Below, piece after piece: positions 1 through 50,418 of a DNA stretch of 50,418 nucleotides. The stretch comes from Thermoflexales bacterium (GTDB taxonomy: Bacteria; Chloroflexota; Anaerolineae; J036; Brachytrichaceae). A model generated the notes under the pieces. That model searched no databases, was not told the DNA's origin, and saw only the letters and a list, made by a program, of their open reading frames with translations. Made by a program: the position numbers and the translations under genes. Location of the stretch: positions 1 to 50,418 of the forward strand of contig JBDSIP010000131.1 of the NCBI GenBank assembly GCA_039917915.1, in the 5' to 3' direction. The first letter of the stretch is position 1; the number at the start of each line of letters is the position of its first letter.

Positions 1-20
1 CCGCCCCTACCCCACCCGCA

Positions 21-246
21 CGTCATCCCACGCGAACTCCCCGCCTGCGCGGGGATGACGGGGATCCACAAGTATCGCCGTGAAACACGCGGGAATGACG
101 GCGCAGGGAGGGGCACCCACCTCAACACCGTCATCCCACGCGAAAGCGTAAGCCCATCAGCGCCCCCCTCAACGCCGTCATCCCACGCGAACTCCCCGCC
201 TGCGCGGGGATGACGGGGATCCACAAGTAACGCAGTGAAACAGGCG
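21..246. repeat. Cluster of REP-like palindromic elements 3' of module copy 1
   Basis: The 40-nt unit cgtcatcccacgcgaactccccgcctgcgcggggatgacg is identical at 21-60 and 176-215. It has an outer stem CGTCATCCC/GGGATGACG and an inner stem CCCCGC/GCGGGG. Each unit is followed by gggatccacaagta.cgc.gtgaaaca. A degenerate related unit (gtcatcccacgcgaaagcgt) lies at about 129-149. Confidence 0.8.
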
Positions 247-3200
247 TCACCGCCCAACCATCGGCAGATACGCACGCGCGGCGGGGCCGCTGATCGCCTG
301 TCCGGTGATGTCGCTCAGCGCGCCCTCGGTCAACGCCAGGCTGCCCGCTGCGCCGGTTGACGCGAAGACCACCCGCGCGATCGGGCCTGTGCCCGACGGA
401 CCGGCCGGCGACGCGCCCAGGCTGAAGGCGGCCACGCTCAGCGCGCCCGCGTGGTCGTCCTCGGTCAGCGGGAAGAACGAGCGCCCGCTCTGGGTGACGA
501 ACGCGCCGAGATCGATCGAGGCCACGCTCAGCCCGGCCGGATAGGTCAGCCCAAGCTGGAAGGCGCCCAGGTTGAACACATCCAGGGCCCAGATCGTGGC
601 CGTGACCGGCCCGTCCGGCCCGCCTTCTACCACCAGCGACAGCGCGCTCAGCCCCGACGTCTGGGGGGCGCGCCGGAGCGCCCACAGATTGCAATCGGTG
701 TTCCAGCGCCCGGCGATGGTCTGCACGTCCTGAATGTCCACTCCCACCAAGGCATTCAGATCAAATCTGGCCTCATACAGCGGATTGCCCGGCTGGGCGC
801 TCCAACGGTAGGCGATCATCTGCACATCATCCACCTGGATGTAACCGTTGGGAAGGTTGCCCGGCCCGGTGTAGTCGCCGATGCAGCCCGGCACGGGGGT
901 GCCGGTCGCTGTCGGGGTCGGCGTATGGGTGCGGGTCGGGGTCGGCGTGCGCGTTGGGGTCGGTGTGCGTGTTGGGGTCGCGGTCGGCGTCTCCGTTGGG
1001 GTGTTGGTCGGCACCGGCGTCAGCGTCGGCGCGCGGGTTTGGGTGGGCGTCGAGGTCGGGCGCGGGTGCTGCGGACTAACGATGACGACCGTCCGGCTGT
1101 AGACATTGACATTGCCAAACGGATCGCGGGCAATGGCGACCAACTCGCGCACGCCGGTCGGCCCGTCGAGGGTCCAGAACCGCGCGCTGAAGGTGTCGCT
1201 CAGGCCTTGCGCGGCAATCAGGCTCTCGTCCGGTCCGGTGATGAGGCCCGAACCATCGACATCGAAGAACAGGCGGGTCTCGACCGCGCCGCTGTCATCG
1301 GTGACGACCAGCGTGACATCCAGGTTGTCGTAGAGGGCGACCGTCATGGCCTCGGTCGGCGTGAGGTAGTCCATGTACGGCCACGCATAGTCCTGCACGC
1401 CGATCTCGGGCGGGATCTCGAGCGTGATGATCCGGGTTGCCCCGAGCGCGAGCGTGCCGGTCGTCACCGTGCGGGTGAAGCCGCCCGGGCCATGCAAGGC
1501 GGCGTCGACGGTGAAGGGCTCGCCGCGGCCGGTCAGGTGGATGGTCAGCGACATGGGCCGATGCCCGTTGATGAAGGCGACCCCGCTGCCGGCGCCATCG
1601 CCGATCCAGTAGCTGTCCGGAATGGCATTCTTTGCGCCCTCCGCGTCGGAGTAACCGACCTGTCGCCCGAGCTCATCGGTAACATAGCCATCGACCGGAT
1701 CGAAGATCACCGATGACCACCAACCCTGGGCCTCCAGAGCACTCTGGAAGATGCCGCGGGCATACAGGAGGGCCTGCTGGACCGCGCCCGCCTGCTGCGG
1801 GTTCAGGTTCTGGTCGAAGACACCCTCCTCGTTGACCAGGAAGGCGCCCATCGATTGATAGGTCTGGGTATAGATCGCCGCCGAGGTCTTGTGTTTGCTG
1901 GTCGACACAAAGGCGGGATTGATGTTCGGAACGTTGAGTATGCCCAGCATCGCGGTCTGGGTGCGCATGTCGTACATCAGGGGCAGATGCTGGATGCCGA
2001 CAAACTCGGAGATCACGAACTTGGCATGGACCGGCTGCCCGCCGGCATTCATGAACGGACCCGTGGCGGAGCCAAACGAAACGGTGCCATCTCCGCGCTT
2101 GGCGAAGCGCATGTCGAAGCTCGCGTCGGCGGGTACGCTCTTCTGGGTCGCTGACCAGATTTCGCCGGATCCGGCGCAGCGGCCGACGAAGTCATTGAAG
2201 GGCAGGATGTCCGAGGCGGCGGCCTTGCCGGTCGTGCCACCGACGCCAACCGCATTCAGGACAAACTCGATCCGGGCCAGGATGATCTGCAACTGCTGAA
2301 GCGCATCGGGCGAGGCCACGGCGTTGATCCAATCGCGAACCTGCTGGACGCTTGCCAGGGTGTTGGACGTCATCGCCATGCAGCTTTCCGTCGGCGCGTT
2401 CCGCTGGCGCGCCCACAGCGAGGTGTCGGTCTGCGAGCCCGCGAAGACATACAGCTTTCCGGTCAGCGAGGCGGCGATGATGTTGGTCGACGAGGCCGGC
2501 GGCACGCCCTGTCCGGCATTGAGGTCCAGGAGCAGCCCATTGGCGTACTTCAGCCCATCGGTGATGGCCGCGAGGCCCTGTAGCGCGGCGCCGCTGTCGT
2601 CCGACCCGATGAAGGGGTAGGTGGCGAGCATGCTGTTCAGGGTCGGCACGTACCGGCTGATGAAGTCGCGGTTGCGCAGGACGGTGTCCGTCGCCAACGC
2701 GCCAGCGGTAATGGCGTACTCAGGCCCGGAGATCGAATTGGTCTCCTTGGTCTGCACATACAGATACTCGGCGTAAACCAGGCGCGAGAGCAGGAAGCGC
2801 ATGACGGCGTTGTCGCGCCAGTTGTCGATCATGCCGCTCCACGAGCGGGTGTCGCCCATGTTGGGCACCCCGGCCAGGATGAGGTTGCGGAATTTCGGCA
2901 GCGTCGACGGCCCGGGCGAGCCGTCCGAGAGGGGCTCGGGCGTGATGGGGCCGCCATAGGCGTCGCTCTGGACATAGGCCCGGGCGATGAGACCGCCCGC
3001 GTCATGGGCGATCACATCGACGGCGTCGAGGTCGGGCTCGCCGGGATGAAAGTACTTCCAGGCGTTGGCCGCCTTCTTGAGTTCGGCGCCGAGGTAGTCC
3101 AGGCCGCTGGTATACGTCGCGTCGACGATGGCGTCGGCCGTTTGGTCGCTGATGTAGCCGTCGATGGCGGCGTCGCGCGGCGCAGGCGGCAGGCGCCAAT

Positions 3201-6200
3201 CGTAGTTGACGATGAAGAGGTCGCGGTCCTTCTGATAGCCGAAGTTGGTCAGGGTCTGGACCAGATCATCGTACGTTCCGAGGATCGGATCGAGCGCGAG
3301 CGCATGGGGCGGCAAGCCGCGGACTCGGTACCAAACCGTGTCGCCCGGTTGCGGGCCGGTGCCGAGCAGGCCCGGGATGAGGACGACCGGCCGGCGCATC
3401 TGGGGGGCCGCCCGGACGATGGCTTCTGTCCCGGCGTCAGTTTTGATCCAGATCACGACCTCGCCATATTTGGTCAGGCGTTCACCAATCTGAAGGTCCT
3501 TGACCGCGCCGTTGACGCCGGTGATGACATCGCCCACGCCGATGACGCGATAAGTGTTGACCGTGGGGGTGACCGGCAGCGTGGGCGAAACGGTATAGGG
3601 CAGGATGATGTCGCTCTGGAAGACGGCCTGGCCTTTGACATCGTTGGCGACAAAGGCGATGTTCATCCGGCGCTTGTCGCCGAGCAGTTTGCGGTTGATG
3701 GCTACTCGCTTCTCGATGTCGTAGTGGAAGATGAAGCCGGAATCCTCGTTGGGATCGACGACGCCGTTACCATTCACATCGTTGTGCGCCTCGCCCGGAT
3801 CGAGTTTGCCATTGCAGGCCTGGCCGGTGATGCGATACAGCTCACGTCCGCCGGTGAGGCCGGGGATTGCGGCACGGTCGAGCGAGATAAAGGTGCCCTC
3901 GCCCGGATTGCCGCCGCCCGGTCCGCCGCCGACGCCGGAGGGACTGGCGAAATCACCGTAGAAGCTGACCGCTTCAGACTCGCCCGAGATGCTCGACCAG
4001 CGGCCCTTTTTTGCGAAGGCATCCCCGGCAATCGAGGTATTGCTGGTGAAGTTGGGGGCGTACATCGCAATCGCAGAGGAATCCAGGTCGCTCATCCGAA
4101 CAACGGCGTTGCCGTTGTTGGAGAGCACCGGTCGGAGCGATCCAACCTGCGCGCCGATGGATGCGTTGGACGGATATGCAGCCAGGCCGGCCAGGCTGGG
4201 ATTATTCTGCTGGAGATAGGGGTAGACGACCATCCCGTTGTCGTTGATGCTGCCATACGCGAGCATGGAGCGGGTTGATCCTCCCGGCAGGAGCGTGTAG
4301 AGCCCCTCACTCCCCGGAGAGCCGTTCCAAATCCTGTTGAAGCGGTACCCATTGGCATAGTCACGGGCGATGATCTCGTCCGAGTTGTTGATCTGTCCAC
4401 CGGGCCAGAAGTATGTGTAATAGCCCTCGGTGGGGGTGAGCTTGCGGACGTTGGTGTAATTGCTGCCGACGTAGATGGCGTCGGTGCTGCCCAGGCGCCC
4501 GGCAAAGGCCACATTACCCTTGTCGTTGATGGAAACTTCGTTGTAGATTTCCAGCATCCCCTGGTCGCCGGTCTGGGCGACCAGGTTGAAGGTGTAGCTT
4601 CCTTTCGGGGCCGGGACCGCGCATGCGGCCGGAGGCGTGGCGGTGCCTGTCGGTGTGGGGGTGGGAATGGGCGTTGCGGTCGGCAGTCCGGGAATGTTTG
4701 GAGAAATCGAAAACACGCCGCGGCCATGTGTGCCGACATGGAGTTTCTGTCCGAGCCAGACCATCTCATCGATGGCAACGTGGGCCGGGCCGTCCGCAGG
4801 AACACCCCAATTCGCGCCGCCGTCACTGCTGGCATACACGCCAACCTCGGTTCCGACATACATGTAGGCGGTGTCGTGCGGGTGTATCGCTAGAGTGCGC
4901 ACAGGTACGGCAGGAATGGAATTGCCGCCGGTTCCCGTCCATTGCGCCCAATTCGTTCCACCGTCAGTCGTGCGCCACAAGTTGTCGGGTGAGTACCCGC
5001 CATACATTGCATAAGCGACAGACGGACTGCTCGGGTCGAGGACAATGCGGGTGACCATTCGACTCGTTGGCAGATTTGGCGCAATAAAGAGCGTCCAGCC
5101 AGGCGTGGGTGACAAACCGTTCGTGGTCTTGTAGAGCGCCCCATTCGTATATCCCACCCAAATCACGCTGGAGTTGCCCGGCGCGACCGCGATTGCGCTG
5201 ATCAACGGCGTGAATGATCCGGTGTTGGCGATCGGCGGTTTGATCGCCACCCAGGATGGCCACTGCCATGCCGTGCGAACATCCGTGCTGCGCCAAAGCG
5301 ACGCGCCGCCGGCAAGCATCGTGTTCGAGTTATTTGGATCCAGGATGAAGGGCGCGATGAACGAGGCATTGTCGGTGCGCGAATCGGTAATTTCGCCGAT
5401 GCCGGGAACATTATCGCTTCTGTCAATCGTCGACGCCTCGCTCGCGCCGCCATCTTTTGAGCGCACGATCTTGAGGTTTACGTATTCGCCATAGACGTAA
5501 TTCGAATTGCCCGGGTCAACGGCGACATACCCGCCGTCGCCACCATAGTATTGCTTCCAGGCAAGCGGACCGATCTTGACGAGTGTGCCATTGTCCTGTG
5601 CGCCACCCACAAGGCGGGTTGTGCCGCCGCCGTTGCCCACGCCAATGCCATAGAACTGAGTGATTCCTGGACCGTCGACATGAGTGAAGCCGGCGTCCGT
5701 AAAGTGGGTGATCCCGAGGTTAATGCTGTTGATGTCGTCAACCCGAAAGAGCCCGCCGTCGTTGCCAAACCAAATCGTCTTGGTGATTGCGCCGTCGTAG
5801 TCGCGCGGCGAGAGGATGACATGGTGATCGGCGTGGGCGGTTGTGCCATACGTCTGATAGTTGCTCCAGTCGGTGATCTTGCTGATCCCGACCCCGCCGT
5901 TGGTGGTTCGATAGAGATCCACACCGCCGAGGAAAACGTCATTCGGGTTCGTTGGGTTTACCCAGACCGTATTGCCGTACCAGCCCTGCTCGCCGAGGTA
6001 GAACGTTCCGTTGTTGACCAGCACGAAGCTATAACCGCCGTCAACACTTTTGTACAACTGGCCCCTATTGTTCTGGGCAGAGGCATATGCGATCATCGGG
6101 TTGCTGGGCGAGAAAGCGACTTCGACGCGATCCCACGTTGCGCTGCTCCCGGTCTTGGCGGGTAAAGCCGGGGTGAAGACCGAAGAATTCCAGAACTCGC

Positions 6201-7152
6201 CCGAATCCGTCGAATACCAGGCGCCGCCATAGGCGCTGGCGATCGCGGCCGTAATCACCGTGGGATGGGTTTTGACATCAAGAACGGGACTTGTGATGAT
6301 CCGCCGCGACCAATTGACTCCTTCGTTCGTCGTGCGCCAGAGACCAGTGCTGGTCGCCGCAAGCAAAGACGAGCCATCAGCGGGCATCGCGAGCCGGTTG
6401 ACATAGGCAAAATCCGGCCGGGTGACGAAGCCAGTCCCTGGCATTTGCGCCCATGTTTGACCGGAGTCAATGGATTTGAAGATCCCGTCACCCTGTTGCG
6501 CGTCTGCATTGCCAAACCCTTCACCGGTACCGGCATAGACGACATTGCCCTGGGCGGGATCGGCGACCATGGCGTTCACCGCCATATTGGACAGAAAGTC
6601 GGCGACAGCCGCCCAGCTTCCTCCATTGTTGGTGCTGAGCCAGATGCCTCCGCCCGCTGCGCCAATTATCAGCCGATTGAGACTGGCCTGCGGAATGGCG
6701 ATTGACCGGATTCGCCCGCCGACGTTGTCCGGGCCCTCAAACGTCCAGGCGCCCGGGCTGATTCCGCCGACCTCGCGCGAAGGCGAAAGCAGCGTGCGCT
6801 GACGGGACATGTCGTAGAGAGCGTTCGCTTTGCCGGGCGCATCGGGCGGGATTTCGCCCTTTTCATTTTGCAGAGACAGGCGCCGATACGCAGCCGCGCG
6901 ATCCGGAAAGGTCGGCATTTCCCCCGCCTCGCCGCTCTCCGCGGGCTGGGCCTCGAACTCATCGGCCAGGATGCGCTGGATGAGCCGGGGCGTCTGGGTC
7001 GCTGCCGCGAGCGGGGACTCGGGCGGTCCCGCTGGTTGCGCCGCGGGCGACACCCCCACTGACGACGAGAACGACCCCGCCAGCAGGGCGGCTGCCAGTA
7101 GCGCGCGGACCGCGCCCGCGCCGGTCAGAAGAGAGGATGAAGTTGGTTTCAT
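247..7152 (-). CDS. Giant secreted multidomain protein A1 (2301 aa): BNR/Asp-box propeller, NxxGxxAF repeats, LCAT/PGAP1-like alpha/beta-hydrolase-like domain, PT linker, dockerin-like and cohesin-like domains
   Basis: ATG start with a signal-peptide-like N-terminus ([27 protein letters not shown]). About 11 Asp-box motifs ([48 protein letters not shown] and others). [25 protein letters not shown] repeats. [11 protein letters not shown]...YDWRLPP...[14 protein letters not shown]...GVPNMGD lipase-like motifs. Uninterrupted 6.9-kb ORF with a paralog at 20050-26892. Confidence 0.9.
250..690 (-). other. Cohesin-like C-terminal domain of A1, ending in the [12 protein letters not shown] tail (tail = 250-273)
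   Basis: Pattern [37 protein letters not shown]...[13 protein letters not shown] resembles the cohesin fold signature (V.V...L.G....L.YDP..L....G.F......G.G.LA...F). The last eight codons read gcg tat ctg ccg atg gtt ggg cgg on the minus strand. Confidence 0.6.
691..888 (-). other. Dockerin-like (EF-hand-type) module of A1
   Basis: GCIGDY...[13 protein letters not shown]...[24 protein letters not shown]. Two segments resemble dockerin Ca-binding loop plus helix (D.N..G.VD..D). The paralog reads [20 protein letters not shown]. Confidence 0.55.
889..1074 (-). repeat. Pro/Thr-rich linker (low-complexity coding repeat) in A1
   Basis: 62 aa: [62 protein letters not shown]. The plus strand shows reiterated ggtcggggt/ggtcggcgt units. 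Confidence 0.9.
2992..3009 (-). other. Nucleophile-elbow motif AHDAGG (Asp where lipase-type hydrolases have Ser) in A1
   Basis: The minus strand reads gcc cat gac gcg ggc ggt (A-H-D-A-G-G) within [16 protein letters not shown]. This aligns to the canonical V.LVGHSMGGL.AR.Y. The Asp codon is at 3001-3003. Confidence 0.7.
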
Positions 7153-7200
7153 CTAGTTTGTGTCCTTGCAGAGATAGCGCTTTCAGCAAAACCCGTTTTC

Positions 7201-7241
7201 GGGATTGATATGCCCCGGCTTCGCCGGGGCATATCAATCCC
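7201..7241 (-). promoter_or_regulatory. Perfect ~18-19-bp GC-rich intercistronic hairpin between B1 stop and A1 start
   Basis: gggattgatatgccccggc-ttcg-ccggggcatatcaatccc. It lies 14 nt after the B1 stop (7256) and 48 nt before the A1 ATG (7152). There is no clean U-tract on the minus transcript. A positional counterpart exists at 26915-26964. Confidence 0.7.
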
Positions 7242-7255
7242 GGTGGGTGTTTTCG

Positions 7256-10200
7256 TCAACGCAGCACAGTCGGCAGATACGCCGAGCCGGGGTGAATCAC
7301 ATAGAGCTGTCCGCCCTGGTTGGTCAGGCTGATCGTCAGCCCGCTGATGTTGGTCGCCAGTGTGTTGCTCAGGGTGAGGGTCGCGGTGCCCACGTCGCGC
7401 GGCGCGATCCTCACCCAGGCCAGCGCCCCGTTCCCGCTTGGGCCGGCCGCCGCGCCAATCGTGCCCGCCCCAAAGCGCACTGAGTCTGGCCCGATCTGGG
7501 TCGGTAGCGCGATCATCGAGCGGCCAGTGCTGGTCAGGAAGCTGCCCTGGGTAATGTTGGTCGCCGTCACCAGGTTCGGGTCGAAGCGCAGGGCAACTTC
7601 GTAGCCGCCCAGGTTGCTCACCCCCGAGATCATCACCGCGACCGTGATCGGCTGGGTGTAGTAAGTCTGGGCGCTTCCCGGCATGAGCAGCAAGGTGGCG
7701 CTGCCTGGCGACGGCGTGGGCGTGATGATCGGGCCGGGGATTGTCACCGTTGTCACGTCGCTGGACGCGGCCCCGAACGTTGCGCTGTAGTAGCCCGTCC
7801 ACGTGCCAACGCTGACCGTGGTCTGGGTCTCCACCCGGCTGATGATGTACTCAAACGTCTCGCCCGGTAGCAGCTCCTGCGGCATCTGGCTGAAGAGCGG
7901 GCCAAATGCGCTGTCGACCAGGGTGTGCGTCGTCAGGGTGTACTCACCCGTGTTCGTCGCCCGGTAGCAGTAGGCGACATCGGTCCCGGCCGTCACCGTG
8001 ATCGCATCCGAGAGGGCGCACACCGGATTGCCCGTCTCAGGCCAGGGTCCAACGGTCTTGGTCAGCACAACCCCGACCGGCAGATTGGCCCCGGGCACGC
8101 ACGCCTCGCCTTCAGGCCGGCCAAAGGTGAACTTGTCGATGAAGACCGCGCTGTCGTAGGCCGTGTCGCTGACATCGGTGACGAAGAAGGTGATCACGCT
8201 GGTCGCCCCGGGCGTAAGCGCCGCCCGCGACCGAAGACGCGGCGTCGCCGCGTCGTAGGTCGTCCCGAGCGCGTTGGCCGGGGTCGCCCCGAACACCGAG
8301 TTGATGCTGATCCGGTTGCCGTTCTGGTCGCGGGCGATCGGCTGGCCATCGACAAACGCGTCGAAGTAGTCGTTGAACTGCGAGCCGACGAACTCGGGGA
8401 ACTCCTCCGAGAAGAAGGCGAAGTCCATCGACATGCAGGTCGCGGTGGTGGGCACGGTAAAGGTCAGGGCCAGCCGGGCGTAGTCGCCCAGCCCGAATGT
8501 GTTGGGGCCGGAGTTGGACTGATCGGCAAAGAGCATGTTGCCCGTGCCCAGGTAGGCGAAGGTTGGTCCGCTGGTCGGGAATCCGGCCAGAGTCGCCACG
8601 CCCGGCAACGGCGCGCCTGGTACACCAGGCCAGCCGACCCCGGCCTTGTTGATCAGATCAGTCTGCATCGAGGCGCTCTGCAGGAAGGCCAGGTCGAGGC
8701 CCATCGCCCCGGCCATGTCAACAGCGGTCGGGGCGACCTCGGCGAAGTCATAGTCGGAGCCGGCCCCGCCGATGCCGACCACGATGTTGGTGATGATGTT
8801 GGCCCCCGAGATCACCCCGCCCAGGGTTCCGGGCAGAGCGGCGCCATTGAGATAGCCAAACGGTTGAACTTCCTGGATCCAGTACGTCCCGGGCAGGGCC
8901 TCGAAGGCATAGTAGCCCTCGAAGGTGGTCTTGGTCGTCTTGTTGACCGGCTGGCCGTTGAAGTCGGTGCCGCGCAATAGAAGCGTGGCCGGGCTGAGTC
9001 CGGTCTCCGTGATCTCGCGGGCGGCATTCCCGTTCTCATCCCAGAACACGTGGCCGGAGAGGGCCGATGGCCGCTCGCCAAAGTTGTATTCCTTGGCGTC
9101 GACGATCATGTTGAAGCCGATCCCGACGATGAGGTCGTCCAGGGCGACACCGCCCGCGCCGCTGCCGGCCCGGTCGATGCCATCGACAAAGTTGGGCTGG
9201 GTCTCGAGCAGCGAATAGCTGCCGTTGGGAATCCCGCGGAAGATATAGTAGCCGAGCCCATTCGTGCGGGTAATCATCAGCACGGGGTCGCCCAGCGTAT
9301 TCTGGCCCTGCAGGGTGATCGTGACGCCGGGGATGCCGGGCTCGCCGAATCCGCCGCGGTAGCCGTCATTGCTGGCGTCGACATAGACGTAGCCCGACAA
9401 CGTGCTGGGCGGGAGCTCGCCAAATGTGTAGCCCTGGCCGAACGAATGATCGCCAATGACGATGCCAGTGACGCGATCGTTGGAGAGCAGCCCGCCCAGC
9501 GAGCCCAACGCATCAATGCCATCAGCATAACCGGCCGGCTGGGTCTCACTCAGGGTGTAGATGCCCGGCTGAAGATCAGGGAAGTTGAAGGCGCCGCCGG
9601 ATTCGGTGGTGAAAGTCATCAGCACAGGGTTGCCGAGTGTCGTTGTGCCCGTCAGCCAGATGATCGCCCCTGCGATTCCCGAATCTCCAACCGGCGGATA
9701 GGGCTCATAGGCGCCGTTGTTGTTGCGGTCGGCAAAGACCGTGCCGATAATGCCGAACTTGCGCTCGCCGAATGTGTAGCTCCTGGCGTCATCGCCCCAG
9801 GTCACGATGATGAACCGGATCTGATCATTGCCCAATACGCCGCCATGCGTGCCGACGTTGTCCACCCAGTCGGTGTAGGTCGGCGGCTGAACCTCGGTGA
9901 GCGTGTAGGTCCCGGGCCGCAAACCGCTAAAAATGAACCCCGCAACACGCCCGGTGTTCGTCATCCGCACGGAGGCGCCCAGATCATCGATGCCATCGAG
10001 GTAGACGTCGACGGGGTCGACGAGCGGGTCAGGCGGGCTGCCAAACACGCCGTTGTCGTCGATATCGTAGTAGACGTGGCCGCGTATCCGCGCCGGGCGC
10101 AACTCGGCGAAGAGATAGTTGGCCCCGACCGCGTTCGGCGTATATACGATTCCGGCGATGATGTCGTTGGTGATCGGCGGCGAATAACCAGGCTGGGCGG

Positions 10201-13200
10201 CCACCGACGCAGTCCCCGTCAGCCCGCCCAGGCTGCCTGCCACGTCATTGCCATCATAAAAGCCTGCCGGCTGGTTCTCTACCAGCCGGTAGGTGCCGGT
10301 GAGAAGCCCGCCAAAAGCGAAGAAACCGTTATAGTCGGTCGCGAGACTCTGCGTCACCAGCGAGCCATCCGCCAGCCGCCCATAGGCCGAGATCGTGACG
10401 TCATTAATCCCGGACTCATTGAATTCGCGCGCGCTGTTGACGTTGTCGTCGGCAAACACGTATCCGGTCAGGGTCGGGCCTAGTTTGAAGTCGCAATAAG
10501 AGCGATCCGTTCCGTACTGCAGGACGATGCCGCCAATGGCGCGGCCCGCTGCGGAAGCGGCGACGTCGCAGACGCTCACGCCAAAGTCCGCATAGCCAGG
10601 CGGGAAGTTGAGCTGGGTAACGGTGTAGACGCCCGGCGCAAGCCCGTTGAAGCGATAGTAGCCGCTCGCATCGGTCGTCGCCGTCATCAGCACGCTGCCC
10701 CCGCCGGACGGGATTCCGTTCAGCCGCACGGTCTGGCTGACCAGGCCCTGGCCAGCCCAGGCCGCGCTGCTTGCGTACCACACATACGCAACCCGCCCGC
10801 CGATGCTGGCATTCATCAGCTCGCCGAAGTTATAGTCGGTGGCGTAGGCGCCCGGGGCAAGGTTCAGATTGACAAACTGGTCGTTCGCGCCGATCGATCC
10901 GCCGGCGCCTGTGCCCAACTGCTCCTGCCCATCGGCGTACCCGGCCGGCTGAGACTCGGTCAGGGTGTACGTGCCCGGACGCAATCCGATGAACTGATAG
11001 GTTCCCTGGGTGGTGATCGAGACGGCCACCGCCTGGCCAAGGTTGTTAATGCCCGTCAGCAGAATCACGGCCGGCGAATCAATGCCCGACTCATAGCTAT
11101 CCCGGACGCCGTTGCCGTTTGTATCCAAATACACGTAGCCGCCGATCACATTGCGCTGCTCGCCAAAGTTGTAGCCAGTGATGACGACACCGGGGGTGAA
11201 GACAATCCGCGAGATGATGTCGTTGGTCAGGGTCAGGCCGCCGCCCGTGCCGACCGTCTCGCGGCCGTCCAGATACCCAGCCGGGTGGAACTCGCGGATC
11301 GCGTAGGTGCCGGTCACCAGCCCGCCCCAGTAGTAGATTCCCTGATTACACCGGTTGAGCGCCCGGTAGTCCGGGGTGAACGAGGTCGCGTTCAGGGTGA
11401 CGTTGGTGTTGTAGATGTCGACGCCGGTCAACTGGAGACTCACCCCGCCGATGCCAACCTCCGGCGAATTGCACAACGTGCCGGGACTGGGCTCGAAACT
11501 TCCATTGTCATTATCGTCACGGTAGATGTAGCCAACGATGCTGGGCTTCTCCCCGAACGCCGCGCCCTTGGTCTGGCCAACCGTTAGCGAGATGCCGCGG
11601 ACTTGATCGTTGACCATGCTGGCCTCGGGCGCATAGGCGCGGTCCAGCCCGTCCACGTCCACATCCCGCTGGATTTCGGTCAAGGTATACACGCCCGGCC
11701 GAAGCAGGGGGAAATTGAACTGGCCGCTCGTGTCCGTGGTGTCGGTCGTCCACACGCTCTGGCCGAGGTCGTTCCGGCCGGTGAGCACGATCTTCACCCC
11801 GGCCCCCACCGGCGTTTCGGCGCTCGACCAATCCTGGGAATAGAAGGGCGGCGCGCCTTGGGGCGGCCACTCGAAGATTCCGTTGTCGTTCAGGTCAAAG
11901 TACACATACCCGCGCAGCGTATTCGGCGGATACTCGCTGAAGTTGTAGTCGCTCCTAAACACACCGCCGGCGTAGTTCACGTCGATGTAGTCCTCGCCAA
12001 GCGGGCCGGGTGTCCCGCCCCCGGCGCCGGCAAAGTCCGGGCCATCGAGATAGTTGGGCGGCGGAATCTGGCGGATGCGATACGCGCCGGCGGCCAGGTC
12101 GCCAAAACTGTAGAAGCCAAAGCTGTCGGTCTGGGCCGTGCGGGTGATCGGATTGCCACCCGTCGGCGCGCCGGTCAGGATCAGGGTCACGCCTTGCAGG
12201 ATCGGATCCGGATACCCCGATTCGCTTGTGATATAGCCGTCGGCTTGAACGTCTACAAAGACGAACCCGCCCAGGCCGGTCTGCATCTCCCCAAAATCAT
12301 AGCCGTAGCCGTAGCCGGCGACGCCAAGGACGATCCCGGCAAACGTATCGGAGGGCACAAAGCTCCCGCCCAGGTTGCCGAGCGCGTCCTGCCCGTCGGT
12401 GTAGCCGGCGGGTTGCTGCTCGGTAATCGTGTACACACCCGGGCGCAGGTTGGCGAAGTTGTATGACCCGTAGCCGGCGGTCTGGGTGGCGCGGAAGACC
12501 GCAGCGCCCAGATCATCGACCCCATTCAGGCTCAAGTCGACCAGCGGTAGGCCGGGCTCGTTGTTCTGGCGCGTGGCGTTGTTGTTGATGTCGAGATACA
12601 CCAGCCCCGCCAGCGCCGCGGGAGGCAGTTCTCCAAAGTTGTATTCGGCCCCGAACTGGTTCGCCCCAAAAGTGACGGTGAAGACGTCCTGGCCCTTCGA
12701 CCCGCCCAGCGTCCCAAGTTGTTCTTTGCCGTCGAAATACCCGTTGGGCTGATACTCAACCATCCGATACGTCCCGGCCAACAAATCGCCAAACGCATAG
12801 AAGCCAAACTGGTTTGTCACAGCGGTGCGGTTGATTGGATCGCCCAGGGTTGTAGTTCCATCCAGCGCGACCAGCGTGTCCGGGATACCCGTCTCGGTCG
12901 CAATCTGTCGCGCGCCGTCATTGTTGAGGTCGCGGAAGACATAGCCGGTAAGGCCTACCTGTCGCTCGCCAAACAAATATCCGGTGGCGTAGAAGGCGGG
13001 CGCCAGATTGATCCCAACGATGGCGTCCGCGCCATTCGGCGTGCCGCCCGCGTTCCCGGCCGCGTCGATGCCATCGGTGTAGTTGGAGGGCTGGATCTCG
13101 ACCAGGCTGTAGAGGCCGGGGCGCAACCCATCGAAGCTGAACCCAAAACCGGCGGTGGTCAGCGTCATACGGACCGTTTGATACAAGTCGTTCGTTCCGC

Positions 13201-16200
13201 TCAGAATAACGGTCGCGCCGGTGATGTTGGGTTCGCCACCCTGCTGCTGCCCATCATTGTTGATGTCCCAGTAGACCGTGCCGTTCACGTAGGCGACATC
13301 GATCTCGCCGAAGTTGTACTCGGAGCCGTACTGACCGGGTTGGAAAACGATATTGACAATCTCGTCATTCGCGCCCAGCGCGCCGCCCAGGTTCCCCGGC
13401 GTGTCCTTGCCGTCCAGCATCAGGGCCGGCTGGGTCTCGGAGATCCGATACGTGCCCGTGATCAGATCGTTGAAGTAATAGAACCCATAGTTCGTCGTCG
13501 TTGTGCGGGTGACAAGCTGGCCGAGGGTGGTGAAGCCAAACAGGCTGATCGGGGTGGCGCCAGGCGCATAGCCGCCCTCGTCCCGCAAACCATTGTTGTT
13601 GCTGTCGCGATAGACGTAGCCGCTCAACCCGGAGATTCGCTCGCCAAAGCTGTAGTCGTCAACGTAGTCGGCGCCCAACAGGGTCACGCTGTAAATCGCG
13701 TCGTTGCCCAGTGTTCCGCCGCCGCAGCAGCCCACTTTGTCTTTGCCGTCGACAAAGCCGTTCGGCTGAATCTCGGTGACGGTGTAGACGCCCATCCGCG
13801 TATTGGTGAACGAATACAGGCCATTGATCGTCGTCGTTGTCGTCAGCCACACCGGCGCCGTCAGGTAATCGGTCCCGCGCAGAACCAGGGTCGCGCCCGG
13901 GATGGGCGGTTCATTCTGATCGCGAATGCCGTTATCGTTAAGGTCGAAATAGACCGCGCCGGCGAAGATCGACGGCCCGATCTCGGCGAAGTTGTAGTTC
14001 GTCCCGCCCGGGCCGGTCATGGTGACCGAGATGAAGCGATCACTCCCCAAGATGATGCCGCCCGCGCCCGCGCCCAGGGTTTCCTTACCGTCGAAGTAGC
14101 CGGCCGGCTGGACCTCGGTGATCGTATACGTGCCGTTGGGCACATTCACAAACTGATACACGCCCGCGCTATCGGTTTGCGCCACCCGCCCGACCGCGGC
14201 GCCATTGCTGCTCTGCGTCCCTGTGAGATAGATCGTGACATTGGGAATGCCGGTATCGCCATATCCGGCGCGAATCCCGTCGTTGTTGCGGTCCTGATAC
14301 ACGTAGCCGCTCAGGAAGCTGCCCGATTCGCCAAACTGATACTGGCTATACGAGTAGCCGGGATAGACCACGAGATTGGTGAACGTGTCATTGACGATGC
14401 TTAGAACGCCGCTGGGATTGCGCTCCTTTCCATCGAGATACCCGGCCGGCTGCGTCTCGCTCAGGGTGTAAGTTCCCGGGCGGACGCTGGTAAAGTAGAA
14501 ATAGCCCGAAGCGTTCGTATAGGTCACGGCGATAACCTGCTGGCCGCGGTCATCAGTTCCAGACAGGGTCAGCGTTGCGCTGAGGATGCCTGGCTCGCTG
14601 TAGGCGTAATAGCCATCATCATTGAGGTCCAGGAACACGATACCGTTCACCTGGGCCGGGGTCAGCTCGCCAAACAAGTAGTCACGGCCATAACTGGCCT
14701 CGGTGATGGGGATGCCGGAGATGAGGTCGTTGCCATTGACGAGCGTCGAGGTGATGCCGCCCAGCGAACCGGGCGTGTCGATACCGTCGAGGTTTCCGGT
14801 GGGCTGGGGCTCGATCAGGCTGTACGTGCCCGTGATCAACGAGCCGAAGTAGAACTTTCCGTAGCCGTCGGTGACGGTCGAGCTGAAGACCGCCTGACCG
14901 TAAACGGTCGTGCCGCTCAGGATGATCTGGGCGTTGTAGAGCCCGCTGTCAGAGTACGTGTTGAATAATCCATCGTTGTTGGCATCGCGGAACACCCAGC
15001 CATACAGACCAGTCAACAGTTCGCCGAAGTTGTAGCCGCTGAAGTCCGAACTGGCGACCGTGATGGTGATTCCCTGGAAGCGGTCATTGCCAGTCGACGC
15101 AGGCGCCGGATAGCCGGCGCTTTCTCGCCCATCGGTGTAGGTCAGGGGCTGAGTCTCGGTCAGGGTGTACAAACCGGGTCGAAGTGTGGCGAAGTCGTAA
15201 TTGCCGCTCGCGTCGGTGGCGCGGGTCAGGTAAACCGAAGCGCCTACGTCGTCGATGCCCGTCAACGTGATGGTGACCCCGCGAAGACCCGGCTCATAGG
15301 GCGGGGAGTTCTGGTCATACGAGCCATTGGCGTTCAGGTCCTGATATACCGTGCCGCGAATGTGCGACACGGGCAGATCGGCGAAGTTGTAGTTGACGCC
15401 GATGCCGCTGGTCGGGTAGACGATCCCGCTGATGATGTCGGTATAAAGGGTGCCGCTGAATCCGCTCGCGATACCATTGATAGTCCCGGGCTGCTCGAAG
15501 CTGTCAAGGAGCCCCGCGCCCTGGGTGGCCGTCAGCTGATACGTGCCGGCCGGGATGCCGGCGAAGACGTAGAAACCGTCATAGCCGGCAAGGGTTGTGG
15601 TGAAGACGGTACCGCCGTCGGTGCTGCTGAGCGCAACCGTGGCCGCCGGGAAACTCGGATAACTGGTCTCGCTGGTGTCGTGGAAGCGGTTGTTGTTCGC
15701 ATCCTGATACAGGAAACCGGAGATGCCCGTCTTGAGTTCGGTGAAGCCATAGCCCCAGGCCGACGTGCCCGGGGTGATGATGGTGATCGCGTCGATCCGG
15801 TTGACGCCCGGGATCCCGCCAAAAAAGTTGCCGATGATCGACGGGCCATCGGTATAGCCGCCCGGGGGCTGGGTCTCGATCAGCGAGTAGGCGCCTGGCC
15901 CGAGGTTGTTGAAGACGACGCCGTAGCCGTACGGCCCGCTGTTCAGGACGATGGGACCCACTGTGTTGCCCACATCCGTTGTTCCAGTCAAGGTGACGGT
16001 GATGTTGTAAAGATTGAAATCGGTGTTGTCGTTGGCGCCGTTGGCGTTCCGGTCAAAGTAGACGATGACGGTGACCGACGACGCGTACAACTCGCCAAAG
16101 TCGAAACCGCCGCCGGGCGTCCCGGGCGTGTAGGCGATTCCGGCATACATATCGCTGCCGACCGTCGCGGGCAGTTCGGGGATGCCTTCGCGGCCATCCG

Positions 16201-19200
16201 CATAAGAGCCTGGCTGCAGTTCGGAGATCGTGTAGACGCCCGTCACCAGCCCGGTGAAGGCATACCGGCCATAGTTGTCTGTCTGCGTTGTGCGCATTCC
16301 GATCGCGCCGGTGATGGTCTGCCAGGTCAGGGTGATGCTGGCGTAGCTGATCGGATACTCGTTGTTGGGGTAACTGGCGTAGCGCTGGTAGAAGCCATCG
16401 TTGTTGGTATCGCGATAGACGTAGCCGCTCAACGCCGGCGGATACTCGCCAAAGTTGTAGAGTCCGGCCTGAATGCCGGGGGTCAGGGTGATGACATCAA
16501 AGCGATTAACGCCGATCTGAGGATAGGGGTATCCGGCATCCATCGGGCCGTTATTGAAACCCGCGGGCTGTTGCTCAATTACCGAATAGACGCCCGGGCG
16601 CAGCGGAGTGAACACATAGCGCGCGCCGATATACGAGGAATACTGAATCGTGCCGGTTGTCGTCGTTGTCGTCATCCACACCGATTGACCGGCATCGTTG
16701 ACGCCGGTGATAACGATCGTGACCCCGTAAATCGGCGGGTCGCAACTGGCGGGGCAGGAACCATAGTACGAAAGATACTGGTTGTTGTCGCTGTCAACAA
16801 AGGTGAAGCCCGCAATGCTGGACGGGGCTACTTCGCCAAACGTATTTCCCACCGCCGCAACGGGCCGGCCATCCGGTGTTGTGGGGGTGAAGACGATGCC
16901 GCTGATCGTGTCGGCGCCGATGGCACCGGTGATGCCGCCGCCGGGGCCGACCTGCTCGAAGCCATCCAGATACTGAGGAGGCTGCTGCTCGCTCAAGGCG
17001 TATGTGCCGGTCGGGGGCGCGCTGAAGAAGAATCGGCCCTGGGCATCGGTCGTCGTCGTCATCCACACGCCCGCGCCAGCATTGGTGAGCCCACTCAACC
17101 ACATTGTCACGCCGACAATCCCGGTCTCGCTGCTGTATGCGCCGTTTGCGTTGGCGTCGATATAGACCAGCCCCGAAATGCCGGGGACGAATTCTCCAAA
17201 GGTGGCCCCGCCAATCTGGGAGGTACCCGTGACCGCAATACCGCTGACGATGTCGTTGGCGGCCACACCCGACCCGGTGGCCTTGTCAAGGCCGTCGGCC
17301 CATGCTTCAGGCTGCGTCTCGGTCAGGGTGTAGATCCCTGGCGCAAGGCCGGAGAAGCCGACGCTGCCGTAGAGATCCGTCAATATCGTAATCGAATAGA
17401 CCGCTCCGCGATACGACAAGCCGGTCAGTTGGACGGCCTGGCCGCTGATGCCGTCCTCGAGATACTCATAGGCGCCATTGCCGTTCAAGTCCGCGTAGAC
17501 AAGAGCCGAGATCGTTCGCGGATTCAGCTCTCCAAACAGATAGCCTGTGACAGGCACGCTGTAAGTGACAGGGACGCTGGCGATGACGTCAAACGTCGGC
17601 GCGGGACCCGAGATTAGGCCGCCGGCCGTGCCCGCGGCTTCTTCACCGTCGAAGAAGCTGCCGGGCTGGGTCTCGGTCAAGGTGTAGATGCCCGGCGGCA
17701 CAGGGAAAAAGGTGAATCGGCCGGCGCCGTCCGTATTCGCCGAAAGCGAGAGCGGCTGCCCGCGGTCGGTGGTCCCGGCGAGGCCAATCGTGACATTGAA
17801 GATCCCACCCTCTGTCGGCGGGTCATAGGCGCTATTTCCGTTGTAGTCTCCATACACCGTGCCCGACACGACCGCAAACGCGTACTCGCCAAACGTGTAG
17901 GACAGGGCAGGCGTGGCGGCGACCAGGCTGACCGTCATGACGTCATCGCCGAGGACGCCCCCGGCCGTGCCCAGCCCATCGGCGCCGTCGTCGAAGGCGG
18001 ACGGCTGATACTCGCGCAGGACATAGGTTCCAGTAGTGAGCGCGCCAAACGCAAAACTGCCATCTGGGGACGTCGCGCTGGTGAAGACGCTCCCGCTTCC
18101 CAGGTCCGACAGAGTGATGGTGACGCCGGGCACGCCCGCCTCGAGCCCGGGCTCCCAGGTCCCGTTCAGGCTGGTGTCGGCGTAGACGAGGCCGGCCAGG
18201 CTGAGCTCGCCCAGCCCCTGGCTTTCGTAGGCGCCGATGTCGCAGGCCGCCGAGCCATTGCCATCACCGTCGGCCGGGCGGGGCTGGCCGCGCTGGTCGA
18301 TGGCCGGGCAACCCGCCCCGCCGGCGTCGATGGCCCGGCTGCCGTAGACGAGCGGGACGACCCGCGTGCCGGCCATCGAGACCGGCGCGCCAATACCCGG
18401 GTTGACGTTGACGATATCGCCAGTCCCGGCTGAGTAGTAGTAGTTGCCGGCGCATTGCGTGACGTTTCCGATGAGCATGTTTCCGGCCGAGACAAGGCTG
18501 CCATAGCAGTGCGCATCCGGGCCGCTCGTCGCCGCGGTGTTGGCGCCGATCAGCGTGCCCCGCATCGTCAGCGTGCCATACGAGTTGTACAGGCCGCCGC
18601 CCGAGCCGGCGCTGGTGTTGCGGGCAATCGTGTCCCAGGCAAACGAGACGCCGCCCGAGCCGTAGTGATACACACCGCCGCCGCTATACGCGGCGTTGTT
18701 TCCGGCGATGGTAGTGCCGGTGATGCCGCCGCTGGCGTAGTACAGGTACAACCCGCCCCCCACGTAGGTAGATCGATTGTCAACGATGGCGCTGCGGTTG
18801 ATGTTGACGAAACTATTCTGCAGGCTGGCCCCGCCGCCGCCGTTCTGGTTCAGGTTGTTGCTGATGAGCGTGCCGCTGATCACGACCCGCCCGCCGTTGG
18901 CGTAGACTCCACCGCCGTAATAGCCGCTGTTGTTGTCAATGACGACATCGTCCAGGGACAGCAGATAGGCGTTGTTGAAGTAGATCCCGCCATACCCGAA
19001 ATTGCCCTGGCACGCGCCGTCGCGGACATCGACCTGGCTGAGATACACGCGAGTCTGCGAGCCGGCAATGTCCATCCCACAGCCGGTGTTCACCACGCTC
19101 CCGCGCCGGATCGTCAGGCCGGTCAGGGTGGCCGTCATCGGCGAATTGCTGACAGCCGGCAGGATGTCAAAGACGCGGTCGGTAAGGTTGCCATCGATGA

Positions 19201-19540
19201 GGGTTGCGCCTCGACCCGCGCCGGCGATGGTGATTGTGTCGCGCAGGTCGAGGTCACCGGTGGCGGCGTTGTTCTCGATGGTGCCGGTCCGGGTGAGGAG
19301 GAAGGTCCCGGCCGGCACGCTCACGGTGTCGGGGCCGGCGTGGGCGTTGGCCTCCTGGATGGCGGCCCGCAGGGTGCAGGTGCCGGCCGCGGTAGCGCAC
19401 ACGCCGTTGCCGACCGCCGCGTCGGGCAGGTCCGAAGGGTCATTGACCGGGTAGGTATCGGCCTGGGCGGCCCCAGCCAGTATCAGGCAGGCGAACAGCG
19501 CGCCGAACGTGGCGGAAAGAATTCGAATCAGTTTTCGCAT
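7256..19540 (-). CDS. Giant secreted adhesin-like protein B1 (4094 aa): beta-helix head, 27 SdrD-B/Cna-B-like domains, choice-of-anchor-L-like domain, beta-sandwich, cohesin-like C-terminus
   Basis: ATG start with signal peptide MRKLIRILSATFGALFACLILAGAAQA. Uninterrupted 12.3-kb ORF. Domain evidence is given in the sub-features. Paralog at 26977-39234. Confidence 0.92.
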   Translation of the reverse strand: MRKLIRILSATFGALFACLILAGAAQADTYPVNDPSDLPDAAVGNGVCATAAGTCTLRAAIQEANAHAGPDTVSVPAGTFLLTRTGTIENNAATGDLDLRDTITIAGAGRGATLIDGNLTDRVFDILPAVSNSPMTATLTGLTIRRGSVVNTGCGMDIAGSQTRVYLSQVDVRDGACQGNFGYGGIYFNNAYLLSLDDVVIDNNSGYYGGGVYANGGRVVISGTLISNNLNQNGGGGASLQNSFVNINRSAIVDNRSTYVGGGLYLYYASGGITGTTIAGNNAAYSGGGVYHYGSGGVSFAWDTIARNTSAGSGGGLYNSYGTLTMRGTLIGANTAATSGPDAHCYGSLVSAGNMLIGNVTQCAGNYYYSAGTGDIVNVNPGIGAPVSMAGTRVVPLVYGSRAIDAGGAGCPAIDQRGQPRPADGDGNGSAACDIGAYESQGLGELSLAGLVYADTSLNGTWEPGLEAGVPGVTITLSDLGSGSVFTSATSPDGSFAFGALTTGTYVLREYQPSAFDDGADGLGTAGGVLGDDVMTVSLVAATPALSYTFGEYAFAVVSGTVYGDYNGNSAYDPPTEGGIFNVTIGLAGTTDRGQPLSLSANTDGAGRFTFFPVPPGIYTLTETQPGSFFDGEEAAGTAGGLISGPAPTFDVIASVPVTYSVPVTGYLFGELNPRTISALVYADLNGNGAYEYLEDGISGQAVQLTGLSYRGAVYSITILTDLYGSVGFSGLAPGIYTLTETQPEAWADGLDKATGSGVAANDIVSGIAVTGTSQIGGATFGEFVPGISGLVYIDANANGAYSSETGIVGVTMWLSGLTNAGAGVWMTTTTDAQGRFFFSAPPTGTYALSEQQPPQYLDGFEQVGPGGGITGAIGADTISGIVFTPTTPDGRPVAAVGNTFGEVAPSSIAGFTFVDSDNNQYLSYYGSCPASCDPPIYGVTIVITGVNDAGQSVWMTTTTTTGTIQYSSYIGARYVFTPLRPGVYSVIEQQPAGFNNGPMDAGYPYPQIGVNRFDVITLTPGIQAGLYNFGEYPPALSGYVYRDTNNDGFYQRYASYPNNEYPISYASITLTWQTITGAIGMRTTQTDNYGRYAFTGLVTGVYTISELQPGSYADGREGIPELPATVGSDMYAGIAYTPGTPGGGFDFGELYASSVTVIVYFDRNANGANDNTDFNLYNITVTLTGTTDVGNTVGPIVLNSGPYGYGVVFNNLGPGAYSLIETQPPGGYTDGPSIIGNFFGGIPGVNRIDAITIITPGTSAWGYGFTELKTGISGFLYQDANNNRFHDTSETSYPSFPAATVALSSTDGGTVFTTTLAGYDGFYVFAGIPAGTYQLTATQGAGLLDSFEQPGTINGIASGFSGTLYTDIISGIVYPTSGIGVNYNFADLPVSHIRGTVYQDLNANGSYDQNSPPYEPGLRGVTITLTGIDDVGASVYLTRATDASGNYDFATLRPGLYTLTETQPLTYTDGRESAGYPAPASTGNDRFQGITITVASSDFSGYNFGELLTGLYGWVFRDANNDGLFNTYSDSGLYNAQIILSGTTVYGQAVFSSTVTDGYGKFYFGSLITGTYSLIEPQPTGNLDGIDTPGSLGGITSTLVNGNDLISGIPITEASYGRDYLFGELTPAQVNGIVFLDLNDDGYYAYSEPGILSATLTLSGTDDRGQQVIAVTYTNASGYFYFTSVRPGTYTLSETQPAGYLDGKERNPSGVLSIVNDTFTNLVVYPGYSYSQYQFGESGSFLSGYVYQDRNNDGIRAGYGDTGIPNVTIYLTGTQSSNGAAVGRVAQTDSAGVYQFVNVPNGTYTITEVQPAGYFDGKETLGAGAGGIILGSDRFISVTMTGPGGTNYNFAEIGPSIFAGAVYFDLNDNGIRDQNEPPIPGATLVLRGTDYLTAPVWLTTTTTINGLYSFTNTRMGVYTVTEIQPNGFVDGKDKVGCCGGGTLGNDAIYSVTLLGADYVDDYSFGERISGLSGYVYRDSNNNGLRDEGGYAPGATPISLFGFTTLGQLVTRTTTTNYGFYYFNDLITGTYRISETQPALMLDGKDTPGNLGGALGANDEIVNIVFQPGQYGSEYNFGEIDVAYVNGTVYWDINNDGQQQGGEPNITGATVILSGTNDLYQTVRMTLTTAGFGFSFDGLRPGLYSLVEIQPSNYTDGIDAAGNAGGTPNGADAIVGINLAPAFYATGYLFGERQVGLTGYVFRDLNNDGARQIATETGIPDTLVALDGTTTLGDPINRTAVTNQFGFYAFGDLLAGTYRMVEYQPNGYFDGKEQLGTLGGSKGQDVFTVTFGANQFGAEYNFGELPPAALAGLVYLDINNNATRQNNEPGLPLVDLSLNGVDDLGAAVFRATQTAGYGSYNFANLRPGVYTITEQQPAGYTDGQDALGNLGGSFVPSDTFAGIVLGVAGYGYGYDFGEMQTGLGGFVFVDVQADGYITSESGYPDPILQGVTLILTGAPTGGNPITRTAQTDSFGFYSFGDLAAGAYRIRQIPPPNYLDGPDFAGAGGGTPGPLGEDYIDVNYAGGVFRSDYNFSEYPPNTLRGYVYFDLNDNGIFEWPPQGAPPFYSQDWSSAETPVGAGVKIVLTGRNDLGQSVWTTDTTDTSGQFNFPLLRPGVYTLTEIQRDVDVDGLDRAYAPEASMVNDQVRGISLTVGQTKGAAFGEKPSIVGYIYRDDNDNGSFEPSPGTLCNSPEVGIGGVSLQLTGVDIYNTNVTLNATSFTPDYRALNRCNQGIYYWGGLVTGTYAIREFHPAGYLDGRETVGTGGGLTLTNDIISRIVFTPGVVITGYNFGEQRNVIGGYVYLDTNGNGVRDSYESGIDSPAVILLTGINNLGQAVAVSITTQGTYQFIGLRPGTYTLTESQPAGYADGQEQLGTGAGGSIGANDQFVNLNLAPGAYATDYNFGELMNASIGGRVAYVWYASSAAWAGQGLVSQTVRLNGIPSGGGSVLMTATTDASGYYRFNGLAPGVYTVTQLNFPPGYADFGVSVCDVAASAAGRAIGGIVLQYGTDRSYCDFKLGPTLTGYVFADDNVNSAREFNESGINDVTISAYGRLADGSLVTQSLATDYNGFFAFGGLLTGTYRLVENQPAGFYDGNDVAGSLGGLTGTASVAAQPGYSPPITNDIIAGIVYTPNAVGANYLFAELRPARIRGHVYYDIDDNGVFGSPPDPLVDPVDVYLDGIDDLGASVRMTNTGRVAGFIFSGLRPGTYTLTEVQPPTYTDWVDNVGTHGGVLGNDQIRFIIVTWGDDARSYTFGERKFGIIGTVFADRNNNGAYEPYPPVGDSGIAGAIIWLTGTTTLGNPVLMTFTTESGGAFNFPDLQPGIYTLSETQPAGYADGIDALGSLGGLLSNDRVTGIVIGDHSFGQGYTFGELPPSTLSGYVYVDASNDGYRGGFGEPGIPGVTITLQGQNTLGDPVLMITRTNGLGYYIFRGIPNGSYSLLETQPNFVDGIDRAGSGAGGVALDDLIVGIGFNMIVDAKEYNFGERPSALSGHVFWDENGNAAREITETGLSPATLLLRGTDFNGQPVNKTTKTTFEGYYAFEALPGTYWIQEVQPFGYLNGAALPGTLGGVISGANIITNIVVGIGGAGSDYDFAEVAPTAVDMAGAMGLDLAFLQSASMQTDLINKAGVGWPGVPGAPLPGVATLAGFPTSGPTFAYLGTGNMLFADQSNSGPNTFGLGDYARLALTFTVPTTATCMSMDFAFFSEEFPEFVGSQFNDYFDAFVDGQPIARDQNGNRISINSVFGATPANALGTTYDAATPRLRSRAALTPGATSVITFFVTDVSDTAYDSAVFIDKFTFGRPEGEACVPGANLPVGVVLTKTVGPWPETGNPVCALSDAITVTAGTDVAYCYRATNTGEYTLTTHTLVDSAFGPLFSQMPQELLPGETFEYIISRVETQTTVSVGTWTGYYSATFGAASSDVTTVTIPGPIITPTPSPGSATLLLMPGSAQTYYTQPITVAVMISGVSNLGGYEVALRFDPNLVTATNITQGSFLTSTGRSMIALPTQIGPDSVRFGAGTIGAAAGPSGNGALAWVRIAPRDVGTATLTLSNTLATNISGLTISLTNQGGQLYVIHPGSAYLPTVLR
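7259..7708 (-). other. Cohesin-like C-terminal domain of B1, ending in AYLPTVLR-COOH (tail = 7259-7282)
   Basis: YTQPITVAVMISGVSNLGGYEVALRFDPNLVTATNITQGSFL...GPSGNGALAWVRIAPRDVGTATLTL matches the cohesin-type pattern. The last codons read gcg tat ctg ccg act gtg ctg cgt. Confidence 0.65.
8111..8716 (-). other. Choice-of-anchor-L-like domain of B1
   Basis: LTFTVPTTATCMSMDFAFFSEEFPEFVGSQFNDYFDAFVDGQPIARDQNGNRISINSV...FFVTDVSDTAYDSAVFIDKF. The F.SEE(F/Y).E.VGSQFND core is as I recall it for the choice-of-anchor L family. Confidence 0.55.
8717..18205 (-). repeat. Array of 27 tandem ~111-130-aa SdrD-B/Cna-B-like domains in B1
   Basis: I counted 27 units (aa 446-3608). Each has the pattern (L/I)xG.V(Y/F).D.N.(N/D)G....E.G(I/L).(G/N)V.(I/L).L.G......V..T.TD..G.Y.F..L.(P/T)G.Y.(L/I).E.QP.GY.DG......GG.....D.I..I.......Y.FGE. 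The unit lengths sum exactly to the span between the beta-helix head and the C-terminal region. Confidence 0.85.
18221..19459 (-). other. Right-handed parallel beta-helix head of B1 (choice-of-anchor-Q-like)
   Basis: GNGVCATAAGTCTLRAAIQEANAHAGPDTVSVPAGTFLL is followed by reiterated GGG(L/V)Y..G...(I/V)..(T/S).I..N turns, and ends with PAIDQRGQPRPADGDGNGSAACDIGAYE. Confidence 0.7.
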
Positions 19541-19572
19541 GGCGGGTCGTTTTCACTTGCGGGCAAGCTAAA

Positions 19573-19595
19573 TCGGAGGGACAGATGCCCTCCGA
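19573..19595 (-). promoter_or_regulatory. Conserved 5'-leader hairpin upstream of B1
   Basis: tcggaggg-acagatg-ccctccga: an 8-bp stem and 7-nt loop, 33-55 nt upstream of the ATG. The copy-2 counterpart at 39265-39291 has the same CGGAGGG/CCCTCCG core and a 7-nt loop. Confidence 0.55.
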
Positions 19596-19619
19596 AGCCG
19601 TATTGTTTGCTGACGGCCG

Positions 19620-19653
19620 GTTATACGCTGAATTGGGGCGCCGGAACTCTCAC
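19620..19653 (-). promoter_or_regulatory. Candidate promoter footprint for B1-A1 (minus strand GTGAGAGTTCCG-N16-TATAAC)
   Basis: Two blocks are conserved with identical 16-nt spacing in both copies, amid otherwise diverged sequence. The TATAAC block sits exactly 80 nt from the ATG in both copies (19620 vs 19540; 39314 vs 39234). The -35 match to TTGACA is poor. Confidence 0.35.
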
Positions 19654-19797
19654 GGTCCGGCGCTCGTCTCTCAAGCTGACCCGCGTCGCATGTTTTGGGC
19701 GACGAGCAGGGATGCCGGCGCGCGCCAACCATGAACCTGTCCCATTTTAGGCAAGTTGGGGAAAAACGCGAGGGGGTGGGTCTGCAACAATTTTGCC

Positions 19798-19837
19798 CGT
19801 CATCCCGCGCGAACTCCCCGCCTGCGCGAGGATGATG
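19798..19837. repeat. REP-like palindromic unit (diverged copy)
   Basis: cgtcatcccgcgcgaactccccgcctgcgcgaggatgatg has 3 mismatches to the 40-nt unit at 21-60 and 176-215. Confidence 0.75.
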
Positions 19838-19958
19838 GGGGCCCCATACCGCAGCCGTGCGGAATAGCGGCCGCCCCCTGTCTGAATCACGGATGGACAC
19901 GGAGGCTGCGGATTGCACGGAAGGGCTCGTGACGGCAGCGGGTCGCCGCCGCCAACGC

Positions 19959-20049
19959 CGGTCATCCCACGCGACAGCACGGGACCCACCTCAGCACCGT
20001 CATCCCCCGCGAAAGCGTGGGATCCACACGTAACGCAGTGAAACACGCG
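19959..20049. repeat. REP-like elements at the duplication junction / 3' flank of A2
   Basis: ggtcatcccacgcgacagcac...ccgtcatcccccgcgaaagcgtgggatccacacgtaacgcagtgaaaca. The inner hairpin is CCCCGC-GAAA-GCGTGGG (one C/T mismatch). Collinear with 111-246 except for a 66-bp extra unit in copy 1. Confidence 0.75.
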
Positions 20050-23000
20050 TCATCGCCCCACCACCGGAAGATACATACGTGCGGCCGGGCCGGCAGTGGT
20101 CTGCCCCGCGATGTCACTCAGCGCGCCTTCGGTCAGCACCGGCACGCCCGCCCCGGCGAAAACCACCCGCGCGATCGGGCCCGTCCCCGACGGACCGGCC
20201 GGCGCCGTGCCCAGGCTGAAGGCGGCAACCACGAGCGAACCGGCCTGATCGTCCTGCGACAGCGCCTGGAAGGTTCGCCCGCTCTGAGTCACAAACGCGC
20301 CGAGTTCGATCGAGGTCACGCTCAGCCCGGCCGGGTAAGTCAGCCTAAGTTGGAAGGCACCGAGGTTGAAGACGCCGTTGGCCCAGATCGTGGCCGTGAC
20401 CGGCCCGGCTGGCCCGCCTTCAACCACCACCGACAGCGCGTCCAGCCCCGTTGTCTGGGGCGCGCGCGGGAGCGCCCACTGGTTGCAGTCGGTGTTCCAG
20501 CGGGCCGAGATCGTCTGCACGTCCTGGATATCCACCCGCCCGTTCGCGTTCAGGTCGTAGCTCGCGCCATACAGCGGGTCGCCACTCTCCGAATTCCAGC
20601 GATAGGCGATCACCTGCACGTCGTCGATGCGGATATAGCCGTCCATCACGTAGTCGCCGACGCAGCCAGGCACGGGCGTGCCAGTCGCCGTTGGCGTGGG
20701 GGTGTGGGTGCGGGTGGGCGTGGGCGTGCGGGTCGGGGTCGGGGTGCGGGTGGGTGTGCTGCTCGGCGTGTGGGTAGGCGTGTGGGTTGGAAGGGGGGTG
20801 AGCGTTGGCGCCGGCGTTTGGGTAGGTGTTGCCGTAGGCCGCGGATGCTGCGGATCGACGATGACGACCGTCCGGCTGTAGACGTTGATGTTGCCAAACG
20901 GATCGCGGGCGATGGCGACCAACGCGCGTGGGCCGAGCGGGCCGTCGACGGTCTGGAAGCTGCCGCTGAACGTGTCGCTCAGCCCGTGCGCGGCGACCAC
21001 GCTCTCCGTGGCGCCGGTGATGACGCCCGAGCCATCAAGGTCAAAGAACAGGCGCGTCTCGACCGCGCCGCTGTCGTCGGTGACAACCAGGGTGACGTCG
21101 AGATTGTCGTAGAGCGGGACCGTCATCTCCTGGGTTGGGCTGAGATAGGTCATGCTCGGCCATTCGTAGTCCTGCGCGCCGATCGCGGGCGGGATCTCGA
21201 GGGTGAGGACCTTCGTTTCGCCCAGCCCGAGTGTCCCCGTGCTAACGGTCCGGGTATACCCACCCGGACCCAGGATAGCAGCGTCGACCGTGTAGGGCAG
21301 CCCCCGACCTGTCAGGTGAATGGTCAGCGTCTGCGGCCGGTGGCCGGTGATGAAGGCCACCCCGGTCCCGGCGCCGTCGCCGATCCAGTAGCTGTCCGGA
21401 ATGGAGTTCTTTGCGCCGTCCGCGTCGGAGTAGCCGACCTGGCGCCCGAGCTCATCGGTGACATAGCCATCGACCGGATCGAAGATCACCGACGACCACC
21501 AACCCTGGGCTTCGATCGCGCTCTGGAAGATACCGCGCGCGTACTGGAGCGCCTGCTGGACAGCGCCGGTCTGCTGGGGATTCAAGTCCTGGTCGAAGAC
21601 GCCCTCCTCATTGACCAGAAAGGCTCCCATTTCCTTGTAGGTCTGGGTATACACCGCCGCTGAGGTCTTGTGTTTGTTGGTCGACACGAAAGCCGGGTTG
21701 GGATTCGGCACGTTCAGCACGCTGAGCATGGCGAGCTGGGTGCGCTTGTCGTACATGAGCGGCAGGTGCTGAATGCCGGCAAATTCGGAGATGACAACTT
21801 TGGAACTGATGCCGGCGCCGCTTCCGTTCATGAACGGACCGGTGGCCGAGCCAAAGGGCACCGTCCCATCACCGCGTTTGGCGAAGCGCATGTCAAAGCT
21901 CGCGTCCGCGGGCACGCTCTTCTGGTTCGCGGACCACGCTTCGCCCGCTCCGGCGCAGCGACCCACGAAGTCGTTGAAGGCAAGGATGTCGGAGGCTGCG
22001 GCCTTGCCGGCCGTGCCGTCGACGCCCACCGCGTTCAGGATGAACTCGATCCGAGCAAGAATGATCTGCAGCCGCTCGAGCGCGTCCGGGGTTGCCACGT
22101 CGTTGATCCAGGTGCGGATCTGCTGGACCGAGGCAAGCGTGTCGCTGGTCATCGCCAGACAAGTTGCAGTCGGGTCCTGGCGCTGGCGCGTCCACAAGGA
22201 CGTGTCGGACTGCGATCCGGCGAAGACATACAACTTGCCGGTCAGAGACGCCAGAACAATGTTGGCCGCCGACGAGGCCGGCGGAATAGCCTGCCCGCCA
22301 TTGAGATCCAGCAGTAAGTGGTTCTGATACTGCAAGGCCCCGGTGATGACGCCCAGCCCTTGCAGCCCGATGCCGGTCTCGTTGAGGCCGACAAACGGAT
22401 AGGTGGCCAGCATGCTGTTCAGGGTCGGCACATACTGGCTGATGAAGTCCCGGTTGCGGATCAGCGTGTCCGTGCTGAGGGAACCCGCGCTGATGCCATA
22501 ATCGGGGCCGGCGATGACGTTGGCCGGGTTGGTCTTAACGAACAGATACTCGGCGTAAACAAGCCGCGACAACAGGAAACGCATCACGGCGTTGTCGCGC
22601 CAATTGTCGATGACGCCACTCCATGAGCGCGTGTCGCCCATGTTGGGGACGCCGGCCAGAATGAGGTTGCGGATGCCCGGAAGAGTGGCCGCGCCGGGCG
22701 AACCATCGGAGAGCGGCGCGGGCGTGATGGGCCCGGCGTAGGCGTCGCTCTGGATGTAAGCCCGCGCGATGAGGCCGCCCGCGTCGTGGGCGATGACATC
22801 CACCGCGTCGAGGTCAGGCTCGCCCGGGTGGAAATACTTCCACGCGTTGGCGGCCTTTTTGAGCGCGTCGCCCAGATAGTCGACGCCGGTGGCATAGACA
22901 GCGTCGACGATGCCGTCGGCGGTCAGGCTGGAGAGATATCCGTCCGCTGCGCCGTCCGGGACAGCCGGTGGAAGGCGCCAATCGTACTTGACGACGAAAA

Positions 23001-26000
23001 GATCGCGGTCCTTTTGATACCCGAAGTTTGTCAGGGTTTGGACCACGTCGTCGTAGGCGCCCAGGATCGGATCCAGGGCGAGCGCATCGGGCGGCAGGCC
23101 GCGGGTCTTGAACCAGGCCGTGTCGCCGGTTTTTGGCCCCGTCCCAAGCAGGCCCGGGATGAGGATCACCGGCCGGCGCATTTGCGGCGCGGCCCGGACG
23201 ATGGCCTCCTGGCCGGAATCCGTCTTGATCCAGATCACGACCTCGCCGTATTTGGTGAGCCGCTCGCCGATGGTGAGATCCTTCACCGCGCCGTTCACCC
23301 CGGTGATGACGTCTCCGACGCCGATGACGCGGTAGGTATTGACCGTCGGGGTGACCGGATCGCCGGGCGCGGCCGGATACGGCAGGATGATGTCGCTTTC
23401 GAACACGGCCGGTCCCTTGATGTCGGTCCCGACGAAGGCGATGTTCATCCGGTGCTTGTCGCCCAGGACATTCCGGTTGATGGCCACTCGCTTCTCGATG
23501 TCGTAGTGGAAGATAAAGCCGCCGTCCTCGTTCGGATCGACGATGCCGTCGGCATTGACATCGTTGTGCGCTTCGCCCGGGTCGAGCTGCCCGTTGCAGG
23601 CCTGGCCGGTGATGCGATACAACTCGCGCCCGCCGGTGAGATCGGGAATTTTCGCGCGGTCCAGCGAGATGAAGGTGCCTTCGCCCGGATTTCCGCCGCC
23701 CGGCCCGCCGCCAACACCGGCCGGGTTGGCAAAGTTGCCATAGAAGCTGACCGCCTCAGACTGGCCCGAGATGCTTGGGCGCCGGCTCTTGGCGCTGAAC
23801 GCGTTCCCGGCGATTGAGGTGTTCCCGCTCAGGTCGGGGGCGAACATGGCGATCGGCGCGCTATCCGCGTCGCCCATGCGCACAACGATATTTCCGTTGT
23901 TGGCGATGACGGGCCGGAGCGCCCCGGTCGTCATCCCGATCGCGTGGTCGGCGGGAAAAGTGGCCATGCCGCCCTGCAGCGTGTTGTTGTAAAGGAAGGG
24001 GTAGACGACCTCGTTGTTGTCGTTGATGCTGCCGTAGGTCAGCATATCGCGCGTTGATCCGCCGGGCAACAGGGTGTACAGGCCCTCGTTGCCGGGCAGG
24101 CCGTTCCAGATTCGGTTGTAGCGATAGCCGTTGGCGTAATCACGGGCGATGATCTGATCGGAGTTGTTGATCTGGGCTGAGGGCCAATAGTAGGTGTAGA
24201 AGCCGTCCGTTGGTGTCAGCTTACGAACGTTGGTCACATTACTCCCGACGTAGATCGCGTCGGTGCCGGCCAGGCGGCCCACGAAGGAGACGTTCCCTTT
24301 GTCGTTGATGGACACGCCGTCATACAGCTCGAGCACGCCGTTGTCGCCGGTCCGGGCGACGACGTTGATGCCGTAACTCCCCTGCGGCGCGGGCGTCGCG
24401 CATGCGGCCGGCGGCGTGGGCGTGCCGGTAGGCGTCGGAGATGGGGACGGTGTCGGGGTCGGAATGCCGGCGATGGATGGGGAGATGGACCAGATCCCGC
24501 GCCCGTGCGTCGCCGCATACAGGCGTTGGCCCAGCCAGACGAGCTGATCGATTGACACATGGGCCGGGCCATCGGCCGGCACCCCCCAGTTTACGCCGCC
24601 ATCGTCGCTGGCGAAGATGCCGACTTCGGTTCCGGCATAGAGGACAGCGGTGTTGTTGGGATGAACGGCAAAGGCGCGCACCGGCACGTCCGGAAGGACA
24701 TTCAAACCGGTCCCGGGCAGGGTCGTCCAGATGGCGCCGCCATCGATGGTCTTCCAGACGTTAGTGTTGGTAAAGCCGCCGTAGGTGAGATAGACCACCT
24801 GGGCGCTGTTCGGATCGAAGACGATCCGGGTGAGATACCGGGTGGGTTGACCCGGAAAGGTAATGGGGGTCCAGTTCGGCGTCGCCGCCGTGCCATTGGT
24901 GGTCTTGTACAGCGCGCCTTTCTGGTGGCCGACCCAGATGACGTCTGAATTCCCGTGCGCCACCGCAATTGCGCTGATCAATTCGGTCATTGTTCCACCG
25001 GGCGCCAGCGGGGGTTTGATCGCCGCCCAGGAAGGCATTGTGACGGCGCTGCTGATGTTGAGGCTGCGCCACAATGAGGCGCCGCCGGCAAGCATCGTGT
25101 TGGAGTTGTTCGGGTCGAGGATGAAAGGCGCAATGAAAAGCGCGTTGGTCGGCGTGCGCGAATCCGTGATCTGGCCGATGTCGGGCGCGACCGGCTTGTC
25201 AATTCTGCTGGCCTGCGTCGTGCCGCCGTCCTTTGACCGGACCATCTCGAGGAAGACATACTCACCATACAGAGTGCTCGAGTCGCCTGGGTCGACGGCG
25301 ACAGATCCGCCATCGCCGCCATAGATGTAGGTCCAGTTTGGGGCGCCGCTCTTGAGCGGAGTGCCGTTGTCCTGGGCGCCGCCGAGAATGCGGAGCGTCC
25401 CGCCTCCATTGCTCGCGGCGACGCCGTAGAACTGGGTGATCTCTGGCCCAACGATATGAGTCCAGCCTGACGTGATCGTCGCGAGGTTGAGATCGTCGAC
25501 CCGGAAGAGCCCGCCGTCGTTGCCAAACCAGATCGTCCTGGTGATCACGCCGTCGTAGTCGCGCGGCGCGACGATGACGTGGTGATCCGCGTGCACGGAG
25601 ACGCCGTTGTTCTGATATTGCGACCAGCTCCCGATCTGGCTGAAGGTGACCGCGCCGTCCGTCGACCGGAAGGTATCGACCCCGCCGACGATGACGTCAT
25701 TCGGATTCACCGGGTTGACCCATATGACGTTGCCATACCAGCCCTGCCCGGCGAGAAGACTCTGGCCCGTGTTCACCAGCGCAAAGCTCGCGCCGCCGTT
25801 GACGCTCTTGTAGACCTCGCCACCGTTGTTGTTCACGGATGCATACACAATGAGCGGATTGTTCTTCGACCAGCCGAGCTCGATGCGCCCGGTTTCGGGC
25901 GGGAAGCCCGAAGAAGCGTTCCAGGTCGCGCCTTTGTTCAACGAATACTTGACCCAGCCAGCACCGCTGGCGAGCCCCCGCACGGTCGAAGTCGGATGGA

Positions 26001-26892
26001 AGAGGGCATCCAGCGTCTGCGTTCCGGGCAGCCGGTTGACCCAGGTCGATCCCTCGTCGGCGCTGTAATAGAGCCCGTTGCCGGCGCTGGGGTAGCGCCC
26101 GTCGCCGGCCGCCGACAGCAGAACGGCGCCATCGGCCGAAACGGCGAGGCGATTCACGTAGGGCATCGGCGAAGGTCCGCTCTGTGACGTGCTCGATCGT
26201 TGTGTCCAGGATTGCCCGGAGTCGTACGACACAAAGATCCCGTCACCGCGCAGCGCGTCGGCGTTGTTGAATCCCTCGCCGGTACCGGCATAAATGATGC
26301 TCCCGGTGACCGGATTGGCCGCCATCGCGTTGACGGCCAGATTGGGCAGGCTGTCATTGGCGGGGTGCCAGCCCGTCGTGTCGCTGACCCACACGCCTCC
26401 CCCCACGCCGCCGATCAGGAGCCAGTCCGGATTGTCGGGCGGAATGACGATCGACCGAATGCGGCCGCCGACATTCCTTGGGCCCTCAGAGGTCCAGGCC
26501 CCGGGAGAAATTCCGCCGACGGCAGGCGCCGGCGAAAGCCGGGTCCGGTCGCGCGCCATTGCAAACAGCGAGTTGGCCTTTGACAGCGCCTCGGGCGGGA
26601 TCTCGCCCTTTTCGTCCTGCAGTTGAAGGCGGCGGAACGCCGCGGCGAGATCCGGAAATGTCGCCAGCTCGCCGGCCTCGCCGCTCTCCACGGCCAGCGC
26701 CTCAAACTCGTCCGCCAAGATGCGCTGGATGAGCCGGGGCGTCTCCGTCATCGCCGCAATGGGCGACCCGGGGGTGGGCGATTCCGGCCCCACCGGAACC
26801 GACGATGACAAGGATGTCGCCATGAGCGCCGCGGCCAGCAGCGCGCGCGCGGCGCCCGGGCCGGTCAGGAGGTGATACGAGGATCGTTTCAT
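20050..26892 (-). CDS. Giant secreted multidomain protein A2 (2280 aa), paralog of A1
   Basis: ATG start with signal-peptide-like N-terminus. Same domain order as A1. The C-terminal two-thirds are highly similar by eye, and the N-terminal propeller is much more diverged. Ends in [12 protein letters not shown] (20053-20076). Confidence 0.9.
20053..20484 (-). other. Cohesin-like C-terminal domain of A2 with YLP tail
   Basis: [37 protein letters not shown]...[13 protein letters not shown]...[10 protein letters not shown]. Confidence 0.6.
20485..20667 (-). other. Dockerin-like module of A2
   Basis: [24 protein letters not shown]...[25 protein letters not shown]. Confidence 0.55.
20668..20853 (-). 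repeat. Pro/Thr-rich linker in A2
   Basis: [62 protein letters not shown] (62 aa). Confidence 0.9.
22774..22791 (-). other. Nucleophile-elbow motif AHDAGG in A2
   Basis: The minus strand reads gcc cac gac gcg ggc ggc within [20 protein letters not shown]. The Asp codon is at 22783-22785. Confidence 0.7.
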
Positions 26893-26914
26893 CGTCTTCT
26901 TCAGGATTCACTTC

Positions 26915-26964
26915 GGGATCGACATCCCCGCCCCGGCGTACGCCGGGGCGGGGATGTCGATCCC
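26915..26964 (-). promoter_or_regulatory. Perfect ~22-24-bp GC-rich intercistronic hairpin between B2 stop and A2 start
   Basis: gggatcgacatccccgccccggcg-ta-cgccggggcggggatgtcgatccc. It lies 12 nt after the B2 stop and 22 nt before the A2 ATG. The outer stem is homologous to 7201-7241. The inner stem differs, but both arms changed together. Confidence 0.7.
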
Positions 26965-26976
26965 GAAAAAACTCTC

Positions 26977-29900
26977 TCAGCGGAGCACGCGCGGCAGATA
27001 CGCCGCGCCCGGATGGATGACCACGAGTTGGCCGCCAAACGCAGTGAGATCGATGGATAGACCCGCGACGTTGGTCGCCAGGGTATTGCTCAAGGTGAGT
27101 GTGGCCGTGCCGCTTTCGCGTGGCGCGATCCGCACCCAGGCCAGCGCTCCACTCCCGCTCGGGCCGGCCGCTGCGCCTACCGTGCTCGCCCCAAAGCGCG
27201 CATAGTCGGGGCCGAAGCGGGTCGGCACAAGGACCAGGCCGCGGCCCGTTGTCGTCAGGAAACTTCCCTGGCTGACGTGGGTGACCGTCACCTGGGCGGG
27301 GTCGAAGCGCAGCGCCACCTCATACCCGCCCAGGTTGCTCACCCCCGAGATCATTACCGCCACGGTGATCGGTTGGGTGAAGTAGGTCTGCGCGCTGCCC
27401 GGCAGGATCATCATCGTCGCGCTCCCGGGGGCCGGGGTGGGGGTAATCACCGGCCCCGTCATCGTCACCGTCGTCACGTCGCTCGAGGCCGCGCTGAACG
27501 TCCCGCTGTAGGCGCCCGTCCACGTGCCGACGCTGACCGCCGTCTGGGTCTCCACCCGGCTGGTGATGAACTCGAAGGTCTCGCCCGGCAGCAGCTCCAG
27601 CGGCATCTGGCTGAAGAGCGGGCCAAACGCGCTGTCGACTAACGTGTGAGTGGTCAGGGTGTACTCGCCCGTGTTCGTCGCCCGGTAGCAGTAGGCGATC
27701 TCGGTCGGCTGGGTGATCGTCAGCGCGTCGGTCAGGGCGCAGACCGGGTTGCCGGCTGTTGGCCAGGGTCCAACCGTCTTGGTCAACACAACCCCCACCG
27801 GCAGATTCGCCCCGGGCACGCAGGCCTCGCCTTCCGGCCGGCCAAAGGTGAACCTGTCGATGAAGACCGCGCTGTCATAGGCCGTGTCGCTGACATCGGT
27901 GACGAAAAAAGTGATCACACTGGTCGCCCCGGGAGTTAGTTCAGCCCGCGCCCGCAGCCGCGGCGTGGCGGCGTCATAGGTCGTCCCGGCCGCGTTCCCG
28001 GGCGCCGCCCCGAAAACCGAGTTGATGCTGATCCGGTTGCCGTTCTGGTCGCGCGCGATCGGCTGGCCATCGACAAACGCGTCGAAGGTGTCGTTGAACT
28101 GCGAGCCGACAAACTCGGGGAACTCCTCGGAGAAGAAGGCGAAGTCAATCGACAGGCAGGTCGCCGTTGTCGGCACGGTGAAGGTCAGGGCCAACCGGGC
28201 GTAGTCGCCCAGCCCGAAGGTGTTTGGCCCCGAGTTGGGCTGATCGGCAAAGAGCATATTGCCCGTCCCAAGATAGGCGAAGGTCGGCCCGTTTGTCGGG
28301 AAGCCGGCCAGGGTCGCTGCACCCGGCAGCGGACTTCCGACTCCGGCCTTGTTGACCAGGTCGGTCTGCATCGAGGCGCTCTGCAGGAAGGCCAGGTCGA
28401 GGCCCATCGCCCCGGCCAGATCGACGGCGCTTGGGGCGACTTCAGCGAAGTCATAGTCCGAGCCGGCCCCGCCGATGCCGATCACAATGCTGGTGATCAC
28501 ATTTGCGCCGGAAATCACCCCGCCCAGCGTGCCCGGCAGCGCCAGCCCGTTGAGATATCCGAACGGCTGGACCTCCTCGATCCAATACGTCCCGGGCAGG
28601 GCCTCGAAGGCGTAGTAGCCCTCGAAGGTGGTCCTGGTTGTCTTGTTGACCGGCTGGCTGTTGAAGTCGAACCCGCGCAGCTTGAGCGTGGCCGGGCTGA
28701 GCCCGGTCTCGCTGATCTCGCGGGTGCCGTTGCCGTTCTCATCCCAGAACACGTGCCCCGACAGGGCCGACGGCCGCTCGCCGAAGTTGTAATCGTAGGC
28801 GTCGATGATCATGTTGAAGCCGATCCCAATGATGAGGTCGTTCAGGGCGACCCCGCCCGCGCCGGTGCCGGCCCGGTCGATGCCGTCGACGAAGTTGGGC
28901 TGGGACTCGAGCAGCGAGTAGCCGCCGTTCGGGATATCACGGAAGATGTAGTAGCCCAGTGGGTCGGTCCGGGTCAGCATCAGGACCGGATCGCCCAACG
29001 TATTCTGCCCTTGCAGCGTGATCGTTACGCCGGCGATCCCGGGCTCGCCATACCCGCCGCGGTAGCCGTCGTTGTTGGCGTCGACATAGACGTAGCCGGA
29101 GAGTGTGCTGGGCGGCAGCTCGCCGAACGTGTAGGCCTGCCCAAACGAATGTTCGCCGATCACGATGCCGGTGATGCGGTCGTTGGATAGCAGACCGCCC
29201 AGAGTACCGAGCGCGTCCAGGCCATCGGCGTAACCGGCGGGCTGGGTCTCGCTCAGGGTGTAGACACCCGGCTGCAGATCGGGGAAATTGAAATATCCTC
29301 CGCCGCCCGTTGTAAAGGTCAACACAACCGGGTCGCCGATGGCCGTCGTGCCGCTCAGCCAGACCAAAACCCCTCCAATTCCAGAGTCCGGGCCAAAGGG
29401 CGACTCGAAGATGCCATTGTTGTTGCGGTCTGCAAAGACCGTGCCGACGATGCCGAACTTGCGCTCACCGAAGTTGTAGTCGACCGCATCATCTCCCCAG
29501 GTGAGATTGATCCGGCGAAACTGGTCATATCCAAGGACGCCGCCCTTGCTGCCTACATTCTCGATGCCATCGGTATAGTCTGGTGGCTGGGTTTCGGTCA
29601 GGCTGTAGATGCCCGGACGAAGCCCGGTGAAGTCGAACGAGCCCGAGGCGCCGGTGTTGGTCATATACACCGGCTCGCCCAGATCGTTTGTGCCTTCCAG
29701 GGTCACCCGGACAGGATAGATGATCTCGTCCAGACCCGCGAAAGGTGGCGTGAAGGTGCCGGTATCATCCTTGTCGTAGTAAACGTTGCCCCGCAACCGC
29801 GCCGGCCGAAGCTCGGCGAACAGATGGTTCTGCCCGAGCGCGTTGGGCGTGTAGACGATCCCGGCGATGATGTCGTTGGTGATCGGCGTTGACCAGGCGG

Positions 29901-32900
29901 GCAGGGCCGACAGCGCCGCCGTGCCCGTCAGCCCGCCCAGGCTGCCCGCGACATCGTTCCCATCGTAGAAGTCTTGCGGCTGCGCCTCGACCAGCCGGTA
30001 AGTGCCGGTCAGCAGGCCGCCAAAGGCGAAGAAGCCGCTGCCGTCCGTCCAAAGACTGCGTGTCGTCTGCGAACCGTTGGACAACACGCCGTGCAAGCTG
30101 ACCGCCGCGCCGCCGATGCCGCCTTCGCCGGGGTTCTTCGCGCCATTCGCGTTGTCATCGGCAAAGACGTAGCCCGTCAAGGTCGGGCCGAGCAGGAAGT
30201 CGCAGTACGGCAGATTGGTGCCATATTGCAGGGCGATGCCGCCTATGGAACGGCCCTGGACGACGGCTCCGGCGGAGCAGACCGTCGCTCCAAAGTCGCG
30301 ATACCCGAGCGGGAAGGAGACGTGGGTGACGGTATACGCGCCGGGCGGCAGGTTGAGGAAGCGGTAATAGCCGCTGGCGTCCGTAGTCGTGGTCATTGCG
30401 ATGGAGCCGCCCGCGTTGGGCACCCCAACCATTCGGACTGTTTCGCTGACCAGTCCGATGCCATAGGGGGCGTTTTGGGTGGGATACCAGACATAGGCGA
30501 CCCGCCCACCCAGATTGGCGTTGATGAGCTCGCCGAAGTTGTAGTCATTGGCATAGGCGCCGGGCGCCAGGACCAGGTTTACGAACTGATCATTCGCGCC
30601 GAGCGCGCCGCCTGCGCCGACGCCAAGTTGCTCCTGCCCATCTGAATAGCCCGCGGGCTGAATCTCGGTGAGGGTATAGGTGCCCGGCCGCAGCCCGCTG
30701 AACTGGTATGACCCGGCGCTCGTCTGGGTCATGACCACCGGCTGGCCCAGGTTGTTGAAGCCGGACAGCACAATCGTGGCAGGGGTGTCGAGGCTGCGGT
30801 CAGGGCCATCGCGCAAGCCGTTGCCATTGGTATCGAGATACACGTTTCCGGCAATGATGTTGCGTTGTTCGCCGAAGTTGTAACCCGTGATGACCACGCC
30901 GGGGGTGAAGACGATGCGCGAGATGATGTCGTTGGTCGTCGTCAGGCCTCCGCCCGTGCCGATCGTCTCCTGCCCGTCCAGATAACCGGCCGGCTGGAAT
31001 TCGTGAACGGCGTAGGTTCCGGTTACAAGTCCGCCCCAGTAATAAAAGCCGTCATAGCAGTGATTCGACACCGGATAGACGGGCGAGAATGAGGCTGCGC
31101 CAAGGGTGACGTTGGTGTTGTAGACGTCGACCCCGGTAAGCTGCAGGCTGACGCCGCTGATGCCCAGTTCCGGCGAGTTACACAGGGTTGGCAGGCTTGG
31201 CTCACGCTGGCCGTTGTCGCTGTCATCTCGGTAGACGTAACCCGTGATGCTGGGTTTCTCGCCAAACACGGCGCCCTTGGTCTGGCCGATCGTCAGGGAG
31301 ATGGCCCGGACCTGATCGTTGGTGACGATGGCCTCGGGCGCGGCCACGGACGTGTCGAGGCCGTCGACATCGACATCGCGATGGATTTCGGTTAGCGTAT
31401 ATGACCCCGGGCGCAACAACGGAAAGGAAAATTGACCGGCGGAGTTGGTGGTGTCGGTGGCGAGCACGGTCTGGCTCAGGTCGTTACGGCCGGTGAGCAC
31501 GATCTTGATCCCGCCGCCGATGCCAACTTCCGGGCTGTGGTTCGCAGTCTGGCAGAAGGGCGCGTCGAGACAATACGGCCGTTCGTACACGCCGTTGTCG
31601 ATCACATCAAAGAAGACATAGCCCCGCAGCGTGTTGGGCAGGTATTCGCCGAAGTTGTTGTTCTGGCCGAATGAGCCGCCGGGATACGCCACATCGATGT
31701 AATCCTGCCCCAGCGGTCCGACGCTTCCACCCATTGGCCCGGCATTGTCGGCCCCGTCGAGATAGTTGGGCGGTTGAATCTCGCGGATGCGATAGACCCC
31801 CGGCTCCAGATCGCCAAACCGGTAGAAGCCGAAGCCGTCGGTCTGAGCCGTGCGGGTGATCGGATCGCCGCCGGCGGGAGCGCCGGTCAGGATCAACGTG
31901 ACGCCAAACAGGGTGGTTTCGCCCGCGTCGTGTTCGCCGTCGACATCCGCGTCGACGTAGACAAATCCGCCAAGGCCGGTTTGCGTTTCGCCGAAATTGT
32001 AGTTGTAGCCATTGCCCGCCACGCCCAGGACGATCCCGGCAAACGTGTCTGACGGAATGAAGCTTCCACCGAGATTTCCGAGGGTGTCCTGCCCATCGGT
32101 GTAGCCGGCCGGCTGGATCTCAGCGAGGGTGTATGCGCCCGGCCGCAGGCTGCCAAAGGTGTAGGCGCCGGCGCCGTTGGTTTGCGAAGCTCGGGAGACG
32201 CTCGCGCCACGGTCGTCCGCGCCCGTCAACCCGATCAAAACCCCTGGCAGGCCAGGCTCATTCTGCTGGCGCGATCCACTCCCATCGATATCGAGATAGA
32301 CCTCGCCGGCGAGCGTCGCCGGCGGAAGTTCGCCAAAGTCGTACTCGGACCCGTATTGGCCGGTTCCATAGGTGATCGTGAATGTGTCCTGCCCCTGCAT
32401 GCCGCCCAACGTTCCCAGACCCTCTTTCCCGTCCAGGAATCCGGAGGGTTGATAGGCTGACAGCCGGTAGGTCCCGGCGACGAGGTCGCCAAAGGCATAG
32501 AAGCCAAACTGATTGGTGACCGCGTTTCGATAGACCGGGCCGCCCATGGACGTCGTTCCATCGAGTTCCACAAGCGTGTTCGGAATGCCGAACTCCGTGG
32601 CGATCTGGCGCGCGCCATCGTTGTTCAGATCGCGGTATACGTAGCCGGTTAGGCCGACCTGACGTTCGCCAAACAGGTAGCCGCTGCCGGCGGACTCCGG
32701 CGTCAGCCCGATGCCATTGATGGTGTCGAAGCCGTCAGCATTTCCGCCGCGGTTTCCAGGCGTGTCGATGCCATCGGTGTAGTTGCCGGGCTGCACTTCG
32801 ACCAGGCTGTAGTTCCCCGGTCGAAGCGCCGCAAAACCAAAGCTGCCGTCCCCGCCCGTGGTCGTTGTGATTCGGAGGGGCAGCCCGAGATCGTTCGTTC

Positions 32901-35900
32901 CGCTCAGAGCCACCGTCGCCCCAACGATGCCGGCCTCGCCGCCCTGAAGCTGGCCATCGTTGTTGATATCCCAGAACACCATTCCGCCCACAGACGCCCC
33001 GTAGAACTCGCCGAAGTTGTATTCCGAGCCGACCTGGCCGGGTTGGAAGGTGATATTGGAAATGGTATCGTCTTGCGTGCTTTCCCCGCCCAGGTTGCCC
33101 GGCGTGTCCAGGCCGTCGAGCAGCGCCGCAGGCTGTGTTTCGGACAGGCTGTAGGTGCCGGTGAGCAGCCCGTTGAAATAGTAAAAGCCGTAGCCGTCGG
33201 TTGTGGCCGTCCGCGTCATGAGGACGCCCAGGCTGGTCAGTCCATACAGAGTGATCGAGGCATTGCCCACGCCCGAGGCGTTGGCGCGCAGGCCGTCGTT
33301 GTTGGTATCGCGATAGACGTAGCCGCTCAGCCCGCTGATGCGCTCGCCGAAGTCGTAGTTTGCGACATAGTCCTCGCCCTTTAGCGTGACGCTGTATATG
33401 GCATCGTTGCCGAGGCTGCCACCGCCGCAGCAGCCCACCTTGTCCTTGCCGTCGAGGTAGTCAGCAGGTTGGATTTCGGTGACCGTGTAGATGCCCGCGC
33501 GCACGTTTGTAAACGAATAGGCGCCGAGGCTCGACGTCGTTGCCGTCATCCAGATCGGCGCGCTCAGATAGTCGGTTCCGCGCAGATTGAGCGTTGCGCC
33601 GCCGATGCCCGGGTCGATCGGGTCGCGGACGCCATTGTCGTACAGGTCGAAGAAGACGTTCCCGGCGAAGGTCGATGGGCCAATCTCGCCGAAGTTGTAG
33701 TTGCTCCCGCCGGGTCCGGTCATGGTGATCGAGATGAAGCGGTCGTTGCCGGAGATGACGCCGCCGGCGCCCGTGCCAAGCGACTCGCGACCGTCAAACC
33801 AGGCGGCCGGCTGAATCTCAGTGAGGGTGTAGACGCCGTTGAGGACGTTGACAAACTGATATACGCCGGCCGAGTCCGTCTGCGCCACGCGCCCAACGGT
33901 CGCGCCTGTGTCGCTCCGGGTGCCGGTGAGATACACCGTCACGTTGTTGATGCCGCTCTCGCCGGCGCCCTTGACCCCGTCGTTGTTCCTGTCGCCATAG
34001 ACATAGCCGCTGAGGAAACCGCCCGATTCGCCGAACTGATAGTTTCCATAGAACTGGCCAGGCAAGACCAAAATACCGGGAAACGTGTCGTTGATGACGC
34101 TCAGGACGCCGCTCGGGTTGCGATCCAGCCCGTCCAGATAGCCCGACGGCTGCGTTTCGCTCAGGGTGTAGGTCCCGGGCCGAAGGCGGACGAAGTTGAA
34201 GAGCCCCGAGGCGTTGGTGTACGTCACGACAACGACGGGCTGGTTGCGATCGTTGGTGCCAGACAGGGTCAAGGTGGCGCTGGGCACGCCGGGCTCGCTG
34301 AACGTCTTGGTGCCGTCGCTATTCAGGTCGAGGAAGACGTAGCCACTCAACTGGGCGCCATCCAGCTCGCCGAACAGATAGTCCCGCCCGTAGCTGGCAT
34401 GCGTGATCACGATGCCGGCGATCAGATCATCGCCGTTGCCCAGGGTCGACGTAATGCCTCCAAGGGTGCCGGGGGTGTCGATGCCGTCCAGCCGCGAGGC
34501 CGGTTGCGGTTCGATGAGCGCATACGTGCCGCTGACGAGGCGGTTGAAGACAAAGCGACCATTGAAGTCGGTGGTTGTCGGACTGTAGACGTATTGTCCG
34601 AACACCGTTGTTCCGCTCAGGATGACCTGCTCGCTGTACAGGCCGCTGTCGTAGTAGGTTGAGAACACGCCGTCATTGTGCGTATCGCGGAAGACGTAGC
34701 CGTACAGCCCGTTGAGGAGCTCGCCGAAGTAGTAGCCATAGAAGTCCGAGCCGGCGGTCGTGATCGTGATGCCCTGGAAGCGATCATTGGCGATCAGCGC
34801 GGGGGTCGGGTAACCGCTCTGCTCGCGGCCGTCCGTGTAATCAAACGGCTGCAACTCGGCAAGGGTATACAGCCCCGGTCGCAGGGTGTTGAAATCGAAG
34901 ATGCCGCTGATGTCGGTGATGCGGGTGAGGGAGACCGACGCGCCCACATCATCTGTTCCGGTGAGCGTTACCGTTACATAGCGAATGCCGGTCTCGTAGG
35001 GCTGATTGGCGCTGTCGTAGGCCCCGTTGGCATTCAGGTCCTGGTAGACGGTGCCGCGGATGCGCGAGACGGGCAGGTCGGCGAAGTTGTAGTTGACCCC
35101 AACGCCGAGGGCGGGATAGACAATTCCGCTGATGAGATCGGAGCCGAGTGTGCCGCTGACACCGCTCGCCAGGCCATCGATCGTCCCGGGCTGATCGAAG
35201 CTGTCGAGCAGCGAGGCAAGCTGGTTCGACGCGATTTGATACGTCCCGGCCGGGATGCCGGCAAAGAGATAGAACCCGTCGTAGCCCGTCTGCGTTGTGC
35301 TGAAGACGCCGCCGCCGTCGGTACTGCTGAGCGCTACCGTGACCAGGCTTGGGAAGTAGTTCTCATTGACGTCGTGCAGGCGATTGTTGTTCACATCCTG
35401 ATATAGAAAACCGGAGATGCCCGATTTCTGCTCGGTGAATCCATAGCCGTAAGCGTAGGAATTCTGGGTGATGATGGTGATCGCGTCGATTCGGTTGACC
35501 CCCGGAATCCCGCCAAAATTGTTGCCGATGATCGACGGGCCGTCGACATAGCCGCCCGGCGGTTGCGTTTCAATCACCGAGTACGTGCCCGGCCCCAGGT
35601 TGTTGAAGGTGACGCCGTAGCCATACAGTCCGCTGTTCAGGACGATCGGCCCGACCGGGCTGCCGACATCGGTCGTGCCGGTCAGGGTGATGGTGATGTT
35701 GTTGATTCCGAAATCAGAGTTGTCGTTGGCGCCATTGGCGTTGCGGTCATGGAAGACGATCACGCTGAACGAGGATGGGTAGAGTTCGCCAAAGTCGAAG
35801 CCGCCGCCCGGGAGCCCTGGCGTGTAGGCAATCCTGGCGTAGATATCGTTGCTGACCGCCGCGGGCAGCTCGGGGATGCTCTCGCGGCCATCCACATAAC

Positions 35901-38900
35901 TGCCGGGCTGGAGTTCGGTGATCGTATAGGTGCCCGTGACCAGGCCAGTGAAGGCGTACCGGCCGCGGTTGTCCGTCTGCGTTGTGCGTGACCCAACCGA
36001 GCCCGTGACCGTCTGCCAGGTCAGGGTGATGCCAATGCTGTTGAGGCCGCTCTCGCCGTTGGGGTAGTCGGCATAACGCTGAAAGATGCCATCGTTGGTG
36101 GTGTCGCGGTAGACGTATCCGCTCAGGGCGGGCGGGTATTCGCCAAAATTGTAAAGCCCGCCCAGCGTGTCGGGGATAAGCGCGATGTCGCCAAAGCGGT
36201 TGACCCCGATTCGGGGGTTCGGGTAGCCGTCCTCCATCGGACCATCGTTGTAGCCAGGCGGCTGGAGCTCGATCACGCTGTAGACGCCGGGGCGGAGGGG
36301 CGTGAATACGAAACGCGCCCCGATGTAGGAGTAGTCCTCGATGGTTCCCGTCACTGTCGTCGCCGTCATCCACACCGATTGGCCGGCGTCGTTGGTCCCA
36401 GTCAGAATGATGGTCACGCCGAATATTGGCGGATCGCAACTGGCCGGGCACACGCCGGAATACGAAAGCCTTTGATTGTTGTCGGCATCCACGAACACGA
36501 AACCTTCGATGCTGGATGGGGCAATCTCGGCAAACGAATTGCCCGCTGCAGCCGCCAGTTGGCCTGACTGCGTTGTGGGGGTGAAGAAGATGGCGCTGAT
36601 CGCGTCAACGCCAATGGGCCCGGTAATACCGCCACCCGCGCCGACCTGTTCGTAGCCATCAAGCAGGTAGGCGGGCCCCTGCTCAATCAGCGCATACGTG
36701 CCCGTGGGCGGCGCGCTGAACGAGAAGTGGCCCAGGGCGTCTGTCGTCGTTGTCATCCACAGGCCCGCCCCAAACTCGGTCGTGCCCGCGAGCCACACCG
36801 TGACGCCGCCGATGCCCTCTTCATCCTCGTACAGGCCATTCGCGTCGTTGTCGACGAAGACGAGGCCTGACAGGCCGGGCAGCAACTCACCGAACAGCGC
36901 GTCGGCGTAGGTCGCTACGCCGGTCAAGACAATGCCGGTCACGACGTCATTGCCAACGATTCCCCCATCGGTCACGCTGTCGAGGCCGTCCGCCCAGGCC
37001 ATCGGCTGCGCCTCGGTCAATGTGTAGACACCCGGCGCCACGCTGAAAAAGCTGGCGTAGCCGCTGTAGTCGGTCAGCAGCGTGGTCGAGACGAACGCGC
37101 CGCGATACGTCACGCCCGTCAATTCAACCGCTCCATCCTCAATCCCCACTTCGGTGTAATCGTAGGCGCCGTTGCCGTTCAGGTCGGCAAAGATCTGGGC
37201 GATCACGTTTCTCGGGCGCAGTTCACCAAAGAGATTTCCAGTGACGGGCACGCCATAGGTCACCAGGATTCCGGAGATCACGTCGAAGGTCGGGACGGCG
37301 CCGCCGATGACGCCGCCGCCCGGGCCGACGGCTTCCTCGCCATCAAAGTAGTTGTTCGGCTGCGTTTGGGTGAGGGTGTAGACTCCGGGCGGCACCGGGA
37401 AAAAGGCGAACCGGCCATAGAAATCCGTATTGGCCGTCATCGATACCGGCTGGCCGGTGGTGGTCGTCCCAGCCAGAACCATCGCCACGGAGAAAGCGCC
37501 GTTGTCTATCTGCGGATCGTAGGCGCCATTGCCGTCCTCATCGAGGTAAACCGTGCCCGATACGACCGTAAATGGATACTCGCCGAAGGTGTAGGAAAGG
37601 GCGGGCGTCGCGGCGACAAGGCTGACGGTCATCGCATCATTACCCAGGACGCCGCCGGCCGTGCCGAGCGCATCGACGCCATCATCAAAGGCGGCAGGCT
37701 GGAATTCGCGCAGGATGAAGGTCCCCGTCGCAAGCGCGCCAAAGGCAAAACTGCCGTCTGAAGCGGTGCTTGAGGTGACAATCAGCCCGCTTCCCAGGTC
37801 CGACAAGGTGATTGTCACGCCCGGCACACCCGCTTCGATGCCCGGTCCCCAAGCGCCATCGCGATTGCTGTCGGCGTAGACCATGCCAGAAACGCTCAAC
37901 TCGTAAGGGCTTTGCGTTTCATATGCGCCGATGTCACAGATCGCGAGTCCGTCGCCGTTGCCGTCAGCCGGGCGAGGCTGATTGCGCTGGTCGATGGCCG
38001 GGCACGTCACGCCGCCCGCATCCATGGCGCGGCTTCCATACACCAGCGGAACGACTTGGGTGCCCGCCATTGAGATCACCGCGCCGACGCCCGGTTTGAC
38101 ATTCACGACGTCCCCGGCGCCGCCCGAGTATTCGTTTCTGGCGACGCACTGGGTGATATCGCCGATGAGCGAATTGCCCTGCGACACCAGGCTGGCGTTG
38201 CAATACGCGTCCGGGCCGGCCCCGACGGCCGTGTTGGCGTCAATCAACGTCCCGCGGAGTGTGATGCCGGGGTATTCGGCGTATGCGCCTCCGCCCGTCC
38301 CGCCGCTGCGATTGCGCGCGATGGTATCCCAACTGAACTTGACGTTGCTGGCGTAGTAGGCATATACGCCACCGCCCGAGCTACTGGCGTAGTTGCCGGC
38401 GATGGTGGTGCTGGTAATGCCCCCGCTCACGTTGAAGAGATACAGGCCGCCGCCGTTGCTCGCCGACCGGTTGCCGGCGAAGGCGCTTCGATTGACACTG
38501 ACGAAGGCGTTCTGGGCCAATCCGCCGCCCCCGTTGCTTTGGGCCGTGTTATTGCTGATCAGCGTGCCGCTGATGAAAAGCCGGCCACCCGTGTGATATA
38601 GACCGCCACCGTTCCAACCGGTGTTGTTGTCGATCACGACATCGTCCAGCGACAACAGATACGCGCCGTTGAAGTAGATGCCCCCATAACCATTGCTGGC
38701 CTGGCAGGCGCCATCACGGATGTCAACCTGCGACACGAACACCCGCGTCTGGGTGTTCCGAATGTCCATCCCGCAGCCTGTGCTGACATTGCCGCCGCGG
38801 CGAATTGTGAACGCGGACAGGGTAGCCGTCATGGGGGCATTGGTGACGGCGGGGAAGATTTCGAAAACACGATCGGTAAGGTTGCCATCGATCAGGGTCA

Positions 38901-39234
38901 GGCCGCGCCCGGCGCCCGCGACGGTGATCGTGTCGCGCAGGTCGAGGTCACCGGTGAATGCGCTGTTCTCGAATGGGCCCGTGCGAGTGAGGACAAAAGT
39001 CCCCGCGGGCAGGCTGACGGTGTCCGGACCCGCGTGGGCATTGGCCTCCTGGATGGCGGCCCGCAGGCTGCAGGTGCCCGCCGTGGTGGCGCACACCCCG
39101 TTGCCGACCAGGGCGTCGGGGAGATCGGTCGTGTCGTCGACCGGGTAGGTGTCGGCCTGCGCCCCGCGATCCAGCGTCTGGCATGCGATCAGAGCGCCGA
39201 TGCCGGCGATGAGGAGACGGATCGTGGTTCGCAT
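26977..39234 (-). CDS. Giant secreted adhesin-like protein B2 (~4085 aa), paralog of B1
   Basis: The supplied ORF runs to 39267 from a GTG. The ATG at 39234 (MRTTIRLLIAGIGALIAC...AQA) aligns exactly with the B1 start context (gcatggcggg.cgttttc). The upstream GTG lies inside the conserved leader hairpin. Architecture and repeat count match B1. Ends in AYLPRVLR-COOH (26980-27003). Confidence 0.9.
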   Translation of the reverse strand: MRTTIRLLIAGIGALIACQTLDRGAQADTYPVDDTTDLPDALVGNGVCATTAGTCSLRAAIQEANAHAGPDTVSLPAGTFVLTRTGPFENSAFTGDLDLRDTITVAGAGRGLTLIDGNLTDRVFEIFPAVTNAPMTATLSAFTIRRGGNVSTGCGMDIRNTQTRVFVSQVDIRDGACQASNGYGGIYFNGAYLLSLDDVVIDNNTGWNGGGLYHTGGRLFISGTLISNNTAQSNGGGGLAQNAFVSVNRSAFAGNRSASNGGGLYLFNVSGGITSTTIAGNYASSSGGGVYAYYASNVKFSWDTIARNRSGGTGGGAYAEYPGITLRGTLIDANTAVGAGPDAYCNASLVSQGNSLIGDITQCVARNEYSGGAGDVVNVKPGVGAVISMAGTQVVPLVYGSRAMDAGGVTCPAIDQRNQPRPADGNGDGLAICDIGAYETQSPYELSVSGMVYADSNRDGAWGPGIEAGVPGVTITLSDLGSGLIVTSSTASDGSFAFGALATGTFILREFQPAAFDDGVDALGTAGGVLGNDAMTVSLVAATPALSYTFGEYPFTVVSGTVYLDEDGNGAYDPQIDNGAFSVAMVLAGTTTTGQPVSMTANTDFYGRFAFFPVPPGVYTLTQTQPNNYFDGEEAVGPGGGVIGGAVPTFDVISGILVTYGVPVTGNLFGELRPRNVIAQIFADLNGNGAYDYTEVGIEDGAVELTGVTYRGAFVSTTLLTDYSGYASFFSVAPGVYTLTEAQPMAWADGLDSVTDGGIVGNDVVTGIVLTGVATYADALFGELLPGLSGLVFVDNDANGLYEDEEGIGGVTVWLAGTTEFGAGLWMTTTTDALGHFSFSAPPTGTYALIEQGPAYLLDGYEQVGAGGGITGPIGVDAISAIFFTPTTQSGQLAAAAGNSFAEIAPSSIEGFVFVDADNNQRLSYSGVCPASCDPPIFGVTIILTGTNDAGQSVWMTATTVTGTIEDYSYIGARFVFTPLRPGVYSVIELQPPGYNDGPMEDGYPNPRIGVNRFGDIALIPDTLGGLYNFGEYPPALSGYVYRDTTNDGIFQRYADYPNGESGLNSIGITLTWQTVTGSVGSRTTQTDNRGRYAFTGLVTGTYTITELQPGSYVDGRESIPELPAAVSNDIYARIAYTPGLPGGGFDFGELYPSSFSVIVFHDRNANGANDNSDFGINNITITLTGTTDVGSPVGPIVLNSGLYGYGVTFNNLGPGTYSVIETQPPGGYVDGPSIIGNNFGGIPGVNRIDAITIITQNSYAYGYGFTEQKSGISGFLYQDVNNNRLHDVNENYFPSLVTVALSSTDGGGVFSTTQTGYDGFYLFAGIPAGTYQIASNQLASLLDSFDQPGTIDGLASGVSGTLGSDLISGIVYPALGVGVNYNFADLPVSRIRGTVYQDLNANGAYDSANQPYETGIRYVTVTLTGTDDVGASVSLTRITDISGIFDFNTLRPGLYTLAELQPFDYTDGREQSGYPTPALIANDRFQGITITTAGSDFYGYYFGELLNGLYGYVFRDTHNDGVFSTYYDSGLYSEQVILSGTTVFGQYVYSPTTTDFNGRFVFNRLVSGTYALIEPQPASRLDGIDTPGTLGGITSTLGNGDDLIAGIVITHASYGRDYLFGELDGAQLSGYVFLDLNSDGTKTFSEPGVPSATLTLSGTNDRNQPVVVVTYTNASGLFNFVRLRPGTYTLSETQPSGYLDGLDRNPSGVLSVINDTFPGILVLPGQFYGNYQFGESGGFLSGYVYGDRNNDGVKGAGESGINNVTVYLTGTRSDTGATVGRVAQTDSAGVYQFVNVLNGVYTLTEIQPAAWFDGRESLGTGAGGVISGNDRFISITMTGPGGSNYNFGEIGPSTFAGNVFFDLYDNGVRDPIDPGIGGATLNLRGTDYLSAPIWMTATTSSLGAYSFTNVRAGIYTVTEIQPADYLDGKDKVGCCGGGSLGNDAIYSVTLKGEDYVANYDFGERISGLSGYVYRDTNNDGLRANASGVGNASITLYGLTSLGVLMTRTATTDGYGFYYFNGLLTGTYSLSETQPAALLDGLDTPGNLGGESTQDDTISNITFQPGQVGSEYNFGEFYGASVGGMVFWDINNDGQLQGGEAGIVGATVALSGTNDLGLPLRITTTTGGDGSFGFAALRPGNYSLVEVQPGNYTDGIDTPGNRGGNADGFDTINGIGLTPESAGSGYLFGERQVGLTGYVYRDLNNDGARQIATEFGIPNTLVELDGTTSMGGPVYRNAVTNQFGFYAFGDLVAGTYRLSAYQPSGFLDGKEGLGTLGGMQGQDTFTITYGTGQYGSEYDFGELPPATLAGEVYLDIDGSGSRQQNEPGLPGVLIGLTGADDRGASVSRASQTNGAGAYTFGSLRPGAYTLAEIQPAGYTDGQDTLGNLGGSFIPSDTFAGIVLGVAGNGYNYNFGETQTGLGGFVYVDADVDGEHDAGETTLFGVTLILTGAPAGGDPITRTAQTDGFGFYRFGDLEPGVYRIREIQPPNYLDGADNAGPMGGSVGPLGQDYIDVAYPGGSFGQNNNFGEYLPNTLRGYVFFDVIDNGVYERPYCLDAPFCQTANHSPEVGIGGGIKIVLTGRNDLSQTVLATDTTNSAGQFSFPLLRPGSYTLTEIHRDVDVDGLDTSVAAPEAIVTNDQVRAISLTIGQTKGAVFGEKPSITGYVYRDDSDNGQREPSLPTLCNSPELGISGVSLQLTGVDVYNTNVTLGAASFSPVYPVSNHCYDGFYYWGGLVTGTYAVHEFQPAGYLDGQETIGTGGGLTTTNDIISRIVFTPGVVITGYNFGEQRNIIAGNVYLDTNGNGLRDGPDRSLDTPATIVLSGFNNLGQPVVMTQTSAGSYQFSGLRPGTYTLTEIQPAGYSDGQEQLGVGAGGALGANDQFVNLVLAPGAYANDYNFGELINANLGGRVAYVWYPTQNAPYGIGLVSETVRMVGVPNAGGSIAMTTTTDASGYYRFLNLPPGAYTVTHVSFPLGYRDFGATVCSAGAVVQGRSIGGIALQYGTNLPYCDFLLGPTLTGYVFADDNANGAKNPGEGGIGGAAVSLHGVLSNGSQTTRSLWTDGSGFFAFGGLLTGTYRLVEAQPQDFYDGNDVAGSLGGLTGTAALSALPAWSTPITNDIIAGIVYTPNALGQNHLFAELRPARLRGNVYYDKDDTGTFTPPFAGLDEIIYPVRVTLEGTNDLGEPVYMTNTGASGSFDFTGLRPGIYSLTETQPPDYTDGIENVGSKGGVLGYDQFRRINLTWGDDAVDYNFGERKFGIVGTVFADRNNNGIFESPFGPDSGIGGVLVWLSGTTAIGDPVVLTFTTGGGGYFNFPDLQPGVYTLSETQPAGYADGLDALGTLGGLLSNDRITGIVIGEHSFGQAYTFGELPPSTLSGYVYVDANNDGYRGGYGEPGIAGVTITLQGQNTLGDPVLMLTRTDPLGYYIFRDIPNGGYSLLESQPNFVDGIDRAGTGAGGVALNDLIIGIGFNMIIDAYDYNFGERPSALSGHVFWDENGNGTREISETGLSPATLKLRGFDFNSQPVNKTTRTTFEGYYAFEALPGTYWIEEVQPFGYLNGLALPGTLGGVISGANVITSIVIGIGGAGSDYDFAEVAPSAVDLAGAMGLDLAFLQSASMQTDLVNKAGVGSPLPGAATLAGFPTNGPTFAYLGTGNMLFADQPNSGPNTFGLGDYARLALTFTVPTTATCLSIDFAFFSEEFPEFVGSQFNDTFDAFVDGQPIARDQNGNRISINSVFGAAPGNAAGTTYDAATPRLRARAELTPGATSVITFFVTDVSDTAYDSAVFIDRFTFGRPEGEACVPGANLPVGVVLTKTVGPWPTAGNPVCALTDALTITQPTEIAYCYRATNTGEYTLTTHTLVDSAFGPLFSQMPLELLPGETFEFITSRVETQTAVSVGTWTGAYSGTFSAASSDVTTVTMTGPVITPTPAPGSATMMILPGSAQTYFTQPITVAVMISGVSNLGGYEVALRFDPAQVTVTHVSQGSFLTTTGRGLVLVPTRFGPDYARFGASTVGAAAGPSGSGALAWVRIAPRESGTATLTLSNTLATNVAGLSIDLTAFGGQLVVIHPGAAYLPRVLR
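26980..27429 (-). other. Cohesin-like C-terminal domain of B2 with YLP tail
   Basis: FTQPITVAVMISGVSNLGGYEVALRFDPAQVTVTHVSQGSFL...GPSGSGALAWVRIAPRESGTATLTL...AAYLPRVLR. Confidence 0.65.
28420..37899 (-). repeat. Array of tandem SdrD-B/Cna-B-like domains in B2 (collinear with the 27 units of B1)
   Basis: Runs from LSVSGMVYADSNRDG to ...DYDFAEVAPSAVD. The unit-by-unit order matches B1, for example the CPASCDPPI unit, the CCGGG unit and the RDVDVDG unit. Confidence 0.8.
37915..39153 (-). other. Right-handed parallel beta-helix head of B2
   Basis: GNGVCATTAGTCSLRAAIQEANAHAGPDTVSLPAGTFVL plus GGG(L/V)Y turns, ending PAIDQRNQPRPADGNGDGLAICDIGAYE. Confidence 0.7.
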
Positions 39235-39264
39235 GGCGGGACGTTTTCCTTGACTGAAATGCCA

Positions 39265-39291
39265 CACCGGAGGGCGGCGATCCCTCCGGTG
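39265..39291 (-). promoter_or_regulatory. Conserved 5'-leader hairpin upstream of B2
   Basis: caccggaggg-cggcgat-ccctccggtg: a 10-bp stem and 7-nt loop, 31-57 nt upstream of the ATG at 39234. Confidence 0.55.
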
Positions 39292-39313
39292 TTGATGTTT
39301 TGGCCGATGGTCG

Positions 39314-39347
39314 GTTATAGATTATTTTCGGGCTTCGGAACTCTCAC
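39314..39347 (-). promoter_or_regulatory. Candidate promoter footprint for B2-A2 (GTGAGAGTTCCG-N16-TATAAC on minus strand)
   Basis: Same two blocks, same 16-nt spacer length and same 80-nt distance to the ATG as 19620-19653. Confidence 0.35.
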
Positions 39348-39453
39348 ATTTTGGCGCGTTACTCTCAGGACGACTCGATCATTGTAGACCGAGCCCGAAA
39401 ATGCGCCAAGCGCGGAACCCATACCGCGGCCGGGCGAGGTCCCAGCCGCCCCT

Positions 39454-39562
39454 GTCTGAATCACGGATGCGGAGGATGACGCGGATTCCGCAGATCGTCG
39501 CCGCCGGATTGGATGGGCCTATCCGTGACATCCGGGTCATCTTACGAATCCGCGATTCAGAC
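39454..39562. repeat. ~109-bp imperfect palindromic REP/MITE-like element (CACGGAT-type repeats)
   Basis: gtctgaatcacggat (39454-39468) pairs with atccgcgattcagac (39548-39562), with 1 mismatch. Nested pairs are gcggattc/gaatccgc and gatgac/gtcatc. Only the left arm is present in copy 1 (19880-19894). Confidence 0.65.
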
Positions 39563-40817
39563 GCCCCGGCACGGGCGCGCGGATCGGTGTGGGCGCCGCC
39601 ATCGGCGCTTGGGTCTGGTGCGGGTGTGGGTTGGCGGCCAATCCGCTACACTCGCCACCATTAACGCCGCCACAGATGTCCGTCTCCGCACCGTCACCGA
39701 AGACGATCTTCCGATCCTCTTCGAACAGCAGCGCGACCCCATCGCCAATGACATGGCGGCCTTCCCCGCGCGCGAGCGCGAGGCCTTCTTCGTCCACTGG
39801 CGGGACAAAGTGCTGGGCGACCCAAATAACATCGCCCGGACCATCCTCTGCAACGGTATCGTGGCCGGCAATATTTGCAGCTTCAACCATGCGGGCGCGC
39901 GCGAGGTCGGCTATTGGCTCGGCCGCGAATTTTGGGGCAGGGGCATCGCCACCCGTGCGCTCGAGGCCTTCCTCGCCATCGAGACAACCCGCCCGCTGCA
40001 TGCCTTTGTCGTCCACCACAACCTCGGCTCACTCCGGGTCCTGCAGAAGTGCGGTTTCACGACCGTCGGCACGGACGCGGAGGGCGTTACAGTTGAAATG
40101 ACGGCAAACCCAGGCCTCATAGCGCTGCTCGGTTCCGGCGAATACCTCGCCGTGATGGACGCCATCGACGAGCGCCTGCTGGCGGCGGCAGGCAAACCGC
40201 GCCCGCGGGTGGTCTGCCTGCCGACGGCCGCCGGCCAGGAAGGGCCGGCCAGCGTGGGCAAATGGATGCGGATGGGGATCGACCACTTCACCCGCCTGGG
40301 CGCCGATGTGACCGCCCTGCCCGCCATCGATCGGGCCGGCGCCGATGACGCCGACCATGCGGCGGCCGTCCGGGCTGCTGACCTGATCTATTTCTCGGGC
40401 GGCAATCCGGGTTATTTACACCGCACGTTGGACGGCTCCGCGCTATGGGCGGCCGTGCTCTCGGCTCGCGCCGCCGGGGCCTCGCTGGCGGGCTGCAGCG
40501 CCGGGGCGATGATCCTGGGCGCGTATCTGCCCGAACGTTTCTCGCTCAACCCGCATTTTGGGCCGGGTTTCGGGCTGCTGCCAAACTGCGTGCTGCTGCC
40601 CCACTTCGACCGTCTGCCGGCCCGGAATGTCGCCATCGCCACGCTGCGCCACAAGCTCAGCCCGGCAACCTTTGCGCTTGGGGTGGATGAGGACACAGCG
40701 TTGGTTGGGCGCCCGGGCGGGACGTGGGAGGTCATGGGCGCGGGCAGCGTCCTCGTCATGCAGCGCGAGGGCAGCCACGAGCACAAGCATGGGGCGATCG
40801 TGACGCTGCCGCAGTAG
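39513..40817 (+). CDS. GNAT N-acetyltransferase fused to peptidase S51 (cyanophycinase / peptidase E-like, class-I amidotransferase-like fold)
   Basis: The N-terminal half has GNAT motifs (VRLRTVTEDDLPILFE...VGYWLGREFWGRGIATRALEAFL...NLGSLRVLQKCGF). The C-terminal half has S51 motifs (RVVCLPTA...LIYFSGGNPGYL...LAGCSAGAMILG). It is a single ORF with no stop between the halves. The ATG at 39513 lies inside the palindromic repeat. In-frame TTG 39609 or GTG 39618/39624 are more plausible starts. Confidence 0.75.
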   Translation: MGLSVTSGSSYESAIQTPRHGRADRCGRRHRRLGLVRVWVGGQSATLATINAATDVRLRTVTEDDLPILFEQQRDPIANDMAAFPAREREAFFVHWRDKVLGDPNNIARTILCNGIVAGNICSFNHAGAREVGYWLGREFWGRGIATRALEAFLAIETTRPLHAFVVHHNLGSLRVLQKCGFTTVGTDAEGVTVEMTANPGLIALLGSGEYLAVMDAIDERLLAAAGKPRPRVVCLPTAAGQEGPASVGKWMRMGIDHFTRLGADVTALPAIDRAGADDADHAAAVRAADLIYFSGGNPGYLHRTLDGSALWAAVLSARAAGASLAGCSAGAMILGAYLPERFSLNPHFGPGFGLLPNCVLLPHFDRLPARNVAIATLRHKLSPATFALGVDEDTALVGRPGGTWEVMGAGSVLVMQREGSHEHKHGAIVTLPQ

Positions 40818-40821
40818 TCAC

Positions 40822-40922
40822 ACCCGAAGCCGCGAAGGACAGAAGCTGGTATCTCATCCGAAGCCGTAAAGGGCGGATCTGTTATCTCACGCGAGGCCGC
40901 GGGGCCGCGAAAGATTTTCTTC
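40822..40922. repeat. About three imperfect ~33-bp direct repeats in the convergent intergenic region; the last may double as a weak terminator
   Basis: U1 acccgaagccgcgaagg...tggtatctc (40822-40855). U2 atccgaagccgtaaagg...tgttatctc (40856-40888). U3 acgcgaggccgcggggccgcgaaagattttcttc (40889-40922). U3 contains an imperfect GC hairpin followed by a T-rich run on the plus strand. Confidence 0.4.
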
Positions 40923-40927
40923 GCCGC

Positions 40928-43165
40928 TTACCGCCTTACGGTCGGAAGATACGCACGCAATGCGCACGTCGACGGGCTGAATTCCGAGCCGTAATCATAG
41001 GTTGAGAACAGAAATCCCGCCGTGCGCTTGTAGGCGGCGTAACATCTCGGGCTGCCCCCTTCGGACAGGCTGATCTTCCAGACGCCGGCGCTGTTGGTCT
41101 GCGCCTCGCCCTTGTAATTCTGGCCCTCGCCATACCCGCTTGGGTCAAGGCCATCGCTGAAGACGTACACCTTTGTCGTGTTGGCAAAGCCGGGCCCGGA
41201 CACCGACGCGTCGCTGGTCCCGGTTAGGGTCACAAACCCGCCCGCGCGGACCATCGAGGTGATCACCGGCCAGCCCGCGGTCGGGATGTTGCCGGAGGAT
41301 GTCTCGGCGGCCTGATCGATGCCCAGCCCGCCGTTTGCGTATAGGGCCGTCGCTATCCAGTTGTTATTGAGCGCGCCGCCATACTCCCGGATCCCGTCGA
41401 GCGCATTCGAGTGGATGGTCGACGTCAGAATGGTGTTGAAGTCGGTGTTTGAACCGCTGAAGGCGATGCCATCCCTGCTATTTCCGAAAATGAGGTTGTT
41501 GGGCCCGATCTGGTTCCTCGTCGCGCCACTTGCCAGCATCACCCCGGTGGAGTGATTCGTCGCGATCCAGTTTCCGCCAGCCACCGTGTTGTGATGCGCG
41601 CCGCTCGATAAAACGACGCCACGCTGGTTTGGCAGCGCCAGGTTCGCCAGCGCGCTATTGAGGCCGATGTCATTGTAGACAACGGTGTTGCTCATCGTCG
41701 CTGCCCCGTCGATGACGATGCCGTCTCCCGTGTTTCCGCCAATCACGTTGATTTGGGCCGGCAAGTTCCCGATCGTATTGCTGTACGAGCCTTCGCTGAT
41801 GATGATGCCGTTGCCACCGTTCGGGCGTATTGCGCCCGCGGGCGTATTTCCGATCCAGTTCCGGGTGATCGTCGTATTCCGGGCGCCCGCCAGCCAGACG
41901 CCACTCTGGCCATTGCCGGCGATGATGTTCCCGCGTTCAAAGGCGATGATCAGCACAAACACGCCGCCGATCCAGTTGCTGGCCCCATTGGAGATCAAGA
42001 TACCGGAGATGCCATTGTTGGCCATCGCCGGATCTTGTGCGCCAATCGTGTTCCCCAGAATCCCGTTGAGGTCCGAGTCGTAGACGTTGATTCCGTTGTT
42101 GGTATTTGCGTAGATCGTATTGCCGTCGCCATCCGTTGCGCCTCCGATCACATTCAAGAACGCGCCATTGCTCAGCCAGACCCCGGTCAGGTTGCCGATG
42201 ATCAGATTGGCCGCGATCGTGTTGCCCGAAGTGCTGTTGATGTTGTTGACGCCATTGCCCTGCAGCAGCACGCCGATTTGGGCATTGTTCGCGACCACAT
42301 TGTTCCGGATGATATTTCGGCGCGAGCCGTCAGCGCCGCTCGCGCTGAACGAAATGCCGTGGCGGTTGGGCAGCGTCTCGCCCGTGTAGCTTCCCCCGAT
42401 TTTGGCGACCGTGGTGCCGATCCAGTTTCCGCTTGCCGCGCCGGCTGGATCGATTCCGATTTTGGCGTCATCCGCGCCAACGGCGAAGATCCCATCAGCC
42501 ACATGGCAGCCGATGACGTTTCCATATATCCAGATCGACGTGCTGCCGCTCGCGCTCACCTCCTCCTGGAGCCAGATCCCGACACTCCCTTTGCGGGTTG
42601 CTCCAGCCGTCAGACAGGTCGTGGCCGATGGGTTGGCCACGCCCAGATAATTGTGATCGATCTGATTTCCGGCGCCTGACTTGACCATGATGTCGCTGCG
42701 ATTGCCATTGATCAGGGTCAGGCCGCTGATGCGGGAACCGCTCGTGTCCACCGTGAAGATGTCGTCCCCGCTGCCCGCCAAACCCGCCCCATTGATTCGC
42801 GGAACACCCGATGCCCCCTGAATGATCGTGCCGGTCATGTTCACCGTCGGCAAGGGGGAGCTCAGGTTGATCTGGCTGATCGCCGGCAGAAACTGGATCG
42901 TCTGGCTGATCCCGATCGTTGCGACCTTGTTTATCGCCCCACGCAGGGTGCAATCGTTGGCTGCCCCCGAACAGGTCGTCACGTTGGCGTCGTCGCTTCG
43001 ATCAACGAACAGGATTGCGGCCGGCGCGAGTGGCCCGGACACGAGCGCGCCAGGTTCGATAAAATGTGGCAGGGCGGCCATGGCAATGGTCGCTGGCGCA
43101 CTGGCGCCAAGCAAGAGAATACCAACCGTGGCGAACCAGCGAAGCAGCGGCTTTTTGTGTGGCAT
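40928..43165 (-). CDS. Secreted right-handed parallel beta-helix repeat protein C1 (745 aa)
   Basis: ATG start with signal peptide MPHKKPLLRWFATVGILLLGASAPATIAMA. It has a CSGAANDCTLRGAINK motif and many reiterated N.I.GN...G(I/V) beta-helix turns. The conserved ~150-aa C-terminal domain ends in AYLPTVRR-COOH (40931-40954). Confidence 0.85.
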   Translation of the reverse strand: MPHKKPLLRWFATVGILLLGASAPATIAMAALPHFIEPGALVSGPLAPAAILFVDRSDDANVTTCSGAANDCTLRGAINKVATIGISQTIQFLPAISQINLSSPLPTVNMTGTIIQGASGVPRINGAGLAGSGDDIFTVDTSGSRISGLTLINGNRSDIMVKSGAGNQIDHNYLGVANPSATTCLTAGATRKGSVGIWLQEEVSASGSTSIWIYGNVIGCHVADGIFAVGADDAKIGIDPAGAASGNWIGTTVAKIGGSYTGETLPNRHGISFSASGADGSRRNIIRNNVVANNAQIGVLLQGNGVNNINSTSGNTIAANLIIGNLTGVWLSNGAFLNVIGGATDGDGNTIYANTNNGINVYDSDLNGILGNTIGAQDPAMANNGISGILISNGASNWIGGVFVLIIAFERGNIIAGNGQSGVWLAGARNTTITRNWIGNTPAGAIRPNGGNGIIISEGSYSNTIGNLPAQINVIGGNTGDGIVIDGAATMSNTVVYNDIGLNSALANLALPNQRGVVLSSGAHHNTVAGGNWIATNHSTGVMLASGATRNQIGPNNLIFGNSRDGIAFSGSNTDFNTILTSTIHSNALDGIREYGGALNNNWIATALYANGGLGIDQAAETSSGNIPTAGWPVITSMVRAGGFVTLTGTSDASVSGPGFANTTKVYVFSDGLDPSGYGEGQNYKGEAQTNSAGVWKISLSEGGSPRCYAAYKRTAGFLFSTYDYGSEFSPSTCALRAYLPTVRR

Positions 43166-43281
43166 TTACGCAATTGTAGAGAATCGAGGCAGATGAGCAA
43201 GCGGGGCCAAGTACCGAAGACCGGAGATTGCAGCAAGCTCGGGCTGGCTTTGGTCTTCCGTCCGCCGTCCGCGGTCCCCCC

Positions 43282-45621
43282 TCACCGTCTTACGATCGGC
43301 AGATACCCTCGCGGCACGCAGGTCGACGGACTGAACTCCGAGCCATAGTCATAGGTCGAGAACAGAAATCCCGCCGTGCGCTTGTAGGCGGCGTAGCACC
43401 TTGGTGCTCCCCCTTCGGACAGAGTGATCCTCCACACACCGGCGCTGTTGGTCTGCGCCTCGCCCTTGTAATTCTGGCCCTCGCCATGCCCGCTTGGGTC
43501 AAGGCCATCGCTGAAGACGTAGACCTTTGTCGTGTTGGCAAAGCCGGGCCCGGACACCGACGCGTCGCTGGTCCCGGTTAGGGTCACAAACCCGCCCGCG
43601 CGGACCACCGAGGTGATCACCGGCCAGCCTGCAGTCGGGATGTTGCCGGAGGATGTCTCGGCGGCCTGATCGATGCCCAGCCCGCCGTTTGCGTATAGGG
43701 CCGTCGCCACCCAGGCGTTGTTGGTCGCGCCCGCGTATTCACGGATGCCGTCGCCCCGGTTCGAGTAGATCGTCGACGTCAGGACCATATTGAACGTGGT
43801 TGCCGGGTCAGAGATGGCGATCCCATCAGCGTCGTTGTTGAAAATGAGGTTGAGAGGGCCGATCTTGTTCTTCACCGCGCCACTCCGCAGCCACACACCG
43901 GCATTCCGATTCTCGGCGATCCAGTTCGAGGCCGCCACCGTGTTGTCGTGCGCGTCGCCGCGGATGACGATGCCGTAATCGTTGGGCAGCGCCAGTGTGA
44001 CCGCCGCTTGCGGCGCGCCGGGGCTGCGTGGCGCGGACGGGCCGTTTAGCAGGCTGAGCGCGCTGTTGACTCCAATGTCGTTGAAGCGCACAGCGTTGCT
44101 CATGGTTGCGCTTCCGTCGATGACGACCCCGTCGCCGTTGTTCCCGCCGATCACATTGAGTTGGGAAAGGACACCGGTCCCAATCGTGTTGCTGTAGGCG
44201 CCGTTGTCGATCAGAACGCCGTTCAACTGGTTGGGGCGCGGCGTGCCGTCGGGCGTGTTTCCGATCCAGTTTCGCGACACCGTCGTGCCGTGCGCGCCAC
44301 CGGTAATCCACACGCCATTCTGGCCGTTTCCTGCGATGATATTCCCACGCTCAAAGGGAAATATCAGCACCAGCACGCCGCCGATCCAATTGCTTGCGCC
44401 GTTGCGGACGTAGACGCCACTGCCGGAATTGGGAGCCATGGTGGGATCACTTGCGCCAATTGTGTTGCCAAGAATGCCATTGAAATCCGAGTCAGTGATG
44501 CTGATCCCATTCCCCTTGTTCGCATAGATGCGGTTGCCATCGCCCTCCTGGTCGCCGCCGATTGTGTTCACGAAGGCGCCATCCTGCAAACTGATGCCGC
44601 CAACGGGCGACCCCAGACCGTTGTGGACGACGGTGTTGCTGACAATTCTGTTTCCAGACGTGCTGTTGATGTTGTTCGTCCCTGTGCCGGTCAGCAGGAT
44701 GCCGTACTGGTCGTTGTTGGCGATGACATTGTTCCGGATCTCGTTTCCGTTCGCCCCATTCCCGCTAGACGCTAAAAACCAGATGCCGATGAGATTGGAA
44801 AGGACGGTTCCGGTGGCGGCACCGCCTACTGCGAAGGGCGTGGTCCCGATCCAATTCCCGTCCGCGGCGCCAGCGGGTGTTTTGCCAATCACCGCATCAT
44901 CGGCTGAACCGACGATGCCGGAGAAGGCGTGGCAGCCGATTGTGTTTCCATGTATCCAAACCGATGTCCCGCCGGTCGCGCTCACTACCGCCGCGAGTGT
45001 GACGCCATACCCGCTTTCGCGCGTCGCGGCTCCGGCCACACAGGCCGTCGCCGCAGGCGATAGCACCCCGATGTGGTTGCCGTCGATCTGATGATCCCGT
45101 CCGCCCAATACTTGAATGTCCGCCGATGTCGGGGAACCGTTGATCATCGTCAGGCCGCTGATGCGCGCGCCGCTTGTCCGGATCGAAAGCATGGCGCCGG
45201 CTGCAATCCCCGCCCCGTTGATGCGCGGCACACCTGACCCGCCGATGATCGATGTATTCGTCGTGGCAATGAGCGGCAGCGGTGCGGTCAGATTGATCTG
45301 CGTGATCTCCGGCGCGAACTGGATCTCCTGCCCCACGCCCGCGGCGTTGATCTTGTTGATCGCTCCCCGCAACGTGCAATCATTTTCCGCGGCCGTGCAG
45401 GCCGTCACACTTGCATCGTCGCCGCGGTCGACTGTCAGCACCCCTCCCAGAGGCGCATGCGGCAGCAGCGGCAGGGTTATCGCGCCCTCCACGGGCGCCG
45501 CTGCGGCAACGGGCGCGGCCGGCGCCATGCCGAGCACGGCGACAACGTAGACGAACGAGACCAGGATGGAAAGGGGGTCGGTCATGGGCGGGAATGGTAC
45601 CCGAGGCGAGGCATTGTTCAT
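43282..45621 (-). CDS. Secreted right-handed parallel beta-helix repeat protein C2 (~779 aa), paralog of C1
   Basis: The ATG at 45621 shares its A with the upstream TGA stop (TGATG). A GTG at 45624 is the alternative start. It has a CTAAENDCTLRGAINK motif and beta-helix turns. The C-terminal domain is nearly identical to C1 and ends in GYLPIVRR-COOH (43285-43308). Confidence 0.85.
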   Translation of the reverse strand: MNNASPRVPFPPMTDPLSILVSFVYVVAVLGMAPAAPVAAAAPVEGAITLPLLPHAPLGGVLTVDRGDDASVTACTAAENDCTLRGAINKINAAGVGQEIQFAPEITQINLTAPLPLIATTNTSIIGGSGVPRINGAGIAAGAMLSIRTSGARISGLTMINGSPTSADIQVLGGRDHQIDGNHIGVLSPAATACVAGAATRESGYGVTLAAVVSATGGTSVWIHGNTIGCHAFSGIVGSADDAVIGKTPAGAADGNWIGTTPFAVGGAATGTVLSNLIGIWFLASSGNGANGNEIRNNVIANNDQYGILLTGTGTNNINSTSGNRIVSNTVVHNGLGSPVGGISLQDGAFVNTIGGDQEGDGNRIYANKGNGISITDSDFNGILGNTIGASDPTMAPNSGSGVYVRNGASNWIGGVLVLIFPFERGNIIAGNGQNGVWITGGAHGTTVSRNWIGNTPDGTPRPNQLNGVLIDNGAYSNTIGTGVLSQLNVIGGNNGDGVVIDGSATMSNAVRFNDIGVNSALSLLNGPSAPRSPGAPQAAVTLALPNDYGIVIRGDAHDNTVAASNWIAENRNAGVWLRSGAVKNKIGPLNLIFNNDADGIAISDPATTFNMVLTSTIYSNRGDGIREYAGATNNAWVATALYANGGLGIDQAAETSSGNIPTAGWPVITSVVRAGGFVTLTGTSDASVSGPGFANTTKVYVFSDGLDPSGHGEGQNYKGEAQTNSAGVWRITLSEGGAPRCYAAYKRTAGFLFSTYDYGSEFSPSTCVPRGYLPIVRR

Positions 45622-46679
45622 CACAACGCTCCGTGCCGGCGCAGGATTTCGACCACCCGCTCAACCGGGAGCGCCTCAACCGTCCGCCCGCCGCGCCCGG
45701 TCATCGTATTCGCCATGAGCAGCGCGTTGTAGATCGCCTCCTCGGTCGCCTCGACCACGGCCTCGAACAAAGATGACATTGCACCGTTGGACAGGACACG
45801 CGTCGTTCTCAGCCCTTCACCCGGACGAATGCGATTCTCGACAGCGACGCTGAAGACGATGGCGTAGTCGCCGCTGCCGTTGCTCATCGCCGAGCCGGTC
45901 CGGCCCAGGCCCAGCATCGCCCGCGCGCCGAGCCGGCGCAGGTTGCGCGCGTCGAGCGGCGCGTCGGTGGCCAGGACGATGATGATCGAGCCGTCGGGGC
46001 CGCCGTGCCGGCCAGGGTCGACCAGCGCATCCCCAACCGGAACGCCGACGATGGTAAGGCGCCCGCCAAAGTTGGCCTGGACCAGTGCGCCGACCGTCCA
46101 GGTTCCACCGCCTGCCTCAGCCATCCGCGAAGACGTGCCAATCCCGCCCTTGTAGCCAAAGGCCACCGTCCCCGTCCCTGCCCCGACTGCGCCCTCCTCG
46201 ACCGATCCGCTCGACGCCATCCCCAGGGCAGCGAAAACCTCATCGCGCCCGACATGCCGTCCACGTATGTCATTGAGCAGCCCGTCGTTGGTTTCGGCCA
46301 CGATCGGGTTGATGCTGCGGGCCTCCTCGTTGCCGGGCAGCGCCATCATCCACTCCAGCAGCGCATCCGCGACGCGCGGCGCGTTCAGAGTGCTGGTCAG
46401 CAGGATGGGCGTCTCGATCTCGCCCAGCTCCTCGACCTGGGTCGAGCCCATCAGCTTGCCGTAGCCGTTGCCAACAAAGATCGCGGCCGGCACCCGATCC
46501 TGCAGCATGTTTCCGTTATGCGGCAGAATGGCGGTCACGCCTGTGCGAATGTCCGCGCCCTGGACCCGGGTGGCCTGCCCAACCCGCACGCCCGGCACAT
46601 CGGTGATGGCGTTCAACGGCCCGGGCGGCAGCGCGCCAACGATGATGCCCAGGTCGCGGGCACGCCTGCGACCGCTCAA
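45621..46679 (-). CDS. DmpA/BapA-family (peptidase S58, P1-family) Ntn-hydrolase aminopeptidase
   Basis: RARDLGIIVGALPPGPLNAITDVPGVRVGQ at the N-terminus. GAGTGT motif. PDG|SIIIVLATDAPL matches the self-cleavage Gly-Ser nucleophile context of DmpA. No signal peptide. TTG start overlaps the upstream stop (TTGA). Confidence 0.8.
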   Translation of the reverse strand: MSGRRRARDLGIIVGALPPGPLNAITDVPGVRVGQATRVQGADIRTGVTAILPHNGNMLQDRVPAAIFVGNGYGKLMGSTQVEELGEIETPILLTSTLNAPRVADALLEWMMALPGNEEARSINPIVAETNDGLLNDIRGRHVGRDEVFAALGMASSGSVEEGAVGAGTGTVAFGYKGGIGTSSRMAEAGGGTWTVGALVQANFGGRLTIVGVPVGDALVDPGRHGGPDGSIIIVLATDAPLDARNLRRLGARAMLGLGRTGSAMSNGSGDYAIVFSVAVENRIRPGEGLRTTRVLSNGAMSSLFEAVVEATEEAIYNALLMANTMTGRGGRTVEALPVERVVEILRRHGAL

Positions 46680-49075
46680 GGCGCGATGACCCTCAGCGAC
46701 GCGATCGCGCCCACCTTGCCGTCAATCCTGATCTCGAGGTCGTACTCGCCCGGGGCGATCGTTTGCTGGTCGCTCAGCAGCACCCAGGTCCGGCCGGCGG
46801 CCCTGGCGCGCCAAATGCCGTCGACCCGCGAGATCGCTTCCCCATCCCTATACCAGATCACCGACCAGGGCGCGCCCGGATTGATGGCCGCGTGGTCAAA
46901 CGACGCGTAGATCTGGCGCGCGCCAACCTCGAAGACGTCCGTGGCTTCGACCGGATTTGCGTCGCCGTCGATCTCGGCGCTGAAGGACACCTTGCCTAAT
47001 TGATCGCTTATCTCAATCACTCTGAAACCGGTCTCCTGCACCAGATCGCCTTCGACCAGCAACGCCAGGGTGTATTCGCCGGGGGCGAGCGGTTTGTCGC
47101 TGGACAGCGTCACCGAGGCGACCCCGTTCACCCCCAGATTCCAGGCCGGGGCGGCGGCCGGCTTGAGCTCCTCATCGCCGCGCCACCACAGAGCCGACCA
47201 CTTCACGCCGTTGAGCATGTTTGCAAACTCGAACACACCGACGATTTGTCGGGTGCCCGCCGCAAAGAGATAGCTCGGATCCAGGGGCTTGCCGTCCAGG
47301 CCAAGCTTCTCCGCGAATTCGACCTCGCTGAAACGCAGGCCGGTGGGTCGGGCGCGGAACGTCGCGCTCCCCAGAGCCTTGCCGTCCGCGACGATCTCGA
47401 CCTTGTAACCGCCCGGCGCAAACCCGGCCTGGGCCGTCGTAATCTGGACGAAGCCGCTCCCCTCCGCGCCCTTGTCCCACCCGGCTTCCTCACGCGACAG
47501 CGCCGGCGCGGGCGCGCCGTTGTGCGACACCCGGGTGCTCACCCGCGCGCCGTCCACCATCCCGGTGAAATCAAACGCGATGAAGAGTTCCTTAGTCGCG
47601 GGCTCGACGACGGTCAGGTTGTCGGCCGGCGCCGCGCCGTTCATCCGGGTCGCAAACACGATCTCGCTGATCCGCCCGCCGATCCGGGCCAGGCGCGTGC
47701 GCAGATCCGTGAGTGCGCCGTCGGAGGCGCCCTTCACCGCGGCATCGCTGGCATTGGCGGGCGCGGCCAGCAGCGCGTTCAGATCCTCGATCGCGCCCTC
47801 GAGTTGCCAGCCGACCAACTCCACGGGCTTGTCCTCGACCAGCTTCAGGCCGGCGGCGTAGGCCGCGGCAGCGCCCGCCAGGTCCTTCTTCGCCAACAGG
47901 GCGACGCCGAGATTGAAGTGATAGACCGGAAGTTGGTCGTTGAGTTTGATCGCTTTGCGGAGGTTGACGATGGCGGCGTCGAGCTTGCCGCCCTCGTACT
48001 GGGCCCAGCCCAGGTTGCTCACATCATCGTCCGAGTCGGGCGAGGCATCGAAGGCCCGCTGGAAGTCCGCCTCAGCCTGGGCAAAGGCGCGCTTGTCGAG
48101 ATTGGCGTTGCCGCGCGCGGCATAGGCGTCCGGAGAGGGTTCAAGCGCGATGGCCGCGCTGAAATCGGCCAGGGCTTTGTCGACCTGCCTGGTCGCCCGA
48201 TATGCCTCGCCCCGCTGCAGATGGGCGCGGGCGTAACCGGTGGGATTGCCGGCCTTGGCGATGGCCTCGCTGTAGTGGGTGATGGCGGCGTCGGGCCGGT
48301 TTTGCTCAGCGGCAACCCGGCCCCTGGCGTAGGCGGCGATGGCGTCATCGGTGAGGGTCGGCTCGGGCGCCGCGCGGATCACCGCGAACCAGGCCATGCT
48401 TGCCAGGATGAACACTGTCCCGAGCGCGCCAAACGATATTCGGACCAGACGGGTTTCGAGCGTCAGTGACAGACCAAACAGAAACAGGCTGACCGCCGCG
48501 ATCGTGATCAGCAGGGTGTAGGTGTCGGTCTTGATCGCGACCGCGCTGGATTGGCGGGAGAGCACGATCTGGGTCTCCTCGCTGCGATAGGCCGGCTCGA
48601 ACAACTCGGCATGACGGCGGGCCAGATCGGGCCGCCCGTCCTTGTCAAGATAGGCGGTATCGGTGAAGACGATGCTGAAGGGCTTGAGTGTCTCGCGGGC
48701 CGCCTTCAACCGTTCCACCTCGGCTTCGGTTTGCTTGGCCCGAAACAGATCCCCAGCGGCGCGAAAGGTCTCCGCGGCCGCGGTTCTGGCCGCGGCCTGA
48801 ATCGTCAGATCGTCGTAACGCGCGAGCAGGCGCAGCTCGAACGAGCCGCGCTGGAGGGCCGTGTTGTAGTCGGCCAGGGCGTTGATCGAGGCGACCTGCG
48901 AGTCGCGGGCGGCGTCGCCGCGCCGGTCGCCATCCACCGCGCCGATCCAGGCCAGATAGGCGGTCCAGATTGTGGTCGCCAGGATGAGCAGGGTGATGAC
49001 ATTGGCGAAAGTGAGGGGTTGCCGGCGGCTCGCGACTGTTGTCGGCGGGGGGGCTTCGGGTAGTGACTGGGTCAT
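46676..49075 (-). CDS. Membrane protein (799 aa): 3 TM segments flanking a helical ectodomain, TPR repeats, then three ~110-aa beta-rich repeats
   Basis: ATG start preceded by GGGAGAA. Hydrophobic segments lie at aa ~24-45, 185-205 and 213-233. TPR-like region at aa ~243-415 (HYSEAIA...AHLQRGEAY...ALADFSAAIALEP...ARGNANL...AEADFQRAF...NLGWAQY...AIVNLRKAIKLN...FNLGVALL). Confidence 0.8.
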   Translation of the reverse strand: MTQSLPEAPPPTTVASRRQPLTFANVITLLILATTIWTAYLAWIGAVDGDRRGDAARDSQVASINALADYNTALQRGSFELRLLARYDDLTIQAAARTAAAETFRAAGDLFRAKQTEAEVERLKAARETLKPFSIVFTDTAYLDKDGRPDLARRHAELFEPAYRSEETQIVLSRQSSAVAIKTDTYTLLITIAAVSLFLFGLSLTLETRLVRISFGALGTVFILASMAWFAVIRAAPEPTLTDDAIAAYARGRVAAEQNRPDAAITHYSEAIAKAGNPTGYARAHLQRGEAYRATRQVDKALADFSAAIALEPSPDAYAARGNANLDKRAFAQAEADFQRAFDASPDSDDDVSNLGWAQYEGGKLDAAIVNLRKAIKLNDQLPVYHFNLGVALLAKKDLAGAAAAYAAGLKLVEDKPVELVGWQLEGAIEDLNALLAAPANASDAAVKGASDGALTDLRTRLARIGGRISEIVFATRMNGAAPADNLTVVEPATKELFIAFDFTGMVDGARVSTRVSHNGAPAPALSREEAGWDKGAEGSGFVQITTAQAGFAPGGYKVEIVADGKALGSATFRARPTGLRFSEVEFAEKLGLDGKPLDPSYLFAAGTRQIVGVFEFANMLNGVKWSALWWRGDEELKPAAAPAWNLGVNGVASVTLSSDKPLAPGEYTLALLVEGDLVQETGFRVIEISDQLGKVSFSAEIDGDANPVEATDVFEVGARQIYASFDHAAINPGAPWSVIWYRDGEAISRVDGIWRARAAGRTWVLLSDQQTIAPGEYDLEIRIDGKVGAIASLRVIAP
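46679..47674 (-). repeat. Three tandem ~110-aa beta-rich domains at the C-terminus of the TPR membrane protein
   Basis: The units end ...FAPGGYKVEIVADGKALGSATFR, ...LAPGEYTLALLVEGDLVQETGFRV and ...IAPGEYDLEIRIDGKVGAIASLRV. Units 2 and 3 share F..G.RQI...F.......G..WS..W.R(D/G).E; the first unit is more divergent. Confidence 0.7.
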
Positions 49076-49085
49076 GCTGTGTTGT

Positions 49086-49092
49086 TCTCCCG
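49086..49092 (-). promoter_or_regulatory. Shine-Dalgarno-like site for the TPR membrane protein gene
   Basis: The minus strand reads TAG cgcaacGGGAGAAcaacacagc ATG. The purine block lies 10 nt upstream of the ATG at 49075. Confidence 0.55.
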
Positions 49093-49097
49093 TTGCG

Positions 49098-49802
49098 CTA
49101 CTGGACGCGCGCGATCAGGTAAATGCCGATCGCGAGCACAATCACACCCAGCCCGGCATAGGCATATTTGATTCGTGACGAAGCCATATCGGCCAGGCCA
49201 AGCAGCAGCAGCGAGCCGGCGGTGACGACCAGGGCCAGCATCAGATCGATGGCAAGATTGCCGCGCGCGTCACCGCGATTGATGTAGGTCTCCGGCTGCA
49301 AGCCGCGGTATTCGCGTGCGACCAGCGACAGTTTCAGATCAGCGTTGAGCTGGCCCTCGTCATAGCCATCCTTGCCAGTCCGGTAGTCGGCATAGAAGAA
49401 ATTGCGCAGATGCCCCTGCAGGCGGGCGTTCGCATCGGCCTGAGTCTCCAGGGCCGCCGCTTCGGCCGGGCGTCCCTGCTGGCGGGCTTCGATCGCGCCT
49501 TGACGGGTGAGATCAGCCAGGCGCTCCTGCTCGATGAACTGCTGGGCATACAGCGCCTGGTCCATCGCAGTGAGCTGGTGGCTGAGGTTGACCTGGGATT
49601 GGCGGGTCTTGTTAAGGACACCGGTGCGGGTCATCTCGGCATCTTCGGTGTTGAGGAAGCCGGCCCGGCCGCCGCCGACCGCGGCGGTGACCGCGACCAC
49701 CGCGATCAGGATGGCGACCGCCAGTTTGAAGAAATCGGTTTTGGGTTCGGTGGAATCGTCTGTCATGAGCTTTCTGATCTTGTTGCGCGAACTGCGTTTC
49801 AT
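49098..49802 (-). CDS. Small membrane protein (~234 aa): TM - helical ectodomain - 2 TM
   Basis: The supplied ORF (to 49994, TTG) overlaps the divergent transposase ORF. The ATG at 49802 (MKRSSRNKIRKL...) or 49766 (MTDDSTEPK...) is more plausible. Hydrophobic segments are FFKLAVAILIAVVAVTAAVGG, LAIDLMLALVVTAGSLLLLGLA and YAGLGVIVLAIGIYLIA. Confidence 0.65.
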   Translation of the reverse strand: MKRSSRNKIRKLMTDDSTEPKTDFFKLAVAILIAVVAVTAAVGGGRAGFLNTEDAEMTRTGVLNKTRQSQVNLSHQLTAMDQALYAQQFIEQERLADLTRQGAIEARQQGRPAEAAALETQADANARLQGHLRNFFYADYRTGKDGYDEGQLNADLKLSLVAREYRGLQPETYINRGDARGNLAIDLMLALVVTAGSLLLLGLADMASSRIKYAYAGLGVIVLAIGIYLIARVQ

Positions 49803-49933
49803 AATCCCGGTTAGAAGGTGCCGATGATACGGGCATTCCGGTATCTGAGTGTGGTGGCGCCTTCCTGAAGCATGGCTTGCGCAAAGTCGCTTGACGAAAA
49901 ACGAAAATGGCCTTTGGCGGCTAAGATTTTGGT

Positions 49934-50418
49934 GTGAAACAAAAAACCGCGCCGCCCAAGACCGATTCAGAGAATAGCACAATCCGCGCGACAAATGCGA
50001 TTGCGTTTAGCGACGAGCCCTTCATATTCGATGTGGGAAGCCTGGTGGATACGCTCAGGCTGGTGCGAGATGGTCGAAAGGCACGCGGGAAGCGCTACGG
50101 GCTGGTAAAAGTGTTGGTGTTCATGCTTTTGGCGAAGCTGTGCGGGCATGACACGCCCGAAGCGATGGCGGACTGGGCCAGATTGCAGGCAGAAGACCTG
50201 GCGAAGATGCTGAACCTGAGTCGGCGAAGCATGCCGCACTCGACAACGCTGCTGCGAATCCTGCAAAATGCGATCGGTCCAGAGGAACTTGAGGAGGCGA
50301 TCCGGGTGTTCATGACAAGGCAAATAAGGAAACTGAATTCGGATCAGATTTGCATCGATGGGAAACAGATACGAGGGACGCAAGACAAAGAGGGTGAAGG
50401 GAATGTCTACCTGCTGGG
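49934..50418 (+). mobile_element. ISAs1-family transposase gene, N-terminal part (runs off the window end)
   Basis: My own plus-strand translation (not in the ORF track): ...FDVGSLVDTLRLVRDGRKARGKRYGLVKVLVFMLLAKLCGHDTPEAMADWARLQAEDLAKMLNLSRRSMPHSTTLLRILQNAIGPEELEEAIRVFM...ICIDGKQIRG. This fits the DDE_Tnp_1-associated N-terminal domain pattern (DPR..GK.Y.L..IL...L.A.L.G....I..W...PS..T..R.L....EL...I.IDGK..RG). The frame opens after TAA at 49922-49924, and GTG 49934 is a possible start. Confidence 0.7.

Follow-up and report, generated by a model that had tools for sequence, protein, structure and literature searches.

Divergent YLP-box tails, a putative surface-sorting or retention motif, on six secreted-type proteins of a Thermoflexales bacterium

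The window analyzed here is a 50,418-nucleotide stretch of contig JBDSIP010000131.1 from a Thermoflexales bacterium (Chloroflexota). It encodes six proteins that end in a common short tail, Y-L-P-x-V-x-R, with a stop codon directly after the final Arg in each. The genes and their tails are as follows:

247..7152, minus strand: A1 gene (2301 aa); signal peptide, Sortilin/BNR-like repeats, dockerin-like repeat pair, cohesin-like domain, tail
250..273, minus strand: A1 tail, AYLPMVGR (stop codon at 247-249)
7256..19540, minus strand: B1 gene (4094 aa)
7259..7282, minus strand: B1 tail, AYLPTVLR (stop codon at 7256-7258)
20050..26892, minus strand: A2 gene (2280 aa), paralog of A1
20053..20076, minus strand: A2 tail, MYLPVVGR
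26977..39267, minus strand: B2 gene (about 4085-4096 aa), paralog of B1
26980..27003, minus strand: B2 tail, AYLPRVLR
40928..43165, minus strand: C1 gene (745 aa); signal peptide, right-handed beta-helix, beta-sandwich ending ..SEFSPSTC, tail
40931..40954, minus strand: C1 tail, AYLPTVRR
43282..45624, minus strand: C2 gene (767-780 aa), paralog of C1
43285..43308, minus strand: C2 tail, GYLPIVRR

B1 combines a signal peptide and CSLREA-like N-terminus with choice-of-anchor Q and L domains and 24 SdrD-B repeats; its other elements are SpaA-like domains, DUF7507, one cohesin-like domain, and the tail. The start of B2 is likely a Met 11 codons inside the listed open reading frame (ORF). The listed GTG start of C2 overlaps the stop codon of an upstream S58 peptidase gene by 4 nt, and synteny with this peptidase gene was identified only in a close relative.

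When the window was translated in six frames, the pattern YLP.V.R matched exactly six times, always at the C-terminus of one of these ORFs, which bears out the shared tails and positions reported in the initial annotation. Signal-peptide-like N-termini were identified in all six tailed proteins, and the window's four other genes are the only non-tailed controls. The count of six stands, but the tails are not independent of one another: the A1-B1 and A2-B2 segments derive from a 19.7-kb tandem duplication (71-86% nucleotide identity), C1 and C2 derive from a 2.35-kb tandem duplication (89% nucleotide identity at the 3' end), and A and B proteins have in common a cohesin-like domain (about 31% identity). 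Because tandem duplication generated the pairs and A and B share this domain, the window holds two to three independent tail contexts rather than six.

The motif was initially put forward as a candidate uncharacterized signal. A search of NCBIfam overturns this, since it returned two models named "YLP-box putative sorting motif", NF050076 ('sort_motif_YLP') and NF053834 ('ultrashort_CTERM'). The YLP-box is thus already catalogued by NCBI, without a mechanistic explanation, and a literature search recovered no paper or experiment on it. Canonical tails of the form [VIL]YLPLVxR score 14-19 bits and pass these models, and NF050076 matched 13 of 57 sampled full-length proteins despite HMMER filters. 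As an isolated peptide, the A1 tail scored 12.9 bits with NF050076 (cutoff 15) and 12.2 bits with NF053834 (cutoff 10) and is the only window tail to pass either cutoff; the other five missed both. A2 reached 13.4 bits with NF050076, under the cutoff of 15. No match of the B1 tail to the YLP-box models was reported, and it scored 6.2 bits with an in-house profile of canonical tails. Against a strict canonical profile the five tails under both cutoffs scored only 1.9-7.5 bits, and labeling of the six proteins by the NCBI pipeline is probably not to be expected.

The window tails are nevertheless divergent, lineage-specific copies of the YLP-box that fall under the NCBIfam threshold. They share with the catalogued motif the Y-L-P core, a basic residue, and, two positions past the Pro, a branched hydrophobic residue; in both, the motif sits at the very end of Chloroflexota surface proteins that carry a signal peptide. 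They differ in the residue after the Pro, where M, T, V, R, or I takes the place of Leu, and in the residue before the Tyr, where A, M, or G replaces V, I, or L. Orthologous families form a continuous gradient between the canonical and the window forms. Homologs of C1, for example, carry at the same site after ..SEFS..C.. a graded series of tails that starts with VYLPLVRR and FLPLVVR, continues with MLPTVLR and FLPTVLK, and arrives at AYLPRILR and the window's own AYLPTVRR. Window-like variants can be considered normal since the post-Pro residue varies freely in a family of PorU-like C25 peptidases (LYVPTVRR, IYLPTVHRQ, IYLPMVQR, and IYLPRVGR). The B2 tail recurs unchanged in homologs P0124-P0128 (82-87% identical), one of them annotated as Thermoflexales, and the C-terminus of B1 is 85% identical to that of a protein annotated 'Thermoflexales bacterium'.

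To evaluate chance occurrence, a DNA pattern for YLPLVxR-stop was scored by whether a match closed an ORF of at least 150 aa, in a sample comprising the first 120 of the matches listed in a scan of public genome contigs. In Chloroflexota contigs, 52 of 65 listed matches closed such an ORF and eight more were cut by the locus edge, as compared to 6 of 58 listed matches in other phyla and 0 of 42 in viral contigs. The six ORFs from other phyla comprised two cytoplasmic chance matches, one genuine Patescibacteria contig, and three of doubtful or unclear bin assignment. In these scans, the canonical tail at the end of long ORFs was almost confined to Chloroflexota. Across 232,677 residues from the Chloroflexota loci and the window, the strict motif occurred 60 times within the last 14 residues (about eight of these tails were not picked by the scan pattern itself) and once internally.

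The association with secreted proteins claimed in the initial annotation extends to this wider sample, where a hydrophobic, signal-like N-terminus was detected in 33 of 41 tailed ORFs and 49 of 177 other ORFs (Fisher p = 8e-10, with a crude score). Portability of the tail, as opposed to its being the last strand of one fold, was likewise upheld: the 57 sampled tailed proteins contain 74 different Pfam families, including C25, S8, and M23 peptidases, DUF11, CARDB, beta-helix, LVIVD, and FG-GAP. In the AF2 model of C1, residues 735-745 are coil, the tail itself being residues 738-745, and residues 741-745 have an average pLDDT of 47 versus 89.8 for the whole model. The A1 tail has pLDDT < 50 after its cohesin-like sandwich, in a model that is itself poor. 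The tail is thus predicted to be unstructured after both C-type and A-type domains, which speaks against a buried terminal strand. Among homologs, the tail swaps with other sorting signals: P0094, a homolog of C1, carries an IPTL-CTERM annotation, and further C1 homologs end directly after ..TSEFS.. without any tail.

This interchangeable slot at the end of the same cargo families, which extends to the choice-of-anchor domains of B1, is a property shared with PEP-CTERM, IPTL-CTERM, and related exosortase/archaeosortase signals. However, the window tails lack a transmembrane helix and Arg cluster, and the NCBIfam search returned no match to signals of this class. Similarly, the L-P-x-[T/V] core and the cargo types (SdrD-B and SpaA-like repeats in B1 and B2) resemble those of LPXTG/sortase substrates, whereas Gly, a hydrophobic helix, and a basic cytoplasmic tail are missing, because the protein ends three residues past the core. 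The tails are therefore distinct from both classes, as first proposed. Their initial reading as a sorting or attachment tag is shared by NCBI curators, in the words 'putative sorting motif', although the function itself is one that we infer.

A scan that did not demand a stop codon identified 54 credible C-terminal boxes. The box ended at Arg in 16 of these and was followed by 1-4 extra residues in 38 (about 70%; e.g., RN, RNY, RNYR, and RNYGP), with extensions of up to about 10 residues in the C25-family tails. About a dozen further credible boxes were internal or N-terminal-proximal, some of them hundreds of residues from the C-terminus. These included boxes in the arrangement signal peptide, linker, box, and CAP domain (twice in L229, and in L220), ahead of a GH39-like domain (L276), near the N-terminus of Rhs toxins (L179 and L279), and between domains (L189, L230, L281, and L272). 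Past the internal boxes lay a single small beta-sandwich domain (PPC, CARDB, or LTD). These internal examples were chosen for an exact VYLPLVxR, and some may be recent gene fusions. Boxes that follow a signal peptide or lie between domains are not predicted by a purely C-terminal sorting-signal model.

Such tolerance of the box at either protein end or between domains is consistent with non-covalent docking, in which an exposed short strand would bind a common S-layer, sheath, or wall receptor without cleavage and at any position. TonB boxes and PDZ ligands are docking peptides of this kind, being short, exposed, of strand length, and read by a partner. The variable extensions (0 to 4 residues, sometimes longer) and the tail's lack of predicted structure point the same way, as does the finding of no adjacent enzyme gene; no conserved neighboring gene of tailed ORFs was found in 62 loci. 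In L172, moreover, the box occurs together with a classical hydrophobic helix and RR anchor, which suggests that the two are not redundant. Unlike TonB boxes and PDZ ligands, however, the YLP-box is not known to have a partner, and its register relative to the free carboxylate varies. For proteins of 2300-4100 aa, a peptide of eight residues around a conserved Pro would make a remarkably small anchor, and such a Pro suits the groove of an enzyme, the case with LPXTG, no less than it suits strand pairing. With the selection of internal boxes by exact match also counting against it, docking is a tentative reading that is somewhat unlikely on balance.

Also tentative, and likewise somewhat unlikely on balance, is sortase-like processing, in which a surface PorU-like C25 cysteine peptidase would cut at or near the box and join the C-terminus so created to a polymer of the wall or sheath, in the way PorU handles T9SS cargo. 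The box borne by the enzyme would then parallel the CTD that PorU retains. PorU, located at the surface, acts as C-terminal signal peptidase and sortase, and within its system it is at once a component and a cargo that stays uncleaved (PMC5445135; PMC4560394). One orthologous C25 family (920-1070 aa), also found in a Thermoflexales MAG (L136), accounts for four or five of the 57 tailed proteins sampled. Its members comprise a signal peptide, a PorU-like region, a C25 domain, and an end of ..LLGDP.., 8-15 residues, and the box. The family alignment shows no variation at the clan CD His and Cys. A YLP-type box ends at least 103 of the family's 150 best representatives, among which pairwise identity does not exceed 50%, the rest being mostly fragments or having more degenerate boxes. 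As in T9SS, a C-terminal signal without a membrane helix marks Sec-exported cargo and is borne by a PorU-like C25 peptidase, and the small beta-sandwich past internal boxes resembles a cleavable CTD. The signal of T9SS, however, folds into a beta-sandwich of about 80 residues and belongs to diderm Bacteroidota (PMC5445135; PMC4560394), as compared to the eight residues of the YLP-box. The C25 family aligns to positions 10-734 of the 1095 in the PorU model NF033707 with 137-245 bits, far under the equivalog cutoff of 420 bits, and lacks the last third of PorU. It may simply be well-conserved cargo, since DUF11, DUF7507, and CARDB were sampled about as often. Cutting at N-terminal-proximal boxes would attach only the linker and release the domain, and no hydrophobic helix is present to hold the substrate by a membrane enzyme.

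The initial annotation had reasoned that the proteins end at the motif and that a different recognition mechanism, such as a carboxylate-dependent receptor or protease, was hence implied. A C-terminal degron or recognition tag of this sort, read by a tail-specific (PDZ-type) protease or by a receptor requiring the free carboxylate, would account for the exact end at Arg in all six window proteins and in 16 of the 54 unbiased C-terminal examples. It fails for the family given the 38 extended examples, the longer C25-family extensions, and the boxes distant from the C-terminus, and we consider it improbable. The three duplication pairs and the use of TAT-CTK-CCG for Tyr-Leu-Pro in all six window tails would agree with the tail being no signal at all, but a leftover of structure passed down within each paralog family or a translated nucleotide element (terminator or repeat). 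This very improbable reading is considered refuted by the spread of the motif behind 74 unrelated Pfam families across dozens of genomes of Chloroflexota, by its near absence internally, and by the synonymous codon variation of the wider sample, which indicates constraint at the protein level (of 54 tails, 28 use TAT, versus 21.8 expected from Tyr codon usage in the same genes). The AF2 placement of the tail outside the preceding domains also counts against it.

Collectively, these observations indicate that the window tails are probably YLP-box tails that serve as a post-export surface-sorting or retention motif, a confidence that covers this claim but no particular reader. The YLP-box is a short linear motif with the consensus Y-R-[VIL]-Y-L-P-L-[VI]-x-[RK], most often with zero to four further residues after it, that marks Sec-exported, mostly very large surface proteins of Chloroflexota. 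Among concrete versions we weakly prefer sortase-like processing by the YLP-tailed, PorU-like C25 cysteine peptidases, with non-covalent docking almost equally likely. In the sorting or retention model, proteins would cross the membrane by way of the N-terminal signal peptide, and the tail would remain an exposed, unstructured peptide beyond the last folded domain. A conserved envelope factor would then recognize it as an extended peptide, without use of the free carboxylate, and would keep or process the protein at the cell surface.

The window (50,418 bp, 63.7% G+C) encodes six large ORFs on the minus strand that form three paralog pairs, and all six have signal-peptide-like N-termini (6/6).

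Large ORFs of the window and their C-terminal residues
247-7152, minus strand: A1, 2301 aa, ends AYLPMVGR
7256-19540, minus strand: B1, 4094 aa, ends AYLPTVLR
20050-26892, minus strand: A2, 2280 aa, ends MYLPVVGR
26977-39267, minus strand: B2, listed at 4096 aa, ends AYLPRVLR
40928-43165, minus strand: C1, 745 aa, ends AYLPTVRR
43282-45624, minus strand: C2, 780 aa, ends GYLPIVRR

The shared tail described in the initial annotation was recovered on all six ORFs, at the positions stated there and with a stop codon directly after each, and six-frame translation of the whole window returned six matches to YLP.V.R and no others, indicating that the tail is exclusive to these proteins in the window. 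The tail is already catalogued. A search of NCBIfam identified two models denoted as 'YLP-box putative sorting motif-containing protein', namely NF050076 ('sort_motif_YLP'; 11 positions, cutoff 15 bits) and NF053834 ('ultrashort_CTERM'; 10 positions, cutoff 10 bits). Canonical homolog tails (e.g., KVYLPLVMR) scored 14-19 bits (14.2-19.4) when scanned in isolation. The tails of A1 (12.1-12.9 bits) and A2 (13.4 bits) fell below the NF050076 cutoff of 15, and no match to this model was reported for B1, B2, C1, or C2 at E ≤ 10. As an isolated 21-residue peptide, the A1 tail scored 12.2 bits against NF053834, above the cutoff of 10, while no match to that model was reported for the other five isolated tails. 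On our own profile built from 54 canonical tails, the window tails scored 1.9-7.5 bits. Full-length NCBIfam scans of the window proteins at E ≤ 0.01 returned no sorting-signal model, noting that HMMER filters drop weak short matches. All six tails nevertheless have the elements that define the motif (a Y-L-P core, any residue, a hydrophobic residue, any residue, and a basic residue near the C-terminus), here as YLPx[V]x[R]-stop, and their signal-like N-termini and a Thermoflexales homolog place them in the YLP-box context of Sec-exported Chloroflexota proteins. The window tails are sub-threshold variants of the catalogued YLP-box, and since such variants belong to the same motif, current models undercount it. 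Our literature search found no paper on the YLP motif, and a 2023 myxosortase preprint does not mention it.

Homologs connect the window tails to canonical boxes. Among C1 homologs, graded tails directly follow a conserved ..SEFS..C.. ending at the same position as in C1, comprising VYLPLVRR, FLPLIRR, FLPLVVR, FLPTVLK, MLPTVLR, AYLPRILR, and AYVPMVLR, and then AYLPTVRR of the window. Some C1 homologs are tail-less and stop just past ..TSEFS.., and P0094, a homolog from an acidobacterium, carries the annotation of an IPTL-CTERM sorting-domain protein. In a large family of C25 peptidases, the position following Pro is freely variable (LYVPTVRR, IYLPTVHRQ, IYLPMVQR, IYLPRVGR), with variants like those of the window. 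The C-terminus of B1 is 82-87% identical to proteins ending in AYLPRVLR, one of which has the annotation 'cohesin domain-containing protein, partial [Thermoflexales bacterium]', and a Thermoflexales MAG is the source of the closest annotated B1 homolog (85% identity). A relative of Thermoflexales within Chloroflexota is the most likely origin of the window. Outside Chloroflexota, beta-helix homologs of C1 end in a different, recurrent pattern, ..[FY][FY]R[AL]xx(x)P (e.g., QRFYRAVVEP, FFRLQAP), and a further group of C1 homologs ends in KARLWPKPLSY. The divergent ends of homologs from other phyla (P0055, P0065, P0066, P0071, P0084, P0092, P0106, P0076, and P0117) may represent alternative C-terminal signals or the final strands of a terminal domain.

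The six tails do not represent six independent cases. Tandem segmental duplication of 19.7 kb (247-39267) gave rise to A1-B1 and A2-B2 (71-86% nucleotide identity), a 2.35-kb tandem duplication gave rise to C1 and C2 (89% identity between 40921-41220 and 43275-43574), and A and B share a cohesin-like C-terminal domain (~31% identity). This leaves two or three independent contexts in the window. The cohesin model PF00963 matched B1 at 17.1 bits (E = 0.0067), below the gathering score of 24.1 bits; among homologs, NCBI designates P0125 as a cohesin domain protein, and P0129 carries both PF00404 and PF00963. The C-termini of A (A1 250-880, A2 20053-20680) comprise a dockerin-like repeat pair followed by the cohesin-like domain, and those of B (B1 7259-7740, B2 26980-27460) the cohesin-like domain only, which suggests that the products of adjacent A and B genes might pair through a cohesin-dockerin contact. 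The last strand of the B cohesin-like domain is apparently missing from that of A. Downstream of the A genes lie three copies (22-59, 177-214, and 19799-19836) of a 38-nt palindromic REP-like element, GTCATCCCACGCGAACTCCCCGCCTGCGCGGGGATGAC, with none expected by chance.

To evaluate the frequency of the tail more widely, YLPLVxR-stop was back-translated to TAYCTNCCNCTNGTNNNNCGNTRA and scanned in genome contigs, with viral contigs as a control. None of the 42 viral matches closed an ORF of at least 150 aa (longest 110 aa). The genome scan returned at least 120 stretches, 62 of them from Chloroflexota among the matches listed. Among these listed matches, 52 of 65 from Chloroflexota closed an ORF of at least 150 aa and eight more were cut by the locus edge, as compared to 6 of 58 from other phyla; the Chloroflexota matches included Anaerolineae, Thermoflexales, Caldilineaceae, Chloroflexaceae, Roseiflexus, Oscillochloris, Herpetosiphonaceae, Ardenticatenaceae, and Leptofilum. 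Two of the six long-ORF matches listed from other phyla were chance occurrences in cytoplasmic proteins (citrate synthase and an AraC-like regulator), one was on a contig of 58% G+C assigned to Gracilibacteria, surely by mis-binning, and two were on short contigs of doubtful binning. The remaining match was on a genuine Patescibacteria contig, L054 (37.6% G+C, with the housekeeping genes glyA, prs, tmk, and thyX nearby), where tandem small secreted paralogs (62-745 and 996-1652) end in IYLPLVTR and IFLPLIQG. These two paralogs indicate that the YLP-box is not confined to Chloroflexota.

Across 232,677 residues from the listed Chloroflexota loci and the window, the strict motif occurred 60 times in the last 14 residues of a protein (about 8 of which were not selected by the scan pattern) versus once internally. 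The enrichment among signal-peptide proteins that the initial annotation had put forward as a check was borne out in the sampled loci, where a crude score detected hydrophobic signal-like N-termini in 33 of 41 tailed ORFs and, among the other ORFs, in 49 of 177 (Fisher p = 8e-10). Its description of the tail as a portable module also held, with 74 Pfam families identified across 57 sampled tailed proteins. All are typical of extracellular proteins (Peptidase_C25, S8, M23, DUF11, CARDB, Beta_helix, LVIVD, FG-GAP, SdrD_B). Choice-of-anchor domains, which are named for occurring with differing C-terminal anchors, were identified by NCBIfam in B1 (L and Q) and among the sampled tailed proteins (B, Q, and T).

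A general claim that the tails sit on Pro/Thr-rich linkers was rejected, as 2 of 57 proteins passed a strict criterion. A nucleotide-level explanation of the tail was likewise rejected; codons vary synonymously, and constraint thus acts on the protein. Tyr is encoded by TAT in 6/6 window tails (p ~0.003 if independent, the tails being three paralog pairs), and in the wider sample by only 28 TAT codons versus 21.8 expected. A small-protein family (~90-150 aa) ending in ..GGFWGG......Y.VYLPLVLR recurred in L207, L236, L265, L183, L200, L211, L052, and L154. Histidine kinases (L257 and similar) match the box by chance via a G2-box ending in GxGSxFxVYLPL and need to be filtered from genome-wide counts.

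When 366 ORFs from the 62 listed loci and the window were clustered all-against-all, only generic two-component regulators recurred as neighbors. In the window, 4-nt overlaps join a TPR membrane protein gene (46676-49075), an S58 (DmpA-like) peptidase gene (45621-46679), and C2, suggesting a TPR-S58-C2 operon, with C1 next in order. The S58 peptidase was rejected as a partner of the tail, since synteny was present in a 61%-identical locus (L283) but not in one at 42% (L284). A single lead was identified. In the sample, 4 or 5 of the 57 tailed proteins form one orthologous C25 family (920-1070 aa; L111, L121, L133, and L136) comprising a signal peptide, a PorU-like region, Peptidase_C25, and ..LLGDP.. 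followed by 8-15 residues and the box. The catalytic His and Cys are invariant. These proteins scored 137-245 bits against the PorU model NF033707 (positions 10-734 of 1095), not reaching the cutoff of 420, and by this sequence comparison are classed as PorU-like homologs rather than equivalogs. A profile search of 1.84 billion representatives yielded 4,944 proteins at E ≤ 1e-30, and at least 103 of the best 150 of these had the box at the C-terminus, with the rest mostly fragments or bearing more degenerate boxes. PorU-like C25 representatives with YLP-type tails (P0130-P0287) have signal peptides.

Several readers of the box were considered. Non-covalent docking, in which the box would be bound without being processed, is possible but, in our estimation, rather unlikely, and sortase-like processing by the PorU-like C25 family is nearly as probable. 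In the T9SS, PorU acts at the surface as both sortase and C-terminal signal peptidase, and is itself cargo that retains its signal (PMC5445135). This analogy suggests that the C25 family is a candidate box-processing enzyme; the family could equally be conserved cargo and nothing more.

The initial annotation had suggested, among other mechanisms, a receptor or protease dependent on the C-terminal carboxylate. Metagenome contigs were scanned for VYLPLVxR with no stop required, which removed the selection bias of the first scan. An in-frame stop followed the Arg after 0 codons (n = 19), 1 (n = 10), 2 (n = 15), 3 (n = 15), or 4 (n = 5), and sporadically beyond. Only 16 of 54 credible C-terminal boxes ended at Arg; 38 carried short extensions (RN, RNY, RNYR, RNYGP), giving an extended consensus of Y-R-V-Y-L-P-L-V-[LVM]-R-(N). 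Away from the C-terminus there were about a dozen further credible boxes, with downstream domains confirmed by Pfam for most.

Boxes located elsewhere than the C-terminus in sampled loci
L229 (two tandem paralogs) and L220: signal peptide, linker, box, and CAP domain
L276: box preceding a GH39-like domain
L179 (2180 aa) and L279: Rhs toxins with an N-terminus-proximal box
L189 and L230: box between the core and a small C-terminal beta-sandwich (PPC)
L281: box between the core and a small C-terminal beta-sandwich (CARDB)
L272: box between the core and a small C-terminal beta-sandwich (LTD)
L172: box followed by a classical hydrophobic helix and RR anchor

Because the scan selected exact VYLPLVxR, some of the non-terminal boxes may be recent gene fusions. 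Together with the extended tails, these boxes indicate that recognition cannot require a free carboxylate to lie in a fixed register, and the carboxylate-dependent reader accordingly appears highly improbable. The remaining probability lies with readers beyond those considered.

That the tail is no signal at all is scarcely credible. The initial annotation named a buried terminal strand as a refuting outcome, and structure prediction speaks against one in C1. AlphaFold2 modeling of C1 with 47 homologs (mean pLDDT 89.8) gives a right-handed beta-helix and a C-terminal beta-sandwich, with coil throughout residues 735-745; the tail occupies 738-745 of this coil, and pLDDT averages 47 over the final five residues (741-745). 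A fold search with C1 returned only generic beta-helix polysaccharide-active enzymes and tailspikes and was uninformative on the tail. For the A1 C-terminus, a beta-sandwich was modeled at pLDDT 60-83 and the tail at less than 50; with a mean pLDDT of 56 this model is weak evidence, and the tail of A is probably not a buried strand either.

As originally stated, the tail differs from LPXTG and CTERM-type sorting signals. An LPXTG/sortase signal comprises LPXTG, a hydrophobic helix, and a basic tail, whereas the window proteins end 3 residues past L-P-x-V, and their sole sortase-related NCBIfam match is a weak repeat match. PEP-, IPTL-, GlyGly-, and MYXO-CTERM signals comprise a motif, a transmembrane helix, and an Arg-rich end; the window tails lack a helix after the motif, and no NCBIfam model of the PEP-, IPTL-, GlyGly-, or MYXO-CTERM type matched. 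The T9SS C-terminal domain is a beta-sandwich of ~80 residues, whereas the window tail is 8 residues of predicted coil, and no Pfam or NCBIfam match to that domain was detected in the window proteins.

Collectively, all of the evidence, like the label assigned by NCBI, fits a portable tag for sorting or attachment, and the YLP-box is, in general, likely a surface-sorting motif. The window result is itself ordinary, comprising surface-protein genes that bear a catalogued tag. Sludge, sediments, hot springs, and soils all harbor abundant Chloroflexota, whose envelope architecture is still debated; how these bacteria retain adhesin-like and enzymatic proteins of very large size at the surface is not, to our knowledge, established. 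The YLP-box is an orphan putative sorting signal in that it marks many surface proteins per genome and has no known reader. What is added here is a candidate partner family that is concrete and testable, and since at least one small Patescibacteria genome has the box, phylogenetic profiling would become tractable. It is conceivable, if doubtful, that Chloroflexota and at least some Patescibacteria have an undescribed sorting system with a signal shrunken to eight residues, which can also be internal or proximal to the N-terminus, and which would be processed by a box-bearing PorU-like C25 peptidase. If true, such a system would represent a monoderm equivalent of attachment in the T9SS, with no T9SS present.
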